A stretch of 64,000 nucleotides of DNA from Candidatus Latescibacterota bacterium (GTDB lineage Bacteria; Latescibacterota; CBDEFO01), in contig OZ252149.1 of the NCBI GenBank assembly GCA_965248755.1, forward strand, positions 3,616,001 through 3,680,000. The letters are read 5' to 3'. This document shows positions 1 through 64,000 of the stretch, in pieces; position 1 is the stretch's first letter, and each line of letters opens with the position of its first letter. The position numbers and the translations under genes were made by a program. The notes below the pieces were generated by a model. The model had not been told where the DNA came from, ran no database searches, and saw only the letters and a program-made list of their open reading frames with translations.

Positions 1-228
1 ATTTTATCCGGACAAGAAAGACTGGAAGGAAATCGTTTGGTCTGTGGCGGGACAAGTCGTGGATCAAGCGCTGGCCGGTATTTGGTCCAGTCAACTGGAT
101 TCACAGCAGGCGCCGCCTGAACAGACGCTGCATTTGAGCCGGCCTACGTCGGGCATCCTCCGGTGTCAGTAGACAGCGAAGAGAGGAAGTGTCCCTACCA
201 TATGTCTACTATCTACTTTTAGAAAGCC

Positions 229-3200
229 ATGAACAGAAACTATATCCCATTCACATTGTCATTCGTTTTACTGTTTGGATTCATAAAATGCGGTGACGTA
301 GAAAAAAAGGCAAAACAAGTTCAACGCTTTCCCGAGGAGGCTTACCGCCACAATAACTTCGGCATCGCATATCTTGAGCAGTACAACTACTCCGACGCCG
401 CCTCCGAATTTGCTAAATCCCTCTCTATCGCCCCCAAATATCCAGATGCGCAGATAAATCTCGGCATAGCAAAGTTTAATATGGGCAAGTACGATCTGGC
501 GCTCTTAGAACTTGAAAAGGCTCTCCTGCTTTCTCCCGACCATCCGAACATCTACTATGTGATCGGCCTAATATACAAAGCACACGCAGACTATCAAGGT
601 GCCGCCGGCAACTTCGAAAAGGTTGTCAAACACGATCCATTTGACCCTTTTGCGCACTACAATCTGGGTATTTGCCTTTCAAGGCTTGGAGAGATTGAAA
701 GGGCTGTGGAGGAGCTTGAAAAGGTAACTTCACTGGATCCCAACAATTCATCGGCTCACTACAACCTGGCCATGGAATTCAGACGCTTAAATAAAACGGA
801 AGACTTCAAAAGGGAGATGGAGATATTCACAGGTCTCCGAAAGAAGGGGATAGCAACTTCGGTGGGATTGGGATATTTAGAGCAGGGCAGATATGCAGAA
901 GCCGTGAGTCGGACAGAGACAGTATCTGAAGAGCTAGAGGATTCGTCTGTAGAGATCAGATTCACAGATGTCACATATATAAGTGGGCAGGAAAGTGGGG
1001 TCGAGCTAATCTCGCCCAGGAGAAAGGGGGAAGATGTCCTGGCTACTGGAATTAGAGGCTCATTCGGAGACTACGATAACGACGGGGCTTTGGACATCTT
1101 CATCTTCGGGAGACTCTACAGAAACAAAGCGGACGGGCAATTTGAAGATGTGACAGAAGAGGCCGGATTGAAGGACACCGAGTCCATCTCAACGGGCATC
1201 TTCGGGGACTACGATAACGATGAAGATCAGGATTTACTTGTGGTCAGTAGCGGTGCAGTTATCCTGTACAAGAATGACGGAGACGGGCAATTTGAAGATG
1301 TCACACAAAGCGCCAATTTACGTAGGCTGCAGGGGAGCGATGCCCTGATCCCCGACCCCCGACCTCATCGGGGACATGTCTTTGCTGACTACGACCACGA
1401 CGGCGACCTGGACATCTACGTCGTCAATGCAGACGGGAAAAATGCACTCTACAGGAACAACGCTAACGGGAGATTTACCGATGTGACCGATGAGGCTAAA
1501 GTGCCGGGAGGAAAGTGGAGCACAGACTGCGTCTTCTTGGATTACGACAACGACAGAGATGTGGACTTTTGTGTGGCCTCCTACGATGGATCCGTAAACC
1601 TCTACAGCAACGACAGAGGGGGGACCTTCACGGACGTTGCCAAAGAGTCAGAACTTTCCGAAGTAAGGAAAATACTCGACATATCGGCAGGGGACTATGA
1701 CAAGGACGGATACATAGACCTCCTTTTCACTTTAGAAAAGGGTGCAAGTCTCTATAGGCGCAGTCAAGAGAGCAAAAGGCTCTTCGTCCTCGACCCGGTC
1801 TCACACACGCTTTCTGCAGACGCGGAACCTGGATCGGCTTATAAGCTTCTGGATGTGGACAACGATGGCGATCTGGACATAGTGTCCCTCTCGTCCCAGG
1901 GTGTGCGGCTCTTTAAGAACCAATGGGGATCCAGGAAGACATCCCGCGATTGTGGCTTTGCCGACCCTGTCCCCATCTCTGATAATATAGCGCCCGCTGT
2001 CAGCTATCAGATATCATCGGCGGATTTTGACAACGACGGGGATATAGACCTATTAGTCTCCTATGCAGATACTACAAAGGCGGGTGCACTCCTCCTTCGC
2101 AACGACGGCGGGGAGAAAAACGGCTATCTCAAAGTTCATTTGAAAGGCCTGAACAGCAACAAAGACGGCATAGGCGCAAAGGTGGAGATAAAAGCGGGGG
2201 GGCTGTCGCAAAAGCTCGAACTCAGAGGGGATCGGAACGGTCGTACAGTCCACTTCGGCATCGGGAGTAGAAAGAAAATAGACTTTGTAAGGATCCTCTG
2301 GCCGGGTGGAGTCAGACAGACCGAACTGGATCCGTCACCCGATTCCCTCCTCTTGTTAGAGGAATTGGACAGGAAGGGCACATCGTGTCCTATCGTCTAC
2401 GTCTGGAACGGAGCTGAGTATCAGTACATAACGGACATCCTTGGAGGAGGCATAATATCCTACCTCATCTCCCCGGGGGAGTACTACTACCCCGACACGG
2501 ACGAGTATATCAAGATCCCGGGGGAAATATTCAAACCCAAGCAAGCAGACAATGGACAGGAGAGATTGCTTCGGGGTTTTGCCCCTCGCAATGACCAAAA
2601 GGAAAAGACAACCGAACTGTCATCGCGAACCCTATCGACTGTCATTGCGAGCCAGGCGAAGCAATCTCGTGGACGGGGGACAGGCGACGGGGGACGGAAT
2701 GTAGAAAGAGGAGAATATTCCATCCAGTTTGCCAATCATTTGGAGGAGGTCATCTATCTGGACAAAGTGGAACTTCTGGCAGTTGACCATCCGCAAGGGA
2801 CTGAGGTCTATCCCAACGAGAGGCTTCTCTCGTCGCCGCCCTATCCCAGATTCAAAGTCCACGCCCTTTCCGATCCCCGCGTGCCCTTCAAGGCTTACGA
2901 TCAAGATGGAAACGACATCCTCCCTTACATCAGGCACAGAGACAGGAAATACCCCTCGAACTTTGAGCTCTTATCTCCCCAGTTTCACGGATACGCAAAA
3001 GAGCACAGTATTATCCTCGAACTGCTGCCGCCAAAAGACGAGATTGGTTCTGCTTCGCAACTCCTGACGGGGTCGGGGTTTTCACCCCTCGCAACGACTG
3101 AGGCCCGCGATGTCATTGCGAGCGAAACGAAACAATCTCGTAGACAGCAAACAGTAGGCAATCGCGCTACTGGCAAGGTCATTCTGGTCCTGTACGGTTA

Positions 3201-3972
3201 CGCGGAGTATTCCCATTCGACATCCAATCTGGCTGCGGCACAGGCTGGAATAGCTCTTCTGCCTCCTCGGCTGGAGATAATGGGAGCAGACGGAAGGTGG
3301 AAGACTATATCTGAGGATATGGGCTATCCCGCAGGAGAGCCGAAGGAGATGGTGGTAGAGATCATAGAGGATCCCCGATTGAATCTATCGGGGATAGATC
3401 GGGGGTCGGGGACCGACTATAAGATAAGGATCACCACCTCAATGCCCATCTACTGGGATCAGATCCTATTCGATATAATAGACGATCCGATACCCACAAA
3501 GGTGACGAGGCTTTCTCCCGTAGTGTCTGATCTCCACTGGAAGGGCTACGCCAGCTACTACTCCCCCGACGGACGAATGCCCAAGGTCTATGACTATTCA
3601 AAGATTAAGGGTTCTGCCCCCTGGATGGATCACACGGGCCGATACACCAGGTATGGGGATTGCCTTCCCCTTTTGACGGCGATTGATGACCAGTATGTCA
3701 TATTGTTCCACGGCGACGAGATCACGCTTAACTTCGACGCCTCCGATCTTCCACCCTTAGAAGATGGCACCGTGCGGGACTTCTTCTTCTTCGCGGACGG
3801 GTTCGGGAAGGATATGGACAATAACTCCCCCTATTCCCTCACAGTAGAGCCGCTGCCGTTTCACAGTATGAGCAGTTATCCATATCCTGAGGCTGAAAGC
3901 TACCCTTACGACGAACAGCACCTTTCCTATATCTATCAATACAATACGAGAGTAGTAAGCAGCAGAAAGTAG
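229..3972 (+). CDS. TPR + FG-GAP/VCBS repeat + ASPIC/UnbV (CRTAC1-like) exported protein, carrying in-frame repeat-element insertions
   Basis: Signal/lipoprotein-like N-terminus; TPR repeats; repeated DYDNDGDxD motifs; GIGAKV...VHFGIG...ILWPGG UnbV-ASPIC motif. Confidence 0.85.
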   Translation: MNRNYIPFTLSFVLLFGFIKCGDVEKKAKQVQRFPEEAYRHNNFGIAYLEQYNYSDAASEFAKSLSIAPKYPDAQINLGIAKFNMGKYDLALLELEKALLLSPDHPNIYYVIGLIYKAHADYQGAAGNFEKVVKHDPFDPFAHYNLGICLSRLGEIERAVEELEKVTSLDPNNSSAHYNLAMEFRRLNKTEDFKREMEIFTGLRKKGIATSVGLGYLEQGRYAEAVSRTETVSEELEDSSVEIRFTDVTYISGQESGVELISPRRKGEDVLATGIRGSFGDYDNDGALDIFIFGRLYRNKADGQFEDVTEEAGLKDTESISTGIFGDYDNDEDQDLLVVSSGAVILYKNDGDGQFEDVTQSANLRRLQGSDALIPDPRPHRGHVFADYDHDGDLDIYVVNADGKNALYRNNANGRFTDVTDEAKVPGGKWSTDCVFLDYDNDRDVDFCVASYDGSVNLYSNDRGGTFTDVAKESELSEVRKILDISAGDYDKDGYIDLLFTLEKGASLYRRSQESKRLFVLDPVSHTLSADAEPGSAYKLLDVDNDGDLDIVSLSSQGVRLFKNQWGSRKTSRDCGFADPVPISDNIAPAVSYQISSADFDNDGDIDLLVSYADTTKAGALLLRNDGGEKNGYLKVHLKGLNSNKDGIGAKVEIKAGGLSQKLELRGDRNGRTVHFGIGSRKKIDFVRILWPGGVRQTELDPSPDSLLLLEELDRKGTSCPIVYVWNGAEYQYITDILGGGIISYLISPGEYYYPDTDEYIKIPGEIFKPKQADNGQERLLRGFAPRNDQKEKTTELSSRTLSTVIASQAKQSRGRGTGDGGRNVERGEYSIQFANHLEEVIYLDKVELLAVDHPQGTEVYPNERLLSSPPYPRFKVHALSDPRVPFKAYDQDGNDILPYIRHRDRKYPSNFELLSPQFHGYAKEHSIILELLPPKDEIGSASQLLTGSGFSPLATTEARDVIASETKQSRRQQTVGNRATGKVILVLYGYAEYSHSTSNLAAAQAGIALLPPRLEIMGADGRWKTISEDMGYPAGEPKEMVVEIIEDPRLNLSGIDRGSGTDYKIRITTSMPIYWDQILFDIIDDPIPTKVTRLSPVVSDLHWKGYASYYSPDGRMPKVYDYSKIKGSAPWMDHTGRYTRYGDCLPLLTAIDDQYVILFHGDEITLNFDASDLPPLEDGTVRDFFFFADGFGKDMDNNSPYSLTVEPLPFHSMSSYPYPEAESYPYDEQHLSYIYQYNTRVVSSRK
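2562..2668. repeat. GAGATTGCTTCG...CTCGCAATGAC/GTCATTGCGAG...CGAAGCAATCTC palindromic element, in-frame within CDS
   Basis: Terminal and internal inverted repeats; related copies at 3040-3139, 4003-4103, ~14095-14150, 19816-19938, 20791-20930, 22389-22512, 59376-59489. Confidence 0.85.
3373..3393. repeat. 21-bp palindrome CCCCGATTGAATCTATCGGGG (dispersed family)
   Basis: Identical or near-identical copies at 5151, 7409, 14100, 21072, 27863, 28273, 30470, 41379, 46568, 59405. Confidence 0.9.
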
Positions 3973-4117
3973 GTGGGGAAGCGAGGCGGTATCCCTGGTG
4001 ACGAGATCACTTGGCTATCCTCGAAATGTTCAGTCGGGGATAGCAATGACTGAGGCAAAACCAACCAACGTCGTAGCAAGGGCTGAAACCCCGAGGCAAT
4101 CTCACCTGTGTATCTAT

Positions 4118-4300
4118 TCAGGCTTCCCACGGATCGTATTCTGCCTTTTTCAAAAAGCCCAAGACATTCTCTCTGGCAATAAGATACCTTTTCTCCGGTT
4201 TGTAGGCAGAGAACCTGCCAGACGCTATCAGATGCCGCACGTGCCTCTCTGAACACTTCAAAGCGCGTGCGGCTTCCTGGACCGTAAGGAGTTCTTTCAT
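4118..4300 (-). CDS. Excisionase-like helix-turn-helix protein (HTH_17)
   Basis: LLTVQEAARALKCSERHVRHLIASGRF pattern; 60 aa. Confidence 0.8.
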   Translation of the reverse strand: MKELLTVQEAARALKCSERHVRHLIASGRFSAYKPEKRYLIARENVLGFLKKAEYDPWEA

Positions 4301-4305
4301 CCGAA

Positions 4306-4788
4306 CTACGTACCGCCCTTTTCCGGGATTAGACTTTCTTCATCCCATCTCACACAGATGAATAGGGCCGCAAGACCGTCCTGCTGTTCCCATCTGTACG
4401 GAATATCGGCTTTCTCAAGCTGATGGGCCGCAAATGCTAATTCCTCCTTTGGATACCAGTCTGTCAATTGATACAGGATACGTGGAGCTCCTTTCTCCTC
4501 CGCGTCCGCGGTGAATCTCCCACTTTCAAGCAGTTTTCTTATCCCATCCAGGCCGCCCTTTCTCCTGTAAGCCGAGCCTTTACTCTGCAGTTCCTTGATA
4601 ATCTGTACAGTCTCTATGATCTCCTCTGGATAGTAAAAGCGTCTCCCCTTCTTCTCATATTTGACGGTCCCTTTAGGGATCAAGCCGGCCCTGACGTAGT
4701 TTCCCAGAGTCTGATAGTTGATCTTCGCCCTTTTGCATATTTCATCACCGCGCAGTAAGCGGTGTGGGTGCTCTGTTGCCTCATCCAT
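4306..4788 (-). CDS. MerR-like HTH DNA-binding protein
   Basis: EICKRAKINYQTLGNYVRAGLIP...RRFYYPEE MerR-type HTH. Confidence 0.7.
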   Translation of the reverse strand: MDEATEHPHRLLRGDEICKRAKINYQTLGNYVRAGLIPKGTVKYEKKGRRFYYPEEIIETVQIIKELQSKGSAYRRKGGLDGIRKLLESGRFTADAEEKGAPRILYQLTDWYPKEELAFAAHQLEKADIPYRWEQQDGLAALFICVRWDEESLIPEKGGT

Positions 4789-5058
4789 TTAGTCTACCAC
4801 CTCCTTGCCTCTTGTTGAGGCCACAGCCTGTCCAATTTCAAAGCGCATCTCGTCTGATACCTGATAATCATCATCCGAAGGAGGTACAGACTCCGGTATG
4901 ACCTCCTGCAGAAATATCATCCCCTGGGTCTCAAGCCAGATGACGCAGTACTCCTGCTGGTCGTCATCAGAAACACATCCCATATATTGTGTCCCGCATA
5001 CCTCGAAATCACTCTTTAAGTGCATTTGACTCTCCTCTCTTTGAACAGTAGATAGCAC
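4789..5058 (-). CDS. Hypothetical protein
   Basis: ORF abutting the next gene in the same-strand cluster; likely start about 5025. Confidence 0.5.
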   Translation of the reverse strand: MLSTVQREESQMHLKSDFEVCGTQYMGCVSDDDQQEYCVIWLETQGMIFLQEVIPESVPPSDDDYQVSDEMRFEIGQAVASTRGKEVVD

Positions 5059-5319
5059 GGAGCCAGATTGCTTTGCTTTGTTCGCAGTAACAGTTTTTCA
5101 CTTTGCTCCTTCCTCATTATGACGGATAATTCCCCGAAGCAATCCCCGACCCCCGAATGAATCTATCGGGGGTTCAATCGGGGACAAGCAACAGGAGACA
5201 GTGCCCCCGTCTACTCGGCGAACACGGTGGGTGTGCTCAAAGGGCGAGCGGACTTTGCCCCTACACAGAACGTTGCATCTGTGGGGGCAGACGCGCTGTC
5301 TGTCCGGGCCTTTCCGCGT

Positions 5320-6489
5320 CTACTGACCACCGTCTACCTGTAGTTTGACATCTCTTTCGAAGACTTTCCGCAGCAATTTGTCGTAATTTTCTTCGATGAA
5401 CTCAGCCATAAACAAGTTGGGGACATTCAGTGCGACCTCATCCTCAGATATCTTATCTATGTAAAGCCCTGAAAACCACGTTAGGTATGACTGATGCTTG
5501 ATTTCCTTTCTGATCAATTCCTTATAGTGGTCCCATTCGTTTTTGTGAGGGGATCGGTCAATTTGTCTTTCCCTTTCTAACTGTTCTTCCTTTAGCTTGG
5601 CTTCACGAGTTCTTTCACGTTCCTCCTCTTGAACTTTTAGTTCCTGTCTTTTGCGCTCCTGTTGATTCTTTCTTTCTCTTTCTTCTAACGCCATGCCGAT
5701 CGTGTGTTCCACCAGTCCGAAGTGTCTTGGAGAGCAGTTGTCACGCGCCCATTTTGCGGCGTATTCTACATCTCGGAGGCTGTATCCCATCTTCTGAAGC
5801 TTATTTACGGTTCCTATGCCAAGAGTCATAAAGGATTTGGATACATCATCCGGGCTGTTTTTACGGTAGAAGTGGGTGATTATTTCTCTTTTGCTTTTTT
5901 CAGGTTCATCAACAGCCTTCTTGAGACAGAGGTGGGTTCGTGCGTTGCCTCTTGAAGAATCATCAACATCATCTTTGACGTAACCGATGCATCCACAGGC
6001 TGAGTCTAAGTCATCCTCTGGGTGCCCGTGCATGATGTTGTCTGTTTCTAAGTCGTCTATTCCTAAGTCGTCTGTTATATTGTAAGGAGGGGACAGTTCT
6101 GTCACTTCTTGAGGGGACAAAGTTGTCACTTCTGGAGGGGTCACTTCTGACCTGTCTTGACCTTTTACAACAGAAATTACCGCGTTTCGACCCAGGCCTT
6201 GTTGCTTTACAGATACGAGTCCAACGTCTTTGAGCTCCTTAAGTCCTCTCTTTATAGTTCTCTCAGACCTTCTGAGGACTTCAGCTATCTTTTTGTGTCC
6301 AGCAAAACAGCTATCACCCCAGTCCCACTTTAAAATAGCAGCATACACAAGCTTTGCATTGTTGGACAGACCATCCACAGATAGGACTAAATCTATCGGC
6401 ATCTTGGAGAACTGTTCACCTCTACCATTCTTGCTGCCCCCATTTGCACGGTCACCTGCCATTATGGAAGATGTGGAGTTGAAGGTCAT
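5320..6489 (-). CDS. Phage/plasmid-type replication initiator: N-terminal HTH_36-like domain, coiled coil, C-terminal DnaA N-terminal-like domain
   Basis: LSNNAKLVY...CFAGHKKIAEVLRRSERTIKRGLKELKDVGLV; C-terminal QSYLTWFSGL...LNVPNLFMAEFIEENY; internal iteron-like repeats. Confidence 0.75.
   Translation of the reverse strand: MTFNSTSSIMAGDRANGGSKNGRGEQFSKMPIDLVLSVDGLSNNAKLVYAAILKWDWGDSCFAGHKKIAEVLRRSERTIKRGLKELKDVGLVSVKQQGLGRNAVISVVKGQDRSEVTPPEVTTLSPQEVTELSPPYNITDDLGIDDLETDNIMHGHPEDDLDSACGCIGYVKDDVDDSSRGNARTHLCLKKAVDEPEKSKREIITHFYRKNSPDDVSKSFMTLGIGTVNKLQKMGYSLRDVEYAAKWARDNCSPRHFGLVEHTIGMALEERERKNQQERKRQELKVQEEERERTREAKLKEEQLERERQIDRSPHKNEWDHYKELIRKEIKHQSYLTWFSGLYIDKISEDEVALNVPNLFMAEFIEENYDKLLRKVFERDVKLQVDGGQ
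6087..6149. repeat. Iteron-like 24-bp direct repeats within the rep gene
   Basis: GAGGGGACAGTTCTGTCACTTCTT / GAGGGGACAAAGTTGTCACTTCTG / GAGGGGTCACTTCTG. Confidence 0.65.
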
Positions 6490-6713
6490 CTTTTACTCCT
6501 TTTTTTATGTAGGGCAGGCGCTGATCTGCGCTAAACCTGGTACTGCGCATACGTACAGGTCTTCATGCTATAATGTAATGAATATTTGTTCTTCTGTCAA
6601 GTGCTAAAGGTGTAAGCGAGTGACTGTCGGTTCACGCAAGGGCAGTTCCACTGCCTCGTCAGGTCAGATCTCGGTGAGGCTTTCAGCCTCTACGTCCGAC
6701 CCGAAAAAAAGCC

Positions 6714-6742
6714 TTGACACTCTGCAAATTAGTTGGTAAACT
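6714..6742 (+). promoter_or_regulatory. Sigma70-type promoter upstream of ssb
   Basis: TTGACA-17 bp-TAAACT. Confidence 0.6.
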
Positions 6743-6859
6743 TAAGCGGTTACAAGGATAAGAATTAAGCATCGAAAAACAGGTGGCAGCGGCAAACAGG
6801 GAGGGAGAGGAAAGAGCGTCTGCTGACTGCTGTCCACTATTCTTAAGGAGTGTAGAAAG

Positions 6860-7384
6860 ATGGCACGCGGAACGGTAAACAAGGCTATACTTATAGGGCG
6901 CTTAGGCGCAGATCCAGAGTTGAGACATACCACCGGAGGGACACCGGTGGCAAATTTTAATATAGCCACAGATGAAGGTTGGACCGACGGCAGTGGTGAA
7001 AAGCAGGAAAGGACCGAGTGGCACAGCATTGTGGCGTGGAGCAGATCAGCAGAAATGTGCAGTGAGTATCTTTCTAAAGGCAGCAGGGTCTATATCGAGG
7101 GCAGGATCCAGACAAGATCGTGGGAAGGTCAGGACGGTGTCAAGAAGTATAAGACGGAAATTGTAGCTCGACACGTCGAGATGCTAGATACGCGGCAGGA
7201 GGCGGAGCGCTACAGAGAACAGGATTATAGGGAGGCACAAGCTCCATCCTCCCAGGAGGAAGGGACTCCTGAATCACAGCAAGACAAGCAAGGTTCTGAT
7301 AGACGGGAAGAGCGTGAGACCACTCCAGGCGAGACAACCGAACCGTCTGTTTCGGAAGAAGAGGACGATGACCTTCCGTTTTGA
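6860..7384 (+). CDS. ssb: Single-stranded DNA-binding protein
   Basis: [17 protein letters not shown]...TEWH; C-terminal DDDLPF. Confidence 0.97.
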
Positions 7385-7531
7385 GTGAGTGAGCAGGTCC
7401 CCGAAAGTCCCCGATAGGTTCAATCGGGGATAGATTTGACTGAAGGCAGGGAAAGGCAAGGGCAGACCAGTGTGTCTGCCCTGAAAATAACTTAGAGGCG
7501 AGGTAAACTCGCCCTTAAAGACAGGGGACAG

Positions 7532-7632
7532 ACCATCCAAGAGTGGCTGTGCCACAAGGACATCAGCACCACCATGATTTACACCCATGTCCTGAGTAAA
7601 AGCGGCCACGGAGTCCAGAGCCCCGTCGATGG
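7532..7632 (+). pseudogene. intI: Integron integrase C-terminal remnant
   Basis: Translates [33 protein letters not shown], matching the IntI consensus [33 protein letters not shown]; the rest of the gene is missing. Confidence 0.85.
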
Positions 7633-7645
7633 AGGGAAAACAAAA

Positions 7646-8020
7646 ATGAGAAGGTTCATTACAGCAAGTGCTCTTTTGTGGACGATGCTTCTTTTCGTCG
7701 GATGCGGTTCTGTACAGTCGATCAGATTGCCGGAGACTGACGATATGTTAGTAACGTCTGAGGATATTGACCTGCCCTATGAACCTATTGGGATGATCAA
7801 CGCTTACAGGATAGGGTTCTATCTTTTCGGGGTTGTGGACATAAACTCGCCGGATTCTGATGAACTTCTTATGGATCTTTTGAAAAAGCAGCTTATCGCC
7901 GAGGCGCGCAAGCTCGGAGCAGATGGCATAATCACGGTCAGATATTCCCTGGATCATCCGAGCTTCTTCAATTGGGACACAGAGTCGAGGGCCACTGGAA
8001 CGGCTATAAAGTTCAAATAG
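7646..8020 (+). CDS. YbjQ/heavy-metal-binding-like lipoprotein
   Basis: Lipobox [16 protein letters not shown]...ATGTAIK; GGAGG RBS. Confidence 0.75.
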
Positions 8021-8081
8021 TTTTCAGGAGTGGAAGAGGTAAAACGCCAGGTCCAGGCTACAGCTACGGGCTAAAAATCGG

Positions 8082-8264
8082 CTTATACAGACTGCATAAA
8101 CCCAAGCGCGCTGAGATTGCGCCAGACGATGGATTATGGAAATTCAAGGCATTAAACTCCTTAACGGCCAGAAGCTCATCAGGTTTAGACAGCAGAAAAA
8201 GTCAACTTTGGCAGGTTAAGCCTGCTGTGGCAGCGTAATGCAGACTGTATAATCATAGTTAGAT
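8082..8264 (+). other. Inverted-repeat-bounded attI-like platform
   Basis: TTATACAGACTGCATAA ... TAATGCAGACTGTATAATCATAGTTAGAT (GTTRRRY core); downstream of the intI relic. Confidence 0.5.
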
Positions 8265-8320
8265 CGTGAGGGGGTCCGTTCAAGGGTAACAGGTGGCAGC
8301 GGCAAACAGGGAGGACAGCA

Positions 8321-8749
8321 ATGAAAACAGTCAAGGATTTATTAAACGACAAGGGTTATGCTGTCTGGTCCATCGGGCCTGGTGAATCGATTTATGACGC
8401 AATAGACCTGATGGCTAACAAAGAAGTCGGCGCCCTATTGGTTGTGGAGGGTACGAAGCTGGTTGGCATAGTTTCAGAGAGAGACTATGCGCGGAAGGTC
8501 ATTCTCAAGGGACTTTCCAGTAAAGACACAGAGATCAGGGACATCATGACAACGCGCGTGGTGTATGCTCAGCTGGAGCAAACTATTGAGGAGTGTATGG
8601 CCTTAATGACCGAAAAGCGTATTCGACACCTGCCGATCCTGGATGGAGGAAAGTTAGTCGGAGTCATTTCCATAGGTGACCTTGTGAAATCCGTTATTGC
8701 TAAACAGCGATTCACAATTGCACAACTGGAACATTACATCACTGGATAG
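8321..8749 (+). CDS. CBS-pair domain protein
   Basis: LVGIVSERDYARKV...IRHLPI...GVISIGDLVK. Confidence 0.95.
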   Translation: MKTVKDLLNDKGYAVWSIGPGESIYDAIDLMANKEVGALLVVEGTKLVGIVSERDYARKVILKGLSSKDTEIRDIMTTRVVYAQLEQTIEECMALMTEKRIRHLPILDGGKLVGVISIGDLVKSVIAKQRFTIAQLEHYITG

Positions 8750-8959
8750 CCGAGCGCTCTGACACTTCCGCCGAGAGGCCCCCTGCTCACGCACATCTTG
8801 GACATAGAACCCAAGGCGCTATAGTGGAGAGACAGATTGACGCTGTGGTTCCGTTGAGACGATTACAAGAAGGACATTGGAAAAGCCAACACGCTTGGAA
8901 ATTTCAGGGTTTCGACTCCAAACGACGAGACGCTCAGGAGGTGCATAAGGAAGAAGACG

Positions 8960-9065
8960 GCCTACTTTAGCAAGGTTTATGCCTGCCACGGTAGGTTGAC
9001 GCCTGCTGTGCACGTTAATGCCTGCTGTGGCAGGTTAATGCAGACTCTGTAATCATAAGTTATGC
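8960..9065 (+). repeat. Four ~20-bp tandem units followed by a second attI-like core (GTTATGC)
   Basis: Units such as GCCTGCTGTGGCAGGTTAAT; GCAGACTCTGTAATCATAAGTTATGC resembles 8240-8264. Confidence 0.55.
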
Positions 9066-9988
9066 TTATGAACTATCTAAAGTGTCCAATCTGTGATTGT
9101 GCTGCAAAACAGAAGGAACGTATAGTTGGGAAGTTTAAGCTTGGGAAGTTTAAGCATGAGAAGTTTAGGCTTGGGAAGTTTAAGCCAAGAGAGTTTTCGA
9201 TCTATCGGTGTTCTCACTGCCATTTTGCGTTTGTCGGCAACCCAATATTAGATTATGAACAGATCTACACAGAGGAATATTATCGCGGTCAAGGTGCTGA
9301 TCCGCTGGTGGATTATTACTTTGAGCTTGAACATCCAGAAGAAACGATCAGACAGTATGAATGGAGGGGCCTCGTCAGTGTGGTTCAAGATCTCATAACC
9401 GTTTCCCCACAAACGCGGTGGTTGGACTACGGATGTGGCAATGGAGGTCTTGTCAGGTACGTTCATCAGAAGAGATTAGCCGAAATCTATGGTTTTGACG
9501 AAGGCGAAATCGTTACCCGCTCAAAGGCCCTCGGTATTCCCTTGCTTGAGTCTGTTCAGCTTGAAAATATGAGCAAGAAGTTTGATATTGTTACGGCCAT
9601 TGAAGTATTAGAACATATTTCTGACCCCATCCAGATTCTCGAAAAAATCAGGCAGTTGATTAGACCCCAGGGACTATTCTTCTTCACTACAGGAAACGCC
9701 AGGCCCTTTCGGCACAAGATTACAAAGTGGTCCTATGTGATTCCCGAGATCCACACTAGCTATTATGAGCCAGAAACACTCTTTTATGCCCTGGAGAAGA
9801 CTGGATTCAAAGCCGAGTTTACCAGATGGCTGCCAGGTTGGTCGGACATCATTCGTTTCAAAATCCTTAAGAATCTGGGAATAAGGAGAAAAAATCTATT
9901 TGAAGCGGTGTTGCCATGGGGTTTACTGACGAAGCTGGCTGATCAGCGATATGGAGTAACGCATCATCCTATAGGGTGGGCGAAATAG
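9062..9988 (+). CDS. Class I SAM-dependent methyltransferase with N-terminal Zn-ribbon
   Basis: CPIC...CSHC; WLDYGCGNG; AIEVLEHI. Confidence 0.9.
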   Translation: MLMNYLKCPICDCAAKQKERIVGKFKLGKFKHEKFRLGKFKPREFSIYRCSHCHFAFVGNPILDYEQIYTEEYYRGQGADPLVDYYFELEHPEETIRQYEWRGLVSVVQDLITVSPQTRWLDYGCGNGGLVRYVHQKRLAEIYGFDEGEIVTRSKALGIPLLESVQLENMSKKFDIVTAIEVLEHISDPIQILEKIRQLIRPQGLFFFTTGNARPFRHKITKWSYVIPEIHTSYYEPETLFYALEKTGFKAEFTRWLPGWSDIIRFKILKNLGIRRKNLFEAVLPWGLLTKLADQRYGVTHHPIGWAK

Positions 9989-10201
9989 AGCATATCGAGG
10001 CGCTACAGTGGGAGGTCTCACAAGATTGTTGTCTTTCGTGTGGGTCAGCGTCTTAGACCCTTTCTTGGCCGGTGAGACTACTTCCTGAAGCGTTATGAAA
10101 TTAAATAGAAATTCAATTGGGATTGACACGAACTAAGATGGCAGCTTCAACTTCCGTTCGAAACGGACTTGTAGTCTAGCAAAACATACAGTGTAATTAG
10201 A

Positions 10202-12560
10202 ATGAATGAACCTTTAGTACAGTGGACGTTATTAAACAATTTCGAGTTCTTATCCAAATCATTGGATTTTAGAATTGCAAGGAAAAGAGGTCAGGAAATT
10301 ACAACTGATTTTGGGAGGATTGATTTTATTGTAGAAGATTTCAATACTAATCAGATGATTGTCGAATTGGAAACAGTTTTAAACCAGAAAAACAAATTAG
10401 AATACTGTTTTAAGCAGCTGATTAATTACAAAAATGTGCGTTTTACTGACCAAACAGAATATTGCCTATTATATGCCTCTGAAACTAATGCAAACTCAAG
10501 ACTTCGTATTCATAGGTTTGGTAAAGCTAATAATATTCTAATACGAACTTATTCCTTAAATGATATTAAGGGGCTTTACACATCAACTTTAGAAAGGCTA
10601 AGTCTGAGCTTTGGATTAGCTTTGCCGAAACCTAAAACTTACACAATCTCCTATTTAAGATGGTTAAATAAGATTCTAAAGCCGTTTGATGATTTCACTA
10701 AGGATAATCATACCGCTCCCCTTGACAGAGCGACAAATATTTCGCAAATTGGGGTTTGAGAAGGGAGGTCAAGGTGTCGAGCCCCGAAGTGAAAGATGGT
10801 AAGCGCTGGACGGCGACCCGTAAGGGAGAGATTGTGTTGGCTCTTTTGAGAGGAGCAGATCTATCTGAGGTGTGTCGTAAGAATGGAATTAGCCAGTCGC
10901 AGGCGTATGCTTGGCGTGATAGTTTCTTAGAAGGGGGCCAGGAGAGTCTGAAGTCTCGGCGTGGTCGCAAGGATCCGAAGGAGCGAGAGGTTAGCCGGTT
11001 GGAGCGCAAGGTAGGGCAGTTGACGCTCCAGTTGGAGATACTCGAAGAGGTAGCCCGTCTAAAAAAAACGAAGCGGTTGCCTTGAGTGGGCGGTTTTTGG
11101 GTCGAGGCTATTCCCGCAAGGTGGTAGCTTTGGCTTTGGGTTTGCATCGTTCGACTCTGTATAGGTTTAGGGATAGAGGTGTCAGTTCTTCTGTTAAAGA
11201 GCCTGTGATAGATGAGGAGCTTGCTTTTCGTATTCGAGGGATACTGGACCAAGAAGAGGCATTTGGTCACAGGCGGGTTTGGGCGCATCTTCGTTTCAAG
11301 GAAGGGGAATGTGTCAACGTTAAGAAGGTTCATAGGATAATGAAGCTTAAGGGGTGGCAGTGTAAGCTGTGGAATCGTCCCGGGAGAAAGGGGCCACAGG
11401 TTGCCCAGAAGCGTTCTGTGGTGGATAGTCCCGACAGTTTGTGGTCGAGTGACTTGACAAAGATTTACTGTGGAAAAGATGGTTGGTGTCCTCTTATTGC
11501 GGTGGTGGACAACGGAAGCCGGGAGGTTCCTGGGTATCGTTTTAGTCGAAAAGGGAGGGCACTGGAGGCCACAGATGCCCTGGATCGGGCCGTGATCTCT
11601 CGATACACTTCCAAGGAGGCTGTCCCCCAGGGTCTCACTTTGCGCTCTGACAATGGTTCCATCTTTTTGGCTCGGGCCTATTTGGCCAGTACCGAATATT
11701 GGGGAATTCGTCAGGAATACATACCAAGTGGTAAACCCGATTGGAACGGTGTTGTAGAGCGTTTTTTCAGGACCCTCAAGCAAGAGTGTGTTTGGCTTCA
11801 CAAGTTTGAATCCTTTGAACAGGCTGAGAAGATCATATCTCAGTGGATCGATAATTACAACAAGAACAGGCTTCATTCATCCCTGGGATATAAGACCCCA
11901 AAAGAGTGGAGAAAACAATTTTATCTACTACCCCAGGTTGCTTAATTGGTGTCGCTTTCCTGGGAAGCAGTACATAATTTGAATGTAAATGAAGTAGCTA
12001 AGTACTTCACTTCCCCAAAGTCAACGAATTTCAGTTGCTATTCTAGATTGGCATTAGATCTTGAAATGATTAGTAAAGAGACAAACTCTTATGTACTTAC
12101 ACAGAACGGCAGGGACTATGTCACTAATTTTAATCCTGAGATCCATGTTGCATCTAATCTCTCTTCAATTAATCTGACTAATGAGCAAAAGAAGGTTTTG
12201 TTGAGAGTAATCACAAATGGGAATTGGACTCTCCACAAGGTCAGCATCTACTGGTTTCTACGCTTTATGGAAGTTACAAATGGTGAATGGATACCTAATT
12301 TTAAAGAATTCGATGCATCCAAGCTTGATCTTGTCAATGGCTTGTTCGGGGTCAGTTACAAAATCAGAACCATGTATGAATTCTTAAAGTTTGTCTGCAA
12401 TTGGTGTTTAGAGTTGGGGTTAGTGGAGAGAATTAAGACAAATTCAACCTATGATAGAATCTACCTAACCCCACTAGGAATTGAAATAAATAATATTTTC
12501 AGTGTTGATCTACAATTGAAAAAGTCAAGGCTTAACCTAAACTTCACATATTTAGAATGA
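10202..12560 (+). pseudogene. PD-(D/E)XK (NucS-like) nuclease with putative winged-helix C-terminus, interrupted by IS
   Basis: GRIDFIVED...IVELET; removing IS 10709-11974 and one TAAT restores the frame FTKDN|LNVNEV; AT-rich. Confidence 0.75.
10709..11974 (+). mobile_element. IS3-family insertion sequence, intact copy (1266 bp, TSD TAAT)
   Basis: orfA 10756-11085 (HTH), orfB 11082-11945 (DDE/rve), A-run frameshift site, imperfect IRs, 4-bp TSD. Confidence 0.95.
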
Positions 12561-12841
12561 TGGACCGTGATGAATTGTTAGAAGACTACATTAGAGAGAA
12601 TTATGAGGTTTACGACAGATTCACTTTTGATTATGTCTTTAAGAGACTCTTAAAAGATGGTTATAGCCATGAAGAAGCCAAAGATGTCATACTGAATAGC
12701 TGTGCTTTGAGCGCCTTAGTTCTACAGAAGAGAATCCACAACGACTTCTATTTGGAAATCAATGAAGATGATGTGATTTCTGCTGATTTACTAGAATTAA
12801 GAAACGAAATTTATAGAAGACACTTCTCCAACAGAAATTAG
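12557..12841 (+). CDS. Hypothetical protein
   Basis: ORF overlapping the nuclease stop (ATGA), AT-rich. Confidence 0.6.
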   Translation: MMDRDELLEDYIRENYEVYDRFTFDYVFKRLLKDGYSHEEAKDVILNSCALSALVLQKRIHNDFYLEINEDDVISADLLELRNEIYRRHFSNRN

Positions 12842-12973
12842 CAAATTTAAATACCTTACTGTTCCCCGAGACGAAGCGACAGATATTTTCCAAAGTAAAG
12901 CGGGGCAAGCGTGTCGCTTTTGTTAAGCTTACATTTATTAAAAGACTTTAAGTGCTCAAAGGACAAAGTGGAA

Positions 12974-13269
12974 ATGGCTGCACAGTACGTCCTTAGCAAA
13001 TACATCGACCAGGCAAGAGGACAAGCTGTATACGATAAGCTCGAAGACGGCACATTCACAGGTCATATTCCTCCCTGCAAAGGGGTCGTAGCATTCGGAG
13101 TAACGTTGCGCAAGTGTGAGGATGAACTGCGATCCAGCTGGAGGATTGGATATTGGTAGGTCTCAAAATGGGGCATTCTCTGCCGGTGATTGGAGGTATT
13201 GATCTAAGGGTGGAACCGATAGGTGCATCGGTGGACACATGTAATTGTCACGCTACATATCAGAGGTAA
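12974..13269 (+). pseudogene. hicB: HicB-family antitoxin, frameshifted
   Basis: YDKLEDGTFTGHIPPCKGVVAFG...ELRS continues in another frame as LEDWILVGLKMGHSLPVIGGIDL. Confidence 0.75.
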
Positions 13270-14037
13270 ATGTTAGGCGACATATATTTCTTATCCGATG
13301 CTCACATAGGCCTCGAGGAGGAGAAGACCGAAGTCATCAAGCAGGAAAAGCTCATTTCCTTTATACGGGGTTTAAAGGGGAAAGCCGAGGTTCTCTACAT
13401 AGTGGGGGACCTCTTTGACTTTTGGTTTGAGTACAAGACCGTCGTGCCCAAAAGGGGACTTAAGGTCCTCTTTGAACTTGAAAGGCTGATCGAATCTGGA
13501 ACAAGGGTTGTGTATATAGCGGGAAATCACGATCTTTGGGGTGATACGAGTACCGTTGGTTCGTTCTTATCTGATGAAATAGGGATTGAGTTTAGCCCCG
13601 ATCCTGTAGACGTGTGCCATCACAGCTTGAAAATTCACATCGCTCACGGCGACGGTCTCTCCGGGAGTAGGGGAGACAGGCTCGTAAAATGGATACTCAA
13701 AAATCGCGCCTGCATCCGACTCTTTAGACTGCTCCATCCCGATCTTGGGAACCTGGTGGCCAAGCTTGTGTCAAAAACCAGCAGAGACTCACGCCCCCCG
13801 ACCCCCGATTTAATCGGAGGGGGGGCAATGGGAGGCTGGAACGACTTCAAGGAAATCTATGTCCAAGCGGCAGAGGACAGACTTCAAGAGGGCTTTGATG
13901 TAGTAGTATTCGGGCACCTTCATATCCCCTTGGTGGAAGAGTTAGAATGCGGAACTTTGGTCATCTTAGGTGACTGGATAAGGCACTTTACCTACGGTAT
14001 TCTACAGGACGGAAAGATCAGCCTGAGGGAGGTATAA
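13270..14037 (+). CDS. lpxH: UDP-2,3-diacylglucosamine diphosphatase (metallophosphoesterase)
   Basis: SDAH, GDLFDFW, GNHD, HGD, GHLH motifs. Confidence 0.85.
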   Translation: MLGDIYFLSDAHIGLEEEKTEVIKQEKLISFIRGLKGKAEVLYIVGDLFDFWFEYKTVVPKRGLKVLFELERLIESGTRVVYIAGNHDLWGDTSTVGSFLSDEIGIEFSPDPVDVCHHSLKIHIAHGDGLSGSRGDRLVKWILKNRACIRLFRLLHPDLGNLVAKLVSKTSRDSRPPTPDLIGGGAMGGWNDFKEIYVQAAEDRLQEGFDVVVFGHLHIPLVEELECGTLVILGDWIRHFTYGILQDGKISLREV

Positions 14038-14432
14038 GTAACGCAGGGGTGAGATTCCCTCGCCAGGTAAACAGGGCACCAGCTACGATACCTTGAGTGC
14101 CCGATTGAATCTATCGGGGCTTCGGGGCGAGTGCTCCTCGCAATGACCAAAAACAACAGTCAACAACGACTGGAAGCCGTAGCCCCCGTGAATAACGCCC
14201 GAAGATTCGGTCCGGACTTTGACGATGCTTATCAATATGTTGCAGCTGAGAAATAGGATCTAACTATCGTCAGTTTTTACGGGCACTTTGATCGCACCGA
14301 AAGGGGGAGAAAGACCCCGCCGGAGCTTCTGACAGGGTAACAAGATGTAAGGGCTGCATAACTCGACCCCTGAGTTCAGATATGGGAGGTTCTGGCCTGT
14401 CCACCCCTGATTGAGTCTATCTCTAATTGAAC

Positions 14433-15416
14433 CTATCGGGGGATGCTTTCTACTGCCTTTTGCAGTGCCCTCATATCCTCAGGCATATCGGACGAGAAAG
14501 AAAGATGCCTCTTTGTCCTTGGGTGGACAAATCCTAAAGTCTGTGCGTGGAGGGCTTGACGAGGCATTAACTTGAGCAACCTTCGGGCGACAAGTTGAAA
14601 TTTGGAGGCGATCCCCTTTACCTTTTTCTCTCTGCCACCATAGAGGGGGTCTCCAAATATGGGGTGACCTATAAAGGAAAAGTGGACTCTTATCTGATGC
14701 GTCCTTCCCGTTTCAAGCTCAGCGGTGACTGAGGAGATAAAAGCGAACTCGTTTTCGATGTGGAACCTTGTGGCTGCGTATTTGGAGGAATCTGCCCCCA
14801 TCACAGACATCCTCGTCCGCTCTTTCCTGTGACGACCTATGGGAGCTTCGATCCTATTTGACTGATAGGAGCTTATCTTTCCCCACACAAATGTCCTGTA
14901 TTTCCTCGTGATGGATCTTTCTTTAAGCTGTTCTGAAAGGCAGATGTGGGCGCGGTCGTTCTTTGCCACCATCAAAAGACCTGATGTGTCCTTGTCCAGC
15001 CGGTGGACGATTCCGGGCCGCAGCACGCCATTTATGCCTGACAGGTCTCGGCAGTGGTATAAAAGGGCGTTGACCAGAGTGCCGGTGTAGAAACCTGAAG
15101 CAGGGTGTGTGATCATCCCTGCCGGTTTGTTGACTACAACGAGGTCTTCGTCCTCAAACAAAATATCCAGAGGGATTGCCTCTGGAGTCAGATCGTAGGC
15201 TGTGGGATCTGGGATCTCAACTGATATTATATCTTCGGGTTGTACAGCCCAACTGGGCTTTTTGATCTGAGCGTTATTTACCTCAACAGCTCCATCTTTG
15301 ATCAGTTTCTTGATTTGGGAGCGGGAAATGCTCAAATCGCTTTCTGACAGGAATACGTCAAGTCGTATCCCTCTGCACTGGTTCTTTGAGACTTGGAGCT
15401 CTGCTTTTTTCCCCAT
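14433..15416 (-). CDS. rluD: RluA/RluD-family pseudouridine synthase
   Basis: S4 domain; GIVHRLDKDTSG; TGRTHQIRVH. Confidence 0.93.
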   Translation of the reverse strand: MGKKAELQVSKNQCRGIRLDVFLSESDLSISRSQIKKLIKDGAVEVNNAQIKKPSWAVQPEDIISVEIPDPTAYDLTPEAIPLDILFEDEDLVVVNKPAGMITHPASGFYTGTLVNALLYHCRDLSGINGVLRPGIVHRLDKDTSGLLMVAKNDRAHICLSEQLKERSITRKYRTFVWGKISSYQSNRIEAPIGRHRKERTRMSVMGADSSKYAATRFHIENEFAFISSVTAELETGRTHQIRVHFSFIGHPIFGDPLYGGREKKVKGIASKFQLVARRLLKLMPRQALHAQTLGFVHPRTKRHLSFSSDMPEDMRALQKAVESIPR

Positions 15417-15891
15417 CCTCCACGTCCTTCCTTACAAAGTAAACGGCGGCCAGGAGGATAACACCCGCTGTGACCCACATATCGGCCATATTAAAGATGT
15501 ACCATCTTACATCGTTTATGCCTACATCCAGAAAGTCAATAACTTTTGAGAGTCTGATCCTGTCTATCAAATTGCCCAAGGCGCCGCCCAGGATCATAGC
15601 GAGCGCTATTTGGGTGGTGCCTCGATCCGTTGTGGGGCGCCATATCAGAAAACATACGAAGATTATGGCAAAGGCCGACAAGACGATGTGTACGGTATTT
15701 CCTCCAAGGGACAATCCGAAGGCGGCCCCCTCGTTATAGATGTAGGTGAGTTTGAAAAGGTCCCCGATGACGCTAATCGAATCACCGGGTCTCATATACT
15801 TTGAGACGATTACTTTGGACAGCTGATCCAAAATAAGCGTTGCCAAAAAGACCCAGAAAGCGTCTGATATATTTTCTGATTTTTCCCTCAT
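15358..15891 (-). CDS. lspA: Lipoprotein signal peptidase II
   Basis: NEGAAFG; GGALGNLIDR; FNMAD. Confidence 0.95.
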   Translation of the reverse strand: MREKSENISDAFWVFLATLILDQLSKVIVSKYMRPGDSISVIGDLFKLTYIYNEGAAFGLSLGGNTVHIVLSAFAIIFVCFLIWRPTTDRGTTQIALAMILGGALGNLIDRIRLSKVIDFLDVGINDVRWYIFNMADMWVTAGVILLAAVYFVRKDVEDGEKSRAPSLKEPVQRDTT

Positions 15892-16054
15892 GGCTAGTAG
15901 ATAGTAGATAGCGTGCAGTAGGCGAAGATTCGCGTGTATGCCCTACAATACGGATAAATCGGGCGGATCACTTCAGAGGTTATTTCCATCAGCCGCCCCA
16001 CTTCGTGGCTTGTTGCGAAATCTCCCTGTCCACTGATGATTGGGATTGCCCCTA

Positions 16055-16426
16055 CTATCTACTTTTTTCCTCCTCAGATTTGCACTTTATACACTTGGTG
16101 GTGTGAGGGACAACTTCGAGCCTGTCTTTGCCAATTTCCTGGCCGCATACTACACATGCTCCGAAGGTCCCCTCTTCTATCCGTTCGAGCGCCTGCTCCA
16201 AATGGTGCAGGTAGTTGCCGTCCAGCGACACGAAGTGCGAGGTCATTTCTTTTTTCATTGCATCTGTGCCCTGGTCAGCCATGTGCCAGGAATACGAAGA
16301 TTGGTCCGCTGAGGAGTCTCTGGCGTTTCTCTTTACGGAGTCTTCCATGGCTCCCAACTGTTCGGTTATTTCGTTCTTTCTGGCTATTAGGAGCTCTTTG
16401 AAGTGTTGCAGGTGTTTCTTGTTCAT
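16055..16426 (-). CDS. TraR/DksA C4-type zinc finger protein
   Basis: HMADQGTD; CVVC...CIKC. Confidence 0.9.
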   Translation of the reverse strand: MNKKHLQHFKELLIARKNEITEQLGAMEDSVKRNARDSSADQSSYSWHMADQGTDAMKKEMTSHFVSLDGNYLHHLEQALERIEEGTFGACVVCGQEIGKDRLEVVPHTTKCIKCKSEEEKSR

Positions 16427-16573
16427 AAAGACTGGGCGTAAAAACTGTCTGCTTTAGATGGCAGAGGGAATGCCCTTCCCCTTTCTGCTAATGTTGAATG
16501 GATAGTCAACAAATTGATAACGTACAGCCAATAGAGAGGATCTCTGTCCACTCTCTACTTGTTCTGTTAAAGA

Positions 16574-19500
16574 CTACAAGATGCGCTCTACAGAGATTAT
16601 TACGTCTTGCCCATTTACGTTTTCCTTTTGGACCGAATCCCCGCAAGGTGGGGCGCCCACCTCCTGTGGGGAGCCCACTCCGTGTTCGTCACAGGCTTCC
16701 AAATTTATGCACAGTGTCTCAGTCTTTATATAATCCCCAAAGTTTGCTATTGCACTTTTGAATTTGTCGCTTGATCTATATTTGATCTTTATTCTATCTG
16801 AGACCTCAAAGTCACAGGCTTTTCGCATATTCTGGACCTTGTGCACAAATTCCCTTGCAAATCCTTCAGAGATCAGTCCGTCCGAAAGTCTGGTGTCCAG
16901 GGCCACAAGGAAGCTCTGATCCTCAGCCACAGCCATGCCCTCCCTGGGGGAAATCTCCACCTCAGCTTCCTCGGGGGTTATAGTTATCTTTTCTCCCTCG
17001 ACTTCTATCTGTATATCCGAGCCCGATTTGAGCCTATCGACGGCATCAGAACCGTCCACACTTTCCAAAGCGGACTTTATTTTGGGCATTAAGTTTCCGT
17101 ATTTGGGACCCAGGGCGCTGAAGTTGGGCTTTATAGAGTAACGGACTAAATCCACCGGATCATCCAGGATCTTTATCTCTTTGACGTTGAGTTCGTCTTT
17201 GACGATCCCTTCTAAGTTACCGAGGCCGTCGGTTGTAGCTTCGTCTTTGAAGACGATCAGAAATTCGCTCAAAGGCTGTCTTATCTTCAGTTGGGTGTTA
17301 TTTCTGATAGATCTTCCGAGTCCCGTGACCCGGATCGCTGCTCTCATCTGGTCCATTAAATCTGCCTCTATCAGACTCTCGTCGGGCCTGGGGTATTCGC
17401 AGTGGTGGACGCTTTCGGGCATGTTCCCGTTATCAAAACGGACTGCCGACTGGTATATCTCCTCTGAGAGGAACGGGAGCACGGGGGCCAATATCTTTGA
17501 CAGGGTCGAGATGCACTCGTAGAGGGTGGTGTATGCGGCAAGTTTATCTGTGTCGTTTTCGCTCTTCCAGAATCTCCTCCTGCTCCTCCTGACGTACCAG
17601 TTCGAAAGCTCATCTGTAAAGTCCCGGGCGCCTCTGACCATGGAGGCTGTGTTGTAGTCATCCATGGACTTGACGGAGTCAAAGATCAAGAGGTTCAGCT
17701 TGGATATTATCCACCTGTCTAAAAGGTGCCTTTGGTCTACCGGGGGGGATTCCCTTTTCGGGTCGTATTTATCTAAATTGGCGTAAGTTATGAAGAACTT
17801 AACCGTGTTCCAGAGCGTCAGAAGTTCGCGTTTGGCATCGTCCCCTGCAGAGTAGCCGAAGTTGAGGTTTATGACCGGGTTTTGGAGGGAAAATATCCAT
17901 CTCATAATGTCCACGCCCATCTTTTCTGCGGCGTCTTTGAACCATATAGCATTGCCTTTGCTTTTGTGCATCTCCTCGCTGCGTTCGTCCCGCACCTGAG
18001 CGTGTCCGAGGACGGTCCTGAAGGGCTCTCTATTTTCCAGGACAGTGCTCATTGCCAGAAGGGAGTAGAACCAGTTTCTGAACTGTCCCGCAAACGATTC
18101 TGTTATGAAATCTGCGGGGAACCACCTGTCCCAGTATTCCCTGTCGCCTCTGTAGTTGAGCGTCGAGTAGGCAACTATTCCGGCGTCCAGCCAGGGGTTG
18201 CCCACGTCTTTTATGCGGGTGACCTTCTTTTTGCACTTTTTGCACTCTATTTTAACAGCGTCCACCCAGGGTCTGTGCGGGCTATTGCCCTCAAAATCCT
18301 CCCATCCTCCGACAGCCCTTTCCTCTAATTCCTCTTTTGAGCCAATTACGTCGAAGTGTCCGCATTCGCATTCGTATATTGGTAGAGCCAATCCCCAGTA
18401 CCTCTTTTTGGAGATGCACCAGTCGTGCATATTTTTGAGCCAATCCAGCTCCCTTTCCAGACCGAAGTCGGGTATCCATCTTATCTTTTTGGATACGTCC
18501 ATTATCTTGTATCTGAGCTCGTCCATATATATGAACCACTCATCTACGAGCCTGAACACGAGCTCGCTGTCGCATCTCCAGCACACAGGATAGCGGTGTG
18601 TGTAGTCCTCGACTTTGTAAAGAATGCCCCTCTTTTGCAGGTCTTCTATAATCTCCTCGCTGGCGTCCTGGGCGTTCTTGTCCACAAGCCAATCGAAGCC
18701 TTCGATGTAGTTTCCGAATTCGTCTAAGGGCGCTATGACCTCAAGGTCCTCTTCTTTGCTCAGAGCGAAGTCCTCTTTACCGCATCCGGGGGCAATGTGG
18801 ACGATGCCTGTGCCCTCAGTTTCGCTCACTTCATTCCATGCTATGACTCTGTGCTCTACTCCCTTCTGAGGGGGAAGGGCGTCGAAGGGGCCACTGTAGG
18901 TCAGACCTGAGAGTTTCCGTCCGGTCATCTCCTCGACGACCTTAAAGTCTCCATCTATGGAGGCATCCAATCTGCTTCTGGCAAGGTAGTAGTAATCGTC
19001 CCCCTGCTGTACCTTGACGTAAGTCATCTCAGGATGGACTGCGGCTGCGACGTTGGATGTGAGCGTCCAGGGCGTGGTTGTCCACAATAAAAGGTGTTCG
19101 TTCGGTCTATCCTTCAGTGTGAACTTGACGTATGGGCTCCTGTGGGCAATTTCCTTGTAACCTTCGGTGACGATTTCGTGCTCAGACAAGGCTGTGCCGC
19201 ACCTTGGGCACCAGGGCATCACGTCCGTGCCCTTGTATATCCATCCATTTTTGTGGCACTTTTTCAGGAAGTGCCATATGGAGTAGTTGTTCTCGTCTGA
19301 CATAGTGTAGTAGGAGTTGTCCCAGTCCATCCAGTAGCCCAGTCTTACCGATTCCTGCGTCTGTATAGCTGCATATTTTCGTACGCGCTCCTTGCACTTC
19401 TGGACGAATTCTGCGATGCCGTATTTTTCGATGTCCAGCTTGGAGTTGAAGCCGAGTTCCTTTTCGACTTCGACTTCGACCCACAGTCCCTGGCAGTCGA

Positions 19501-19753
19501 ATCCGTTTTGGTACCTCTGGTCGCAGCCCTGCATAGCTTTGTAGCGCTGGAATATGTCTTTATATGCCCTTCCCCATGCATGATGCACGCCCATAGGGTT
19601 ATTGGCAGTTATGGGACCGTCCAAAAATGAGAAGCGTTTGTTTCCTCTGTTTTTTTCTCTTAGTTTATTAAACGCATCAGTTTGGCTCCAAAACTTTAAG
19701 ATGCGGCGCTCCATTTTGGGGAAGTCTAATTCGCCTGGAAGTTCTTTGAACAT
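16574..19753 (-). CDS. ileS: Isoleucine--tRNA ligase (type 2-like)
   Basis: DGPITANNPMGVHH; WTTTPWT; GTGIVHIAP; EMHKSKGN; NWYVRRSRRRFW. Confidence 0.96.
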   Translation of the reverse strand: MFKELPGELDFPKMERRILKFWSQTDAFNKLREKNRGNKRFSFLDGPITANNPMGVHHAWGRAYKDIFQRYKAMQGCDQRYQNGFDCQGLWVEVEVEKELGFNSKLDIEKYGIAEFVQKCKERVRKYAAIQTQESVRLGYWMDWDNSYYTMSDENNYSIWHFLKKCHKNGWIYKGTDVMPWCPRCGTALSEHEIVTEGYKEIAHRSPYVKFTLKDRPNEHLLLWTTTPWTLTSNVAAAVHPEMTYVKVQQGDDYYYLARSRLDASIDGDFKVVEEMTGRKLSGLTYSGPFDALPPQKGVEHRVIAWNEVSETEGTGIVHIAPGCGKEDFALSKEEDLEVIAPLDEFGNYIEGFDWLVDKNAQDASEEIIEDLQKRGILYKVEDYTHRYPVCWRCDSELVFRLVDEWFIYMDELRYKIMDVSKKIRWIPDFGLERELDWLKNMHDWCISKKRYWGLALPIYECECGHFDVIGSKEELEERAVGGWEDFEGNSPHRPWVDAVKIECKKCKKKVTRIKDVGNPWLDAGIVAYSTLNYRGDREYWDRWFPADFITESFAGQFRNWFYSLLAMSTVLENREPFRTVLGHAQVRDERSEEMHKSKGNAIWFKDAAEKMGVDIMRWIFSLQNPVINLNFGYSAGDDAKRELLTLWNTVKFFITYANLDKYDPKRESPPVDQRHLLDRWIISKLNLLIFDSVKSMDDYNTASMVRGARDFTDELSNWYVRRSRRRFWKSENDTDKLAAYTTLYECISTLSKILAPVLPFLSEEIYQSAVRFDNGNMPESVHHCEYPRPDESLIEADLMDQMRAAIRVTGLGRSIRNNTQLKIRQPLSEFLIVFKDEATTDGLGNLEGIVKDELNVKEIKILDDPVDLVRYSIKPNFSALGPKYGNLMPKIKSALESVDGSDAVDRLKSGSDIQIEVEGEKITITPEEAEVEISPREGMAVAEDQSFLVALDTRLSDGLISEGFAREFVHKVQNMRKACDFEVSDRIKIKYRSSDKFKSAIANFGDYIKTETLCINLEACDEHGVGSPQEVGAPPCGDSVQKENVNGQDVIISVERIL

Positions 19754-19942
19754 CTGTGGTTCCTCTAAGTAAGTAGACAGTAGTCAGTAGACAGGGGACA
19801 CCTCACCCATTCCTTGAGATTGCTTCGGGGTTTTACCCTTCGCATTGACTAAGGGTCGAAGCCAAGGAACTAAACTACACAAACTGTTATTGCGAGCCTT
19901 TAGCCCAGAGCGAAGCAAAGGGTCTGCGAAGCAATCTCCTAT

Positions 19943-20764
19943 TTAAATTTCCTCTATCACCCTTTTCATCAGCCTTGTGAGCTTTGGCTCAGCTTCGTTT
20001 GCCACCTTTATGATTTCATTGATGTCGGCAGGCCTCAGGGCATCTGGAAGGCATGAGTCCGTGATGATGGAAAATCCGAGCACCCTCATTCCCGAATGGA
20101 CAGCCACGATGTCCTCAGGGACTGTGGACATACCTACAACATCTGCGCCTATGGACCTTAGAAATCTGTATTCTGCGGCGGTCTCCAGATTAGGGCCGGG
20201 GACTGCTACGTAGACGCCCTTCTGGTATTTGATCTTCTCATCTATTGCGATTCTTTCTGATAGACAGATCAGTTCTCTTGAGTAGGGCTCGGACATATCG
20301 GGGAATCTGGGGCCAAGTTCGTCGTCGTTGAGTCCAATAAGGGGGTTGTCGCCCAAGAGATTTATGTGGTCGGCTATGATCATAATATCGCCAACTGAAA
20401 ACTGTGGATTCATCCCGCCGCAGGCGTTGGATACGATGAGTGTCTCTGCACCGAGGGCTTTCATCACCCTTACAGGGAAGGTTATCTGTTTCATCGTATA
20501 GCCTTCGTAGTAGTGGAACCTGCCCTGCATAGCCACGATGCTTTTTCCCGATAGCATTCCGAAGATGAGTCTCCCACTGTGGGTCTCAACCGTTGAGATA
20601 GGGAAGTGAGGTATCTCCTGGTAGGGGATCGCAAGTTCCCGCTCTATCTCATCGGCAAGGGCACCCAGGCCCGTGCCCAAAATTATGCCTACAGAGGGAG
20701 TAGAGTCAGTCTTGGTACGGATTAATTCGAGCGCTTTGTTTATGTGTCTTCTTAAATCTGTCAT
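19943..20764 (-). CDS. punA: Purine-nucleoside phosphorylase
   Basis: GIILGTGLG; QGRFHYYEG; GPNLETAAE; VGMSTVPE. Confidence 0.95.
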   Translation of the reverse strand: MTDLRRHINKALELIRTKTDSTPSVGIILGTGLGALADEIERELAIPYQEIPHFPISTVETHSGRLIFGMLSGKSIVAMQGRFHYYEGYTMKQITFPVRVMKALGAETLIVSNACGGMNPQFSVGDIMIIADHINLLGDNPLIGLNDDELGPRFPDMSEPYSRELICLSERIAIDEKIKYQKGVYVAVPGPNLETAAEYRFLRSIGADVVGMSTVPEDIVAVHSGMRVLGFSIITDSCLPDALRPADINEIIKVANEAEPKLTRLMKRVIEEI

Positions 20765-21098
20765 TTAGTCCTTTTATAAGGAATTGTTTCGAGATTGCAT
20801 CGCAGACCTTTCGCTCTAGGCTAAAGGCTCTGCGCTTCAGCTTGCAATGACATTGTTTGGCTTCGATCTTCAGTCATTCGTAAGAGGCAAAACCTGGGGG
20901 GTCGGAATTGCTGTCTGACGAAGCAATCTCCCTGTCTGCTGGGCAAACACATGGGTTTGCCCCTGCATATGTTACTGTCTACTGGGCGAGGCGCCGTGGG
21001 CGCTTCGCTGGGGAGTGGAGACAGCAAAGCACGAAGTGCCATCGCCCCTACTGTCTTTTGCCTTTCCCTGCCCCCGATTGAATCTATCGGGGGACTGT

Positions 21099-21368
21099 CT
21101 ACTGTTTGCTGTCTACTGGGCGAGGGAACCTCGCCCCTACTATCTCTATAACTTTGTAGCGGCTATTTTGACCCGATACTATGGAGATCTTCGATTTTGG
21201 GATATTCAGTTCTTTGGAAAGCAAGTTTAGGACTTTGCTGTTTGCCTTGCCCTCGCTCGGAGGAGCGGTGACCTTGATTTTCAAAGTTCCGTCTTTGTCC
21301 TTCCCTACTATTTGATCCCTTGAAGAACGGGGCAGAACCGTTACGTTCAGCCTTATTGGGACGGTCAT
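21099..21368 (-). CDS. yggU: DUF167/YggU family protein
   Basis: KVTAPPSEGKAN...IVSGQNSRYK; C-terminus runs into a REP. Confidence 0.88.
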   Translation of the reverse strand: MTVPIRLNVTVLPRSSRDQIVGKDKDGTLKIKVTAPPSEGKANSKVLNLLSKELNIPKSKISIVSGQNSRYKVIEIVGARFPRPVDSKQ

Positions 21369-21952
21369 GTCTCTTCGTCTTGGGTTTCAGTCATGGACAC
21401 TTCGTCCGCAGGTTCGGTGAGAATCTCCATTCCCTGTTCGTCATCGAAGTTAGATTCTAAAAGTTCTAATTGAGCGCTCAGATGGGACTTTAATTTGGCC
21501 GTAAGGGAGTTTCTGTATCGCTTAAGCTCCATAATGTCCCTTTCGAGTTTAGTTTCAATATCCGCGCCTTCTCTTTCGATTTGCCTTACTTTTTTCTCAG
21601 CTTCATCTATCCATTCGTTCCCTTTCTGTTCGGACTTTTTAATAATATCTTGGGCTTCTCCCCGGGCCTCTTTAACTATCAGTTCCGCCTCTTTTTTTGC
21701 GTTCTGCCGCGCCTCTTCTGCCGTAGCTTGAGCCGTAAGCAGGGTGTCTTGAAGGGTCTTTTCCATCTTCCTGTACTCTCCGATGGCCGACTCGAGGACA
21801 TTAGCGCTTTCTTGAAGGGTGGCGTTCTCTTGATTTAGTCTTTCAAACTCGTCTGCGACTATCTCTAAAAAGGCCATAACCTCTTCTCTATCGAACCCGC
21901 GCATGGCCTTTCTAAACTCCTGCTTCCTTATATCCAAAGGAGTAATCTTCAA
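21365..21952 (-). CDS. divIVA: DivIVA domain protein
   Basis: ITPLDIRKQEFRKAMRGFDREEV plus coiled coil; probable TTG start. Confidence 0.88.
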   Translation of the reverse strand: MKITPLDIRKQEFRKAMRGFDREEVMAFLEIVADEFERLNQENATLQESANVLESAIGEYRKMEKTLQDTLLTAQATAEEARQNAKKEAELIVKEARGEAQDIIKKSEQKGNEWIDEAEKKVRQIEREGADIETKLERDIMELKRYRNSLTAKLKSHLSAQLELLESNFDDEQGMEILTEPADEVSMTETQDEET

Positions 21953-22038
21953 GGTCAACACCCCATTTTTATGTAGACAGCATACAGTAGACAGCATACA
22001 GTAGACAGGGGCACTTCATCCCTCCTGTTCACTGTCTA

Positions 22039-22323
22039 CTAAATGTTTATGGATCGCAAGATGAGTTGTATCACATATATAGCGACAATGACGATTATCG
22101 GCGAAAGGTCTATTCCCGTGCTCCACATGAGTCTTGGGAACTGCCGTCTTACAAACGACAGTGTCGGTTCTGTTATGTTGTATAAAAATTGGACTATCGG
22201 GTTATAGGGATCGGGATTCACCCACGAGATAAGGGATCGTATGATTATTATCCAAATATAAAGATGTAAAATACTGTCGATGATCCCAATGAATCCGTAG
22301 AAAAAGCCTCTAAGATCAAACAT
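22039..22323 (-). CDS. yggT: YggT family membrane protein
   Basis: SWVNPDPYNPIVQFLYNITEP...IDLSPI. Confidence 0.93.
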   Translation of the reverse strand: MFDLRGFFYGFIGIIDSILHLYIWIIIIRSLISWVNPDPYNPIVQFLYNITEPTLSFVRRQFPRLMWSTGIDLSPIIVIVAIYVIQLILRSINI

Positions 22324-22518
22324 TTTGTTTTTCTTCCGCTAGTTTCACCTTTTCCATTTGCGGGGAATGGGGGAGGTGCCCTGTCTATGAGATTGTTTCG
22401 GGACCAATTCCCCTAGCAATGACCAAAAGCCGAAAACGGACCGTTTTATTGCAAGGCGCCGTGCCCGCTTTCTTGGGGAGGCAGAAGCCCACAAAATGGG
22501 CTAAGCTATCTCCTCTGG

Positions 22519-23238
22519 CTACGTGTTTAGCTGTCTTGAGCCAAATATCGCAGTTCCTATCCTGACCATATTGGAGCCTTCCTCGATTGCGATTTCAAAA
22601 TCCGCCGTCATTCCCATAGAGAGGAGCTCCATATCTGTGTGGGGGATATGTGCTCTTTGGACTTCTTCTTTTAGTTTCCTCAGGTTCACAAAGCAGGGTC
22701 GCACATCTTCCGGGTTCGGAAGAAACGCCCCCATTGTCATCAATCCTTTTATCTTCAGGTTATCAAATCTGCTTATAGCTCCCAAGAAATCAATGACTTC
22801 CTCAGGTTCGAGTCCGAATTTGGTCTCCTCCCCTGAGGTGTTGACCTGGACCAGGGCAGGGGCGACCACTCCCATAGCTTTTGCTTTATCGTCTATTTCA
22901 TGGGCGAGTCTTATGTTTTCCACCGAGTGTATAAGGTCGAAGATCTGTAGAGCTTTCTTAACCTTGTTTCGCTGGAGGTGTCCCACCAGATGCCAGCTTA
23001 CGGGCGGATTTTCGCCATAACTCTCTTTGCTGATGGCGCTCCGTTTGCTTTCGGCTTCCTGGACCCTGTTTTCGCCTATGATCCCAACTCCGGCCTTTAG
23101 AGCTTCCTCTATTTCCCGTGCCGTCTTTGTTTTGGACACGGCCACAAGCGTGATGTCATCGAACGACCGCCCTGAGCGCCCCGCGGCTTCGGATATCCTG
23201 TCCTGGACTCTCTTTAGATTCTCAGCGATCTCGGGCAT
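22519..23238 (-). CDS. yggS: PLP homeostasis protein
   Basis: LVAVSKT; GENRVQE; HLQRNK; LSMGMTAD; VRIGTAIFG; start MPEIAENL. Confidence 0.95.
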   Translation of the reverse strand: MPEIAENLKRVQDRISEAAGRSGRSFDDITLVAVSKTKTAREIEEALKAGVGIIGENRVQEAESKRSAISKESYGENPPVSWHLVGHLQRNKVKKALQIFDLIHSVENIRLAHEIDDKAKAMGVVAPALVQVNTSGEETKFGLEPEEVIDFLGAISRFDNLKIKGLMTMGAFLPNPEDVRPCFVNLRKLKEEVQRAHIPHTDMELLSMGMTADFEIAIEEGSNMVRIGTAIFGSRQLNT

Positions 23239-23697
23239 AAGTCCATCACCGCCTAAGTGTGGGTAAGATATATAATATACTACAAATTTAGGCTTTTGCA
23301 ACAAAAAAAATGGAGAGGTACTATCCTTATAGAAAATCATGAACTCTACGCTCATAGATAAAGCAAAATCTGATGTTATTCCGAGAAGGGAAAAGACCTT
23401 GCTTTTCGGGTCAGTCGAAATTATATTATACTTGTAGGGGCTATTATAACTGACACAAGCAGTTACGCAGGTCTTATCCCACTCCAAACGCAAAATATGA
23501 GGCGACATTTTGGTGACATTCTTAACATCTAAAGGAGGAAATTGCCCTGAATTGGTAAGAGTTCAAACCGACTGGGTCAAATTGGACAAAAGAGGTGGGC
23601 GTAGCCAAAGAGAATGGAACGCGCCTCTCTTATGACTTATGAATTTTAAGATTGCGCTTCAGACCAAACCCTATAACCAATTAGAAGGAAAGAGACG

Positions 23698-24558
23698 ATG
23701 AAAAGATTGATGCTCAGCGTTCTATGTCTTTCGGCGTTCAATGTATATGCTCCAGATACGCATGCTCAAGAAGAGAACCAACCGGTATATGAGTGGAAAC
23801 ATAGCCTAATCGGGGCGTTGACCTTGACACAGGTTTCGTTTGCCAATTGGACGCAGGGAGGTGAAAACGCCATCGCCTGGACATTCTCTATTGATGGCAA
23901 ATCTGTTGATGACCGTCCCAAGATGAACTGGTCAAACTCCTACAAATTTGCCTTCGGCCAAACCCGGTTAGGGGATCAAGGACTCCGGAAGACCGATGAT
24001 AAGCTTGATCTAGAGACGGTCTTTACACATAAATTAGGCTCCTATGTTAATCCGTACTTCGCAGCGACGCTTAAGACGCAGTTCGCCGAGGGATTTAAGT
24101 ACGACAAAGCTGGGGGAAAGACCGCAGTATCCGAGTTTTTCGACCCGGCGTACGTTACCCAAAGTGCTGGAGCAGGTTACCAGCCCCTGAAGCAGATAAA
24201 GACACGCTTCGGCGTCGCTGTCCGGGAGACCATTACACGCAAATTTAACGTCTATGCCGATGATCCCAAGACAGCCGAAATCGAAAAGATCAAAGTGGAG
24301 ATCGGTCTGGAGTCGGTGATAGATATCGAGTGGAAGCTTCACGAAAGGTTCCTTGTTGTGTCCAAACTCGAGTTATTCTCCAAATTCGAACAACCTATTG
24401 ACGATCTTGTGGTTCGCAATGATAACACTATCTCCCTGAAGATGAGCAAGTATACCACTGTGAATCTCAACGTTCAGCTCATCAACGAGGAGAAATCGAG
24501 CCCGAAAACACAGGTCAAGCAAGCCCTCTCATTCGGATTGAGCTATTCGCTGTTGTAA
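23698..24558 (+). CDS. DUF3078-like outer-membrane beta-barrel protein
   Basis: Signal peptide; QVSFANWTQGGEN; TQFAEGF; C-terminal FGLSYSLL. Confidence 0.8.
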   Translation: MKRLMLSVLCLSAFNVYAPDTHAQEENQPVYEWKHSLIGALTLTQVSFANWTQGGENAIAWTFSIDGKSVDDRPKMNWSNSYKFAFGQTRLGDQGLRKTDDKLDLETVFTHKLGSYVNPYFAATLKTQFAEGFKYDKAGGKTAVSEFFDPAYVTQSAGAGYQPLKQIKTRFGVAVRETITRKFNVYADDPKTAEIEKIKVEIGLESVIDIEWKLHERFLVVSKLELFSKFEQPIDDLVVRNDNTISLKMSKYTTVNLNVQLINEEKSSPKTQVKQALSFGLSYSLL

Positions 24559-24567
24559 CTGCTGACA

Positions 24568-25473
24568 TTGCCAACAGCCTTATCAGGTAAGTTTAAAATA
24601 ATGCAATGTACAATCTTCTTGTTGCTGTTAGTCGCCTTGAATATGCCTGCCTATGCACAGGATCTTTTCGGACCTGCGACCAACTATCCTACCGGGGATA
24701 GTCCCGAATCAGTTTTCATTGCGGATTTAGATGGCGATGGGGATAATGACCTGGCTGTGGCGAATTGGGGATCCTTTGATCCCGACTCAAGAAAATACAT
24801 CAATAGCAGTGTGTCAGTGCTGCTGAATAATGGAGACGGGCAATTTGCACCTAAGATGGACTATGAAACAGGGACCAATCCCCAGTCAGTTTTCATTGCG
24901 GATTTAGATGGCGATGGGGATAATGACCTGGCTGTGGCTAATCGGTTCAGCGATACTGTGTCAGTGCTCTTAAATAATGGAGATGGGCAATTTGCCACTA
25001 AGGTGGACTATCCTGTTGGGATTGATCCGTTTTAAGTTTTTAGCACGGATTTAGATGGCGATGGAGACAATGACTTAGCTGCGGCTAACAGGTTTAGCGC
25101 TAACGTTTCAGTGCTGTTCAATAATGGAGATGGTACATTTGCAGCTCATATGGACTATGCCACTGGGTCTAATCCTACATCAGTTCTCATCACAGATCTA
25201 GATGGCGATGGAGATAATTACTTGGCTGTGACTAATAATCGCAGCAACACTGTGTCAGTGTTGTTGAACCTTTCCCGCCCGGTTGATCTCCCTGGCCTTG
25301 CAGGAGATTTCGACGGGAATAATGAAGTAGATCTCGCTGATTTTGTGCGTTTTCTGGATGTGTTCGGGGCGGCGGCTACTCCAGCTAATTCTATATTCGA
25401 TTTGGATGGTAACGGAGAGATAGGTCTGTCCGACTTTGTGATCTTTCTGGATAACTTTGGCAGGACACAATAG
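24568..25473 (+). pseudogene. FG-GAP/VCBS repeat protein with dockerin-like tail; in-frame TAA at 25033-25035
   Basis: DLDGDGDNDLAVAN repeats continue in frame after the stop; GDFDGNNEVDLADF tail. Confidence 0.8.
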
Positions 25474-25574
25474 TCTTATAGTTGTTAACTGACCAGGGAA
25501 GTTGGTCTTGATGAAATAGGCTTGCTTGGCTTCCGTCTTGAGTCATTGACGAAGATATGCGAGGAGCTTAAGAT

Positions 25575-25796
25575 ATGATCCGAAAGTCTGTTAGCTCAAG
25601 TAACCTACACTCAGTTGGTTATGACCCAGAATCCCAAACTTTGGAAATAGAGTTTAATAACGGAGGCATTTACCAGTATTATTATGTACCAGAATCCGTA
25701 CACAATGAACTGATGTCGGCATCTTCCCATGGTAAGTACTTTCATCGTCATATCAAAAACAAATATCGTTGGACAAGAATTCGAAAGGGGAGATAA
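25575..25796 (+). CDS. KTSC domain protein
   Basis: [10 protein letters not shown]...LEIEF...YQY...SHGKYF. Confidence 0.92.
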
Positions 25797-25800
25797 GTAA

Positions 25801-27753
25801 ATGATAATAGAATCAGTCCGTGTTCGAAATTTCCGTTGTATTCGCGATGAAACGTTGCCTTGCGAAGAACTTACAGTGCTGGTTGGCCCAAATGGCTCTG
25901 GGAAATCTTCGTTTCTACAGGCTTTATATTTGTTCTACACACCCGTGGCAAAATACACTGAAGATGACTTCTTTGGTAGAGATACTTCACAGGACATTGT
26001 AATTACAATTACGTTCATTGATTTGACAGAGGATGAAAGGGAGCTTTTCCGGAGATATCTGGAAAGCGGAAAATTAACAGTCGAAAAAGAGATAAATTGG
26101 CCTCAAGCGAAAGGAAACCAAAAATATTACGGAACAAGTTTGAAAAATTCTGAGTTCGATCCTTTTCGATCAGCAAAAGGAGCTATACAACTAAGGCAGG
26201 AATATAATAAACTACGTGAAAACGGATACTCTGATTGGCCCAATTATAAGAATAAGGACGACGCCGAAAAGGTGTTGCAGGAATGGGAGGAATCGCATCC
26301 TGACCAATGCTCACGTCAGCGGGATGAAGGTCAATTCTTCGGATTCAAAGAAGTCGGTGAATGTCATCTCGAGCGTTATACACGATTCATTTTAGTTCCA
26401 GCTGTTCGTGATGCATCTGACGAGGCAGCAGACAGAACAGGAACACTTTTAACAGAGATTATGGACTTGGTTGTACGAAGCGCTCTTGCACAACGAGAGG
26501 AAATAAAGGAATTTCAAGAAGGAGCCCAAAAACGGTACGAAGACATAATGGATCCAGCTAATCTTGCAGAATTGAAAAGAGTTGAGCAGGACCTGAGTGA
26601 TACACTTAAAACGTATGTCCCAGATGCGGGAGTTCAGTTAAAATGGTTAACCCAAAATGTTATTGAAATTCCAATGCCTAAAGCTGATATTAAACTTATA
26701 GAAGATGGATACCCCTCAGCGGTGGAATGCACTGGGCATGGCCTGCAACGTGTTTTTATCCTTACTATGCTTCAGCACCTTGCTACTCTGCAGTTACCTA
26801 TACAGGAAGGCTCGGAATCTTCTCTCAGTATCTCGAGCCTCATTATAGGTATAGAAGAGCCAGAACTTTATCAGCATCCCAATAGGCAGCGTAATCTGTC
26901 TAAAATCCTTCTCGACCTTGCGTCTAAAGATATAAAAGGTGTGGTGGAACGCATACAAATCATCTACACTACACATTCGCCATTATTCGTAGACATTGAC
27001 CGATTCGAGAAGGTGCGCGTACTACGTAAAATGAGTAAAGGGAGTGACAAACCAAAGGATACAGAATTGACCTTTACGAACCTCAGCCAAATTGCAAAAA
27101 TCATTGAAAAAGCGGACGAAAAGCCAGAAGGTACGTACAGTGCTATCACGTTGAAATCTCGCCTTCTAACTCTCATGACCCCTTGGATGAATGAAGGTTT
27201 CTTCGCTGATCTTGCTGTTTTGGTGGAGGGAGAACAGGACCGAGCTGCAATACTCGGGGTAGCTTCAGCACTAGGATCTGACTTGGAGAGTACGGGTATT
27301 TCAGTGATTCCCTGTATGGGTAAAAACAACTTAGATAAGCCAACAGCAATTTTCAGGGAACTTCATATTCCGGTATATGTTATATGGGATAGTGACTGTG
27401 GAAAACCCGGCGCACAATCAGAAGATAATCATAGATTATTAAGACTATTTGGCGAGAAGACTGAAGATTGGCCTGAGAAAGTAACAGAACAGTTTGCTTG
27501 CTTCAAAAAGACTCTTAAAGAGACTTTATGTACTGAAATAGGTGAGAAACTATTTGATGATATTTTAAAGGAAGAGTGTGATCGTTTATGTTTGGACAGG
27601 AGCAAAGACGCATACAAAAACCCTAAGGTTATTCAGAACATTATTTATGAAGCTCGTAAGAAAACGAAATCAAGCGAAACTTTGGAGAAGATAATTTCTA
27701 AGATTGATGACATGAGAAAACGAGGCAATCAAGCAGCTTCTCCAGGGGGATAG
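25801..27753 (+). CDS. OLD-family ATP-dependent endonuclease (ABC-ATPase + TOPRIM)
   Basis: GPNGSGKS; GHGLQR; IEEPELYQHP; TTHSP; LVEGEQD; WDSD. Confidence 0.9.
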   Translation: MIIESVRVRNFRCIRDETLPCEELTVLVGPNGSGKSSFLQALYLFYTPVAKYTEDDFFGRDTSQDIVITITFIDLTEDERELFRRYLESGKLTVEKEINWPQAKGNQKYYGTSLKNSEFDPFRSAKGAIQLRQEYNKLRENGYSDWPNYKNKDDAEKVLQEWEESHPDQCSRQRDEGQFFGFKEVGECHLERYTRFILVPAVRDASDEAADRTGTLLTEIMDLVVRSALAQREEIKEFQEGAQKRYEDIMDPANLAELKRVEQDLSDTLKTYVPDAGVQLKWLTQNVIEIPMPKADIKLIEDGYPSAVECTGHGLQRVFILTMLQHLATLQLPIQEGSESSLSISSLIIGIEEPELYQHPNRQRNLSKILLDLASKDIKGVVERIQIIYTTHSPLFVDIDRFEKVRVLRKMSKGSDKPKDTELTFTNLSQIAKIIEKADEKPEGTYSAITLKSRLLTLMTPWMNEGFFADLAVLVEGEQDRAAILGVASALGSDLESTGISVIPCMGKNNLDKPTAIFRELHIPVYVIWDSDCGKPGAQSEDNHRLLRLFGEKTEDWPEKVTEQFACFKKTLKETLCTEIGEKLFDDILKEECDRLCLDRSKDAYKNPKVIQNIIYEARKKTKSSETLEKIISKIDDMRKRGNQAASPGG

Positions 27754-27791
27754 GGGGGAGGGACTACACATTTTCGAGTGGACTCTGCATT

Positions 27792-28136
27792 ATGCTGGAG
27801 TGCTGCTATAACGTTAGTGGCGAACGGGATAAGGACAAGTACCGCTGGCACGAGCTTGTAAGCCACGATAGACTCAATCGGGGGGATGTTTTCAATCTTG
27901 CGGTAGAGCTACAGTGGAATCAGCGTGTCAAGGATATTACGCCCCTTTGGAGAGGGGAGGAGTACGGCGTAATCAATCTGCAGGATGGGGGCGTCTTTGA
28001 CGGAGTTCAGGCTACATATTCTCTAAAGACCAATCTGGATCTGACCCTCGGAACGCTCCTGTTTGCAACGTCAAACGGAGATAAGTTGGACGCCGCACAT
28101 AAAATCCACTCCGCCCAACTTGCCTGGTATTTTTGA
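27792..28136 (+). CDS. Hypothetical protein or fragment of an outer-membrane protein
   Basis: Beta-strand-like sequence ending LAWYF; contains a palindrome insertion. Confidence 0.35.
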   Translation: MLECCYNVSGERDKDKYRWHELVSHDRLNRGDVFNLAVELQWNQRVKDITPLWRGEEYGVINLQDGGVFDGVQATYSLKTNLDLTLGTLLFATSNGDKLDAAHKIHSAQLAWYF

Positions 28137-28248
28137 TAGCAGATAAGAAACTATCTTGGGCGAGCCGCCGTGTCAGGGAAAGTCAGGTTGACGTAGCGGA
28201 GCACGAAGTGTCCTTGCAAAGACAAAAGTTAAAAGAAGTCCTTCATAT

Positions 28249-28327
28249 GTAGGGGCAGACCCACGTGTCTGTCCCCGATAGATTCAATCGGGGATCTGAT
28301 TGGGCGAACACATGGGTTCGCCCCTAC
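28249..28327. repeat. GTAG-type REP doublet with a nested 21-bp palindrome
   Basis: GTAGGGGCAGACCCACGTGTCTGTCCC ... GGGCGAACACATGGGTTCGCCCCTAC; related REPs near 5241, 7461, 15917, 20941, 21118, 55594. Confidence 0.8.
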
Positions 28328-28509
28328 GGGGCAGTGTCATAAAAGCTCTCTAAAATCGTCATCCTGAGGTGGCTTGGCCGCTTTGCTTGGGCGGCAGCAA
28401 TCCACGAAGTCGGCGAAGCTATCCCATAGACAACAGACAGGGCATATCCCTCCCAGGGCATATGTCTCCTTTCCACATCTGCCGTCCACTCTTTGCAATC
28501 CACTTGTTA

Positions 28510-28974
28510 TCAGCGTAGCTTTTCAAGCTCTGCGACGATCTGGTCGACTGTGATCGTATTGTCCGCAGGGGAGTCCTCTACGTTCTTGAAGGCTATTTTG
28601 CCATCTTTATCTATGAGAAACAACGCCCTCTCGGTGAATCCCTCTGGCTTTGCCACGCCGAACCTCTTGGCTACAGAGAGGTCCATATCCGAAAGGAGGG
28701 GGAACTTTATCCCGCCAAGGTGTTCGCTCCACGCATCATGGGAAAAGAGAGAGTCTCTATTTACGGCGATTACGGCTGTTCCTGTGCCCACCAATCTATC
28801 TAAGGATTCGTTGTAGTCCGGTATCTGCACAGAGCAGACAGGGGAGAAATCCAGCGGATAGAATACTAACATCACGTTTTTCACGCCTTGATAGTCGCTG
28901 AGAGTTATCTCGGTGTCTCCTGTTCCCTTGAGAGTGAAGTCAGGGGCTATATCTCCGATGTTTAATTCTGCCAT
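28510..28974 (-). CDS. Peroxiredoxin (AhpC/TSA family)
   Basis: APDFTL; FYPLDFSPVC; FPLLSD; ERALFLID. Confidence 0.92.
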   Translation of the reverse strand: MAELNIGDIAPDFTLKGTGDTEITLSDYQGVKNVMLVFYPLDFSPVCSVQIPDYNESLDRLVGTGTAVIAVNRDSLFSHDAWSEHLGGIKFPLLSDMDLSVAKRFGVAKPEGFTERALFLIDKDGKIAFKNVEDSPADNTITVDQIVAELEKLR

Positions 28975-29066
28975 ATCTATGTCCTCCGTTCTTGAGTATT
29001 TGACTGTTGAACTGCTGTTTAAGTCCCTGATTTAGGGGGTTTTCTCCGGGCTAAAGCGAAAAAGCC

Positions 29067-30157
29067 TTAGTGGTCTTTCAGAGGATGGACCTCAAGCTCG
29101 TCCAATCTGAGATATCCTGTCCCCTCGATCAAAAGGCCGACTCTTCCGGCTATAGGGGCATCTCCGTGTCCGTGCACGACGAGATTTTCATCTTGACAGC
29201 CCCTAAAGTTCTTACCGCTGCTGACGGCGCGGTATCGGCGCCATCCTCCCTTTTCGGGGAGCTCTTTTTGACTGAAGATCTTCTCTGACTCCGTGCTGCA
29301 TCCGTCCGAGGATGGTTTTGTCACCATGGGTGATAAGAAAGTCGTAGTTTCGGGTGTCCTGTACGTGGTGGACGAGTCCGACTGTCCCTTTAGAAGTAAT
29401 CTATGTTCAGCATCAGATCGATCTGCCGTCGCCAAATACAGAATCCAGAACGGTCAGGCGTCGCACCGGTGAGTCCGACTCCAGGACCAGCACTGTTTTC
29501 GGTGCTTCCACCGACGTGGAGAGAGTCGAACCGTCCAAAAATGAGAAGTACTGTCCGAAAGCCGCATCCGAATCCGCCTCAAAATTGCAGCGGAGCGTCC
29601 CATCGCCGGTTACGGTCGGACTCGAAGTGACAGATGTTCTGCTGCAGTATCTTTCTCTGTCTCCCTGTGAAAGACTCCTTCGGGAGCTTCAATTACAGGT
29701 CGGACGCCGACTCCCATTTCGTAGACGAGGCCCGCCGCGCTGTCCAGTTTCGTAAAGCAGGTAAATTCCCGCTACGCCTATCAAAAGAGCGGCGATCTGG
29801 AGTTGGCTTCCAGCGGACTTTCCGGCTGTAAGCTGATCCAACACCACCAGCGCAAGCCGAAGAATAGCATAGACGCAGAAGAACCGCAGCGTGTAAGTGG
29901 CCCAGTCCGCGTGCTCGGCCAGTACCTCCAGCATCTGAGGAAACGGACTTGTGGCTTCGCCTGCGGCTCTTTGGCCGGTCAGATAGGTAGGAATTAGAAA
30001 GAGCGTTCCCGATGTTATCATCCCCGTTGCGGTGTGGCGGATCCAAGGCTGAGATCGCCCAAAAACGGCCACAAGGTCGAATAGAAACCCCTACCATGAG
30101 GAGCGCCAGTGGAAAATGCACCAGCACAGGGTGAATGTTCGGTAAATGGCCCGGCAT
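29067..30157 (-). pseudogene. Frameshifted DUF2231-like membrane protein plus a beta-sandwich domain
   Basis: IHPVLVHFPLALL start; similarity continues across frames (EHADWA; GRVGLLIEGTGYLRLDEL). Confidence 0.55.
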
Positions 30158-30210
30158 GCTAACTGTTTGAGAAGACAGGGAGGAGTGAGGTACCCTGTCT
30201 TCTGTCTACG

Positions 30211-30408
30211 CTATTTCGGCGGGTTCTTTACGATCTCCCTTAAAAAGTCGCTGGCGGAGTACTCGTTGCATTTTGCCCATTCAGTGACCTGCTGAAGGAT
30301 CTCCGGCCTGCTCTTTTCTTCTTGTACCAGATCGTGCAATATCTTTTCGATCTTGTCTTTTCCCAGAATCTGGCTTATCTCCCCTGGAGTAAGCCAACCG
30401 TTTGCCAT
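30211..30408 (-). CDS. Hypothetical small protein
   Basis: ORF with AGGGG RBS. Confidence 0.55.
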   Translation of the reverse strand: MANGWLTPGEISQILGKDKIEKILHDLVQEEKSRPEILQQVTEWAKCNEYSASDFLREIVKNPPK

Positions 30409-30534
30409 CTTTATTCCCCTTTTGCTTACAGGAGGCAGAGGAAGATGCGTCCTGTCTATTCCCGATAGTCCCCGATACGTTTAATCGGGGATAGATGCAA
30501 TCAGGGGCTACAGTCCCCTTATGTATGCGGATGG

Positions 30535-31608
30535 TTATGATTCGGATATGAGTCTTGTAATGTCGTCGCCCACCTGTTGAGTGGCTGAAGTTCCGCCGAT
30601 GTCCGCTGTTCTTATCCTACCTTCGGATAGATTGCGCCTGACGGCGGACCCAATGAGGTCTGCTCCATCGTTTTCTCCGAAGAATTCGAGCATCATCTTT
30701 GCGGAAAGGATAGCGGCAATCGGATTTACGAGTGCTTTGCCGACAAGGTCGAAGGCAGCGCCATGAACGGGCTCGAACATGGAGGGGAAGCGCCTCTCGG
30801 GATCTATGTTGCCGCTGGGGGCAAGTCCCATGCTCCCTGCGATGATGGCTCCTATGTCAGTCAGGATGTCGCCAAAGAGGTTTGAGGCCACGATCACATC
30901 GAAATCCTGCGGCCGCCTGATCAGGTCCATACAGGCGGCATCCACCAATAGAGTTTCGGTCTCTACATCTGGATAGTCCCCGGAGACCTCCTCGAAGACC
31001 TCGTCCCACATCACCATAGAATATGCCTCGGCGTTCGATTTTGTGATAGACGTCACCTTCTTCTTTTTGTCCCTCTTTCTGGCAAGCTGGAACGCATATT
31101 TCATAACCCTCCTACAGCCCCTCCTCGTAAAGACAGCCGTCTGCACGGCGACTTCGTCGTCCATCTGCATATAGACTCTGCCTCCGCAGTCTGAGTATTC
31201 CCCCTCAACGTTCTCCCTTATTACGACAAAGTCTATATCCCCTGGGCTCTTGCCCGCAAGCGGAGATTGAACACCTTCGTAGAGATAGGATGGTCTTAAA
31301 CATACATACTGGTCGAATTTTCTCCTTAAGGGGAGGATCAGCCCATTTAATGTAATATGATCTTGAATGTCGACATCGCCCACAGCGCCGAAGAATATTG
31401 CGTCGTATTTGGATGCAATCTGGATGCCGTCCTCAGGCATCATCCTTCCTATCCTCTTAAGGCGATCCGACCCCCAGTCGAACTGTGTAAGCTCCAAACT
31501 CAAGCCGTTCACTTTTCCCTCCACAGCCTTCAAGACCTTTAACGCCTCAGCGGTGACTTCGATGCCCACCCCATCCCCAGGAATCACAGCTACTTTGTAT
31601 TCTGACAT
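30535..31608 (-). CDS. Tartrate/D-malate dehydrogenase (isocitrate/isopropylmalate dehydrogenase family)
   Basis: IPGDGVG; RENVEGEYS; SNLFGDILTD; FEPVHG. Confidence 0.88.
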   Translation of the reverse strand: MSEYKVAVIPGDGVGIEVTAEALKVLKAVEGKVNGLSLELTQFDWGSDRLKRIGRMMPEDGIQIASKYDAIFFGAVGDVDIQDHITLNGLILPLRRKFDQYVCLRPSYLYEGVQSPLAGKSPGDIDFVVIRENVEGEYSDCGGRVYMQMDDEVAVQTAVFTRRGCRRVMKYAFQLARKRDKKKKVTSITKSNAEAYSMVMWDEVFEEVSGDYPDVETETLLVDAACMDLIRRPQDFDVIVASNLFGDILTDIGAIIAGSMGLAPSGNIDPERRFPSMFEPVHGAAFDLVGKALVNPIAAILSAKMMLEFFGENDGADLIGSAVRRNLSEGRIRTADIGGTSATQQVGDDITRLISES

Positions 31609-31871
31609 ATAGATCTCCGTTTTGCTTGTTTGATAAGCAATAGAATATGGCATCGACTAGACACTTAAGAAAGATAGGAAAAAGATGTGTTCATGTAAAG
31701 GGATTTTTCCCAGGGTTCAGTAAATCTGGAGTCCATCTTCTTTCCGCTCGTGCTTTTGCCCTTGACTTTAAGGAACTAATACCTTATGTTCAGACCGATT
31801 GCATAGTAAAGTAGACATAAGCAAGTGGATGGGTGGTCTCGTGTTATGTGTTAATTATGGAGGTAGAGCAA

Positions 31872-33557
31872 ATGATCACCGAAGATGCAGTTTGGAATCA
31901 ACTGAAAGAACTTAAAGATAAGATGTTCGGGACACCGCTGAGCGTTGTGGATATGGGATTGATTTACGACGTTAAGGTCCAGGACAGGGATGTACACGTC
32001 ACGGTTGCTGTCTACAATCGGGGACACCTCATGATCGTCAGCCTGTCCTCACCTGTTCGGCAGAAGATACTCGAAATGGACGGCGTGGGCGAAGTTACAG
32101 TAGAATGTGTCTGGGAGCCAGAGTGGACACCCGATCGTCTGTCGCAGAGAGCCAGAGATGTGCTCGGCTTTGAGAAGGACGATCCGGTTGAGGGGAGATT
32201 GCACGTCAGGTCAGAAAAGAAGGCCGATCCAGATGCTAAGCCCCGCGATGAGAGGAGGCTCGAAAGGGATCGCCTTGTCGTCCCAAAGGATTCGTGGGAG
32301 CTTGTCCAGCGGCTGCCGAAAGAGAAGTTCGTCAAATGGTGGGGAGGATGGCGATTCTTCAAACGATTCAAGGTTCAGGAAAGAGAGAGTCTTACCAGAC
32401 GCAGTGAACCGATACATTTAGACTGCCTCTTCGATGGGGACCAAGTACGCGATATGGCAAAGGAGATCCGCATTGTAGAGGAAGGATCAGCAGAGGAAAT
32501 CCCGTGTCAGGTCTATGCACAAAAGACGGACGACAGGATAAAGAGCTGTTCGATCGTCTTTTTGGCAGATATAGACGCAGGGGAGAGTAAGACCTATCTT
32601 GTGCTCTACGGAAATCTCTCACCCGCCTGCTGGACGCCGTTGTATAGGACGGATTTAATAGTGAGGGGAGAGGAATACGCCTTAGAGATAGAAAATAGCT
32701 ACTGCAGGGCGCGCCTTTCCCCTGTGATGGGTCAGCTGAGAGGCTTGGAGTTCATGAGATGGGGAGAGACTGTGCTAAGCTGGTACGAAGAGCCGACAAC
32801 TATCAACATAACCGATGCGTTGAACGATCCCAAGAGCGGGTTAGACATCGCCGTGCACGGGGAACATACCTGCATACACTGGAATCCAGATTTCAGCAAT
32901 CAACTCCGTTTTCGCATCACCCACTGGTCGGAACCACCGAACTACAAGGTGGTAAAGGGACCCATCTGCACAATAGTCAAGCGATGGGGTTATCCCGTAT
33001 CTCCGATCTATCCTGCCCTGCCGCAGACAGCTGCGACCATTGAAGTTACCTACACCTTTTACAGTGGACTGCCATATTTTACGATGGAATCCCGCCTCGA
33101 TGTCGAGGAGGAAGTGGACATAGCGGGCGTAAGGAACGACGAATGGCTCTTTGACGATTCTTTTACTCATACGCTGAGTATGATAGAGGGAGGAGAAATA
33201 GAGGTCTCCACCGAGGGGCAGTTCTTTGAGCAGAATAACCCCGCCCTTGTGGGCTTCTTCAACGAGAGACACAAAGATGCCTTTGCCTCTTTGAGACTCT
33301 CGTTCGACTCGCGGGGTTTCCCGGGGGCGTACGATCCGAAGGGTACCTATGTATCGATGAGGCCGGCAGAGGAAAAGATCTGGACCAGAACTGCGTTCCA
33401 GGCAGAGGATGGGACTTCAGCAATCCAATCTGGAGCAGAGATCGGGGAGTACAACGCCTATCTTCTCTACAACGCTGGAGAAGCAAAAGGGCATAATCAG
33501 GCAAGGGACTGGTACAATCTTCTGCGCCGACCTTTGAACGTGACAAATGCGCGATAA
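31872..33557 (+). CDS. DUF59/SufT-like Fe-S assembly domain fused to a large uncharacterised C-terminal domain (paralog 1)
   Basis: LSVVDMGLIYDV...VWEPEWTPDRLS N-terminal domain. Confidence 0.75.
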   Translation: MITEDAVWNQLKELKDKMFGTPLSVVDMGLIYDVKVQDRDVHVTVAVYNRGHLMIVSLSSPVRQKILEMDGVGEVTVECVWEPEWTPDRLSQRARDVLGFEKDDPVEGRLHVRSEKKADPDAKPRDERRLERDRLVVPKDSWELVQRLPKEKFVKWWGGWRFFKRFKVQERESLTRRSEPIHLDCLFDGDQVRDMAKEIRIVEEGSAEEIPCQVYAQKTDDRIKSCSIVFLADIDAGESKTYLVLYGNLSPACWTPLYRTDLIVRGEEYALEIENSYCRARLSPVMGQLRGLEFMRWGETVLSWYEEPTTINITDALNDPKSGLDIAVHGEHTCIHWNPDFSNQLRFRITHWSEPPNYKVVKGPICTIVKRWGYPVSPIYPALPQTAATIEVTYTFYSGLPYFTMESRLDVEEEVDIAGVRNDEWLFDDSFTHTLSMIEGGEIEVSTEGQFFEQNNPALVGFFNERHKDAFASLRLSFDSRGFPGAYDPKGTYVSMRPAEEKIWTRTAFQAEDGTSAIQSGAEIGEYNAYLLYNAGEAKGHNQARDWYNLLRRPLNVTNAR

Positions 33558-33643
33558 GACAGATTGACGTGTGTCTCAGATGTAGCGACGACCTCACCCC
33601 ACTATGTCTATTCATGGTGGCGATATAGTTAGGAGACTGAATT

Positions 33644-35368
33644 ATGATTACTGAGCAGGCGGTCTGGAAGCAATTGGACGAACTTAAAGATCCGATGTTC
33701 GTCAAGGAACTTAGAAGGTTCCTCAATGATCCGACATTAGGTTCACCTCTGAGTGTGGTGGATGTCGGATTGATATATGACGTTAAGGTCCAGGACAAGG
33801 ATGTACACGTCACGGTCGCTGTCTACAATCGGGGGCACCTCATGATCGTCAGCCTGTCCTCACCCGTACGCCAGAAGATACTGGAAATGGACGGCGTGGG
33901 CGAAGTTACAGTAGAATGTGTCTGGGAGCCAGAGTGGACACCCGATTGTCTGTCGCAGAGAGCCAGAGATGTGCTCGGCTTTGAGAAGGACGATCCGGTT
34001 GAGGGGAGACTGCACGTCAGGTCAGAAAAGAAGGCCGATCCAGATGCTAAGCCCTTCGATGAGAGGAGGCTCGAAAGGGATCGCCTTGTCGTCCCAGAGG
34101 ATTCGTGGGAGCTTGTAGAGACCTTGCCCAAAGACAAGTTCGTCAAATGGTGGGGAGGATGGCGATTCTTCAAACGATTCAAGGTTCAGGAAAGAGAGAG
34201 TCTTTCCAGACGCAGCGAACCGATACATTTAGACTGCCTCTTCGATGGGGACCAATTACGCGATATGGCAAAGGAGATCCGCATTGTAGAGGAAGGATCA
34301 GCAGAGGAAATCCCATGTCAGGTCTATGCACAAAAGACGGACGACAGGATAAAGAGCTGTTCGATCGTCTTTTTGGCAGATATAGACGCAGGGGAGAGTA
34401 AGACCTATCTTGTGCTCTACGGAAATCTCTCACCCGCCTGCTGGACGCCGTTGTATAGGACGGATTTAATAGTGAGGGGAGAGGAATACGCCTTAGAGAT
34501 AGAAAATAGCTACTGCAGGGCGCGCCTTTCCCCTGTGATGGGTCAGCTGAGAGGCTTGGAGTTCATGAGATGGGGAGAGACTGTGCTAAGCTGGTACGAA
34601 GAGCCGACAACTATCAACATAACCGATGCGTCGAACGATCCCAAGAGCGGGTTAGACATCGCCTGGCACGGGGAACATAACTGTATACACTGGAATCCAG
34701 ACTTCAGCAATCAACTCCGCTTTCGCATCACCCACTGGTCAGAACCGCCGAACTACAAGGTGGTAAAGGGACCCATCTGCACAATAGTCAAGCGATGGGG
34801 TTATCCCGTATCTCCGATCTATCCTGCCCTCCCGCAGACAGCTGTGACCGTTGAAGTTACCTACACCTTCTACAGTGGACTGCCATATTTTACGATGGAA
34901 TCCCGCCTCGATGTAGAGGAGGAAGTGGACATAGCGGTCGTAAGGAACGACGAATGGCTCTTCGACGATTCTCTTACTCATACGCTGAGTATGATAGAGG
35001 GAGGAAAAATAGAGGTCTCCACCGAGGGGCAGTTCTTTGAGCAGAATAACCCCGCCCTTGTGGGCTTCTTCAACGAGAGAGGCAAAGATGCCTTTGCTTC
35101 TTTGAGACTCTCGTTCGATTCGCGGGGATTCCCGGGGGCGTACGATCCGCAGGGTACCGGTGTATATTTGAGGTCGGCAGGCCAAAAGATCTGGTCCAGA
35201 GCTGCGTTCCAGGCAGAGGATGGGGGTTTAGCAATCCAATCTGGAGCAGAGATCGGGGAGTACAACGCCTATCTTCTCTACAACGCTGGAGAAGCAAAAG
35301 GACATAATCAGGCAAGGGACTGGTATAATCTACTGCGCCGACCTTTGAACGTGACACAAGGAGGATAG
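33644..35368 (+). CDS. DUF59/SufT-like fusion protein (paralog 2)
   Basis: Near-identical tandem copy of the preceding gene. Confidence 0.75.
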   Translation: MITEQAVWKQLDELKDPMFVKELRRFLNDPTLGSPLSVVDVGLIYDVKVQDKDVHVTVAVYNRGHLMIVSLSSPVRQKILEMDGVGEVTVECVWEPEWTPDCLSQRARDVLGFEKDDPVEGRLHVRSEKKADPDAKPFDERRLERDRLVVPEDSWELVETLPKDKFVKWWGGWRFFKRFKVQERESLSRRSEPIHLDCLFDGDQLRDMAKEIRIVEEGSAEEIPCQVYAQKTDDRIKSCSIVFLADIDAGESKTYLVLYGNLSPACWTPLYRTDLIVRGEEYALEIENSYCRARLSPVMGQLRGLEFMRWGETVLSWYEEPTTINITDASNDPKSGLDIAWHGEHNCIHWNPDFSNQLRFRITHWSEPPNYKVVKGPICTIVKRWGYPVSPIYPALPQTAVTVEVTYTFYSGLPYFTMESRLDVEEEVDIAVVRNDEWLFDDSLTHTLSMIEGGKIEVSTEGQFFEQNNPALVGFFNERGKDAFASLRLSFDSRGFPGAYDPQGTGVYLRSAGQKIWSRAAFQAEDGGLAIQSGAEIGEYNAYLLYNAGEAKGHNQARDWYNLLRRPLNVTQGG

Positions 35369-35397
35369 ACCAAGGAGGATAGACCAAGGAGGATAGA
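35357..35397 (+). repeat. Triple 14-bp tandem repeat CAAGGAGGATAGAC
   Basis: Directly visible; each unit contains AAGGAGG. Confidence 0.9.
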
Positions 35398-35399
35398 AG

Positions 35400-36395
35400 A
35401 TGAATGCAGATAAGATCGAAGTTGAGGGTTTCGAAGCCCTGCGTCTGGAGGACGAAGACATAAAATTAGAGGTCATCCCCTCAATCGGTGGAAAGGTCGT
35501 ATCTTTAGTCTACAAAGAGACCGGATACGACTTTATGTGGAGGAATCCCTATGTTAAACTTAAGACTCCCAAGTACGGAGATCCCTACCCAGATTACGAT
35601 GTAAGCGGCGTGGACGAATGTTTCCCGACCATAGGGGAATGCCACTATCCTGAATATCCCTGGAGGGGAGTCATCGCCCCGGATCACGGCGAAGTATGGG
35701 CGCTCCCCTGGGACTACGAAATAACGGAAAAGGGTGTGAGAATGTGGGTCTACGGAGTACGCTTCCCCTATATGTTCGAGCGCACTTTGCAGCTTGAGGG
35801 CGGCGGCAAGATCATGATGGATTACAAGGTCGAGAACCTCTCGCCGCTCGAATTTAAGTACAACTGGGCGATTCATCCTATCTTCAAATCCGAGCCTAAA
35901 CTTAAGATCCTTCTGCCCGACGGCGTGAAGGTAAGGACGGACTGGGGAGTCGGCTTCAGATTGGGTAACTTCTTCACGGTCCACGACTGGCCCATCACAA
36001 AGGACAAGGACGGAAGGGAAGTCGATCTAAGCGTGGTAGAAGGTCCGGATTTGGGGGCAGGAGATAAGATTTTCACCGAAAAGCTGGATGAGGACGAAGG
36101 TTGGTGCGCCTTGCACTACACGGACGAACACTTCGTCGGATTTGGCTTTTCGCCCTCCGAGATACCCTACATCGGCGTGTGGACGAACCAGGGCGGCTAT
36201 CCCCTTGAGGGCAAGGCTCACTTCAACGTTGCGCTCGAGCCGTGTCTGGGATATCCCGACAGAATCGACATCGCAGTAATAAGGGGTGAACACGCCACTT
36301 TAGGGCCCAAAGCCCAGGCCAACTGGAGGATGATGCTCGTCGTAGGAAAGGCGGAGAAGATCAGAGGAATTACGCCAGATGGAGTGGTGAGGTAG
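35400..36395 (+). CDS. Galactose mutarotase/aldose 1-epimerase-like protein
   Basis: GGKVVSL; GVDECFPTI; DHGEVW; WAIHP; VALEPC. Confidence 0.8.
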   Translation: MNADKIEVEGFEALRLEDEDIKLEVIPSIGGKVVSLVYKETGYDFMWRNPYVKLKTPKYGDPYPDYDVSGVDECFPTIGECHYPEYPWRGVIAPDHGEVWALPWDYEITEKGVRMWVYGVRFPYMFERTLQLEGGGKIMMDYKVENLSPLEFKYNWAIHPIFKSEPKLKILLPDGVKVRTDWGVGFRLGNFFTVHDWPITKDKDGREVDLSVVEGPDLGAGDKIFTEKLDEDEGWCALHYTDEHFVGFGFSPSEIPYIGVWTNQGGYPLEGKAHFNVALEPCLGYPDRIDIAVIRGEHATLGPKAQANWRMMLVVGKAEKIRGITPDGVVR

Positions 36396-36428
36396 TTCTT
36401 ATGTGGTCTTATTATCAGGTACAGGTAA

Positions 36429-39329
36429 ATGGCTGGACATAGTCGACATTGCAGTGTACTGATTATCTTTCTTTTGATGGTATCCGCTTCTGTTGTTTAT
36501 GCGGAGATAAAGAGAGATACTGCACTGACAGAGCCTCTTGAGGTACCTCGACAACTTTCCAAAAAGGGAGACACCGGTCGACACACTGCGGACTCGCTTC
36601 GTACATTACCCAAAAGCGAAGGTACAGAGGCGGGTAGCTCTCTGAAGTCTTTCCTTCAATACATATTTAAGGGACTCAACTACATTGTCAAAAATGCAAT
36701 TAGTATAGTAGTTTCAGTTCTTTTTATTTTATTACTTATTTCCACTTATTTAGAGTTCAAGAGAGACGCTGCGCTGATAGAGCCTTTTGAGGTACCTCAA
36801 CAACTTGAGGAACAGGGCTATACCGGTAGGGTCATCGCAAACAAATTAAATGACCAACTTGACCTCATAAGAACAACCGTACCCACCAGCATGGAAGGCC
36901 TGCAATTCATCACCGGCTTGTCTCAGAAATCGGACCCAATAGAAGTGCCAGTTACGGATAACCAGGAGTTCACCGTCGACTTCCCTCAGATATCACGCGG
37001 AATGGAAGTGGAAGTGGCTGGTATTTCCCTGAGGTTTTTCTTTAGATACATCAAAGAGTATTTCAAACGCTCAACCCGGATCGTCGGCGAAGTGGTTCTG
37101 CAAGGAAGTTCGCTCAAAGTAACCGCTCGTGTTAGTGAAAAGGCTACTAAACCTATTCCCGGAAAGTTGGAAGATCTGGACCAAATTCTGCTTCAAGCCG
37201 CGGAACACATTTACAAATATATTCAACCTTCCATTTTAGCGTCGTATCAATATAACATTGATGATACTGACGAAAAAGACGCCTGTCTTGAGACCATACA
37301 ACATATTCTTCGCTATGGTCCAGATAAAGACCACCCCCGGGCGTACAATCTGTGGGGTAATGTGTTGTATGACCAGAAAGATTACGAGAGAGCGATTGCC
37401 AAGTATCATAAGGCCACCAATCTCGACCCAAAATATGCCTATGCATACTATAACTGGGGTAATGTGTTGCACGCCCAGATGAATTATGAGGAGGCAATTG
37501 CCAAGTATAAGAAGGTCGTCAAACTCGACAAAAAATATATCGATGCATACAACAAGTGGGGCCTTGTGTTGTATTATCAAGGAAAATTCAAAAAGGCAAT
37601 TGCCAAGTATAAGAAGGCTATCAAACTCGATCCCCAAAATGTCTATGCATTCTACACCTGGGGCCTTGCTTTATATTACCAGGGAGATTATGAGGAGGCA
37701 ATTGACAAGTATGACAAAGCCATCGAACTCAACCCAGAATTTACCGATGCGTACAACAACTGGGGCGTTGCGTTAGCCGCTCAGGGGGATAATGAGGGTG
37801 CAATTGACAAGTATGAGAAAGCCATCGAACTCAACCCAGAGTATGCCCTTGCATACTACAACTGCGGCTTTACGTTGTACAAATTGGGACAACACAATGA
37901 AGCAATTGACAGGTATAAGAAGGCCGTCGAACTCGATCCCCAATATACCGATGCGTACATCGGCTGGGGCGTTGCGTTAGCCGCTCAGGGGGATAATGAG
38001 GGTGCAATTGTCAAGTATGAGAAAGCCATCGAACTCAACCCAGAATATGCCCTTGCATACTACAACTGCGGCTTTACGTTGTACCAATTGGGAAAATACG
38101 ACGAAGCAATTGACAGGTATAAGAAGGCCGTCCAACTCGACCCCCAATATACCGATGCGTACAACAACTGGGGCCTTACGTTAGCCGCTCAGGGGGATAA
38201 TGAGGGTGCAATTGTCAAGTATGAGAAAGCCATCGAACTCAACCCAGAATATGCCCTTGCATACTACAACTCGGGCGTTGCATTAGCCGCTCAGGGGGAT
38301 AATGAGGGTGCAATTGTCAAGCATGAGAAAGCCATCGAACTCAACCCAGAGTATGCCCTTGCATACTACAACTGCGGCTTTACGTTGTACCAATTGGGAA
38401 AACACGACGAAGCAATTGACAGGTATAAGAAGGCCGTCGAACTCGATCCCCAATATACCGATGCGTACATCGGCTGGGGCGTTGCGTTAGCCGCTCAGGG
38501 GGATAATGAGGGTGCAATTGTCAAGTATGAGACGGTCATCGAACTAGATCCTCAAAATGCCGATGCATATCTCGGCTGGGGCGTTGCGTTAGCCGCTCAG
38601 GGGGATAATGAGGGTGCAATTGTCAAGTATGAGACGGTCATCGAACTAGATCCTCAAAATGCCGATGCATATCTCGGCTGGGGCAATGCGTTAGCCGCTC
38701 AGGGGGATAATGAGGGTGCAATTGTCAAGTATGAGAAAGCCATCGAACACACCCGAGAATATGCCCTTGTATACTACAACTGGGGCAATGCGTTGGCTGC
38801 TCAGAGGAATAATGAGGGGGCAATTGACAAGTATGAGAAAGCCATTGAACTCGACCCAGAATATACCCTTGTATACTACAACTGGGGCCTTGCCTTGTAT
38901 TACCAGGGAAAATACGATGAAGCAATTGACAAGTATCAGAAGGCTGTCCAACTATACCCAGAATATACGGATGCATATAACAACTGGGGAATTGCGTTAG
39001 ACGCCCAAGGGGATTATGAAGGGGCAATTGGCAAGCTTGTGAAGGCTATCGATCTCGATCCAGAAGATGCCCTTGCATACAACAACTGGGGTTTTACGTT
39101 GTTTCACTTGGGAAAACACGAAGAGGCGATTAACAAGTTTTAGAAAGCTATCGATCTTGATCCAAAAAATGCCAATACATATGACAGCTGGGGCGCAGTG
39201 TTGCGCGCTCAAGGGGATAAGAAGGGGGCAATTGACAAGTTTCAGAAGGTCATCGAACTCGATCCTGGCGGGGAACTCGCCACGGATGCAAGAAAAGCAA
39301 TTAATGAATTGAGAGGAGAAATAAGTTAA
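36429..39329 (+). CDS. Membrane-anchored long TPR-repeat protein with an in-frame TAG at 39141-39143
   Basis: Many 34-aa TPR units with near-identical 102-bp DNA repeats; the TPR pattern continues past TAG to TAA at 39327-39329. Confidence 0.8.
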
Positions 39330-39515
39330 GGTATATATCAGGTTAAAAAAAGCGCTTGGGCAGGATTTTGGAAAAAAGTTGACAAATACTATATTTTGGA
39401 TTAAATTTAAGGCTGATGGGTATGACGACGTGTTGCTCTGGTTTGTTTTACCCTGTGACGTGCATCACGACACGGATGTCTGCTTTTAATTATATTTGAT
39501 ATTGAGCTTACGTTT

Positions 39516-39935
39516 TGTACTGCCCCCCTGGAAAGCGACACCGATTAAGCAACTTGGGGTAGCAGATATTATTGTTTTCTCCATTCTTGCAGGGTCTTGT
39601 ATCCCAGGGATGAATGAAGACGGTTCTTGTCGTAATTATCGATCCACTGAGATATGATCTTCTCAGCTTGCTCAAAGGATTCGAAGCTGTGAAGTCAAAC
39701 ACACTCTTGCTTGAGGGTCCTGAAAAAACGCTCTACAACACCGTTCCAATCGGCCTTTCCGCTCGGAACATATTCTTGACAAACCCCTAATATTCGGTAC
39801 TTACCAAATAGGATCTAGAAAGAAAGATCGAACCGTTGTCCAGCGCTAGCCGTCTTCTGCTCTGGCGCTGACATCTTGCCCTTCGCGAACCCCGATTTAC
39901 AGAATATCTGTCGTTCTGTGAAGGGGAACGGTATG
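39516..39935 (-). mobile_element. Internally deleted, diverged copy of the IS3-family element
   Basis: Both terminal IRs (TGTACTGCCCCC... and ...GGGGAACGGTATG) plus an orfB 3' fragment; 420 bp. Confidence 0.85.
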
Positions 39936-39997
39936 ATATGGCAACCACCCATCTTCGATTATCGCACCTATCTTCGATTATAAATAGCCTTCTTGTT

Positions 39998-42900
39998 TCA
40001 GTTATTACTACCTGCTAACAATTCCTTATTAACATCCCAACCACTTCTCTGCAGTGCTTCTTCTTGTCCGGTAATACTATCCTTATGAACCGCAATGCAA
40101 AGGAGACGAGATGGACGTGACATCCCTACAAAAGCCATTTTTAGATTTTGAATTACTCTTTCTTTTGGCTTAGTATGCTCTCCCTTTATATAATTTATTA
40201 TTCGCTTAATGTCATAGTCATAAAAGAAAGTTTCAAGGTAACATGTTGCCGTATGGGTTTCGCCTTTGACACCATGAATAGTTGAAACTTCTATGTCGAT
40301 ATCAGTTGTTCCAGAAGAATATTTGTAGATGTTATTGCTCGAATGGGTTTCTTCATCATCCGCTTCCAAATCTGATGAATTTATAAAGATTGTAAGTTCA
40401 ACATTCACCTGATAATTAAAAAACTCCTTAAATTCATTGGTTAGATAATGTTTTATTTCTTCAAAAACTTCTTCTTGCCTGTGTATCTTCAAACACCAAT
40501 TGGCGAGCCTTACCCTAAAATCCTGGTAAAAATCCGAGTTTTTTTCTGATATATATTTATGCAGTTTTTTCTCTGTGAATGCCCTTCCATCGTCAGTTAC
40601 TCCTGCAATTCTTAAGCACTTTAAGAAAGCTTCCCCTAACCTCTTCTTGTAAAAATTAACTCCATTAGATGAAATAAAACTATCAGATTGTGGAGCTAAA
40701 TAACTTTTTAGCATACCGCTCCCCTTGACAGGGCGACAAATATTTTGCAAATTGGGGTTTGAGAAAGGAGGTCAAGGTGTCAAGCCCCGAAGTGAAAGAT
40801 GGTAAGCGCTGGACGGCGACCCGTAAGGTAGAGGTGGTGTTGGCTGTTTTGAAAGGAGCGAATGTATCAGAGGTGTGTTGGAAGAATGGAATTAGCCAGT
40901 CACAGGCGTATGCTTGGCGTGATAGTTTCTTGGAAGGAGGCCAGGAGAGTCTGAAGTCTCGGCGTGGTCGCAAGGATGCGAAGGAGCGGGAGGTCAGCCG
41001 GTTGGAGCGTAAGGTAGGGCACTTAACCCTCCAGTTGGAGATACTCGAGGAGGTAGCCCGTCTAAAAAAAACGAAGCGGTTGCCTTGAGTGAGCGGTTTT
41101 TGGGTCGAGGCTATTCCCGGAAGGTGGTAGCTTTGGCTTTGGGTTTGCATCGTTCGACTCTGTGTAGGCTTAGGTATAGAGGTGTCAGTTCTTCTGTCGA
41201 AGAGTCTGTGATAGATGAACAGCTTGCTTTTCGTATTCGAGGGATACTCGACCAAGAAGAGGCATTTGGTCACAGGCGGGTTTGGGCGCATCTTCGTTTC
41301 AAGGAAGGGGCATATGTCAACATCAAGAAGGTTCATAGGATAATGAAGCTTAAGGGGTGGCAGTGTAAGCTGTGGAATCCCCGATAGAATCAATCGGGGA
41401 CCCCGGGAGAAAGGGGCCACAGGTTGCCCAGAAGCGTTCTGTGATGGATCGTCCTGACAGTCTCTGGTCGGCTGACTTGACCAAGATCTATTGTGGGGAA
41501 GATGGTTGGTGTCCTCTTATTGCGGTGGTGGACAACGGGAGTCGGGAGGTTCCCCGGGTATCGTTTTAGTCGAAAAGGGAGGGCACTGGAGGCCACAGAT
41601 GCCCTGGATCGGGCCGTGATCTCTCGATACACTTCCTAAGGAGGCTGTCCCCCAGGGTCTCACTTTGCGCTCTGACAACGGCTCCATCTTTTTGTCTCGG
41701 ACCTATTTGGCAAGTACCGAATATTGGGACATTCGTCAAGAATATATTCCGAGCGGAAAGGCCGATTGGAACGGGGTCATAGAACGTTTTTTCAGGACCC
41801 TCAAGCAGGAGTGTGTGTGGCTTCACAATTTCAAGTCCTTTGAACAAGCTGAGAAGATCATATCTCAGTGGATCGATAATTACAACAAGAACTGGCTTCA
41901 TTCATCTCTGGGATACAAGACCCCGGAAGAGTGGAGAAAACAATTTTATCTGCTACCCCAAGTTGCTTAATTGATGTCGCTTTTCTGGGGGGCAGTACAT
42001 TAGATTACTAAATTCAGTTTTTTTAACTTTTATTTCTTTGGAGTAGCCGTCCCAATAACTTGGTATAGTTCTTTTTGTGTCATGCGGTTTTCCACGCCAT
42101 CCAACTGCTTTAAATACCCTTTTCTCATTCTGATGTAGATTATTTCTGATAATTATTTCACCGAATTTATCTAATACCTGCTGAATAGTATAATCATCAT
42201 AAACAATGATAACAGGAGTAATTTCATTTTGCCTGCCATTTCCCGTTATTGTCTGCCGGAAAACACAAAGTTTTTCAACCTTGCTTGCTATAGCGTTAGA
42301 AAATCTTTTACTACCTGTAATACACATAGTTCTGTCGTCAATTACTGCCCAACCGCATTCCAAGTTAGGGTCATAGTCAAATATTGATTGATTTAAATCA
42401 CCTATTTTTTGAATAACAACATTATCATTGAATATTTTATTCATCAGTTCGGACTGTATTGTACTTGAATCCTGCATTTCATCTATGAAAACATAGGCAA
42501 ATCTTTTTGCAAATACGTTTTTCAAATTAGGGTGCTTTTCAATGTGTCTTTCTGCTATATAATATGCATCATCATAGCTTAGTATTCCATCCAAAAGTAT
42601 CCGTTCTTTTAGTCTTAGCAATCTATCATAGTGTGCTCTTTGAGTTGTATCATTTGAATCTAATTTAAGTCTTTTACATATACCATTATCATCCAGGGAA
42701 AAATCTTCAAATCTAAGTGAATAAGGCAAATCTTTATGACCGCTCTGATAGCAAAATGCATTTGTTTTTCTACCTAAATATTTTCTCGTTCTTTCCATCC
42801 TATCAAGATAAATTTCGTTGTTTATGAATAATGGTCTTCGGTTGAACTGATTGATATACGTCGGTATCGCAAGATATTTATCCACGAAACTTTGAATTGT

Positions 42901-43184
42901 CCCAAAATGATTTGGGTAATTAGAGAGCTTTTTAGAAGCAAAGTAAGCGTGGCTTTTTATTTCATTTATAGCCACATTTGTGTGAGTTAATACGCAAATA
43001 CCCCTATTATTTTCAAGAGGCATTTGCCGGGACAAAATCAACAACTTGGCAATCAAAGCCTTTGTTTTACCACTACCCGGGCAGGCAAGAATATCTTTGG
43101 TTTCAAAACATTTTATTACTACCTTTTGTTCTTTATCGAAGTGCTCACCGGGCGGTAAAAGAATTCTTTCTGCCCAAGAAATAT
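39998..43184 (-). pseudogene. UvrD/Rep-like (GajB-like) helicase, IS-interrupted, 5' end cut by a second IS
   Basis: ACPGSGKT; LTHTN; IDEMQD; GDLNQSI; TIHGVKGETH; removing IS 40712-41999 restores EFSNL|KSYLA. Confidence 0.88.
40712..41999 (+). mobile_element. IS3-family variant copy with a disrupted orfB (1288 bp, TSD TTAG)
   Basis: Palindrome insertion at 41379-41399 plus single-base insertions; 4-bp TSD. Confidence 0.93.
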
Positions 43185-44450
43185 TGTACTGCTTCCCAGG
43201 AAAGCGACACCAATTAAGCAACCTGGGGTAGTAGATAAAATTGTTTTCTCCACTCTTTTGGGGTCTTATATCCCAGGGATGAATGAAGCCTGTTCTTGTT
43301 GTAATTATCGATCCACTGAGATATGATCTTCTCAGCCTGTTCAAAGGATTCAAACTTGTGAAGCCAAACACACTCTTGCTTGAGGGTCCTGAAAAAACGC
43401 TCTACAACACCGTTCCAATCGGGTTTACCACTTGGTATGTATTCCTGACGAATTCCCCAATATTCGGTACTGGCCAAATAGGCCCGAGCCAAAAAGATGG
43501 AACCATTGTCAGAGCGCAAAGTGAGACCCTGGGGGACAGCCTCCTTGGAAGTGTATCGAGAGATCACGGCCCGATCCAGGGCATCTGTGGCCTCCAGTGC
43601 CCTCCCTTTTCGACTAAAACGATACCCAGGAACCTCCCGGCTTCCGTTGTCCACCACCGCAATAAGAGGACACCAACCATCTTTTCCACAGTAAATCTTT
43701 GTCAAGTCACTCGACCACAAACTGTCGGGACTATCCACCACAGAACGCTTCTGGGCAACCTGTGGCCCCTTTCTCCCGGGACGATTCCACAGCTTACACT
43801 GCCACCCCTTAAGCTTCATTATCCTATGAACCTTCTTAACGTTGACACATTCCCCTTCCTTGAAACGAAGATGCGCCCAAACCCGCCTGTGACCAAATGC
43901 CTCTTCTTGGTCCAGTATCCCTCGAATACGAAAAGCAAGCTCCTCATCTATCACAGGCTCTTTAACAGAAGAACTGACACCTCTATCCCTAAACCTATAC
44001 AGAGTCGAACGATGCAAACCCAAAGCCAAAGCTACCACCTTGCGGGAATAGCCTCGACCCAAAAACCGCCCACTCAAGGCAACCGCTTCGTTTTTTTTAG
44101 ACGGGCTACCTCTTCGAGTATCTCCAACTGGAGCGTCAACTGCCCTACCTTGCGCTCCAACCGGCTAACCTCTCGCTCCTTCGGATCCTTGCGACCACGC
44201 CGAGACTTCAGACTCTCCTGGCCCCCTTCTAAGAAACTATCACGCCAAGCATACGCCTGCGACTGGCTAATTCCATTCTTACGACACACCTCAGATAGAT
44301 CTGCTCCTCTCAAAAGAGCCAACACAATCTCTCCCTTACGGGTCGCCGTCCAGCGCTTACCATCTTTCACTTCGGGGCTCGACACCTTGACCTCCCTTCT
44401 CAAACCCCAATTTGCGAAATATTTGTCGCTCTGTCAAGGGGAGCGGTATG
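43185..44450 (-). mobile_element. IS3-family intact copy (flanks ATAT/GTTT, no TSD of its own)
   Basis: orfA and orfB proteins identical to the 10709 copy. Confidence 0.95.
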
Positions 44451-44620
44451 GTTTCTTGCGAGACTGGGAACTTTCTTGTTGACATCTGGTTCGTTTTATC
44501 CTGTGACCTCGATCACCACGTGATTGAGGCAGCTTACTTCACGGCTTCAAGGTCGCTCAGCGTACGACAGTCGCTCAGAAAATTCAACCGTCACTAATCA
44601 CAGATAGTAGAAGTGAAAGA

Positions 44621-45886
44621 TGTACTGCTTCCCAGGAAAGCGACACCAATTAAGCAACCTGGGGTAGTAGATAAAATTGTTTTCTCCACTCTTTTGGGGT
44701 CTTATATCCCAGGGATGAATGAAGCCTGTTCTTGTTGTAATTATCGATCCACTGAGATATGATCTTCTCAGCCTGTTCAAAGGATTCAAACTTGTGAAGC
44801 CAAACACACTCTTGCTTGAGGGTCCTGAAAAAACGCTCTACAACACCGTTCCAATCGGGTTTACCACTTGGTATGTATTCCTGACGAATTCCCCAATATT
44901 CGGTACTGGCCAAATAGGCCCGAGCCAAAAAGATGGAACCATTGTCAGAGCGCAAAGTGAGACCCTGGGGGACAGCCTCCTTGGAAGTGTATCGAGAGAT
45001 CACGGCCCGATCCAGGGCATCTGTGGCCTCCAGTGCCCTCCCTTTTCGACTAAAACGATACCCAGGAACCTCCCGGCTTCCGTTGTCCACCACCGCAATA
45101 AGAGGACACCAACCATCTTTTCCACAGTAAATCTTTGTCAAGTCACTCGACCACAAACTGTCGGGACTATCCACCACAGAACGCTTCTGGGCAACCTGTG
45201 GCCCCTTTCTCCCGGGACGATTCCACAGCTTACACTGCCACCCCTTAAGCTTCATTATCCTATGAACCTTCTTAACGTTGACACATTCCCCTTCCTTGAA
45301 ACGAAGATGCGCCCAAACCCGCCTGTGACCAAATGCCTCTTCTTGGTCCAGTATCCCTCGAATACGAAAAGCAAGCTCCTCATCTATCACAGGCTCTTTA
45401 ACAGAAGAACTGACACCTCTATCCCTAAACCTATACAGAGTCGAACGATGCAAACCCAAAGCCAAAGCTACCACCTTGCGGGAATAGCCTCGACCCAAAA
45501 ACCGCCCACTCAAGGCAACCGCTTCGTTTTTTTTAGACGGGCTACCTCTTCGAGTATCTCCAACTGGAGCGTCAACTGCCCTACCTTGCGCTCCAACCGG
45601 CTAACCTCTCGCTCCTTCGGATCCTTGCGACCACGCCGAGACTTCAGACTCTCCTGGCCCCCTTCTAAGAAACTATCACGCCAAGCATACGCCTGCGACT
45701 GGCTAATTCCATTCTTACGACACACCTCAGATAGATCTGCTCCTCTCAAAAGAGCCAACACAATCTCTCCCTTACGGGTCGCCGTCCAGCGCTTACCATC
45801 TTTCACTTCGGGGCTCGACACCTTGACCTCCCTTCTCAAACCCCAATTTGCGAAATATTTGTCGCTCTGTCAAGGGGAGCGGTATG
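44621..45886 (-). mobile_element. IS3-family intact copy (TSD AAGA)
   Basis: Identical orfA/orfB proteins; 4-bp TSD. Confidence 0.95.
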
Positions 45887-45967
45887 AAGAGGACTTGACC
45901 TACAGGCTGTTTCGTTGTATCTTTTGCTATAGCATTTGTACAATAATGTATAAATACTATAACAAAA

Positions 45968-47255
45968 TGTACTGCCCCCCAGAAAAGCGACATCAATTAA
46001 GCAACTTGGGGTAGCAGATAAAATTGTTTTCTCCACTCTTCCGGGGTCTTGTATCCCAGGGATGAATGAAGCCTGTTCTTGTTGTAATTATCGATCCACT
46101 GAGATATGATCTTCTCAGCTTGTTCAAAGGACTTGAAATTGTGAAGCCACACACACTCCTGCTTGAGGGTCCTGAAAAAACGTTCTATGACCCCGTTCCA
46201 ATCGGCCTTTCCGCTCGGAATATATTCTTGACGAATGTCCCAATATTCGGTACTTGCCAAATAGGTCCGAGACAAAAAGATGGAGCCGTTGTCAGAGCGC
46301 AAAGTGAGACCCTGGGGGACAGCCTCCTTAGGAAGTGTATCGAGAGATCACGGCCCGATCCAGGGCATCTGTGGCCTCCAGTGCCCTCCCTTTTCGACTA
46401 AAACGATACCCGGGGAACCTCCCGACTCCCGTTGTCCACCACCGCAATAAGAGGACACCAACCATCTTCCCCACAATAGATCTTGGTCAAGTCAGCCGAC
46501 CAGAGACTGTCAGGACGATCCATCACAGAACGCTTCTGGGCAACCTGTGGCCCCTTTCTCCCGGGGTCCCCGATTGATTCTATCGGGGATTCCACAGCTT
46601 ACACTGCCACCCCTTAAGCTTCATTATCCTATGAACCTTCTTGATGTTGACATATGCCCCTTCCTTGAAACGAAGATGCGCCCAAACCCGCCTGTGACCA
46701 AATGCCTCTTCTTGGTCGAGTATCCCTCGAATACGAAAAGCAAGCTGTTCATCTATCACAGACTCTTCGACAGAAGAACTGACACCTCTATACCTAAGCC
46801 TACACAGAGTCGAACGATGCAAACCCAAAGCCAAAGCTACCACCTTCCGGGAATAGCCTCGACCCAAAAACCGCTCACTCAAGGCAACCGCTTCGTTTTT
46901 TTTAGACGGGCTACCTCCTCGAGTATCTCCAACTGGAGGGTTAAGTGCCCTACCTTACGCTCCAACCGGCTGACCTCCCGCTCCTTCGCATCCTTGCGAC
47001 CACGCCGAGACTTCAGACTCTCCTGGCCTCCTTCCAAGAAACTATCACGCCAAGCATACGCCTGTGACTGGCTAATTCCATTCTTCCAACACACCTCTGA
47101 TACATTCGCTCCTTTCAAAACAGCCAACACCACCTCTACCTTACGGGTCGCCGTCCAGCGCTTACCATCTTTCACTTCGGGGCTTGACACCTTGACCTCC
47201 TTTCTCAAACCCCAATTTGCAAAATATTTGTCGCCCTGTCAAGGGGAGCGGTATG
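45968..47255 (-). mobile_element. IS3-family variant copy with a disrupted orfB (TSD AAAA)
   Basis: Same lesions as the 40712 copy; palindrome at 46568-46588. Confidence 0.93.
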
Positions 47256-47299
47256 AAAAGTCTATAACAATAGTCTATTTCTTGTCGTAAGGAGGAGAG

Positions 47300-47464
47300 A
47301 TGGCAGGGGAGAAAAAGAGATCAGGAAGTAGAAGAAAGATGGACAGAAGAACATCTAATCCTGCCCTTCCTGAGGGCAGCCAGGACAGACGTTCAGATAA
47401 GGATAGAAGAACGGAGACAAATAGACGAAATAAAGAAAATGACACTCCACTTGAGGAAACCTAG
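47300..47464 (+). CDS. 54-aa protein rich in DRR repeats (absent from the ORF track)
   Basis: AAGGAGG RBS; MAGEKKRSGSRRKMDRRTSNPALPEGSQDRRSDKDRRTETNRRNKENDTPLEET. Confidence 0.6.
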   Translation: MAGEKKRSGSRRKMDRRTSNPALPEGSQDRRSDKDRRTETNRRNKENDTPLEET

Positions 47465-47642
47465 ACTACTCCTCAGTGCGCGGCTGGGATATTGTGGTCT
47501 CTTCGAGGGCGATCCCTTCCGAAGAACTATAGCCGTAGATTCCCACTTTTGATTAAACCTGAAAACCACATTCGGGATCTGGTGGAAAAATGGAACACAT
47601 TCTTGAAAAAGGTGTTCAAAATCTAGAGCGAGGTCGTTCATA

Positions 47643-48725
47643 ATGAGGGTAATTCGCATAGATAGCGTTTCTCCAGGATCCATCGTCGAAAAGAATATAT
47701 ACTCGGCCGACGGTCAGATACTTATAGCCCACGGAGTGGAACTTACGTCAGGCTACATAGAGCGACTGAAGAGTTTGGGGGTACTTTCAATATATATATA
47801 CGACAAAAGATTTGAAGACGTGGAAGTTCACGACGTGGTCTCGGTAAAAGCCAGAGCCGTTGCTTCCTCAACAGTAAAGGAGACATTTATAAAGGCTCAA
47901 GAGACATTTGAGTCCCAGTCAGCTATAACTATAGATAAGCGGAAAGTGAAGGCGGCTGTGGACCAGATCGTAAATGACCTGATAGTGAGTAGTACGGATT
48001 TAGTTAATCTGGTAGATGTGAAAACCTACGATGATTATACGTATCAGCATTCTGTGAACACGTGCATCTTGAGCATTATGGTGGCTATGAGAATGGGGTA
48101 CAACGAAAATCGTCTAAAGACCCTCGGGATGGGTGTGCTGCTGCGTGACCTGGGGGAGATCATGATCCCAGGTGGGATCATGAGTAAGCCCGGAAAACTG
48201 ACCGAGGAAGAATTCGCGGAAGTAAAAAAGCATCCACTTAACGGGTACAACATACTCCATGAGAGGTCAGATCTGGATCCTGTGGTTACGTCTGTGGCGC
48301 TTCAGCACCACGAAAAGCTAAACGGGAATGGTTACCCGCAGGGCCTGAAAGGAGATAATATCCATGAGTTCTCAAGAATCACATTACTGGTGGACATCTA
48401 CGACGCTCTGACGTCCAACAGAATCTACAAAGCAAAAGTGGCTCCCCACAAGGTCTTAAACCTGATAGCAGCAAAGTCAAATGAGGAATTCGATCCGAGG
48501 ATAGTGGAAATCTTTCTTTCAAAGGTTGCCAGGTACCCAGTAGGGAGCATAGTGGAGCTGAAGACTGGAGAAAGAGCCGCAGTACTGGAGAATGCTCTGG
48601 AAAAATTCGACGAACCCCTGATTCGAATCATAACTGACAGCGAGGGCGCTGAAATAGATAAGCCATATACTTTAGATCTTTCTGAAAGCGGAGATCCTGC
48701 GATTAAGGGCATTGTAGATTGGTAG
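47643..48725 (+). CDS. HD-GYP domain protein with a degenerate HD motif
   Basis: YTYQHSVN; LLRDLG in place of LLHDIG; QHHEKLNGNGYP. Confidence 0.88.
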   Translation: MRVIRIDSVSPGSIVEKNIYSADGQILIAHGVELTSGYIERLKSLGVLSIYIYDKRFEDVEVHDVVSVKARAVASSTVKETFIKAQETFESQSAITIDKRKVKAAVDQIVNDLIVSSTDLVNLVDVKTYDDYTYQHSVNTCILSIMVAMRMGYNENRLKTLGMGVLLRDLGEIMIPGGIMSKPGKLTEEEFAEVKKHPLNGYNILHERSDLDPVVTSVALQHHEKLNGNGYPQGLKGDNIHEFSRITLLVDIYDALTSNRIYKAKVAPHKVLNLIAAKSNEEFDPRIVEIFLSKVARYPVGSIVELKTGERAAVLENALEKFDEPLIRIITDSEGAEIDKPYTLDLSESGDPAIKGIVDW

Positions 48726-49067
48726 AAATTAAGGAAGATAATCAACCAACAGCATTGAGCGTGTAAGTATCTTAAGAAGTAGTTGGAACCGGCGCTTGAA
48801 AGGGTAAATTACTGGTGGAATGAATCGGATCTTATCCGTTGACTTGCTCGCCAGGTGGCTCAGCATGATAAAATAAAACTCTCTAGCCCAGATAGGCAAA
48901 CACCTTTTTATGGGTACAGCTACTCACCGCCAAAGGTGGCACGTTACTATTTTCAATGAGGAAAACTTGACCTACTTTTCCAGCTCTACCCGAGGAAGGT
49001 GGCAAAATCTTTATCGTTTGTTATAAACGCAATGGCGAAGCCCGTATCTCTACAATAAGGACTATTT

Positions 49068-50261
49068 ATGTCTAGACAGACTCAAGATATCCGGTCAGGC
49101 AAATGGGATAAATTAGGCCTCCTACTCAGGGTTATCCTCCAGCTTATAACTACTATGTGTCTCGTGGCTCTATCAGTCTCTGTCGCCCTTGCACAGTCCG
49201 AGGGAGACACTCTGCTGACTGAGACTCTCGAGGTACCGCAGCAAGTTGAACAAGAGGGAGATACCGGTCGGAACATCACCCCCTCGTCTCGGACATCGCC
49301 CGAAATAGAAAAAGATGAAGCATCTTATCCATCCAGCTTCATCAGTAAGAATGTAATTGGTATAGTAATTCTATTGTTCGTCTTATTGTCTGTTTCCATC
49401 TGGCGCTTTGCGTTGTATTACCTGAGAGAACACAGTGAGGCAACTGCCGAGCATGAGGTAGCTGTCGAAACCGATACGCAAGAAATCTCTCCATTTGTTC
49501 AACAGGCTATTGCGTTAGATAAACAGGGTAGATACGAGGAGGCAATTGAAAAGTTTCAGCAGGCTACCGAACTCGATCCGAAAGCTACCTATGCATACTA
49601 CAAGTGGGGCAATACGTTGGCCAACCAGGGGGATAGTAATGGGGCAATTGAGAAGTATGAGAAGGCCATCGAAGTCGACCCAGAATATGTCCATGCATAC
49701 AACGACTGGGGTAATGCGTTGGCCGACCTGGGGGATGTGAACGAGGCAATCCTCAAGTATAAGAAGACTATCGAACTGGTCCCAGAATATGCGCATGCAT
49801 ACTACAACTGGGGTCTTATGTTGCACGACCGAGGGGATAATAAGGGGGCAATTGAAAAGTATAAGAAGGCCATCGAACTCGACCCAAGATATGCCGATGC
49901 ATACGACAACTGGGGCAATGCGTTGGCTGACCAGGGGGCTCATGAGGAGGCAATCGGAAAGTTTCAGAGGGCCGTCCAACTCGATTCCAAAGCTGTCCCT
50001 GCATACAACAACTGGGGTGTTGCGCTCTATAAAGAGGGAATGCACGGAGAGGCAATTCAAAAGTTTCAGCAGGCTATCGAACTTGACCCACAATTTGCCA
50101 TGGCGTATTACAGTTGGGGTGAAGTGTCTCATTCCCAAGGGGACAGCGATGGGGCAATCGAAAAGTATGAGAAGGCCATCGAACTTGATCCCCAAGGTCC
50201 AGCTGGGACCAAGGCACGAAGAGCATTGGATGACATTGCGGAGAGTAAAGCGGAACTCTAA
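49068..50261 (+). CDS. Membrane-anchored TPR protein, paralog of 36429
   Basis: TPR repeats; shared DTLLTETLEVPQQ...GDTGR motif. Confidence 0.85.
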   Translation: MSRQTQDIRSGKWDKLGLLLRVILQLITTMCLVALSVSVALAQSEGDTLLTETLEVPQQVEQEGDTGRNITPSSRTSPEIEKDEASYPSSFISKNVIGIVILLFVLLSVSIWRFALYYLREHSEATAEHEVAVETDTQEISPFVQQAIALDKQGRYEEAIEKFQQATELDPKATYAYYKWGNTLANQGDSNGAIEKYEKAIEVDPEYVHAYNDWGNALADLGDVNEAILKYKKTIELVPEYAHAYYNWGLMLHDRGDNKGAIEKYKKAIELDPRYADAYDNWGNALADQGAHEEAIGKFQRAVQLDSKAVPAYNNWGVALYKEGMHGEAIQKFQQAIELDPQFAMAYYSWGEVSHSQGDSDGAIEKYEKAIELDPQGPAGTKARRALDDIAESKAEL

Positions 50262-50270
50262 TTAGGGGTT

Positions 50271-52292
50271 CTATGGGGATGCCAAGAAGTCTCTCCTTTT
50301 TATGTTATACTTTTCCATCTTATTATACATAGTCCTCCTGTTCATGCCCGCCGTCTTTGCGGCAAGGCTTATGTTGCCCTTGCATCTGGTAAGCACCTTT
50401 CGCAGATACTCTCCTTCGACCTCGGCAATTGCCCTCTCTTTCACCTCATCCAACGGAAGACTGTCATCTATCGTGACAGTGTCAATTCCCCCCATCTTCT
50501 GAATTGTCCTGCTGGGAATCTCAATGTGAGTCAAAGAAGAGCCCTTCTGCATCAGGACAGCCCTCTCGATGAGATTCTCAAGCTCCCTTACGTTTCCGGG
50601 CCATTGGTGTGACGCCATGTCCGATAAGATGTCCGGTTCGATATGCCGTATATCCTTATTTAGCTTCCCACACGCCTTCGTTAAGAAATGGTAAGCCAGG
50701 AGAGGAATATCCTCAATCCTTTCCCTTAAGGGAGGAAGATGTATGGGCACAACATTAAGTCTGAAATAGAGGTCTTTTCTGAAGGAACCCTCTCTTTCGA
50801 GTTCTTCCAAGGGGAGGCTGGAGGCGGAGATTATCCTGACGTCCGCCTCTATCTCATCTTCGCCTCCGACCCTTGTAAATATCTTCTCTTCGATCACCCT
50901 CAAGAGTTTAATCTGCATAGGGTAAGGTATATCTCCTACCTCATCCAAGAAGAGCGTTCCCCCACCTGAGAGCTCTATTTTTCCGATCCTTTTTCTATCG
51001 GCGCCTGTGAAGGCGCCCTTTTCGTGGCCGAACAGCTCGCTTTCAAAAAGGGACTCAGGAATAGCTGCGCAGTTGAGGGACACGAATGGACTGTCGTGTC
51101 TGTCGCTACCTAAATGAATCGCCTTGGCTATCAGATTCTTGCCCGTCCCGGTCTCCCCCCTTATGATAACGGTCGTATCGCTTTGAGAGACCACCCGTAC
51201 TAAGTTTAAGACCTTTAACATCTCTTCACTTGTGCCTATGATGTTGTCTACGTTGTATCTTTCGCCGAGCTCCCTTCTGATAAGGTTTAGGTCCCTGTGG
51301 TTTCTCTGCATCTTTATGGCGTCGGCCAACTGGCCTGAGAGTGTCTCCAGGGCCTTCACGTCACCTTGATCGAATGCACTTGTTCTGTCGCTTTCGACGT
51401 TTAAGACCCCTATCACCTTTTCATCCACCAGCACGGGCACGCAGATTTCCGAGCCTGTCTTGAGCCCGTTGACCACCACGTATGTAGGTTCCTTGCTCAC
51501 ATCGTTTGCAAGCAGAGTCTTCCCGTTTCTTGCTGCCCATCCCAACATTCCTACCCCGAGGCTCTGTCCGTGCCCCCTTCTAACGATGCCCCGGTAGGCA
51601 CCCGCATGAGCCGTCAAAACCAGATTCTGTCCCGATTCATCCAGCATAAACAAAGACACATTGTAATAGTTCAGGTTCTCTCTTATCGAGACGACAGCCA
51701 TATCCAAAAATTCCTCAAGTTGCTTCTTGAGGATATTCTGACGGCCCAGACGATTTATGAGATCAAGCTGAATGTCGCGTTTCCTTTCCAGGGATCCCCG
51801 ACCGCTCAGGACATCGCCCAAAAGATCGGCATGTTCCGAAAGACTCTCCAGATTTTCCGTCTGTATCTTGCTCTCCCTGAGGGAAGCTATATTAAGAGTT
51901 CCGATGAGACCATTTTCGTAGACAAGCGGAATAACACCGACCTCAACAGCCTCTATCCCGGGGAAGAGCTCTTCAGCAATTCTTTGCACCCTTTTGGTAA
52001 TAACATCGGGATTTCCTTGGGACGCTATCCTTTTAAGTATCTTTGCACAAGTAGCGCGTCCACTGCCAGATGAAGTCCACCGCGGCAGAATCACGATCAT
52101 ACCGTCATCTGAAGAGTCAAACAGACAGAGACTAACACCATCTATCCCTTGATACTCTTTGATAGCCCTGAAGACCCCACCCACAGCAGATCCGATGTCA
52201 TAGACGGGTATATAAGACCTCCATATCCATAGGTTGTATAATCTAGAACACACTGTATATACTATTATACACTTGATTCGCTTCCCAGTCAA
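50271..52292 (-). CDS. Sigma54-dependent Fis-family activator with GAF domain(s); start uncertain
   Basis: GETGTGK; ESELFGHEKGAFTGA; WPGNVREL; C-terminal HTH. Confidence 0.92.
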   Translation of the reverse strand: MTGKRIKCIIVYTVCSRLYNLWIWRSYIPVYDIGSAVGGVFRAIKEYQGIDGVSLCLFDSSDDGMIVILPRWTSSGSGRATCAKILKRIASQGNPDVITKRVQRIAEELFPGIEAVEVGVIPLVYENGLIGTLNIASLRESKIQTENLESLSEHADLLGDVLSGRGSLERKRDIQLDLINRLGRQNILKKQLEEFLDMAVVSIRENLNYYNVSLFMLDESGQNLVLTAHAGAYRGIVRRGHGQSLGVGMLGWAARNGKTLLANDVSKEPTYVVVNGLKTGSEICVPVLVDEKVIGVLNVESDRTSAFDQGDVKALETLSGQLADAIKMQRNHRDLNLIRRELGERYNVDNIIGTSEEMLKVLNLVRVVSQSDTTVIIRGETGTGKNLIAKAIHLGSDRHDSPFVSLNCAAIPESLFESELFGHEKGAFTGADRKRIGKIELSGGGTLFLDEVGDIPYPMQIKLLRVIEEKIFTRVGGEDEIEADVRIISASSLPLEELEREGSFRKDLYFRLNVVPIHLPPLRERIEDIPLLAYHFLTKACGKLNKDIRHIEPDILSDMASHQWPGNVRELENLIERAVLMQKGSSLTHIEIPSRTIQKMGGIDTVTIDDSLPLDEVKERAIAEVEGEYLRKVLTRCKGNISLAAKTAGMNRRTMYNKMEKYNIKRRDFLASP

Positions 52293-52464
52293 TGGTATTC
52301 TTGGGATATTCTTGGGAAGGATACTTGAACGTTATTCGAAATATATGTGTACCCAAGACCACAGTCCCTTTTATATCGAAGACCAATCTTTACTGACCGT
52401 TTACAGGTAATAACACATTGAGTATACAACTGTTACGTATAGGTTATTCCTATGGGTGGTTCTA

Positions 52465-52480
52465 TGGCACTGTACTTGCG
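52465..52480 (+). promoter_or_regulatory. Sigma54 -24/-12 promoter
   Basis: TGGCAC-TGTAC-TTGCG; divergent from the sigma54 activator, upstream of the CHRD gene. Confidence 0.8.
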
Positions 52481-52634
52481 AGTACTGAGTACTTCTGGTA
52501 TGCACGGTAAACTACAATCTGTAACCAGCGGCAGACAGAAGGGAGGTGATTAAGTCTATACCTGATCTGAAAGAACGTAGATAGAACTACAGATGTCAAA
52601 CGCTCATAAGCAGAAAAAGAAAAGGAGTGAAGTA

Positions 52635-53525
52635 ATGATAAAAACATTTTCAGTTTTGTCGTTGTCTGTAATGTGTGCTCTATTATCGCTTCAAGGCGTC
52701 GGTTATGCTCAGACTCACTTTACTGCCGTGGTGGATGTAGATCAGGAGGTTCCTGTTCCTGAAATTCCTGAGGGCCTCAATCCGACCGGAACAGGCTCGT
52801 TTACGCTCAATGACGACGAGACAGAGTTGACATTCCACATCACTGTCACAGACCTGAGCGGTCCAATGACCGCCGGCCATTTCCACATGGCTTCGGCGGG
52901 TGTGTCAGGTGGCGTCGTCCGCGGCTTTTCAGCGGATGAGGTCTCTGGAAACACCATATCCGGGGTCTGGAGCAGCGCAGACGCTGCGCCTCTTTTAGTG
53001 AATGAACTTCTGGCAGGTGATATCTACGTCAACATCCATACGGGCGATAATCCACCGGGTGAAATCAGAGGTCAGGTCCTGTCCACTACGGGCATCGGCT
53101 TCACAGCTATGGTGGATGTAGATCAGGCGGTTCCTGCTCCTGCAATTCCTGAGGGCCTCACTCCTACCGGGACAGGCTCGTTCACGCTTAACCCTGCACA
53201 GACAGAGTTGACGTTCCGCATCACTGTCACAGATCTGAGCGGTCCAATAACTGCTGCCCATTTCCACATGGCTCCGGCGGGTGAGGCAGGTGGCGTCGTC
53301 CGCGGTTTTTCAGCGGATGAGGTCTCTGGAAACACAATCTCTGGTGTCTGGAGCAGCACGGACGCTGCGCCTCTTTTAGTGGTTGAACTTCTGGCAGGTA
53401 CTATCTACGTGAACATCCATACAGGCGACAACCCACCGGGTGAGATCAGAGGACAGCTACTCGCCACTACCCCCACAGCAGTAGAACCTGCTACATGGGG
53501 TAAAATAAAGAGTTCTATTAAGTAA
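52635..53525 (+). CDS. Secreted tandem CHRD-domain protein with C-terminal AVEPATWGKIK motif
   Basis: Two copies of HFH...YVNIHT.DNPPGEIRGQ; signal peptide. Confidence 0.9.
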   Translation: MIKTFSVLSLSVMCALLSLQGVGYAQTHFTAVVDVDQEVPVPEIPEGLNPTGTGSFTLNDDETELTFHITVTDLSGPMTAGHFHMASAGVSGGVVRGFSADEVSGNTISGVWSSADAAPLLVNELLAGDIYVNIHTGDNPPGEIRGQVLSTTGIGFTAMVDVDQAVPAPAIPEGLTPTGTGSFTLNPAQTELTFRITVTDLSGPITAAHFHMAPAGEAGGVVRGFSADEVSGNTISGVWSSTDAAPLLVVELLAGTIYVNIHTGDNPPGEIRGQLLATTPTAVEPATWGKIKSSIK

Positions 53526-53548
53526 GTCTGCGCAACAGTGAGTAGCGG

Positions 53549-53589
53549 AAAGGGGCTGACCGGTTATTCCCGCCGGTCAGCCCCTTTTT
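53549..53589 (+). terminator. Rho-independent terminator
   Basis: AAAGGGGCTGACCGG-loop-CCGGTCAGCCCCTTTTT. Confidence 0.85.
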
Positions 53590-53717
53590 GGTTTATTCTC
53601 TGCAAAAAGGACTTGCTCTGCTCTCCACAAGAGACTATTTTAAAAGTTGACCCAATATTGCGTCTTCAAATCCGTGGGGAGTCGGTCGAAAAAGACAGGT
53701 TTATGAAAGGCAGGACG

Positions 53718-55622
53718 ATGTCGGAAAGTGGCGATGTGGAAGGTACAGATCTTCTTAGGAAAGTTGCTGAATCGCCTAAAGCTCAGGAACTCACGCCGGT
53801 TGCGCTTGAAAATCTTAAGCATTGGCTTGAGTCCGGAAGATTTCTGGAGTTCCACGACGATGACCTGCGTCTTTTGATCGAAGAGGAACAGTTCGCCGGT
53901 CTGAACGACCGCTTCCATACGATCATTCCGTTCGGGACAGGCGGGCGGCGGGGCCCTATGGGAGTGGGAACGAATCGCATCAATCCGCAGACTATCGGCG
54001 AGTCAGCCCAGGGACTTTCTGACTATCTGCTTTCCTTGAAGATAAAGAAAGGAGACGAACACTACAGGGCCGTAATAGCCTACGATGTCCGTCACCATTC
54101 AAAAGAGTTCGCCCAGATAGTTGCAGAGGTGCTGACCGCCAACGGCATCTTTGTCCATCTTTTTCCGGACTTTCGTTCGAGTCCCGAGCTGTCTTTTGCA
54201 GTCAGAGAACTGCACGCCGACGTCGGAATCGTAATCTCAGCGTCTCACAACCCTCCCGAAGACAATGGAATTAAGGTCTACTGGTCCGACGGAGGGCAGA
54301 TAGTCCCACCGCACGATGAAAAGATCATAGATGCGGTGTCAGATGTCCGAGAGATTAGGTGCGTCAGCATTTCGGAAGCTGAAGAACGCGGGCTCTTGAG
54401 CCAGCTTGGAGATGATATTGACCAGAAGTATCTGTCGGCTGTCTTGCGCGAGGCACTTACGCACCAAGGCGATGTGGGCATAGTCTATACGCCTCTTCAC
54501 GGAGTCGGTATTACTTCTACCGTGCCGGTGCTTCGTCGCCTCGGCTACGACAAAGACCTCTATATCGTCCCCGAACAGGCAGACCCCGACGGAGACTTTT
54601 CGGGAGTGGCTAACAGTAGGCCGAACCCTGAAGAGCCATCGTCTCTAGGATTAGCCATAGAGGAAGCCAAAAGGAGGAAGGCCGATATTGTGCTTGCCAA
54701 CGATCCTGACGCCGACCGGATGGCGTCGGCCGCGCCGATTCTGCCCCATAAAGATGAGTGGAAGATACTGGACGGCAACCAGATCGGCGCCCTATTGACC
54801 TATTTTATCCTGAGTCAGCAAAAGGGCTCAGGCGAGCTTCGCAAAGATGGCCTGATAGTCAAGACCCTGGTGACGACCGAGCTAATTTCGGACATATCCA
54901 GAAGTTTTGGAATCCAGGTCGAGGGCAATCTGCTTGTGGGGTTCAAACACATCGCCCAAGTCATAAGGGAACTTGACGACCCTGGACGCTTCATCTTCGG
55001 AACGGAGGAGAGCATCGGATTCTTAAAGGGGACGTATGCTCGCGATAAGGACGGAACTGTGGCGGCGATGCTGATGGTGGAGTTGACCGCACAGTTGAAA
55101 AAAGAGGGTAGGACCCCGCATCAACTTTTGGATGAAATCTACACGAAATACGGTTACTACGAAAACGCAGTGAAAAATATCTTCCTTGAGGGGGCAGAAG
55201 GTAACTATCTAATCTTGGAGGTGATGAAAAGATTACGCAGCGATCCCCCCAAGAAGATTGCCGGACTGAAGGTATGCCAGATCAGGGACTATCTGACCGG
55301 GAAAGCCTTTGATCCCGACTCAGGGAGGACACTTCGAACTATCGAAAAGCCAGAAGGTAATCTTTTGATCTTCAATCTCTCCCAAGACGGAAGGACAAGC
55401 CTTGCGGCTAGGCCATCAGGCACAGAGCCTAAAATCAAATACTATATCAGCGTCTATTCCCCTTCAGCAGTGGGGGCAAAAGAGGGTGATCTTTATAAGA
55501 TTAAGCAAGAGGCTCAAGTTCTATCCTCCATGATAATAGAAGAGATCACAGAGATCACGATGGATGTGGTCTGCCAGAGATCATCAGACTGTAGTAGCGG
55601 CAGATCCGCGTGTCTGCCCTGA
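53718..55622 (+). CDS. Phosphoglucomutase/phosphomannomutase
   Basis: FGTGGRRG; SASHNP; DPDADR; EESIG; RPSGTEPKIK. Confidence 0.93.
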   Translation: MSESGDVEGTDLLRKVAESPKAQELTPVALENLKHWLESGRFLEFHDDDLRLLIEEEQFAGLNDRFHTIIPFGTGGRRGPMGVGTNRINPQTIGESAQGLSDYLLSLKIKKGDEHYRAVIAYDVRHHSKEFAQIVAEVLTANGIFVHLFPDFRSSPELSFAVRELHADVGIVISASHNPPEDNGIKVYWSDGGQIVPPHDEKIIDAVSDVREIRCVSISEAEERGLLSQLGDDIDQKYLSAVLREALTHQGDVGIVYTPLHGVGITSTVPVLRRLGYDKDLYIVPEQADPDGDFSGVANSRPNPEEPSSLGLAIEEAKRRKADIVLANDPDADRMASAAPILPHKDEWKILDGNQIGALLTYFILSQQKGSGELRKDGLIVKTLVTTELISDISRSFGIQVEGNLLVGFKHIAQVIRELDDPGRFIFGTEESIGFLKGTYARDKDGTVAAMLMVELTAQLKKEGRTPHQLLDEIYTKYGYYENAVKNIFLEGAEGNYLILEVMKRLRSDPPKKIAGLKVCQIRDYLTGKAFDPDSGRTLRTIEKPEGNLLIFNLSQDGRTSLAARPSGTEPKIKYYISVYSPSAVGAKEGDLYKIKQEAQVLSSMIIEEITEITMDVVCQRSSDCSSGRSACLP

Positions 55623-55800
55623 AAATACTACGTTGAGACAAATTCTTACCTCCTGGCAAAGCTTGGACCTTACGTTCCCGAATAGGGCTTTTACGTCTCC
55701 GAATAGGGCTTTATAGAATTAAAATTATTGACTTCAGGTATATAATTCTTTTATATTGTAGCTATCGCGTCTATTTTCTCTTTAGACGCAGAATACGTCC

Positions 55801-56364
55801 ATGCGAATAATCTCCGGAAAAGTCAAAGGACACAGGCTGAAGGTGATTAGACGGAACTCTGTCCGTCCGACGAGCGACAGGGTCAGGGAATCCATCTTCA
55901 ACATCCTGGCAAGCAGAGTCCAGGACGCACAGGTGCTGGATCTCTTTGCCGGGACGGGTAGCTTAGGAATGGAGGCCCTTTCCAGAGGAGCCCACAGCGC
56001 CCTCTTTATAGATTCAAACGAAAGTTTAGTCAAAGTCATAAAAGAAAACCTTGGGAAACTCGGCTTTGAGGAAAGCTGCCAGGTCTGGAGAGCAAGCTGC
56101 TTCGGGGCGTTGGAAAAGATCTCCCAGTCGGATAGCAGGTTCGATCTGATATTCTCTGATCCGCCCTACAGAAAGGCTCTGACTGAGGTGGTGTTAAGAG
56201 CGTTAGACAGGTGGAACCTTCTGTCCGACGACGGCCTCATTGTGACCGAAACCTCCAAAGGGGAGGAACTCCCACAGAAGGCGTACAACTTCACAGCCTG
56301 TTCGGAGAGGGTCTACGGGGATACAAAAGTGGTATTTTGGGAAAAGCTATTATCATTTACTTAA
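55801..56364 (+). CDS. rsmD: 16S rRNA m2G966 methyltransferase
   Basis: MRIISG; RPTSDRVRES; LDLFAGTG; DPPY. Confidence 0.95.
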   Translation: MRIISGKVKGHRLKVIRRNSVRPTSDRVRESIFNILASRVQDAQVLDLFAGTGSLGMEALSRGAHSALFIDSNESLVKVIKENLGKLGFEESCQVWRASCFGALEKISQSDSRFDLIFSDPPYRKALTEVVLRALDRWNLLSDDGLIVTETSKGEELPQKAYNFTACSERVYGDTKVVFWEKLLSFT

Positions 56365-56379
56365 GAATAAGGAGGGAAT

Positions 56380-56880
56380 TTGGCAAAAGCTCTCTATCCG
56401 GGGACATTCGATCCTATAACCTATGGACATTTAGACGTAATCAAGCGCGCAATAGGGATCTTCGATCAGGTTATTGTGAGCGTAGCTTTAAGCGCTCGCA
56501 AAAGGCCGCTCTTCAGTGTGAACGAAAGAGTGGACATGATAGAACAGACGACCCAAAAGTGGGATCAGGTTTCGGTTGACATTTTCGACACCCTCCTTGT
56601 AGATTACGCAAAGGAAAAGGGAGTCGAGATAATAATACGGGGGTTAAGAGTCGTCACGGAATTTGAGTACGAGTTTCAAATGGCTCTGATTAACAGGAAA
56701 CTCTATCCCAAATTCGAGAGCATCTTTCTGATGCCGAGTGCGGAGTACACCTATTTGAGTTCCATGGTGGTGCGCGAGGTGGCAGAATTCGGCGGAGACG
56801 TGAGCAATTTCGTGCCGCCCTACATCGAAAGCAAGCTAAAAGAGAAGTTCGGCACAGATCCGATGTCGGACCCCACTTGA
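56380..56880 (+). CDS. coaD: Phosphopantetheine adenylyltransferase
   Basis: YPGTFDPITYGH; RGLR; LSSMVVRE. Confidence 0.96.
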   Translation: MAKALYPGTFDPITYGHLDVIKRAIGIFDQVIVSVALSARKRPLFSVNERVDMIEQTTQKWDQVSVDIFDTLLVDYAKEKGVEIIIRGLRVVTEFEYEFQMALINRKLYPKFESIFLMPSAEYTYLSSMVVREVAEFGGDVSNFVPPYIESKLKEKFGTDPMSDPT

Positions 56881-56907
56881 TGGGGGGACAGAACCAGGAG
56901 AAATAAG

Positions 56908-58545
56908 ATGACGAGAGCCGATCACAAAAAGATAGCCGAATTTATAAAACCTCCGCTGATGATGCTAATTATGCAGGATTCTTTAAGCCATAAAGCTATT
57001 GTAAAACTGTGTAATCTGTGTTCTCTTTCCTACGATGGGACCCGCACACAATCTATATCTACGGAAAATCTTATTATAGATCTTGTGGATGAGTTCTACG
57101 AAGATGAAGAAAACGCAAAGACTATTACAAAGGTTTTGGAAAAGGCTAACTCCAATACAGTGAGACAGGTAAACAGAACGTCAATTGACAAACTTGCAGA
57201 TCGTATGATGGAGAGCCCTAATCATAATATTGGAAGAGACCTCTTCGCCCTGGCAGTAGACGACCGTCCTGAGGCGAACGAACTCATAGACAACCTTGCA
57301 GAAGCTCTGCTCAAGGATGAACTCTTCAAGGAAATAGACGAGTCTATAGAGGATAACGATCTTGAGGGTGAGGATGTCCTGTTGGACAGACGCGAAAGGG
57401 AAAAGAACTTCTCCAAGGAGATAGATAAACTCCGCTCCCGGTTGGGAGATCTGCAGAGAAAGAACTCCGATTTGGAGAAAATGACAGCCCAATTCTCACA
57501 GGAGAGACGTGCGCTAAAAGGGAAGATAACCGACCTACAGAGAGAGCTTAATGCCTGCCTGAAGCGGGAAGCGGCCCTCAAGAGTGAGCACGCCAATCTC
57601 AAAGAGAAATTGGACGATTCTGTAACTAGTGAAGAGAAATCTTACTCTTCGTTGCCTCTTAACCAGGTGACCAAAGATATCAGGAAGATTCAGTACAGTT
57701 TGGAAAGAATGAATCGGAACGAGAATGTAAAGAGCGACGTCCCCAATCGCTTCGTAGAGGCTGTGGGACAGAGCATATCCCAGATCAAGAAGCTCTTATC
57801 TGAAAATGTCGCCCAGGGCAAAACCTACAAGGCTGAAGTAAAGAAGTACATAGACGATATCAGATCAGACCTTCAGGTCTTCCAGTCCGAAAACAGAAAG
57901 CTGATAGGAGCAGGGGAGAGTGGGTCTGCAAGGCCTAAAGGCGATGTCGACAGGATCGGTGTCTTCGTGGATGTTCAGAACATATTCTACGCGGCAAAAC
58001 AGTTCAACTCGAGGCTCGACTTTGAAAAGCTCCTCACGACAGTCAGCGATAACAGGAGGCTGATAAGGGCTATAGCCTACGTCGTCCAATCCCCTGAAGT
58101 AGATCAAAGCGGCTTTATCACAATGCTCCAGCAGAAAAACTACCAGGTCAAGCGCAAAGACCTGAGGCTCAGAAGTGATGGCTCGGCCAAAGGGGACTGG
58201 GATATGGGTATGGCCATAGATGTTATAAGCCTTGTGGACAAGCTGGATGTGGTAGTTCTAGTCAGCGGCGACGGCGACTTTGTGTCTTTGATCAACCTGG
58301 TCAAGACAATAGGCCCGAAGGTGGAGATCTACTCCTTCCAGCACAATACTGCCAGGGACCTGATTCAAGCGGCAGATGAATACTATCCAATAGAAGAGGG
58401 CCTCTTGCTCAGAATCGACACAGGTGGGGTGCCTGCTGCGAATGCTCCGACCGCTGTGAGTGGGACACCTAGGGCAAGTAGTGACTCCGTCAGCGCTGAG
58501 GTTGAATCTTCAGAGAGCCTCGATGAGAGCCAGATAGGACCGTAG
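56908..58545 (+). CDS. Coiled-coil protein with C-terminal NYN (LabA/DUF88) domain
   Basis: VFVDVQN; KGDWDMGMAID; SGDGDF. Confidence 0.88.
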   Translation: MTRADHKKIAEFIKPPLMMLIMQDSLSHKAIVKLCNLCSLSYDGTRTQSISTENLIIDLVDEFYEDEENAKTITKVLEKANSNTVRQVNRTSIDKLADRMMESPNHNIGRDLFALAVDDRPEANELIDNLAEALLKDELFKEIDESIEDNDLEGEDVLLDRREREKNFSKEIDKLRSRLGDLQRKNSDLEKMTAQFSQERRALKGKITDLQRELNACLKREAALKSEHANLKEKLDDSVTSEEKSYSSLPLNQVTKDIRKIQYSLERMNRNENVKSDVPNRFVEAVGQSISQIKKLLSENVAQGKTYKAEVKKYIDDIRSDLQVFQSENRKLIGAGESGSARPKGDVDRIGVFVDVQNIFYAAKQFNSRLDFEKLLTTVSDNRRLIRAIAYVVQSPEVDQSGFITMLQQKNYQVKRKDLRLRSDGSAKGDWDMGMAIDVISLVDKLDVVVLVSGDGDFVSLINLVKTIGPKVEIYSFQHNTARDLIQAADEYYPIEEGLLLRIDTGGVPAANAPTAVSGTPRASSDSVSAEVESSESLDESQIGP

Positions 58546-58560
58546 CGGATTGTGAACCTG

Positions 58561-59313
58561 CTATTCCCAGCCTTGATTTTCAAGTAGCTGTTCCTCTGGC
58601 ACGTCCCCACACACATAGGCGGGACATCCCATAGCTACCTTACGGGGAGGCACATCCTTTGTGACTACCGATCCTGCCGCAACAAGGGCGTCTTCCCCTA
58701 TCACCTTTCCGGGGAGTATGACCGCTCCTGCCCCTATTCTTCCCCCCCTTTTAACTGTTACACCCTTGATGTGTCTTAGTCTCTCCTGGGTCCTTCCCAC
58801 AAAGTTGTCGTTGGTGGTCGTAACCTGCGGCGACACAAATACGAAGTCCTCAAGCGTGGAGTAGGCCGTGATATAACATTCGGTCTCCAATTTGCACTTT
58901 ACTCCGACACTACAATAGTTCTCGACAGTCACACCTCTGCCGATGATAGTCAGATCGCCTATCTGGGTATTTTCTCTGACAGTGGCCAGATCTGCCACGA
59001 GCACCTTCTCCCCGACTGTGGTCCCCATATAGACGCAGGCGAAAGTGCCTATTATAGAGCCGTTTCCGATCTTTGCGGGCGCAAGGTGCTTCTCCTGTTT
59101 AAGTATGCTCCGCGCAGCCCTGAAAGGGCGCTTTCCTATGACTGCGTGATCGTCTATTCTGACGCCGTCCCCTATGATCGCATCGGGATGTATGACGACA
59201 TGGTGGCCGATCCTGCAGTCCTTGCCCACCACAGCGCCGTCACAGATTACGGCGTAGTGTCCAGCTTGTGTATCCTCTCCGACTTGAGCTTTGTCTCCGA
59301 TGAAGGCTTTCAC
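58561..59313 (-). CDS. Hexapeptide-repeat N-acetyltransferase (DapH/WxcM-like)
   Basis: Left-handed beta-helix repeats; IGAGAVILPG. Confidence 0.88.
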   Translation of the reverse strand: MKAFIGDKAQVGEDTQAGHYAVICDGAVVGKDCRIGHHVVIHPDAIIGDGVRIDDHAVIGKRPFRAARSILKQEKHLAPAKIGNGSIIGTFACVYMGTTVGEKVLVADLATVRENTQIGDLTIIGRGVTVENYCSVGVKCKLETECYITAYSTLEDFVFVSPQVTTTNDNFVGRTQERLRHIKGVTVKRGGRIGAGAVILPGKVIGEDALVAAGSVVTKDVPPRKVAMGCPAYVCGDVPEEQLLENQGWE

Positions 59314-59516
59314 AGAGTTCCCCTTTGCTCTTTACCCAAAGAGTTCTTCGATAGCCCTTTAACGGCGGGCCAAATGAGATTACTTTGCCCAGTTTGTGCC
59401 TTGTCCCCGAATGAGTCTATCGCGGGAATCGGGGGCTTGCTTTCTCCCCAGAAAGCGGCCGCGCAGCCCTCTATGACAAAGGCAATCTCACCTGACTACT
59501 GCATACTTGTTTACGG

Positions 59517-60455
59517 CTATTGTCTGAACAGGTTGTGAAGGTGCTCAAGCTCAGCATCTGTAGGAAGTTGGGCGTCAGAGGCGCCGAGGTTCTCCTCTAC
59601 CTGCTCCTCGGTCTTGCTGCCGGGGATTACCACAGATACAGCTTTTTGCGCTAAGACGAAGTTCAAAATCCACTGTGTAAGGCTCCTTTTACTCGGCGAC
59701 AGATATTCCTTCAGAGAATCGGCTACCTGGACTCTGCTACCGATCATTTGGGAAGGCCAATTGCACCTGATGTCGCCCTCTTCGAACCTGGAACGGGCTG
59801 TGTACTTGCCAGTCAAGAACCCGTTGGCAAGCGGCTCTCTGGCGACTATGCCGATGTTATTCTGAAGGGCAAGGGGGAAGAGTTCCTCTGCGGCTCCCTG
59901 GGAGAATATGTTATAGACAACCTGAATTGCGTCAGCTTTCCCGATCTTGATAGCTTCTATTCCCTCGACCGGTTCAAAGATTGAGACGCCTATGAATCTG
60001 ATCTTGCCGTCGTCCTTGAGCTTTTCCATAGTGTCGAAGACGGAGCCATCTTTGATCATATCCAGCGTCGGATTATGGAGCTGATAGAGGTCTATGTAGT
60101 CGGTCTCAAGCCTACTGAGACTCTGATCTACGGCAAAGGCTATGTACTCCGGGGAGAAGTTGATCCCCGGCGTGGGAGCGTAGAAATCCCCCCCGACCTT
60201 TGTGGCGATGTAAAGATCCTGCCTGTTCCTCTTGAGAGTCTGTCCCAAGATGATTTCACTCCTGCCGTGTCCGTAGACATCTGCGGTGTCGAAGAAGTTA
60301 CAACCTAAGTCGAGGGCCTTCCGTATAGCTCTTATGGATTCCTGGTCGTCAGTAGAGCCGTAGCTGTTGCCGAACTCGTTGCCGCCTATCGCCCACCCCC
60401 CGAAGCCTATCTCGGAGACTTCCAGACCGGTCCTTCCAAGTACCCTGTACTTCAT
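59517..60455 (-). CDS. Aldo/keto reductase
   Basis: FFDTADVYG; IATKVG; IDLYQLH; VIPG. Confidence 0.93.
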   Translation of the reverse strand: MKYRVLGRTGLEVSEIGFGGWAIGGNEFGNSYGSTDDQESIRAIRKALDLGCNFFDTADVYGHGRSEIILGQTLKRNRQDLYIATKVGGDFYAPTPGINFSPEYIAFAVDQSLSRLETDYIDLYQLHNPTLDMIKDGSVFDTMEKLKDDGKIRFIGVSIFEPVEGIEAIKIGKADAIQVVYNIFSQGAAEELFPLALQNNIGIVAREPLANGFLTGKYTARSRFEEGDIRCNWPSQMIGSRVQVADSLKEYLSPSKRSLTQWILNFVLAQKAVSVVIPGSKTEEQVEENLGASDAQLPTDAELEHLHNLFRQ

Positions 60456-60467
60456 GATCTTATTCCT

Positions 60468-60893
60468 TTACGATGAATCCTTGCCCTCTGCCGGCCTCAG
60501 GGCTTCATCCACGCCGAAGCGTCTCTTAATTGTTATCAAAGCCACTACAATGGCTATAACTATGACGACAATCAGGGTTACGGTCAAAGGGACGTTGATC
60601 ACAGATTTCTGCATCTTTGTGATGTCCTCAAGCGCTATCGTGAGACTGAAGAAGTCAGGCTTCGGGGGATCTGACCCCGGCACCATTTTGGTGTAGCCCA
60701 TAAGGAGAACTTTCTCGGTTATCTTGCCTATTGTGCCCTCTATTACAGTTCTGTCTTTAAGCTCAATCGTGATATGGTTATCCTCCTCGGAGTTCTGGGC
60801 GTAAGGCTGAGACACGTCTACCTGTTTCGAGCATCCAATCCCGACGATAAGGAGAAAAGACAACATCAAAATTGATATCCCGCGGCTGGACAT
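60468..60893 (-). CDS. Hypothetical lipoprotein with C-terminal TM helix
   Basis: Lipobox VGIGC; GGAGG RBS. Confidence 0.65.
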   Translation of the reverse strand: MSSRGISILMLSFLLIVGIGCSKQVDVSQPYAQNSEEDNHITIELKDRTVIEGTIGKITEKVLLMGYTKMVPGSDPPKPDFFSLTIALEDITKMQKSVINVPLTVTLIVVIVIAIVVALITIKRRFGVDEALRPAEGKDSS

Positions 60894-61064
60894 TTGGCCC
60901 TCCCTTGTGAATTGTGAAAGATGGCTATTTTCTAAACAGTTATCTGTCCTGTCCTTTTCACAACTATTCAAATATATTCACCAATTACAATAACTAAGTT
61001 AAAATAGACATTTCCTTGCTTCTTATGCAAATAGTACTTTGAACCCCCGATTATGTTGCCGAAC
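60891..61064 (-). repeat. ~170-bp leader, copy 1 (direct repeat of 61534-61708)
   Basis: Near-identical sequence from the attC R' box to the start codon. Confidence 0.9.
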
Positions 61065-61115
61065 GCTCAGCATCACCTGCGAGCGGAGCGAGTCAGGTGC
61101 ATGCCGTTGTTAGAC
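61058..61115 (-). other. Integron attC site (58 bp)
   Basis: GTCTAAC-AACGG-CATGCACCTG ... CAGGTGATG-CTGAGC-GTTCGGC with an extrahelical G. Confidence 0.8.
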
Positions 61116-61124
61116 GATAGAGCT

Positions 61125-61336
61125 TCATAGCAATTCACGAAATTCTTCTTCTGACAAACCGGCATCATGCACAATACCTCCCATAGTATAGGAATTCACC
61201 GGATTGTGCCGCGGAATAGTGAGAATACGCACACCGTCACTCATCACGATGTGCTTACCCTGTCGAACGACACGAAAATCGGCCTTTCCAATGCCCGAAC
61301 GGCATTTTGATGATTGATACCTGGTATCTTTGGCGC
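61125..61336 (-). pseudogene. hicA: HicA toxin with lost start codon and a frameshift
   Basis: (GCG)PKIPGINHQNAVRALE / ADFRVVRQGKHIVMSDGVRILTIPRHNPVNSYTMGGIVHDAGL. Confidence 0.85.
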
Positions 61337-61338
61337 GC

Positions 61339-61536
61339 TCAGCCTACAACTTCGATTTCACGTATTACTGCATCCTCAAGCAGTTCATCACGAGCAGCGA
61401 GGTACTCACGGATCGCATTCTGGATATTCTCCAAAGCCTCTTCTTCTGTTACCCCTTGAGACCAACAACCTGGAAGCCCCGGTACGGAGACGCTGAAACC
61501 TTCTTCTGTTTCCTGAATTGCAATCTTGTATTCCAT
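61339..61536 (-). CDS. hicB: HicB-family antitoxin
   Basis: FSVSVPGLPGCWSQGVTEEEALENIQNAIREYL. Confidence 0.9.
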   Translation of the reverse strand: MEYKIAIQETEEGFSVSVPGLPGCWSQGVTEEEALENIQNAIREYLAARDELLEDAVIREIEVVG

Positions 61537-61708
61537 CTGGCTCTCTCCAGTGAACCGTGAAAGACGGCTATTTTTATGAACAGTTATCTGTCCTGTCCTT
61601 TTCACAACTATCTAAATATATTCACCAATTACAATAACTAAGTTAAAATAGATATTTCCTTGCTTCTTATGCAAATAGTACTTTGAACCCCCGATTATGT
61701 TGCCGAAA
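61534..61708 (-). repeat. ~170-bp leader, copy 2
   Basis: Direct repeat of 60891-61064. Confidence 0.9.
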
Positions 61709-61785
61709 GACAGGATCAGCCGACCGATTCCGCAGAGTGTAGCGGAACCGCGCGGTTTTGGGTCGGCTGGATGCTACTGTTAGAA
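61702..61785 (-). other. Integron attC-like site (84 bp) directly after the RT stop
   Basis: TTCTAAC-AGTAG-CATCCAGCCGACC ... GGTCGGCTGATC-CTGTC-TTTCGGC (R' degenerate). Confidence 0.7.
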
Positions 61786-61786
61786 A

Positions 61787-63310
61787 TCATAGTGCCTCTA
61801 ACACCCACTTTGATACCCATCTATCCGTAATCAAAGGAGAACTAGCCATAGTTAATTTAAGCCAATGCTTTTTTTCATCCCCCGGCAGAATATGAGCAGC
61901 ATATAAAATTGCTCTTCGATCCAAGTTGCCAACAGAAAAAATATCTGCTTTTTTATTTCTGACCCAACTCAAATCTTTGATAGTCACTGCAGCTCGCGCT
62001 TGATTTACAACGTTAGGTCCATTCATAACAAAAGCTTTTAGACTTCTATCGGACATTATCTTTTCATTTCGACTTAAATACCACTCAAACCAAAACCTAA
62101 CTAAATCTTGGTTCATAATTGGTGAGTCTGCCACCTTCCTTAAAGCGGAAATATGCTCATCAAGAAGGGCATCATCAGTAACCCTATCTAGATACAAGCA
62201 GACATCATTGATGACTGGTGCAAAAAATTCAAATTTATCAAGTAGTGTTTCAGCAAGCTCTGAGTATCCGTAGCTTCTTGCTTTTCTAATAAGACTCCTA
62301 GACAGACCTAGGTCTAAGTAATCTCGACTCAGAACCTTTTTTGCAGTTAGCTGTATTATTTCGTGCGCTTTTTCCTCGTCATCCTCAATCGGTACTTCAA
62401 TTTTTTGCTCTTCCCCAGAGTAAGGGTTAAATACCTCTAATGTTTTAAATAATTCAAGTTTTTCTATTTCGTAGCGGTTATGAAGAATTTCTTCAACGTA
62501 AGTTGGGCATTCTGTAATTCTTGTTTTTTCTGATGATAACGTGAGACGATGATTTTCATATAGGTACAGAGTTAGTCTGTCCAGAATTTCAAGTAGCTCC
62601 TCTTTTGAGTCCGAAAATATTCGGAAATCATCAACATACCTTATATGATCTACGCCTTTTCCTATTAGAAAATTATCAATATCAATAAATATTGCCTCTG
62701 ACATGATAATGCTTGCGGCTGGCCCAACAGGAACACCTTGTGAAGCCTTGGTATTTAATTTTAAGAAGAATTGTTCAATGTCGTCAGCTATTGGTTTTAA
62801 TTGAGGAGAAGCAAATTCGATAGCGTTATTTAGTCGATGCAGATATATCTGGTTATAGAAATCTGTAATATCAGTTACCAAAATGTATTGAAAACTAGTG
62901 GTTAGCTGTTCAGATCTTCTGGTAAATGCATCAAAACCATTACCAGATGCAAAGAAGCTACCACCATCTAAATGGATTCTATATGAATATGCCACATGCT
63001 GACCTATTGGAACCCGAGCATTTTCTATATCTTCGGCTATTTGATATGCCAACGCTGTATATACGATTGCATTCAATGGTTCTAATTGGTGTACTACCCT
63101 GAATGTTCCATCGGGTTTAAATGAAGTTTTTGTTACTAGAGGAAGAACCCAGTGTTTTTCTACGTTCTTGGATTTTAGCTCAGCCTTTACCTCATCCCAG
63201 CTATGCCATAGCGCATCATATTCTAAGGCCTTCGGAAAGAAATCTGAGGCGTAAAACTTTTGAATATGCTCCTTGGCAAATTCAAGAGAATCGTCTGTCA
63301 ATATACTCAT
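61787..63310 (-). CDS. Reverse transcriptase of UG/DRT (defence-associated) type with helical C-terminus
   Basis: KPDGTFR; DITDFYNQIYLHRL; QGVPVGPAAS; RYVDD; LSSEKT; AT-rich; no maturase, Cas1 or retron VTG motif seen. Confidence 0.88.
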   Translation of the reverse strand: MSILTDDSLEFAKEHIQKFYASDFFPKALEYDALWHSWDEVKAELKSKNVEKHWVLPLVTKTSFKPDGTFRVVHQLEPLNAIVYTALAYQIAEDIENARVPIGQHVAYSYRIHLDGGSFFASGNGFDAFTRRSEQLTTSFQYILVTDITDFYNQIYLHRLNNAIEFASPQLKPIADDIEQFFLKLNTKASQGVPVGPAASIIMSEAIFIDIDNFLIGKGVDHIRYVDDFRIFSDSKEELLEILDRLTLYLYENHRLTLSSEKTRITECPTYVEEILHNRYEIEKLELFKTLEVFNPYSGEEQKIEVPIEDDEEKAHEIIQLTAKKVLSRDYLDLGLSRSLIRKARSYGYSELAETLLDKFEFFAPVINDVCLYLDRVTDDALLDEHISALRKVADSPIMNQDLVRFWFEWYLSRNEKIMSDRSLKAFVMNGPNVVNQARAAVTIKDLSWVRNKKADIFSVGNLDRRAILYAAHILPGDEKKHWLKLTMASSPLITDRWVSKWVLEAL

Positions 63311-63326
63311 ATCTTTCCTTGTTGAC

Positions 63327-63510
63327 TTCTAACTAGGGCTTATACAGTTTTCTATGCTATGAACCTATATACAGCTATTTGAGCTATATAAGACCCCACT
63401 GAAATGTTAAGAAAAAACCTGTAATATTAAAAATATCATTCTGTTAAGTCATAATTACCATAAGTTTTGTAGGAATTATATACAGACTGTATAAAACCCA
63501 AATTCAACGT
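63327..63510 (-). other. Inverted-repeat-bounded AT-rich platform upstream of the RT (attI-like and/or structured ncRNA)
   Basis: GGGTTTTATACAGT ... ACTGTATAAGCCC-TA-GTTAGAA; internal hairpins. Confidence 0.5.
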
Positions 63511-63516
63511 CATTTC

Positions 63517-64000
63517 CTACAGATTCAGCTCCCTGATGATCTCTATCACCCTCTTTTGGATACTCTCTGTCTTGACTTTCTCCACCTCTTTGGTTGACCT
63601 GTGCCTGACCTCAACGATACCCTCTTTCAGACCGCGCTCCCCGATTGTGAGCCTTATGGGGATGCCTAAAAGGTCAGCGTCTTTGAACTTGGTTCCGGGT
63701 CTTTCGTCTCTGTCGTCAAAAAGGACGTCGAAGCCTTCGGACTGGAGGTCGCAATATATCTTTTCTGAAATGTCCAGAGTCTCTCTGTGCGAGACGTTCA
63801 CAGGCAATATGTGGACATGATAAGGCGCGATTGAGATAGGCCAGACGATTCCGTCCTCATCTGCGTCCTGGTCTATGACAGCCGCCATTACCCTTTCGAG
63901 GCCAATTCCGTAGCTGCCCATAACTATGGGTTTGGCCCGCCCCTTTGAGTCGAGGAAGGTGGCCCCTAAAGCCTTCGAGTACTTGGTGCCCAGTTTGAAT
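63517..64000 (-). CDS. proS: Proline--tRNA ligase, 3' part
   Basis: MGSYGIGLER; WPISIAPY; DDRDERPGTKFKDADLLGIP. Confidence 0.95.
   Translation of the reverse strand, partial: FKLGTKYSKALGATFLDSKGRAKPIVMGSYGIGLERVMAAVIDQDADEDGIVWPISIAPYHVHILPVNVSHRETLDISEKIYCDLQSEGFDVLFDDRDERPGTKFKDADLLGIPIRLTIGERGLKEGIVEVRHRSTKEVEKVKTESIQKRVIEIIRELNL

Follow-up and report, generated by a model that had tools for sequence, protein, structure and literature searches.

A mobile 23-nt hairpin without a gene of its own

The 64-kb stretch of Candidatus Latescibacterota DNA analysed here (the window) and the genome to which it belongs (G000) carry a mobile unit, Y-CCCCGATTGAATCTATCGGGG-R, a 23-nt hairpin that contains no gene and is present at many sites in one of two related genomes and absent at the same sites from the other. 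We lean towards the view that this gene-less hairpin is the core of a tagged repeat and has spread by copy-in from existing copies. A whole-genome count at ≤3 mismatches yielded 530 copies in 465 distinct flank contexts, against 0 in the reversed-genome control. An earlier reading of the sequence alone (the sequence-only reading) had described a palindrome of ~21 bp behaving as an ultra-short mobile element. Its mobility is borne out by many empty alleles and by non-promoter placement, and its length is corrected to 23 nt, with a closing pair that covaries (T-A 215, C-G 153, C-A 32 and T-G 31 in 497 distinct contexts; odds ratio 33 for T-A/C-G). Both sides of pair 5/17 were changed 30 times versus 4.8 expected, which may reflect one propagated variant, and the remaining stem pairs did not covary in these 497 contexts.

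Eleven sites in the window matched the unit with ≤3 mismatches (3373, 5151, 7409, 14099, 21072, 27863, 28273, 30470, 41379, 46568 and 59405), against a shuffle mean of 0.01. About 13 copies had been listed before: these 11 stand, with 14100 now placed at 14099, the one at 4018 is a worn copy at 4019 with 5 mismatches, and the one at 14404-14442 is a nested or tandem pair, the inner member of which (14421) differs from the unit at 4 positions. The copies reported within a REP (28273), larger hairpins (4019 and 14099) and an ORF (3373) are all visible in the sequence, and the host hairpins of 4019 and 14099 are of the GTCATTGC..GCAATC type. The copies outside insertion sequences, with their state in the congener G001, are as follows.

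3372..3394, plus strand: exact 23-nt hairpin, the inner one of several nested units, translated in frame within a TPR/FG-GAP protein (ORF 229-3972); present in G001 too
4018..4040, minus strand: worn copy with 5 mismatches, occupying the loop of a host hairpin of GTCATTGC type; present in G001 too
5144..5184, plus strand: nested site, copy 5150-5172 inside an older, oppositely oriented copy
7408..7430, minus strand: copy with 1 mismatch
13803..13823, plus strand: worn nested copy, additional to those listed before; G001 12 bases longer here
14098..14120, plus strand: copy inside a GTCATTGCGAG-type host hairpin; no spanning G001 stretch
14404..14442, plus strand: worn copies, nested or tandem pair
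21071..21093, plus strand: exact copy in a CTACTGT heptamer tract; G001 empty, 3 bases replaced, net +20
27862..27884, minus strand: copy with 2 mismatches
28272..28294, minus strand: exact copy, placed at the foot of one arm of a GTAG REP; different, shorter sequence in G001
30469..30507, minus strand: nested copies; G001 shorter here by 15 bases
59404..59435, plus strand: nested copy where G001 has a single one, 9 bases shorter

Four homologues (4/4) have a 10-residue gap at copy 3373. Contigs from three sequencing runs (X1, X6 and X8) show 20 gap letters across the copy at 21071..21093. The X1 contig, empty at 21072, carries G001-type letters at 21041-21042; it may stem from a co-occurring relative and is therefore not counted as within-population polymorphism.

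Filled and empty alleles

In the window, the IS3 family (NCBIfam NF033516, 208 bits versus a cut-off of 160) provides both allelic states:

41378..41400, minus strand: hairpin copy in orfB of IS3 copy 40712-41973; TAG at 41385-41387
46567..46589, plus strand: identical insertion in IS3 copy 45994-47256; TAG at 46580-46582
11375..11378, plus strand: empty target TCGT in intact IS3 copy 10701-11950
43781..43784, minus strand: empty target in intact IS3 copy 43209-44453
45217..45220, minus strand: empty target in intact IS3 copy 44645-45887

The alignment previously proposed, with three empty and two filled copies and a net +20 insertion that creates a TAG, was reproduced. The two filled copies, however, stand for one insertion event, not two, from which both descend. 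The IS3 lineage disabled by the hairpin has nonetheless multiplied to 15 copies.

Beyond this pair, further empty alleles were found by comparison with 2.8 of the 4.6 Mb of G001 (95% identity): 39 sites among 252 orthologous ones and 44 among 261 were empty, some repeat-borne ones possibly being paralogues rather than orthologues. G001 also holds copies absent from G000. Gain is the direction of change in the rootable cases: PDB 4h3v has a 9-residue gap at a +27 site, the four homologues compared at copy 3373 show the gap of 10 residues, and orfB is intact in the empty IS3 copies. No in-place inversion was found among 114 shared sites.

Scored with the 23-nt model, 72 unique events defined the junctions. 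The hairpin replaced 3–5 target bases in 35 of them (4 bases in 21, 3 in 7 and 5 in 7) and 2 bases in 2 events; 14 had a net gain of +27, and 21 were of other kinds. A central CG occurred in 10 of the 15 non-nested 4-base targets, against a background of 4.3%. The empty sites (n = 26) folded only slightly better than random intergenic DNA (-5.7 versus -4.9 kcal/mol, p = 0.044). The targets are usually unlike the end bases of the unit, and many have only 1–2 bases in common with them.

These junctions bear on the idea that the hairpins are footprints left by a larger transposon or MITE after excision, or that the empty alleles are hairpin deletions. The inverted ends would suit such an origin, as would the far larger indels by which some G000/G001 pairs differ. 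However, the empty alleles show either a gene made whole again or an outer copy that is perfect, their targets mostly do not have the end bases of the unit that a deletion would retain, and the 70 ORFs with copies on both sides, judged by their N-termini, read as ordinary genes or IS fragments, none resembling a dedicated mobiliser. We therefore consider this origin very improbable. Nor does the unit match a MITE as such, which spans 70–300 bp, carries the terminal repeats of its parent IS and makes a target duplication of fixed size: it is 23 nt long, its target loss varies, and 443 of 572 copies, scored with 21-nt ends, have no target duplication. The previous observation that there is no clean target duplication holds.

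Among the +27 events, a few duplicate 4 bases exactly or nearly so (TCAA at G000 2601095, CTTG at 4004483), but most bring in CCTG/CTTG/CAGG-type bases absent from the target, so that the +27 form mostly carries a CCTG/CTTG flank along and is not a target duplication. Nine of 13 +27 events lie in ORFs, versus 6 of 29 for +19/+20 events; the frame-keeping +27 and +18 forms are likely survivors of selection inside genes.

Placement in the genome

Copies would be expected at fixed positions relative to promoters if they were transcription-factor sites. Their positions are not fixed: divergent gaps are slightly poor in copies (27 seen versus 41 expected), and the distance to the next start ranges from 28 to 335 nt. 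It might still be argued that selection has made and kept them as terminators or as sites to which a transcription factor or nucleoid protein of the host binds, as the unit is a near-palindrome of operator size and copies common to G000 and G001 diverge by 3.3%, compared with 4.2% in their flanks. Yet bases were gained in blocks of 19–27, IS3 orfB was broken, the unit nests in itself, only 2 of 150 other genomes searched in the phylum carry it (one with a single match), and Rfam gave no match within the window. Together with the divergent-gap deficit and the wide spread of distances, this makes a regulatory function as explanation exceedingly unlikely. As an origin, a selection-made binding site is refuted by the filled/empty pairs, and a transcription-factor site was rejected for having no fixed upstream position and no divergent-gap enrichment.

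We found no replication-strand bias (253 of 530, a count for which irregular GC skew leaves origin and terminus uncertain) and no gene-strand bias (98 to 106). Relative to host repeats, copies show a strand bias in hosts of GTCATTGC type (51 to 27) and in heptamers (26 to 51), and show no orientation bias in GTAG REPs (7 to 11). Proteins gain loops of 6–10 residues from the insertions.

Donor flanks and a proposed copy-in model

Several observations link new copies to existing ones. Flank mismatches were concentrated at positions -1 and +1 (13 and 11 of 37 events) and fell to 1–5 further out. The new flank 4-mer was commoner than the empty-allele 4-mer beside other copies at 27 of 40 sides and rarer at 10 (p = 0.004), although several 3-base events ran opposite to this overall result. 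Among 515 distinct loci, the G5A+C17T variant was associated with a nested CCGAC..G context (6/28 versus 6/487, odds ratio 22), and A/G at hairpin position 7 with a CCTG/CTTG flank (18/45 versus 22/470, odds ratio 14); at several loci with such a linked variant and flank, the other genome has the outer copy alone. This linkage of internal variants to flanks at unrelated loci points to gene-conversion copying from an existing copy.

In the copy-in model, a nick or break would arise at a CG/GA step, often within another hairpin repeat, and its repair would use an existing hairpin copy as template, overwriting 3–5 target bases and sometimes co-transferring 1–4 donor flank bases. We infer a sequence of break, single-stranded hairpin intermediate and template switch, probably catalysed by the repair proteins of the host, whether or not a repeat-associated nickase passing through takes part. 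Several points speak against copy-in: none of the families searched provided a catalyst; plain gene conversion needs homology, and many targets share only 1–2 bases with the unit ends; the exact or near 4-base duplications in a few +27 events are what a staggered-cut integrase would give; and neither the marginally better folding of the empty sites nor the lack of replication-strand and gene-strand bias and of orientation bias in GTAG REPs favours it.

Such an unrecognised integrase, or an RNA-templated enzyme, might make staggered nicks 4 bases apart and produce a 4-base deletion (net +19) or a 4-base duplication (net +27) depending on nick order. The commonest junction classes are indeed 23-4 (21 events) and 23+4 (14 events), the hairpin has sharp ends and a covarying closing pair, and its T.T mismatch, retained in 468 of 497 contexts, could mark the strand. 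Nevertheless, we regard this enzyme as quite unlikely: most +27 additions are foreign to the target and linked to an internal variant, the concentration of +27 in ORFs is explained by selection, and the tested genomes have neither IS110 nor Cas1 in common, nor is there a reverse transcriptase in G001.

Search for a mobiliser

The HUH/RAYT-type mover suggested by the sequence-only reading found no support, PF01797 being present in 0 of 2 genomes (G000 and G001; control positive in 6 of 14) and the junctions fitting templated copying better than HUH cut-and-paste. A reverse transcriptase is likewise unsupported as mover: PF00078 occurs twice in G000 and 0 times in G001, and the latter has copies that G000 lacks, although an RNA template is still conceivable. 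Searches of G000 for GIY-YIG (PF01541) returned only a UvrC-sized frame. DUF559 was absent from G000 and G061, Cas1 from G000 and G001, and Ku from five genomes (0/5). The AEP primase PF01896 was also found in 0/5, its control being positive in archaea only, a weak test for bacterial LigD. IS110 occurred in 2 of 5 genomes, G000 not among them, and a four-helix bundle protein as one stop-bearing copy in G000 and none in G001. UPF0102, with one copy in each of five genomes, is uninformative because 8 of 14 controls have it too.

Tagged repeats and Ssn-like genes

By its letters, the 23-nt hairpin corresponds to an Ssn-related repeat with a GTCA tag, reduced to its core without the tag. Metagenomes contain it, letter for letter, at the centre of repeats of the form GTCAT-...-ATCC; one of these is CCCCGAATGATTCTATCGGGG, with 16 matches and, in G000, 7 copies. 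At locus L268, the tagged hairpin lies on both flanks of an intact 94-aa Ssn-like ORF, and at L379 a near form flanks an Ssn-like gene. In G000, GTCAT is outside the 25 commonest flank 5-mers of the copies, and the sequences listed for this genome include no tagged copy of the 23-nt hairpin.

An Ssn-type single-strand GIY-YIG nuclease, which cuts tagged repeats, could accordingly be the dedicated mobiliser, its cassette having passed through, seeded the hairpin and driven its spread. Besides the shared core and the L268 flanks, this would agree with the Ssn-like cassette in G001, with six remnants of the cassette 5' end in G000 (tagged repeat plus first codons) and with the preference for one strand of GTCATTGC hosts. 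We nonetheless judge it unlikely. No Ssn-like gene was found in G000 or G061-G066, and such genes do not track the hairpin (6 of 15 carriers versus 8 of 23 non-carriers); 87 loci with this hairpin type held one full and one partial Ssn-like gene, and the G001 cassette is flanked by a short classical repeat, not by the 23-nt hairpin. Moreover, according to PMC11893778, SsnA depends on bases upstream of the palindrome and on a C that follows it, and its cut falls in the upstream flank. The free copies do not have these bases, and the ends of the 23-nt unit are not set by a cut at that place.

The identical 21-mer is also present in a group of Deltaproteobacteria, where a filled and an empty allele (L145 versus L409) obey the same junction rule, 3 bases having been replaced. 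Pairwise alignment of nine loci against L145 gave one clean empty allele, one nested form and seven loci not aligning across the site; at L407 the unit is inverted within the same host repeat. Viral contigs had 0 exact 21-mers, the looser hairpin pattern at 7 loci and Ssn-like relatives at 2 loci.

It is conceivable, though doubtful, that these hairpins represent an undescribed widespread class of 20–27 nt, freed from nuclease-associated repeats and spreading by copy-in across phyla without an element-specific enzyme. Its rule would be that ~4 bases are overwritten at a CG/GA step, donor flanks are carried along and older copies become nested arrays. If so, bacteria would possess a natural short-template DNA-writing pathway, and copy-in, if real, would be an uncharacterised way of writing short sequences into DNA. 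The 72 scored events with their internal markers make it testable: the donor is defined, the targets have a rule, the co-transfer of flanks can be followed and there are candidate nickases.

Comparison with known systems

We found no literature on the hairpin sequence, subscription journals apart; the supplements of PMC3733652 and PMC11893778 may list a variant. Its core links it to the NTS/Ssn-related motifs with SsnA nucleases (Chenal et al. 2025, PMC11893778) and the CGTC-tagged REPs (Di Nocera et al. 2013, PMC3733652), in the parts of these sources accessible to us, through the GTCAT-...-ATCC repeats flanking Ssn-like genes (L268, L379). Unlike NTS, which lie inside genes in 2% of cases in the accessible text of PMC11893778, the G000 copies have neither the GTCA tag before the hairpin nor the C-containing tail after it, are single or nested instead of head-to-head dimers, occur in frame in genes and do not co-occur with Ssn-like genes.

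GTAG REPs and REPINs with RAYT Y1 transposases, as covered in PMC3733652 (see also PMC3116915 and PMC3479197), resemble it in being imperfect hairpins with a conserved mismatch, in hundreds of mostly extragenic copies. The unit differs in lacking a GTAG tag, in moving as a single hairpin and in that neither genome yielded a Y1 gene. Of 572 copies, 17 have GTAG immediately to the left and 16 immediately to the right.

Rickettsia palindromic elements are several times longer than the 6–10 residues that are all our hairpin adds. What they share with it, in the sections of PMC3733652 and PMC3184786 on these elements and on intragenic REPs, is in-frame insertion into unrelated proteins.

The nearest known kind appears to be the small dispersed repeats (SDR) of Nostoc, a likeness of description. 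In extracts of PMC4390886 and PMC5861425, which treat the Nostocaceae SDRs and especially SDR5, the latter is, like our hairpin, very short and gene-less, inserts precisely at a short CG-containing site and has no known mobiliser. SDR5 inserts into HIP1 (GCGATCGC); the targets here are not HIP1, and G000 has no HIP1-like over-represented word (CGATCG at 0.56 and TCGA at 0.93 of expectation). In SDR-type repeats, the hairpin is backed by compensatory change. Nostocaceae SDRs are said to land in other repeats and genes, and Elhai et al. in 2008 reportedly described them as 21–27 nt long and proposed a gene-conversion model. Our hairpin has the features of this type, namely a length below 30 nt, high copy number, non-coding sequence, filled and empty alleles and compensatory change; unlike SDRs, it overwrites 3–5 bases, nests in itself and carries donor flanks.

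A 23-nt hairpin dispersed through the genome

The palindrome that the sequence-only reading had described as repeated in the window was recovered at 11 sites with up to three mismatches to the 21-mer (shuffle mean 0.01). The genome-wide count which that reading had proposed gave, in the genome holding the window (G000; one contig, 4.54 Mb), 105 exact copies, 530 at up to three mismatches and 572 at up to four, and the reversed genome, used as a control, yielded none at up to three. The bases flanking the 21-mer covary (T-A 215, C-G 153, C-A 32 and T-G 31 in 497 contexts) and the unit is therefore Y-21-R, 23 nt long. It folds into an imperfect hairpin, in which one centre base varies and a T.T mismatch is conserved (468 of the 497 contexts). 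The 530 copies have 465 distinct flank contexts, the two biggest same-flank groups (19 and 15 copies) being carried by a host repeat and an IS.

Features of the window (G001, a genome of the same genus)
4019, 13803, 14421, 30486: worn (degraded) or nested hairpin copies
21072: hairpin site, empty in G001
28273: hairpin site, other sequence in G001
30470, 59405: hairpin sites, shorter in G001
10701-11950, 40712-41973, 43209-44453, 44645-45887, 45994-47256: IS3-family copies, three of them in tandem
4306-7384: MerR/HTH gene, adjoined by ssb and a HTH_36 + DnaA_N protein resembling phage- or plasmid-type initiators
24600-25470: family of ~147-nt tandem repeats, present at dozens of loci in G000 and G001
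25801-27753: OLD-family ATPase/TOPRIM gene, hardly covered by related populations' reads
61787-63310: reverse transcriptase of 507 aa, closest in NCBIfam to Drt4 but with a score far under the cut-off

Among 333 distinct intergenic contexts, 22% were beside GTCATTGC-type hairpins, 15% heptamer tracts and 7% GTAG REPs, against 2.0%, 1.5% and 0.6% for 3000 random intergenic places. Orientation was biased relative to the GTCATTGC-type hosts (51 to 27) and the heptamer tracts (26 to 51), with no bias relative to GTAG REPs (7 to 11); empty sites folded just slightly better than random. Neither replichore nor gene-strand bias was seen. Positions fixed relative to promoters, which the earlier reading would have taken as the mark of a transcription-factor site, were absent: copies occupy 204 tandem, 46 convergent and 27 divergent gaps, with 199, 37 and 41 expected. 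Rfam gave no match in the window. We hold it very improbable that the hairpin is a protein site or terminator. Several copies tagged with CCTG stand at the 5' ends of paralogous genes for secreted proteins (G000 C1 2125003-2132134, G001 C8 740138-750955), some of them in signal-peptide-like stretches.

Filled and empty sites between congeners

G001 has 374 copies at up to one mismatch. In the 2.8 of its 4.6 Mb that were read (long alignments of mean 94.9% identity to G000), orthologous sites existed for 252 of the 572 G000 copies, 39 of them empty; of 336 G001 copies, 261 had such a site in G000, 44 of them empty. Wherever rooting is possible, the direction of change is gain. A 9-residue gap of PDB 4h3v falls exactly at a +27 site (net bases gained) of G001, ten residues are missing at window position 3373 from all four homologues, and in empty alleles orfB is intact or the outer copy perfect. 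A footprint or deletion product is a far-fetched explanation. We are highly confident that the hairpin is a real mobile insertion, as the sequence-only reading had surmised in calling it an ultra-short mobile element.

The filled/empty IS pair of that reading belongs to an IS3-family element, with three empty and two filled copies in the window. Across G000, 71 copies include 15 filled ones, which group as a single clade (support 100/100 in a tree with the hairpin removed), so the window pair is one old insertion in a lineage that went on moving even with the TAG in orfB. Among 9 copies in the stretch of G001 that was read, 7 are filled, and a lone empty copy among filled ones suggests exchange between copies. 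The element has at least 71 genome copies, about 50 of them near-identical (a recent burst), and the 15 copies of the filled clade multiplied although their orfB is broken. In a second, IS3-like lineage, a CTTG-tagged form stands directly before orfA (G000 C1 1129295, 1305942, 1982695, 2824053 and some 8 others).

When 150 further genomes of the phylum were searched, the motif occurred only in G001 and, as a single match, in G052. Genome contigs contained at least 80 loci; among the matches listed, a single record under the title Ca. Latescibacterota supplied most, and ten belong to records under the titles Deltaproteobacteria, Thermodesulfobacteriota and, in one case, Nanoarchaeia. That last one, an exact copy on a 3.5-kb contig (L217), may be mis-binned. 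In the genomes around G061, 13 of 41 carry the motif. Comparison of loci L145 and L409 showed the hairpin in place of three bases of a heptamer tract, and in L410 a nested copy is flanked by ACAGG; going by one clean pair, the hairpin appears to behave alike in this group of another phylum. L407 and L143, from two Deltaproteobacteria genomes, have it at matching positions of one host repeat, but in opposite orientations.

Junctions and probable copying from a donor

Merging near-identical flanks reduced 83 parsed events to 72 unique ones, in which the 23-mer replaced four bases 21 times, three 7 times, five 7 times and two twice; 14 events were net +27, and the remaining 21 were scattered, many being nested arrays. 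CG lies in the middle of 10 of 15 non-nested 4-base targets (4.3% in intergenic DNA), and within older hairpins the target is nearly always TCTA/TAGA adjoining the mismatch. A few +27 events are 4-base duplications; most add CCTG, CTTG or complements, absent from the target, and we read +27 as the probable product of a donor tagged in this way. Of 13 events in the +27 class, 9 fell within ORFs, compared with 6 of 29 for +19/+20, an excess that we read as probable selection for frame.

Of 37 events, 13 had a base at -1, and 11 a base at +1, that did not match the empty allele, with fewer differences farther out. In 40 sides, the altered flank 4-mer adjoined other copies more often than the 4-mer of the empty allele did in 27 and less often in 10. 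At unrelated loci, the G5A+C17T variant was tied to the nested CCGAC..G context (6/28 against 6/487) and a position-7 variant to the CCTG/CTTG flank (18/45 against 22/470); at several variant-flank loci, the other genome had only the outer copy. This linkage of variant and flank points to copying of an existing copy with its neighbours instead of a clean 23-base cut-and-paste. On balance, we consider copy-in repair from an existing hairpin the most likely mechanism. It would start where DNA is nicked or broken at a CG/GA step, in many cases inside another hairpin; repair would then copy an existing hairpin as template, using homology of 1-2 end bases, or of the outer arms where the target is an older copy.

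Tagged repeats and Ssn-like genes

In metagenomes, the hairpin, with small near-loop changes, is the core of GTCAT-...-ATCC repeats (at least 123 stretches; 80 read). These fit the NTS/SRM repeats flanking Ssn nuclease genes (PMC11893778) and also the CGTC REPs (PMC3733652). One such repeat stands on either side of an intact 94-aa Ssn-like ORF (putative GIY-YIG nuclease) in L268, and L379 has a near form; the Ssn-like label was assigned from size, the flanks, PF01541 as matched by the G001 protein, and 62% identity with the latter. This intact Ssn-like gene of G001 (L235, 1413-1770), which was not found in G000, lies between two classical NTS-type repeats, within a toxin-antitoxin-like stretch that is duplicated.

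This core position in repeats flanking the L268 ORF favours an Ssn nuclease as dedicated mover, which we nevertheless find doubtful. G000 has no Ssn-like gene, only six cassette 5'-end remnants (tagged repeat plus first five codons; C1 1852134, 2714208, 3031451, 3547856, 2979159, 1272074). Of 15 carriers, 6 have the gene, and so do 8 of 23 non-carriers (many genomes being incomplete and kin not independent). Moreover, SsnA mutagenesis in PMC11893778 showed that bases outside the palindrome are required, and free copies lack them. The Ssn link does not extend to the free form.

Comparison with known systems

Y1/RAYT, Ku, AEP primase, Cas1, IS110, DUF559 and RT are each absent from G000, G001 or both, and the HUH/RAYT-type mover once proposed is not supported. 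The search covered named families, and an unrecognised enzyme is possible as mover; insertion by an unknown staggered-cut or RNA-templated integrase seems to us slightly less probable than by an Ssn nuclease. We rejected the hairpin as a MITE and, with no Y1/RAYT gene found in G000 or G001, as a RAYT REP. The literature searched gave no description of its sequence, which the supplements of PMC3733652 and PMC11893778 may list. SRM/CGTC repeats are its sequence kin, but the hairpin fails their tag and gene tests. In its behaviour it works like the SDRs of Nostocaceae, among which insertion into HIP1 is described; the kind of element to which it belongs is known, and poorly understood.

Follow-up and report, generated by a model that had tools for sequence, protein, structure and literature searches.

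The gene running from 63310 to 61787 on the minus strand of the window (the whole stretch of 64,000 nucleotides that was analysed) encodes a reverse transcriptase (RT) of the UG7/DRT8 family and lies in an integron cassette. We consider it likely that it acts as a single-gene anti-phage enzyme, partner-less and gained horizontally as a cassette at an orphan attI-type site. The locus is an already described partner-less form of a named family and not a new system. The preliminary description of this DNA had presented it as a candidate undescribed system, a claim that has to be given up, as UG7 was named DRT type 8 by Mestre et al. in 2022 and a variant without associated gene, with 165 members, is described in the same paper (PMC9226505). 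What the locus adds is comparative: there is evidence that this branch travels with neither an RNA nor a partner, and three residues, Y297, H158, and E179, can be named at which point mutants make the mechanism directly testable. The cassette form can be regarded as a natural minimal-unit experiment, in which the recombination cores bracket the travelling unit with 16 bp before the gene and 1 bp after it.

Organization of the Locus

The features of the region, all on the minus strand, were the following.

63517..64000, minus strand: 3′ end of proS, a prolyl-tRNA synthetase-type class II synthetase (Pfam HGTP_anticodon and tRNA-synt_2b; the name is a reading of these domains)
63334..63516, minus strand: attI-type platform, 29% GC, with intI absent at the locus (13 matches in this genome, G000, and 20 in a genome of the same genus, G406)
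63327..63333, minus strand: recombination core GTTAGAA, start of the RT cassette, 16 bp ahead of the ATG
61787..63310, minus strand: UG7/DRT8 reverse-transcriptase-like gene, 507 aa, partner-less branch (open reading frame, profile score, and tree)
62837..62839, minus strand: H158, aligned with DRT4 H160 of the RNase site (alignment)
62774..62776, minus strand: E179, in gap-free alignment to DRT4 D192 of the RNase site (alignment)
62627..62638, minus strand: YVDD catalytic motif (D227 and D228 in 84 of 84 dereplicated relatives)
62420..62422, minus strand: Y297, tyrosine proposed for priming, within loop 280-303 of low confidence (conservation and model)
61790..62380, minus strand: all-helical C-terminal domain, residues 311-507, the alpha-repeat domain of class 1 (structure model and alignments)
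61702..61785, minus strand: attC of the RT cassette, with inverse core TTCTAAC, an L-box stem with an extra base, and a non-consensus right core (TTT) (fold and sequence)
61534..61707, minus strand: first copy of an AT-rich "tail" of about 170 bp (repeat comparison)
61339..61536, minus strand: hicB-like antitoxin gene (Pfam HicB_lk_antitox)
61125..61340, minus strand: hicA-like gene, frameshifted near 61284 in the present strain, start approximate (Pfam HicA_toxin, below cut-off, 3′ part)
61058..61115, minus strand: second attC (hicBA cassette), with a consensus GTT core (weak fold, z −0.55)
60891..61063, minus strand: second copy of the tail, running into the next gene (60893-60468) (repeat comparison)

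The reading frame of the RT contains no internal stop and the YVDD motif occupies residues 225-228, in agreement with the intact 507-aa RT announced in the preliminary description. The GC content of the gene was 37%, compared with 49% for the genome. At its other end the TGA is followed by one base and then by TTCTAAC at 61785-61779, so the positions previously given for both cores were confirmed. GTTAGAA and TTCTAAC are exact complements of each other, and their last base departs from the Y/R of the GTTRRRY / RYYYAAC consensus. On the bottom strand, the fold of the 84-nt site at 61785-61702 is a long stem of attC type in which one base is unpaired, at −16.7 kcal/mol (z −2.63; 4 of 200 shuffles were equally good). 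The right core of this site reads TTTCGGC (61708-61702), the consensus being GTT (PMC12901181); at the other three copies of the same sequence that follows it, the preceding base is G, giving GTTCGGC. The stretches 61678-63360 and 61678-63357 are covered with 0 differences by contigs of runs X1 and X2, respectively, which come from one public sample, possibly the source sample.

An exact pair of core and inverse core set close around the gene was found at 13 of the 110 loci of relatives that had a complete gene and sufficient flank (41 of 151 were left out as partial), some of these 13 being near-duplicates. When flanks were paired at random 200 times, the expectation was 0.8 ± 0.9 loci, with a maximum of 3, so the exact complementarity of the cores is not a matter of chance. 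The cassette-borne members are scattered over the partner-less branch and their attC sites differ. A genome-wide scan for attC patterns was noisy, required GTT, and missed the attC of the RT; it was not used for counts. The locus is by origin a true one-gene integron cassette, acquired horizontally, and the core pair and the attC hairpin bear out what had been proposed on this point. In this genome and in G406 no intact intI scored over the cut-off of TIGR02249, and the former has 3′ fragments only. Taking into account the lack of an intact intI and the non-consensus attC core, the cassette is probably poorly excisable now and fixed in place.

The platform begins at the stop codon of proS, and its match starts at a shared TGTAG. 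The 190 bp upstream of the RT gave 13 matches in the genome, itself included. Twelve of the 13 extend as far as the GTT core, beyond which the likeness is lost and the genes are unrelated; nor do the copies agree in their 5′ ends. Elsewhere in the genome the platform is not found together with an RT. Three copies come after same-strand 3′ remnants of intI, and we infer from the sequence that the platform is the attI-type site of an integron with attI 3′ of a same-strand intI.

In G406 the synthetase gene and the platform are the same, and the place of the RT is taken by a 271-aa SPFH cassette, after which the same hicBA, attC, and tail recur. In two other samples, contigs (runs X4 and X6) span the flanks with the RT absent, and one X6 contig links 61551 to 63326 through other sequence. 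On account of this replacement and of these contigs, the RT cassette is an exchangeable first-position occupant of an orphan attI-type slot, and the platform goes with that slot rather than with the RT. The simplest history would be a recombination between an allele with platform, RT, and tail and another with platform, SPFH, hicBA, and tail. At four places in the genome the tail comes after the final attC, and it is present twice in the window; the first of these two copies meets hicB at the ribosome-binding site of the latter. The frameshift of hicA corresponds to a one-base difference from the contigs of X4 and X6 and from G406.

Family Placement and Structural Model

Among the PADLOC models, Drt8 matched the RT with 468 bits (E 1e-140), residues 4-504 corresponding to model positions 2-490 of 493, and the next-best model was UG21 with 116 bits. 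Drt9 was outside the best 25 of the 74 models and therefore below 50.7 bits. In NCBIfam nothing exceeded the cut-off, the scores below it being 89 of 450 bits for Drt4 and 32 of 250 bits for AbiA, and Pfam gave RVT_1 only. The assignment to the defence-type UG/Abi RTs made in the preliminary description is thus supported, with Drt8 as best profile.

A structural model of the RT was built from a 48-sequence alignment (pLDDT 85.9). It predicts an RT core up to about residue 278, a loop of low confidence at 280-303, and nothing but helices from residue 311. In the Foldseek search with this model, the top five rows were DRT6 and DRT4/UG15 (TMq 0.56-0.64), and the structures of DRT9 reached TMq 0.38-0.43. 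With a second structure aligner, group II intron and DGR RTs tied for the top through the core alone (Z about 20-21). Alignment over the whole chain (384-455 residues) was obtained only with DRT6, DRT4, AbiK, Abi-P2, and AbiA, and the structures of DRT9 and DRT2 matched across 244-255 residues of the core. According to the model, the RT is a class 1 enzyme: where a thumb would otherwise be, the RT core is followed by a helical tail, whose shape resembles that of DRT4, DRT6, and AbiK and not that of DRT9. The placement near UG28/DRT9 that had been suggested from size and motifs was discarded in view of the profile ranking and of the superposition limited to the core.

The tree was calculated with FastTree on 67 rows, comprising even-step picks and chosen loci, with UG19-23 absent and a warning of long branches. 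The 62 UG7-like rows were split from 5 DRT4-like outgroup rows with an SH-like support of 100. The RT was located inside a branch of relatives with no detected partner (support 94, inner node 100), where its neighbour is a Methylomonas protein with 64% identity, and all five nuclease-paired RTs in the tree were in a separate branch (support 97). One of the nuclease-paired RTs, L152, has 26% identity to the RT studied here. Judged by HMM score, context, and tree, the RT can be assigned to the partner-less UG7 variant of Mestre et al. Search of the supplement of that paper by organism and motif gave no entry matching the RT, and one UG7 row in it has a similar motif (PMC9226505). A full-length match to Drt8 was obtained in 3 of the 151 genomes of the host phylum, the present one included, and none was obtained in G406. 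The phage collection contained no relative of the RT, and the viral contigs contained one.

Search for a Partner Gene and for a cis RNA

To look at the neighbourhood, 151 loci of RT relatives were collected, 71 genomic and 80 metagenomic, and the two nearest open reading frames on each side were clustered. Among the complete-gene loci there was no recurring neighbour family; the clusters consisted of near-identical contexts only (one group of four loci) and of scattered pairs. The PADLOC partner model PDLC03797 scored 7 of 7 tested nuclease partners, with 203-243 bits. This nuclease had no match in the RT's own genome, which is 98% complete, nor was it matched in the genomes of relatives, of which 50 were screened, corresponding to 50 of the 71 genomic loci and including incomplete ones; a control genome (G123) was positive. 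Beside the RT, where the cassette closes 1 bp past the stop, the gene of the PD-(D/E)XK nuclease (RTasPDDEXK) is absent. A conserved partner gene was therefore dropped, given that no neighbour family is shared and that the nuclease occurs in 0 of 51 genomes. The preliminary description had allowed that close homologs might always need a partner missing here, and the relatives were found to lack it too. Nuclease-paired loci were likewise found in none of 400 Gammaproteobacteria-class genomes, in a search that gave no control match; this would mean that the nuclease is rare in general and that few contexts are available for the nuclease-paired branch.

The flanks of the relatives were compared by blastn, which sees shared sequence and is blind to an RNA conserved in structure only or to a host RNA acting in trans. 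Among relatives with less than 85% RT identity, 1 of 3963 pairs shared sequence in the 250-nt upstream flanks and 8 of 3616 did so in the downstream flanks, and all 8 begin right past the stop, at the position of the attC. Of 54 relatives with a long open reading frame upstream, 17 have a gap of at most 60 nt to it. Judged by flank sharing and gap lengths, a conserved structured upstream ncRNA of the DRT9 type is absent, and the earlier statement that the cassette leaves no room for an ncRNA in cis holds. Rfam gave no family at gathering score; with E up to 5 there were 4 matches, all far under their gathering scores. A DRT clade whose ncRNA model would match upstream had also been contemplated, and no matching ncRNA was found. 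Four-fold sites across 54 genes were flat at 0.27, with no conserved patch. An RNA element inside the coding sequence was considered and rejected, the best window (0.31, p 0.04 against 500 shuffles) being too small as a signal. With no sign of a cis RNA, the earlier suggestion that the RT may be RNA-independent is supported as probable. The tight bracketing by attI and attC, together with its recurrence in the relatives, argues that the branch depends on no cis RNA and on no partner gene.

Candidate Residues

An alignment of 195 UG7-like proteins was divided by similarity into 99 near the RT, 45 near L152, and 51 others. Y297 is kept in 88/99, 45/45, and 46/51 of these groups, respectively, and past position 263 it is the sole residue present at 85% or more in all three. 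It is replaced in 11 of the 99 close relatives (by P, F, and others), and some of these replacements may be alignment slips. It is noted that the priming tyrosines of AbiA, Y298/Y303, are located in the flexible loop joining its RT and helical domains (PMC11077055). DRT4 primes on Y125 (PMC12783706); at that position the UG7-like set has no conserved tyrosine, column 126 being W, Y, or F. By analogy with AbiA, Y297 is the residue that we would choose, by a slight preference, as the one used for priming.

The other two residues were identified by comparison with the RNase site of DRT4, which is formed by H160/D192 (bioRxiv 10.64898/2026.10.21.760695). E179 stands 13 residues ahead of the G-x-P-x-G motif, with the same spacing as D192 in DRT4. 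In the group near the RT, position 179 is E in 97 of 99 proteins, and it is acidic in 6/45 of the group near L152 and in 11/51 of the others; the first group was defined by likeness to the RT, which inflates its conservation, and of the 45 proteins near L152 a single one has a known gene context. DRT6 and Abi-P2 also have D at this position. H158 is common to all groups. Considering the alignment, H158/E179 would be a weaker lead than Y297.

Proposed Mechanism and Alternative Explanations

AbiK, Abi-P2, AbiA, DRT4, and DRT6 make DNA with no template, primed on a residue of their own, and hexamers have been described for AbiK, DRT4, and DRT6 (bioRxiv 10.64898/2026.10.21.760695; PMC12783706; bioRxiv 10.64898/2026.10.27.754916). 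DRT4 is triggered by phage SSB-like proteins and by rises in dNTPs and then cuts RNA (bioRxiv 10.64898/2026.10.21.760695). Not all class 1 enzymes make a random product; in some, the protein acts as template or the bases incorporated are biased (PMC13213688; bioRxiv 10.64898/2026.10.27.754916). By analogy with the five enzymes, the RT would oligomerise and synthesise untemplated single-stranded DNA, for which one of its amino acids, with Y297 as the most probable choice, would serve as the covalent primer. This DNA-protein adduct could then be acted on by a phage replication protein (SSB-like), by raised dNTPs, or by both, and once triggered it would lead to growth arrest or to a block of phage replication. 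As no nuclease partner is present, the part of effector would fall to the RT, to the DNA that it makes, or to some general host factor. We hold with good confidence that the synthesis is template-free and protein-primed, and with nearly as much that the RT is active alone in defence, both by analogy.

A more specific reading of the effector is that it is built into the RT, in the shape of a DRT4-like RNase site to which H158 and E179 of different subunits contribute; the nuclease-paired branch would do without such a site. The gap-free correspondence of E179 to D192, its near-invariance around the RT as compared with the other two groups, and the D of DRT6 and Abi-P2 suggest this possibility. 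The link to the loss of the partner is nevertheless imperfect, because the nuclease-paired L193 and L194 have D at position 179 and several partner-less distant members (L059, L061, L063, L065, and L150) have K, and H158 is not specific either, as it is kept in 41/45 of the nuclease-paired-like proteins. The pair may be structural, and the way in which the group was defined adds to its apparent conservation; we therefore regard the built-in site as possible and rather doubtful. Somewhat more speculative is the extension of this reading to the family, in which the partner-less UG7 would be sensor and effector at once, with template-free DNA primed at Y297 (a site common to UG7) and RNA cut at H158/E179, and in which the effector of the two-gene DRT8 would be a separate protein of DNase fold. 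If this were true, the two branches of UG7 would form a natural pair in which the effector has been exchanged and the polymerase scaffold has stayed the same, and the compact form would travel in integron cassettes.

The action of a nuclease or another factor encoded elsewhere in the host, raised by Mestre et al. for the partner-less variant, takes its force from the fact that the tested DRT8 lost defence on mutation of the PD-(D/E)XK site (PMC9226505). It seems improbable, since the cognate nuclease family was found in none of the 51 genomes with the partner-less branch, some of them incomplete, and since hosts of several phyla would require such a factor to be near universal. A little less improbable is that the RT is intact cargo, unexpressed or non-defensive, stranded in a decayed integron. 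The absence of an intact intI, the non-consensus attC core, the frameshifted hicA, and a promoter scan that gave no sigma-70 site directed into the cassette agree with silence. On the other hand, the reading frame and catalytic residues are intact, and the RT stands first behind the AT-rich platform, with a housekeeping gene of the same strand, proS, immediately upstream; the same scan gave no terminator-like site between the two genes, and UG7 is, besides, enriched in defence islands (PMC9226505). The preferred reading of a self-sufficient defence enzyme was also compared with that of an RNA-templated enzyme like DRT9/UG28, using the transcript of the platform or some other RNA. Its length is near that of DRT9, the 209-nt upstream RNA can fold (−41 kcal/mol), and a host RNA in trans is beyond the reach of sequence tests. 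That fold is, however, not clearly beyond shuffles (z −1.29), and neither the profile rank nor the core-only superposition on DRT9 is what this reading expects. The platform was dropped as a template because it is generic to 13 places, mostly ahead of unrelated genes; the relatives share neither the platform nor their flanks, and the slot in G406 carries SPFH. The borrowing of the platform transcript that the preliminary description had proposed is thus not sustained, and an RNA-templated enzyme of any such kind appears very improbable.

Comparison with Known Systems

The nearest described form is the partner-less variant of UG7, with which the RT shares the family by HMM, the class 1 architecture, and the lack of an associated gene and of a predicted ncRNA, as that variant is given in PMC9226505. 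It differs in being bounded here as an integron cassette, and the main text of that paper does not use the word "integron". The variant with a PD-(D/E)XK nuclease (150 members) was tested there and gave protection against T5, for which both active sites were required (PMC9226505). The RT resembles this two-gene DRT8 in the RT family, the [ND]PYS loop motif, and the core motifs, and it differs in its low identity to L152, its separate branch, and the absence of the nuclease from locus and genome. An overview of 2026 gives the mechanism of DRT8 as "not yet established" (PMC13213688). Our literature search retrieved no mechanistic study of DRT8, no report of a DRT8 cassette (supplements may list such cassettes), and no biochemical or phage test of the partner-less UG7 branch.

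DRT4 (UG15) and DRT6 (UG12) are the closest solved folds and are likewise single genes with an RT and a helical domain, and DRT4 shares with the RT a His and an acidic residue at the positions of the RNase pair; the identity is 14-17% and the RT is under the NCBIfam cut-off for Drt4. AbiA of Lactococcus has in common with it a conserved tyrosine in the flexible linker between RT and helical parts (Y298/Y303 against Y297), a match by domain order and disorder and not by residue-level superposition, and differs in its HEPN domain, which the RT lacks. DRT9 (UG28) is, like the RT, an anti-phage UG/Abi RT of about 500 aa, but it needs a conserved upstream ncRNA that is absent here, and the RT core alone superposes.

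Regarding the cassette, compact defence genes are enriched in integron cassettes, and the anti-phage cassettes described are compact one- or two-gene systems, as is the present one; the main text of that study mentions neither a DRT nor an RT (bioRxiv 10.1101/2024.07.02.601686). Truncated copies of attI are known from delta-attI arrangements (PMC12901181), whereas the attI-type copies found here are spread over the chromosome without an intact intI.

attI-Type Platform, Integrase Remnants, and Terminal Tail

The attI-type platform upstream of the RT cassette was found at 13 matches scattered along the chromosome of G000, the genome that holds the window, and at 20 in G406, a sister genome of the same genus. 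The copies have a constant 3′ end, located at the GTT core, and 5′ ends that vary. In the window copy, the junction with the stop codon of the host gene is at TGTAG, a string that is also present at the intI stop. No intact intI was detected in G000 or G406, both of which bear the platform. The AT-rich tail, of 100-170 bp and starting with TTCGGC, is located behind the last attC at four places, where it could represent either the right half of the empty attI or a terminal cassette without a gene.

Positions of the platform and tail copies

Window 63334-63520 (minus strand): attI-type platform
G000 15578, 20452, 21145, 22421, 184189, 213179, 291059, 380960, 1397621, 1514376, 2460642, 3502207: other platform copies
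Window 61534-61707 and 60891-61063; G000 20218 and 24092: tail

Further 3′ fragments resembling integron integrases were observed as partial matches to TIGR02249, at window ~7529-7630 (G000 3623529-3623630) and at G000 3695674-3695950; about 470 bp past the former there is a short platform-like match on the opposite strand.

The hicBA Neighbour

Downstream of the RT cassette, hicB is intact in the window strain and hicA carries a frameshift at window ~61284, which was also present in X1/X2, runs of one sample that is possibly the source. The frameshift was absent from hicA in G406 and in contigs of X4 and X6, runs of two other samples.

Longer Forms and Contexts of UG7 Relatives

Among the 50%-cluster representatives, there were UG7-like RTs of 830-880 aa (P0132, P0148, P0156, P0164, and P0173) and one of 1183 aa (P0200). 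These proteins have an N-terminal extension of 300-650 residues, and it is possible that they are fused-effector forms of DRT8.

In Photobacterium and Vibrio (loci L049 and L050), the UG7 gene of the partner-less branch is flanked by a 422-aa ORF, in which a nucleotidyltransferase-like motif was recognized by eye, and by a hydrophobic ORF of 204-227 aa; perhaps the gene sits there inside another defence operon. In Haemophilus and metagenomes (L029, L034, L073, and L075), the RT lies ~20 bp downstream of a 1230-aa gene that is methionine-synthase-like by eye. Since the context is alike in these four loci, the RT can be a settled chromosomal gene.

Other Features of the Genome and the Window

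An identical 119-nt string, which surfaced as noise in the attC scan, occurs at 11 places of G000 (e.g., 574102, 2000665, 2336309, and 3009965) and is probably a piece of a multicopy mobile element or of a repeated gene. Two protein genes of the window are also listed, the second having a coaD-like gene upstream.

Window 52593-53525: secreted protein, 310 aa, two internal repeats, C-terminal WGKIK-type motif
Window 56908-58545: coiled-coil protein, 545 aa, C-terminal NYN domain (Pfam)
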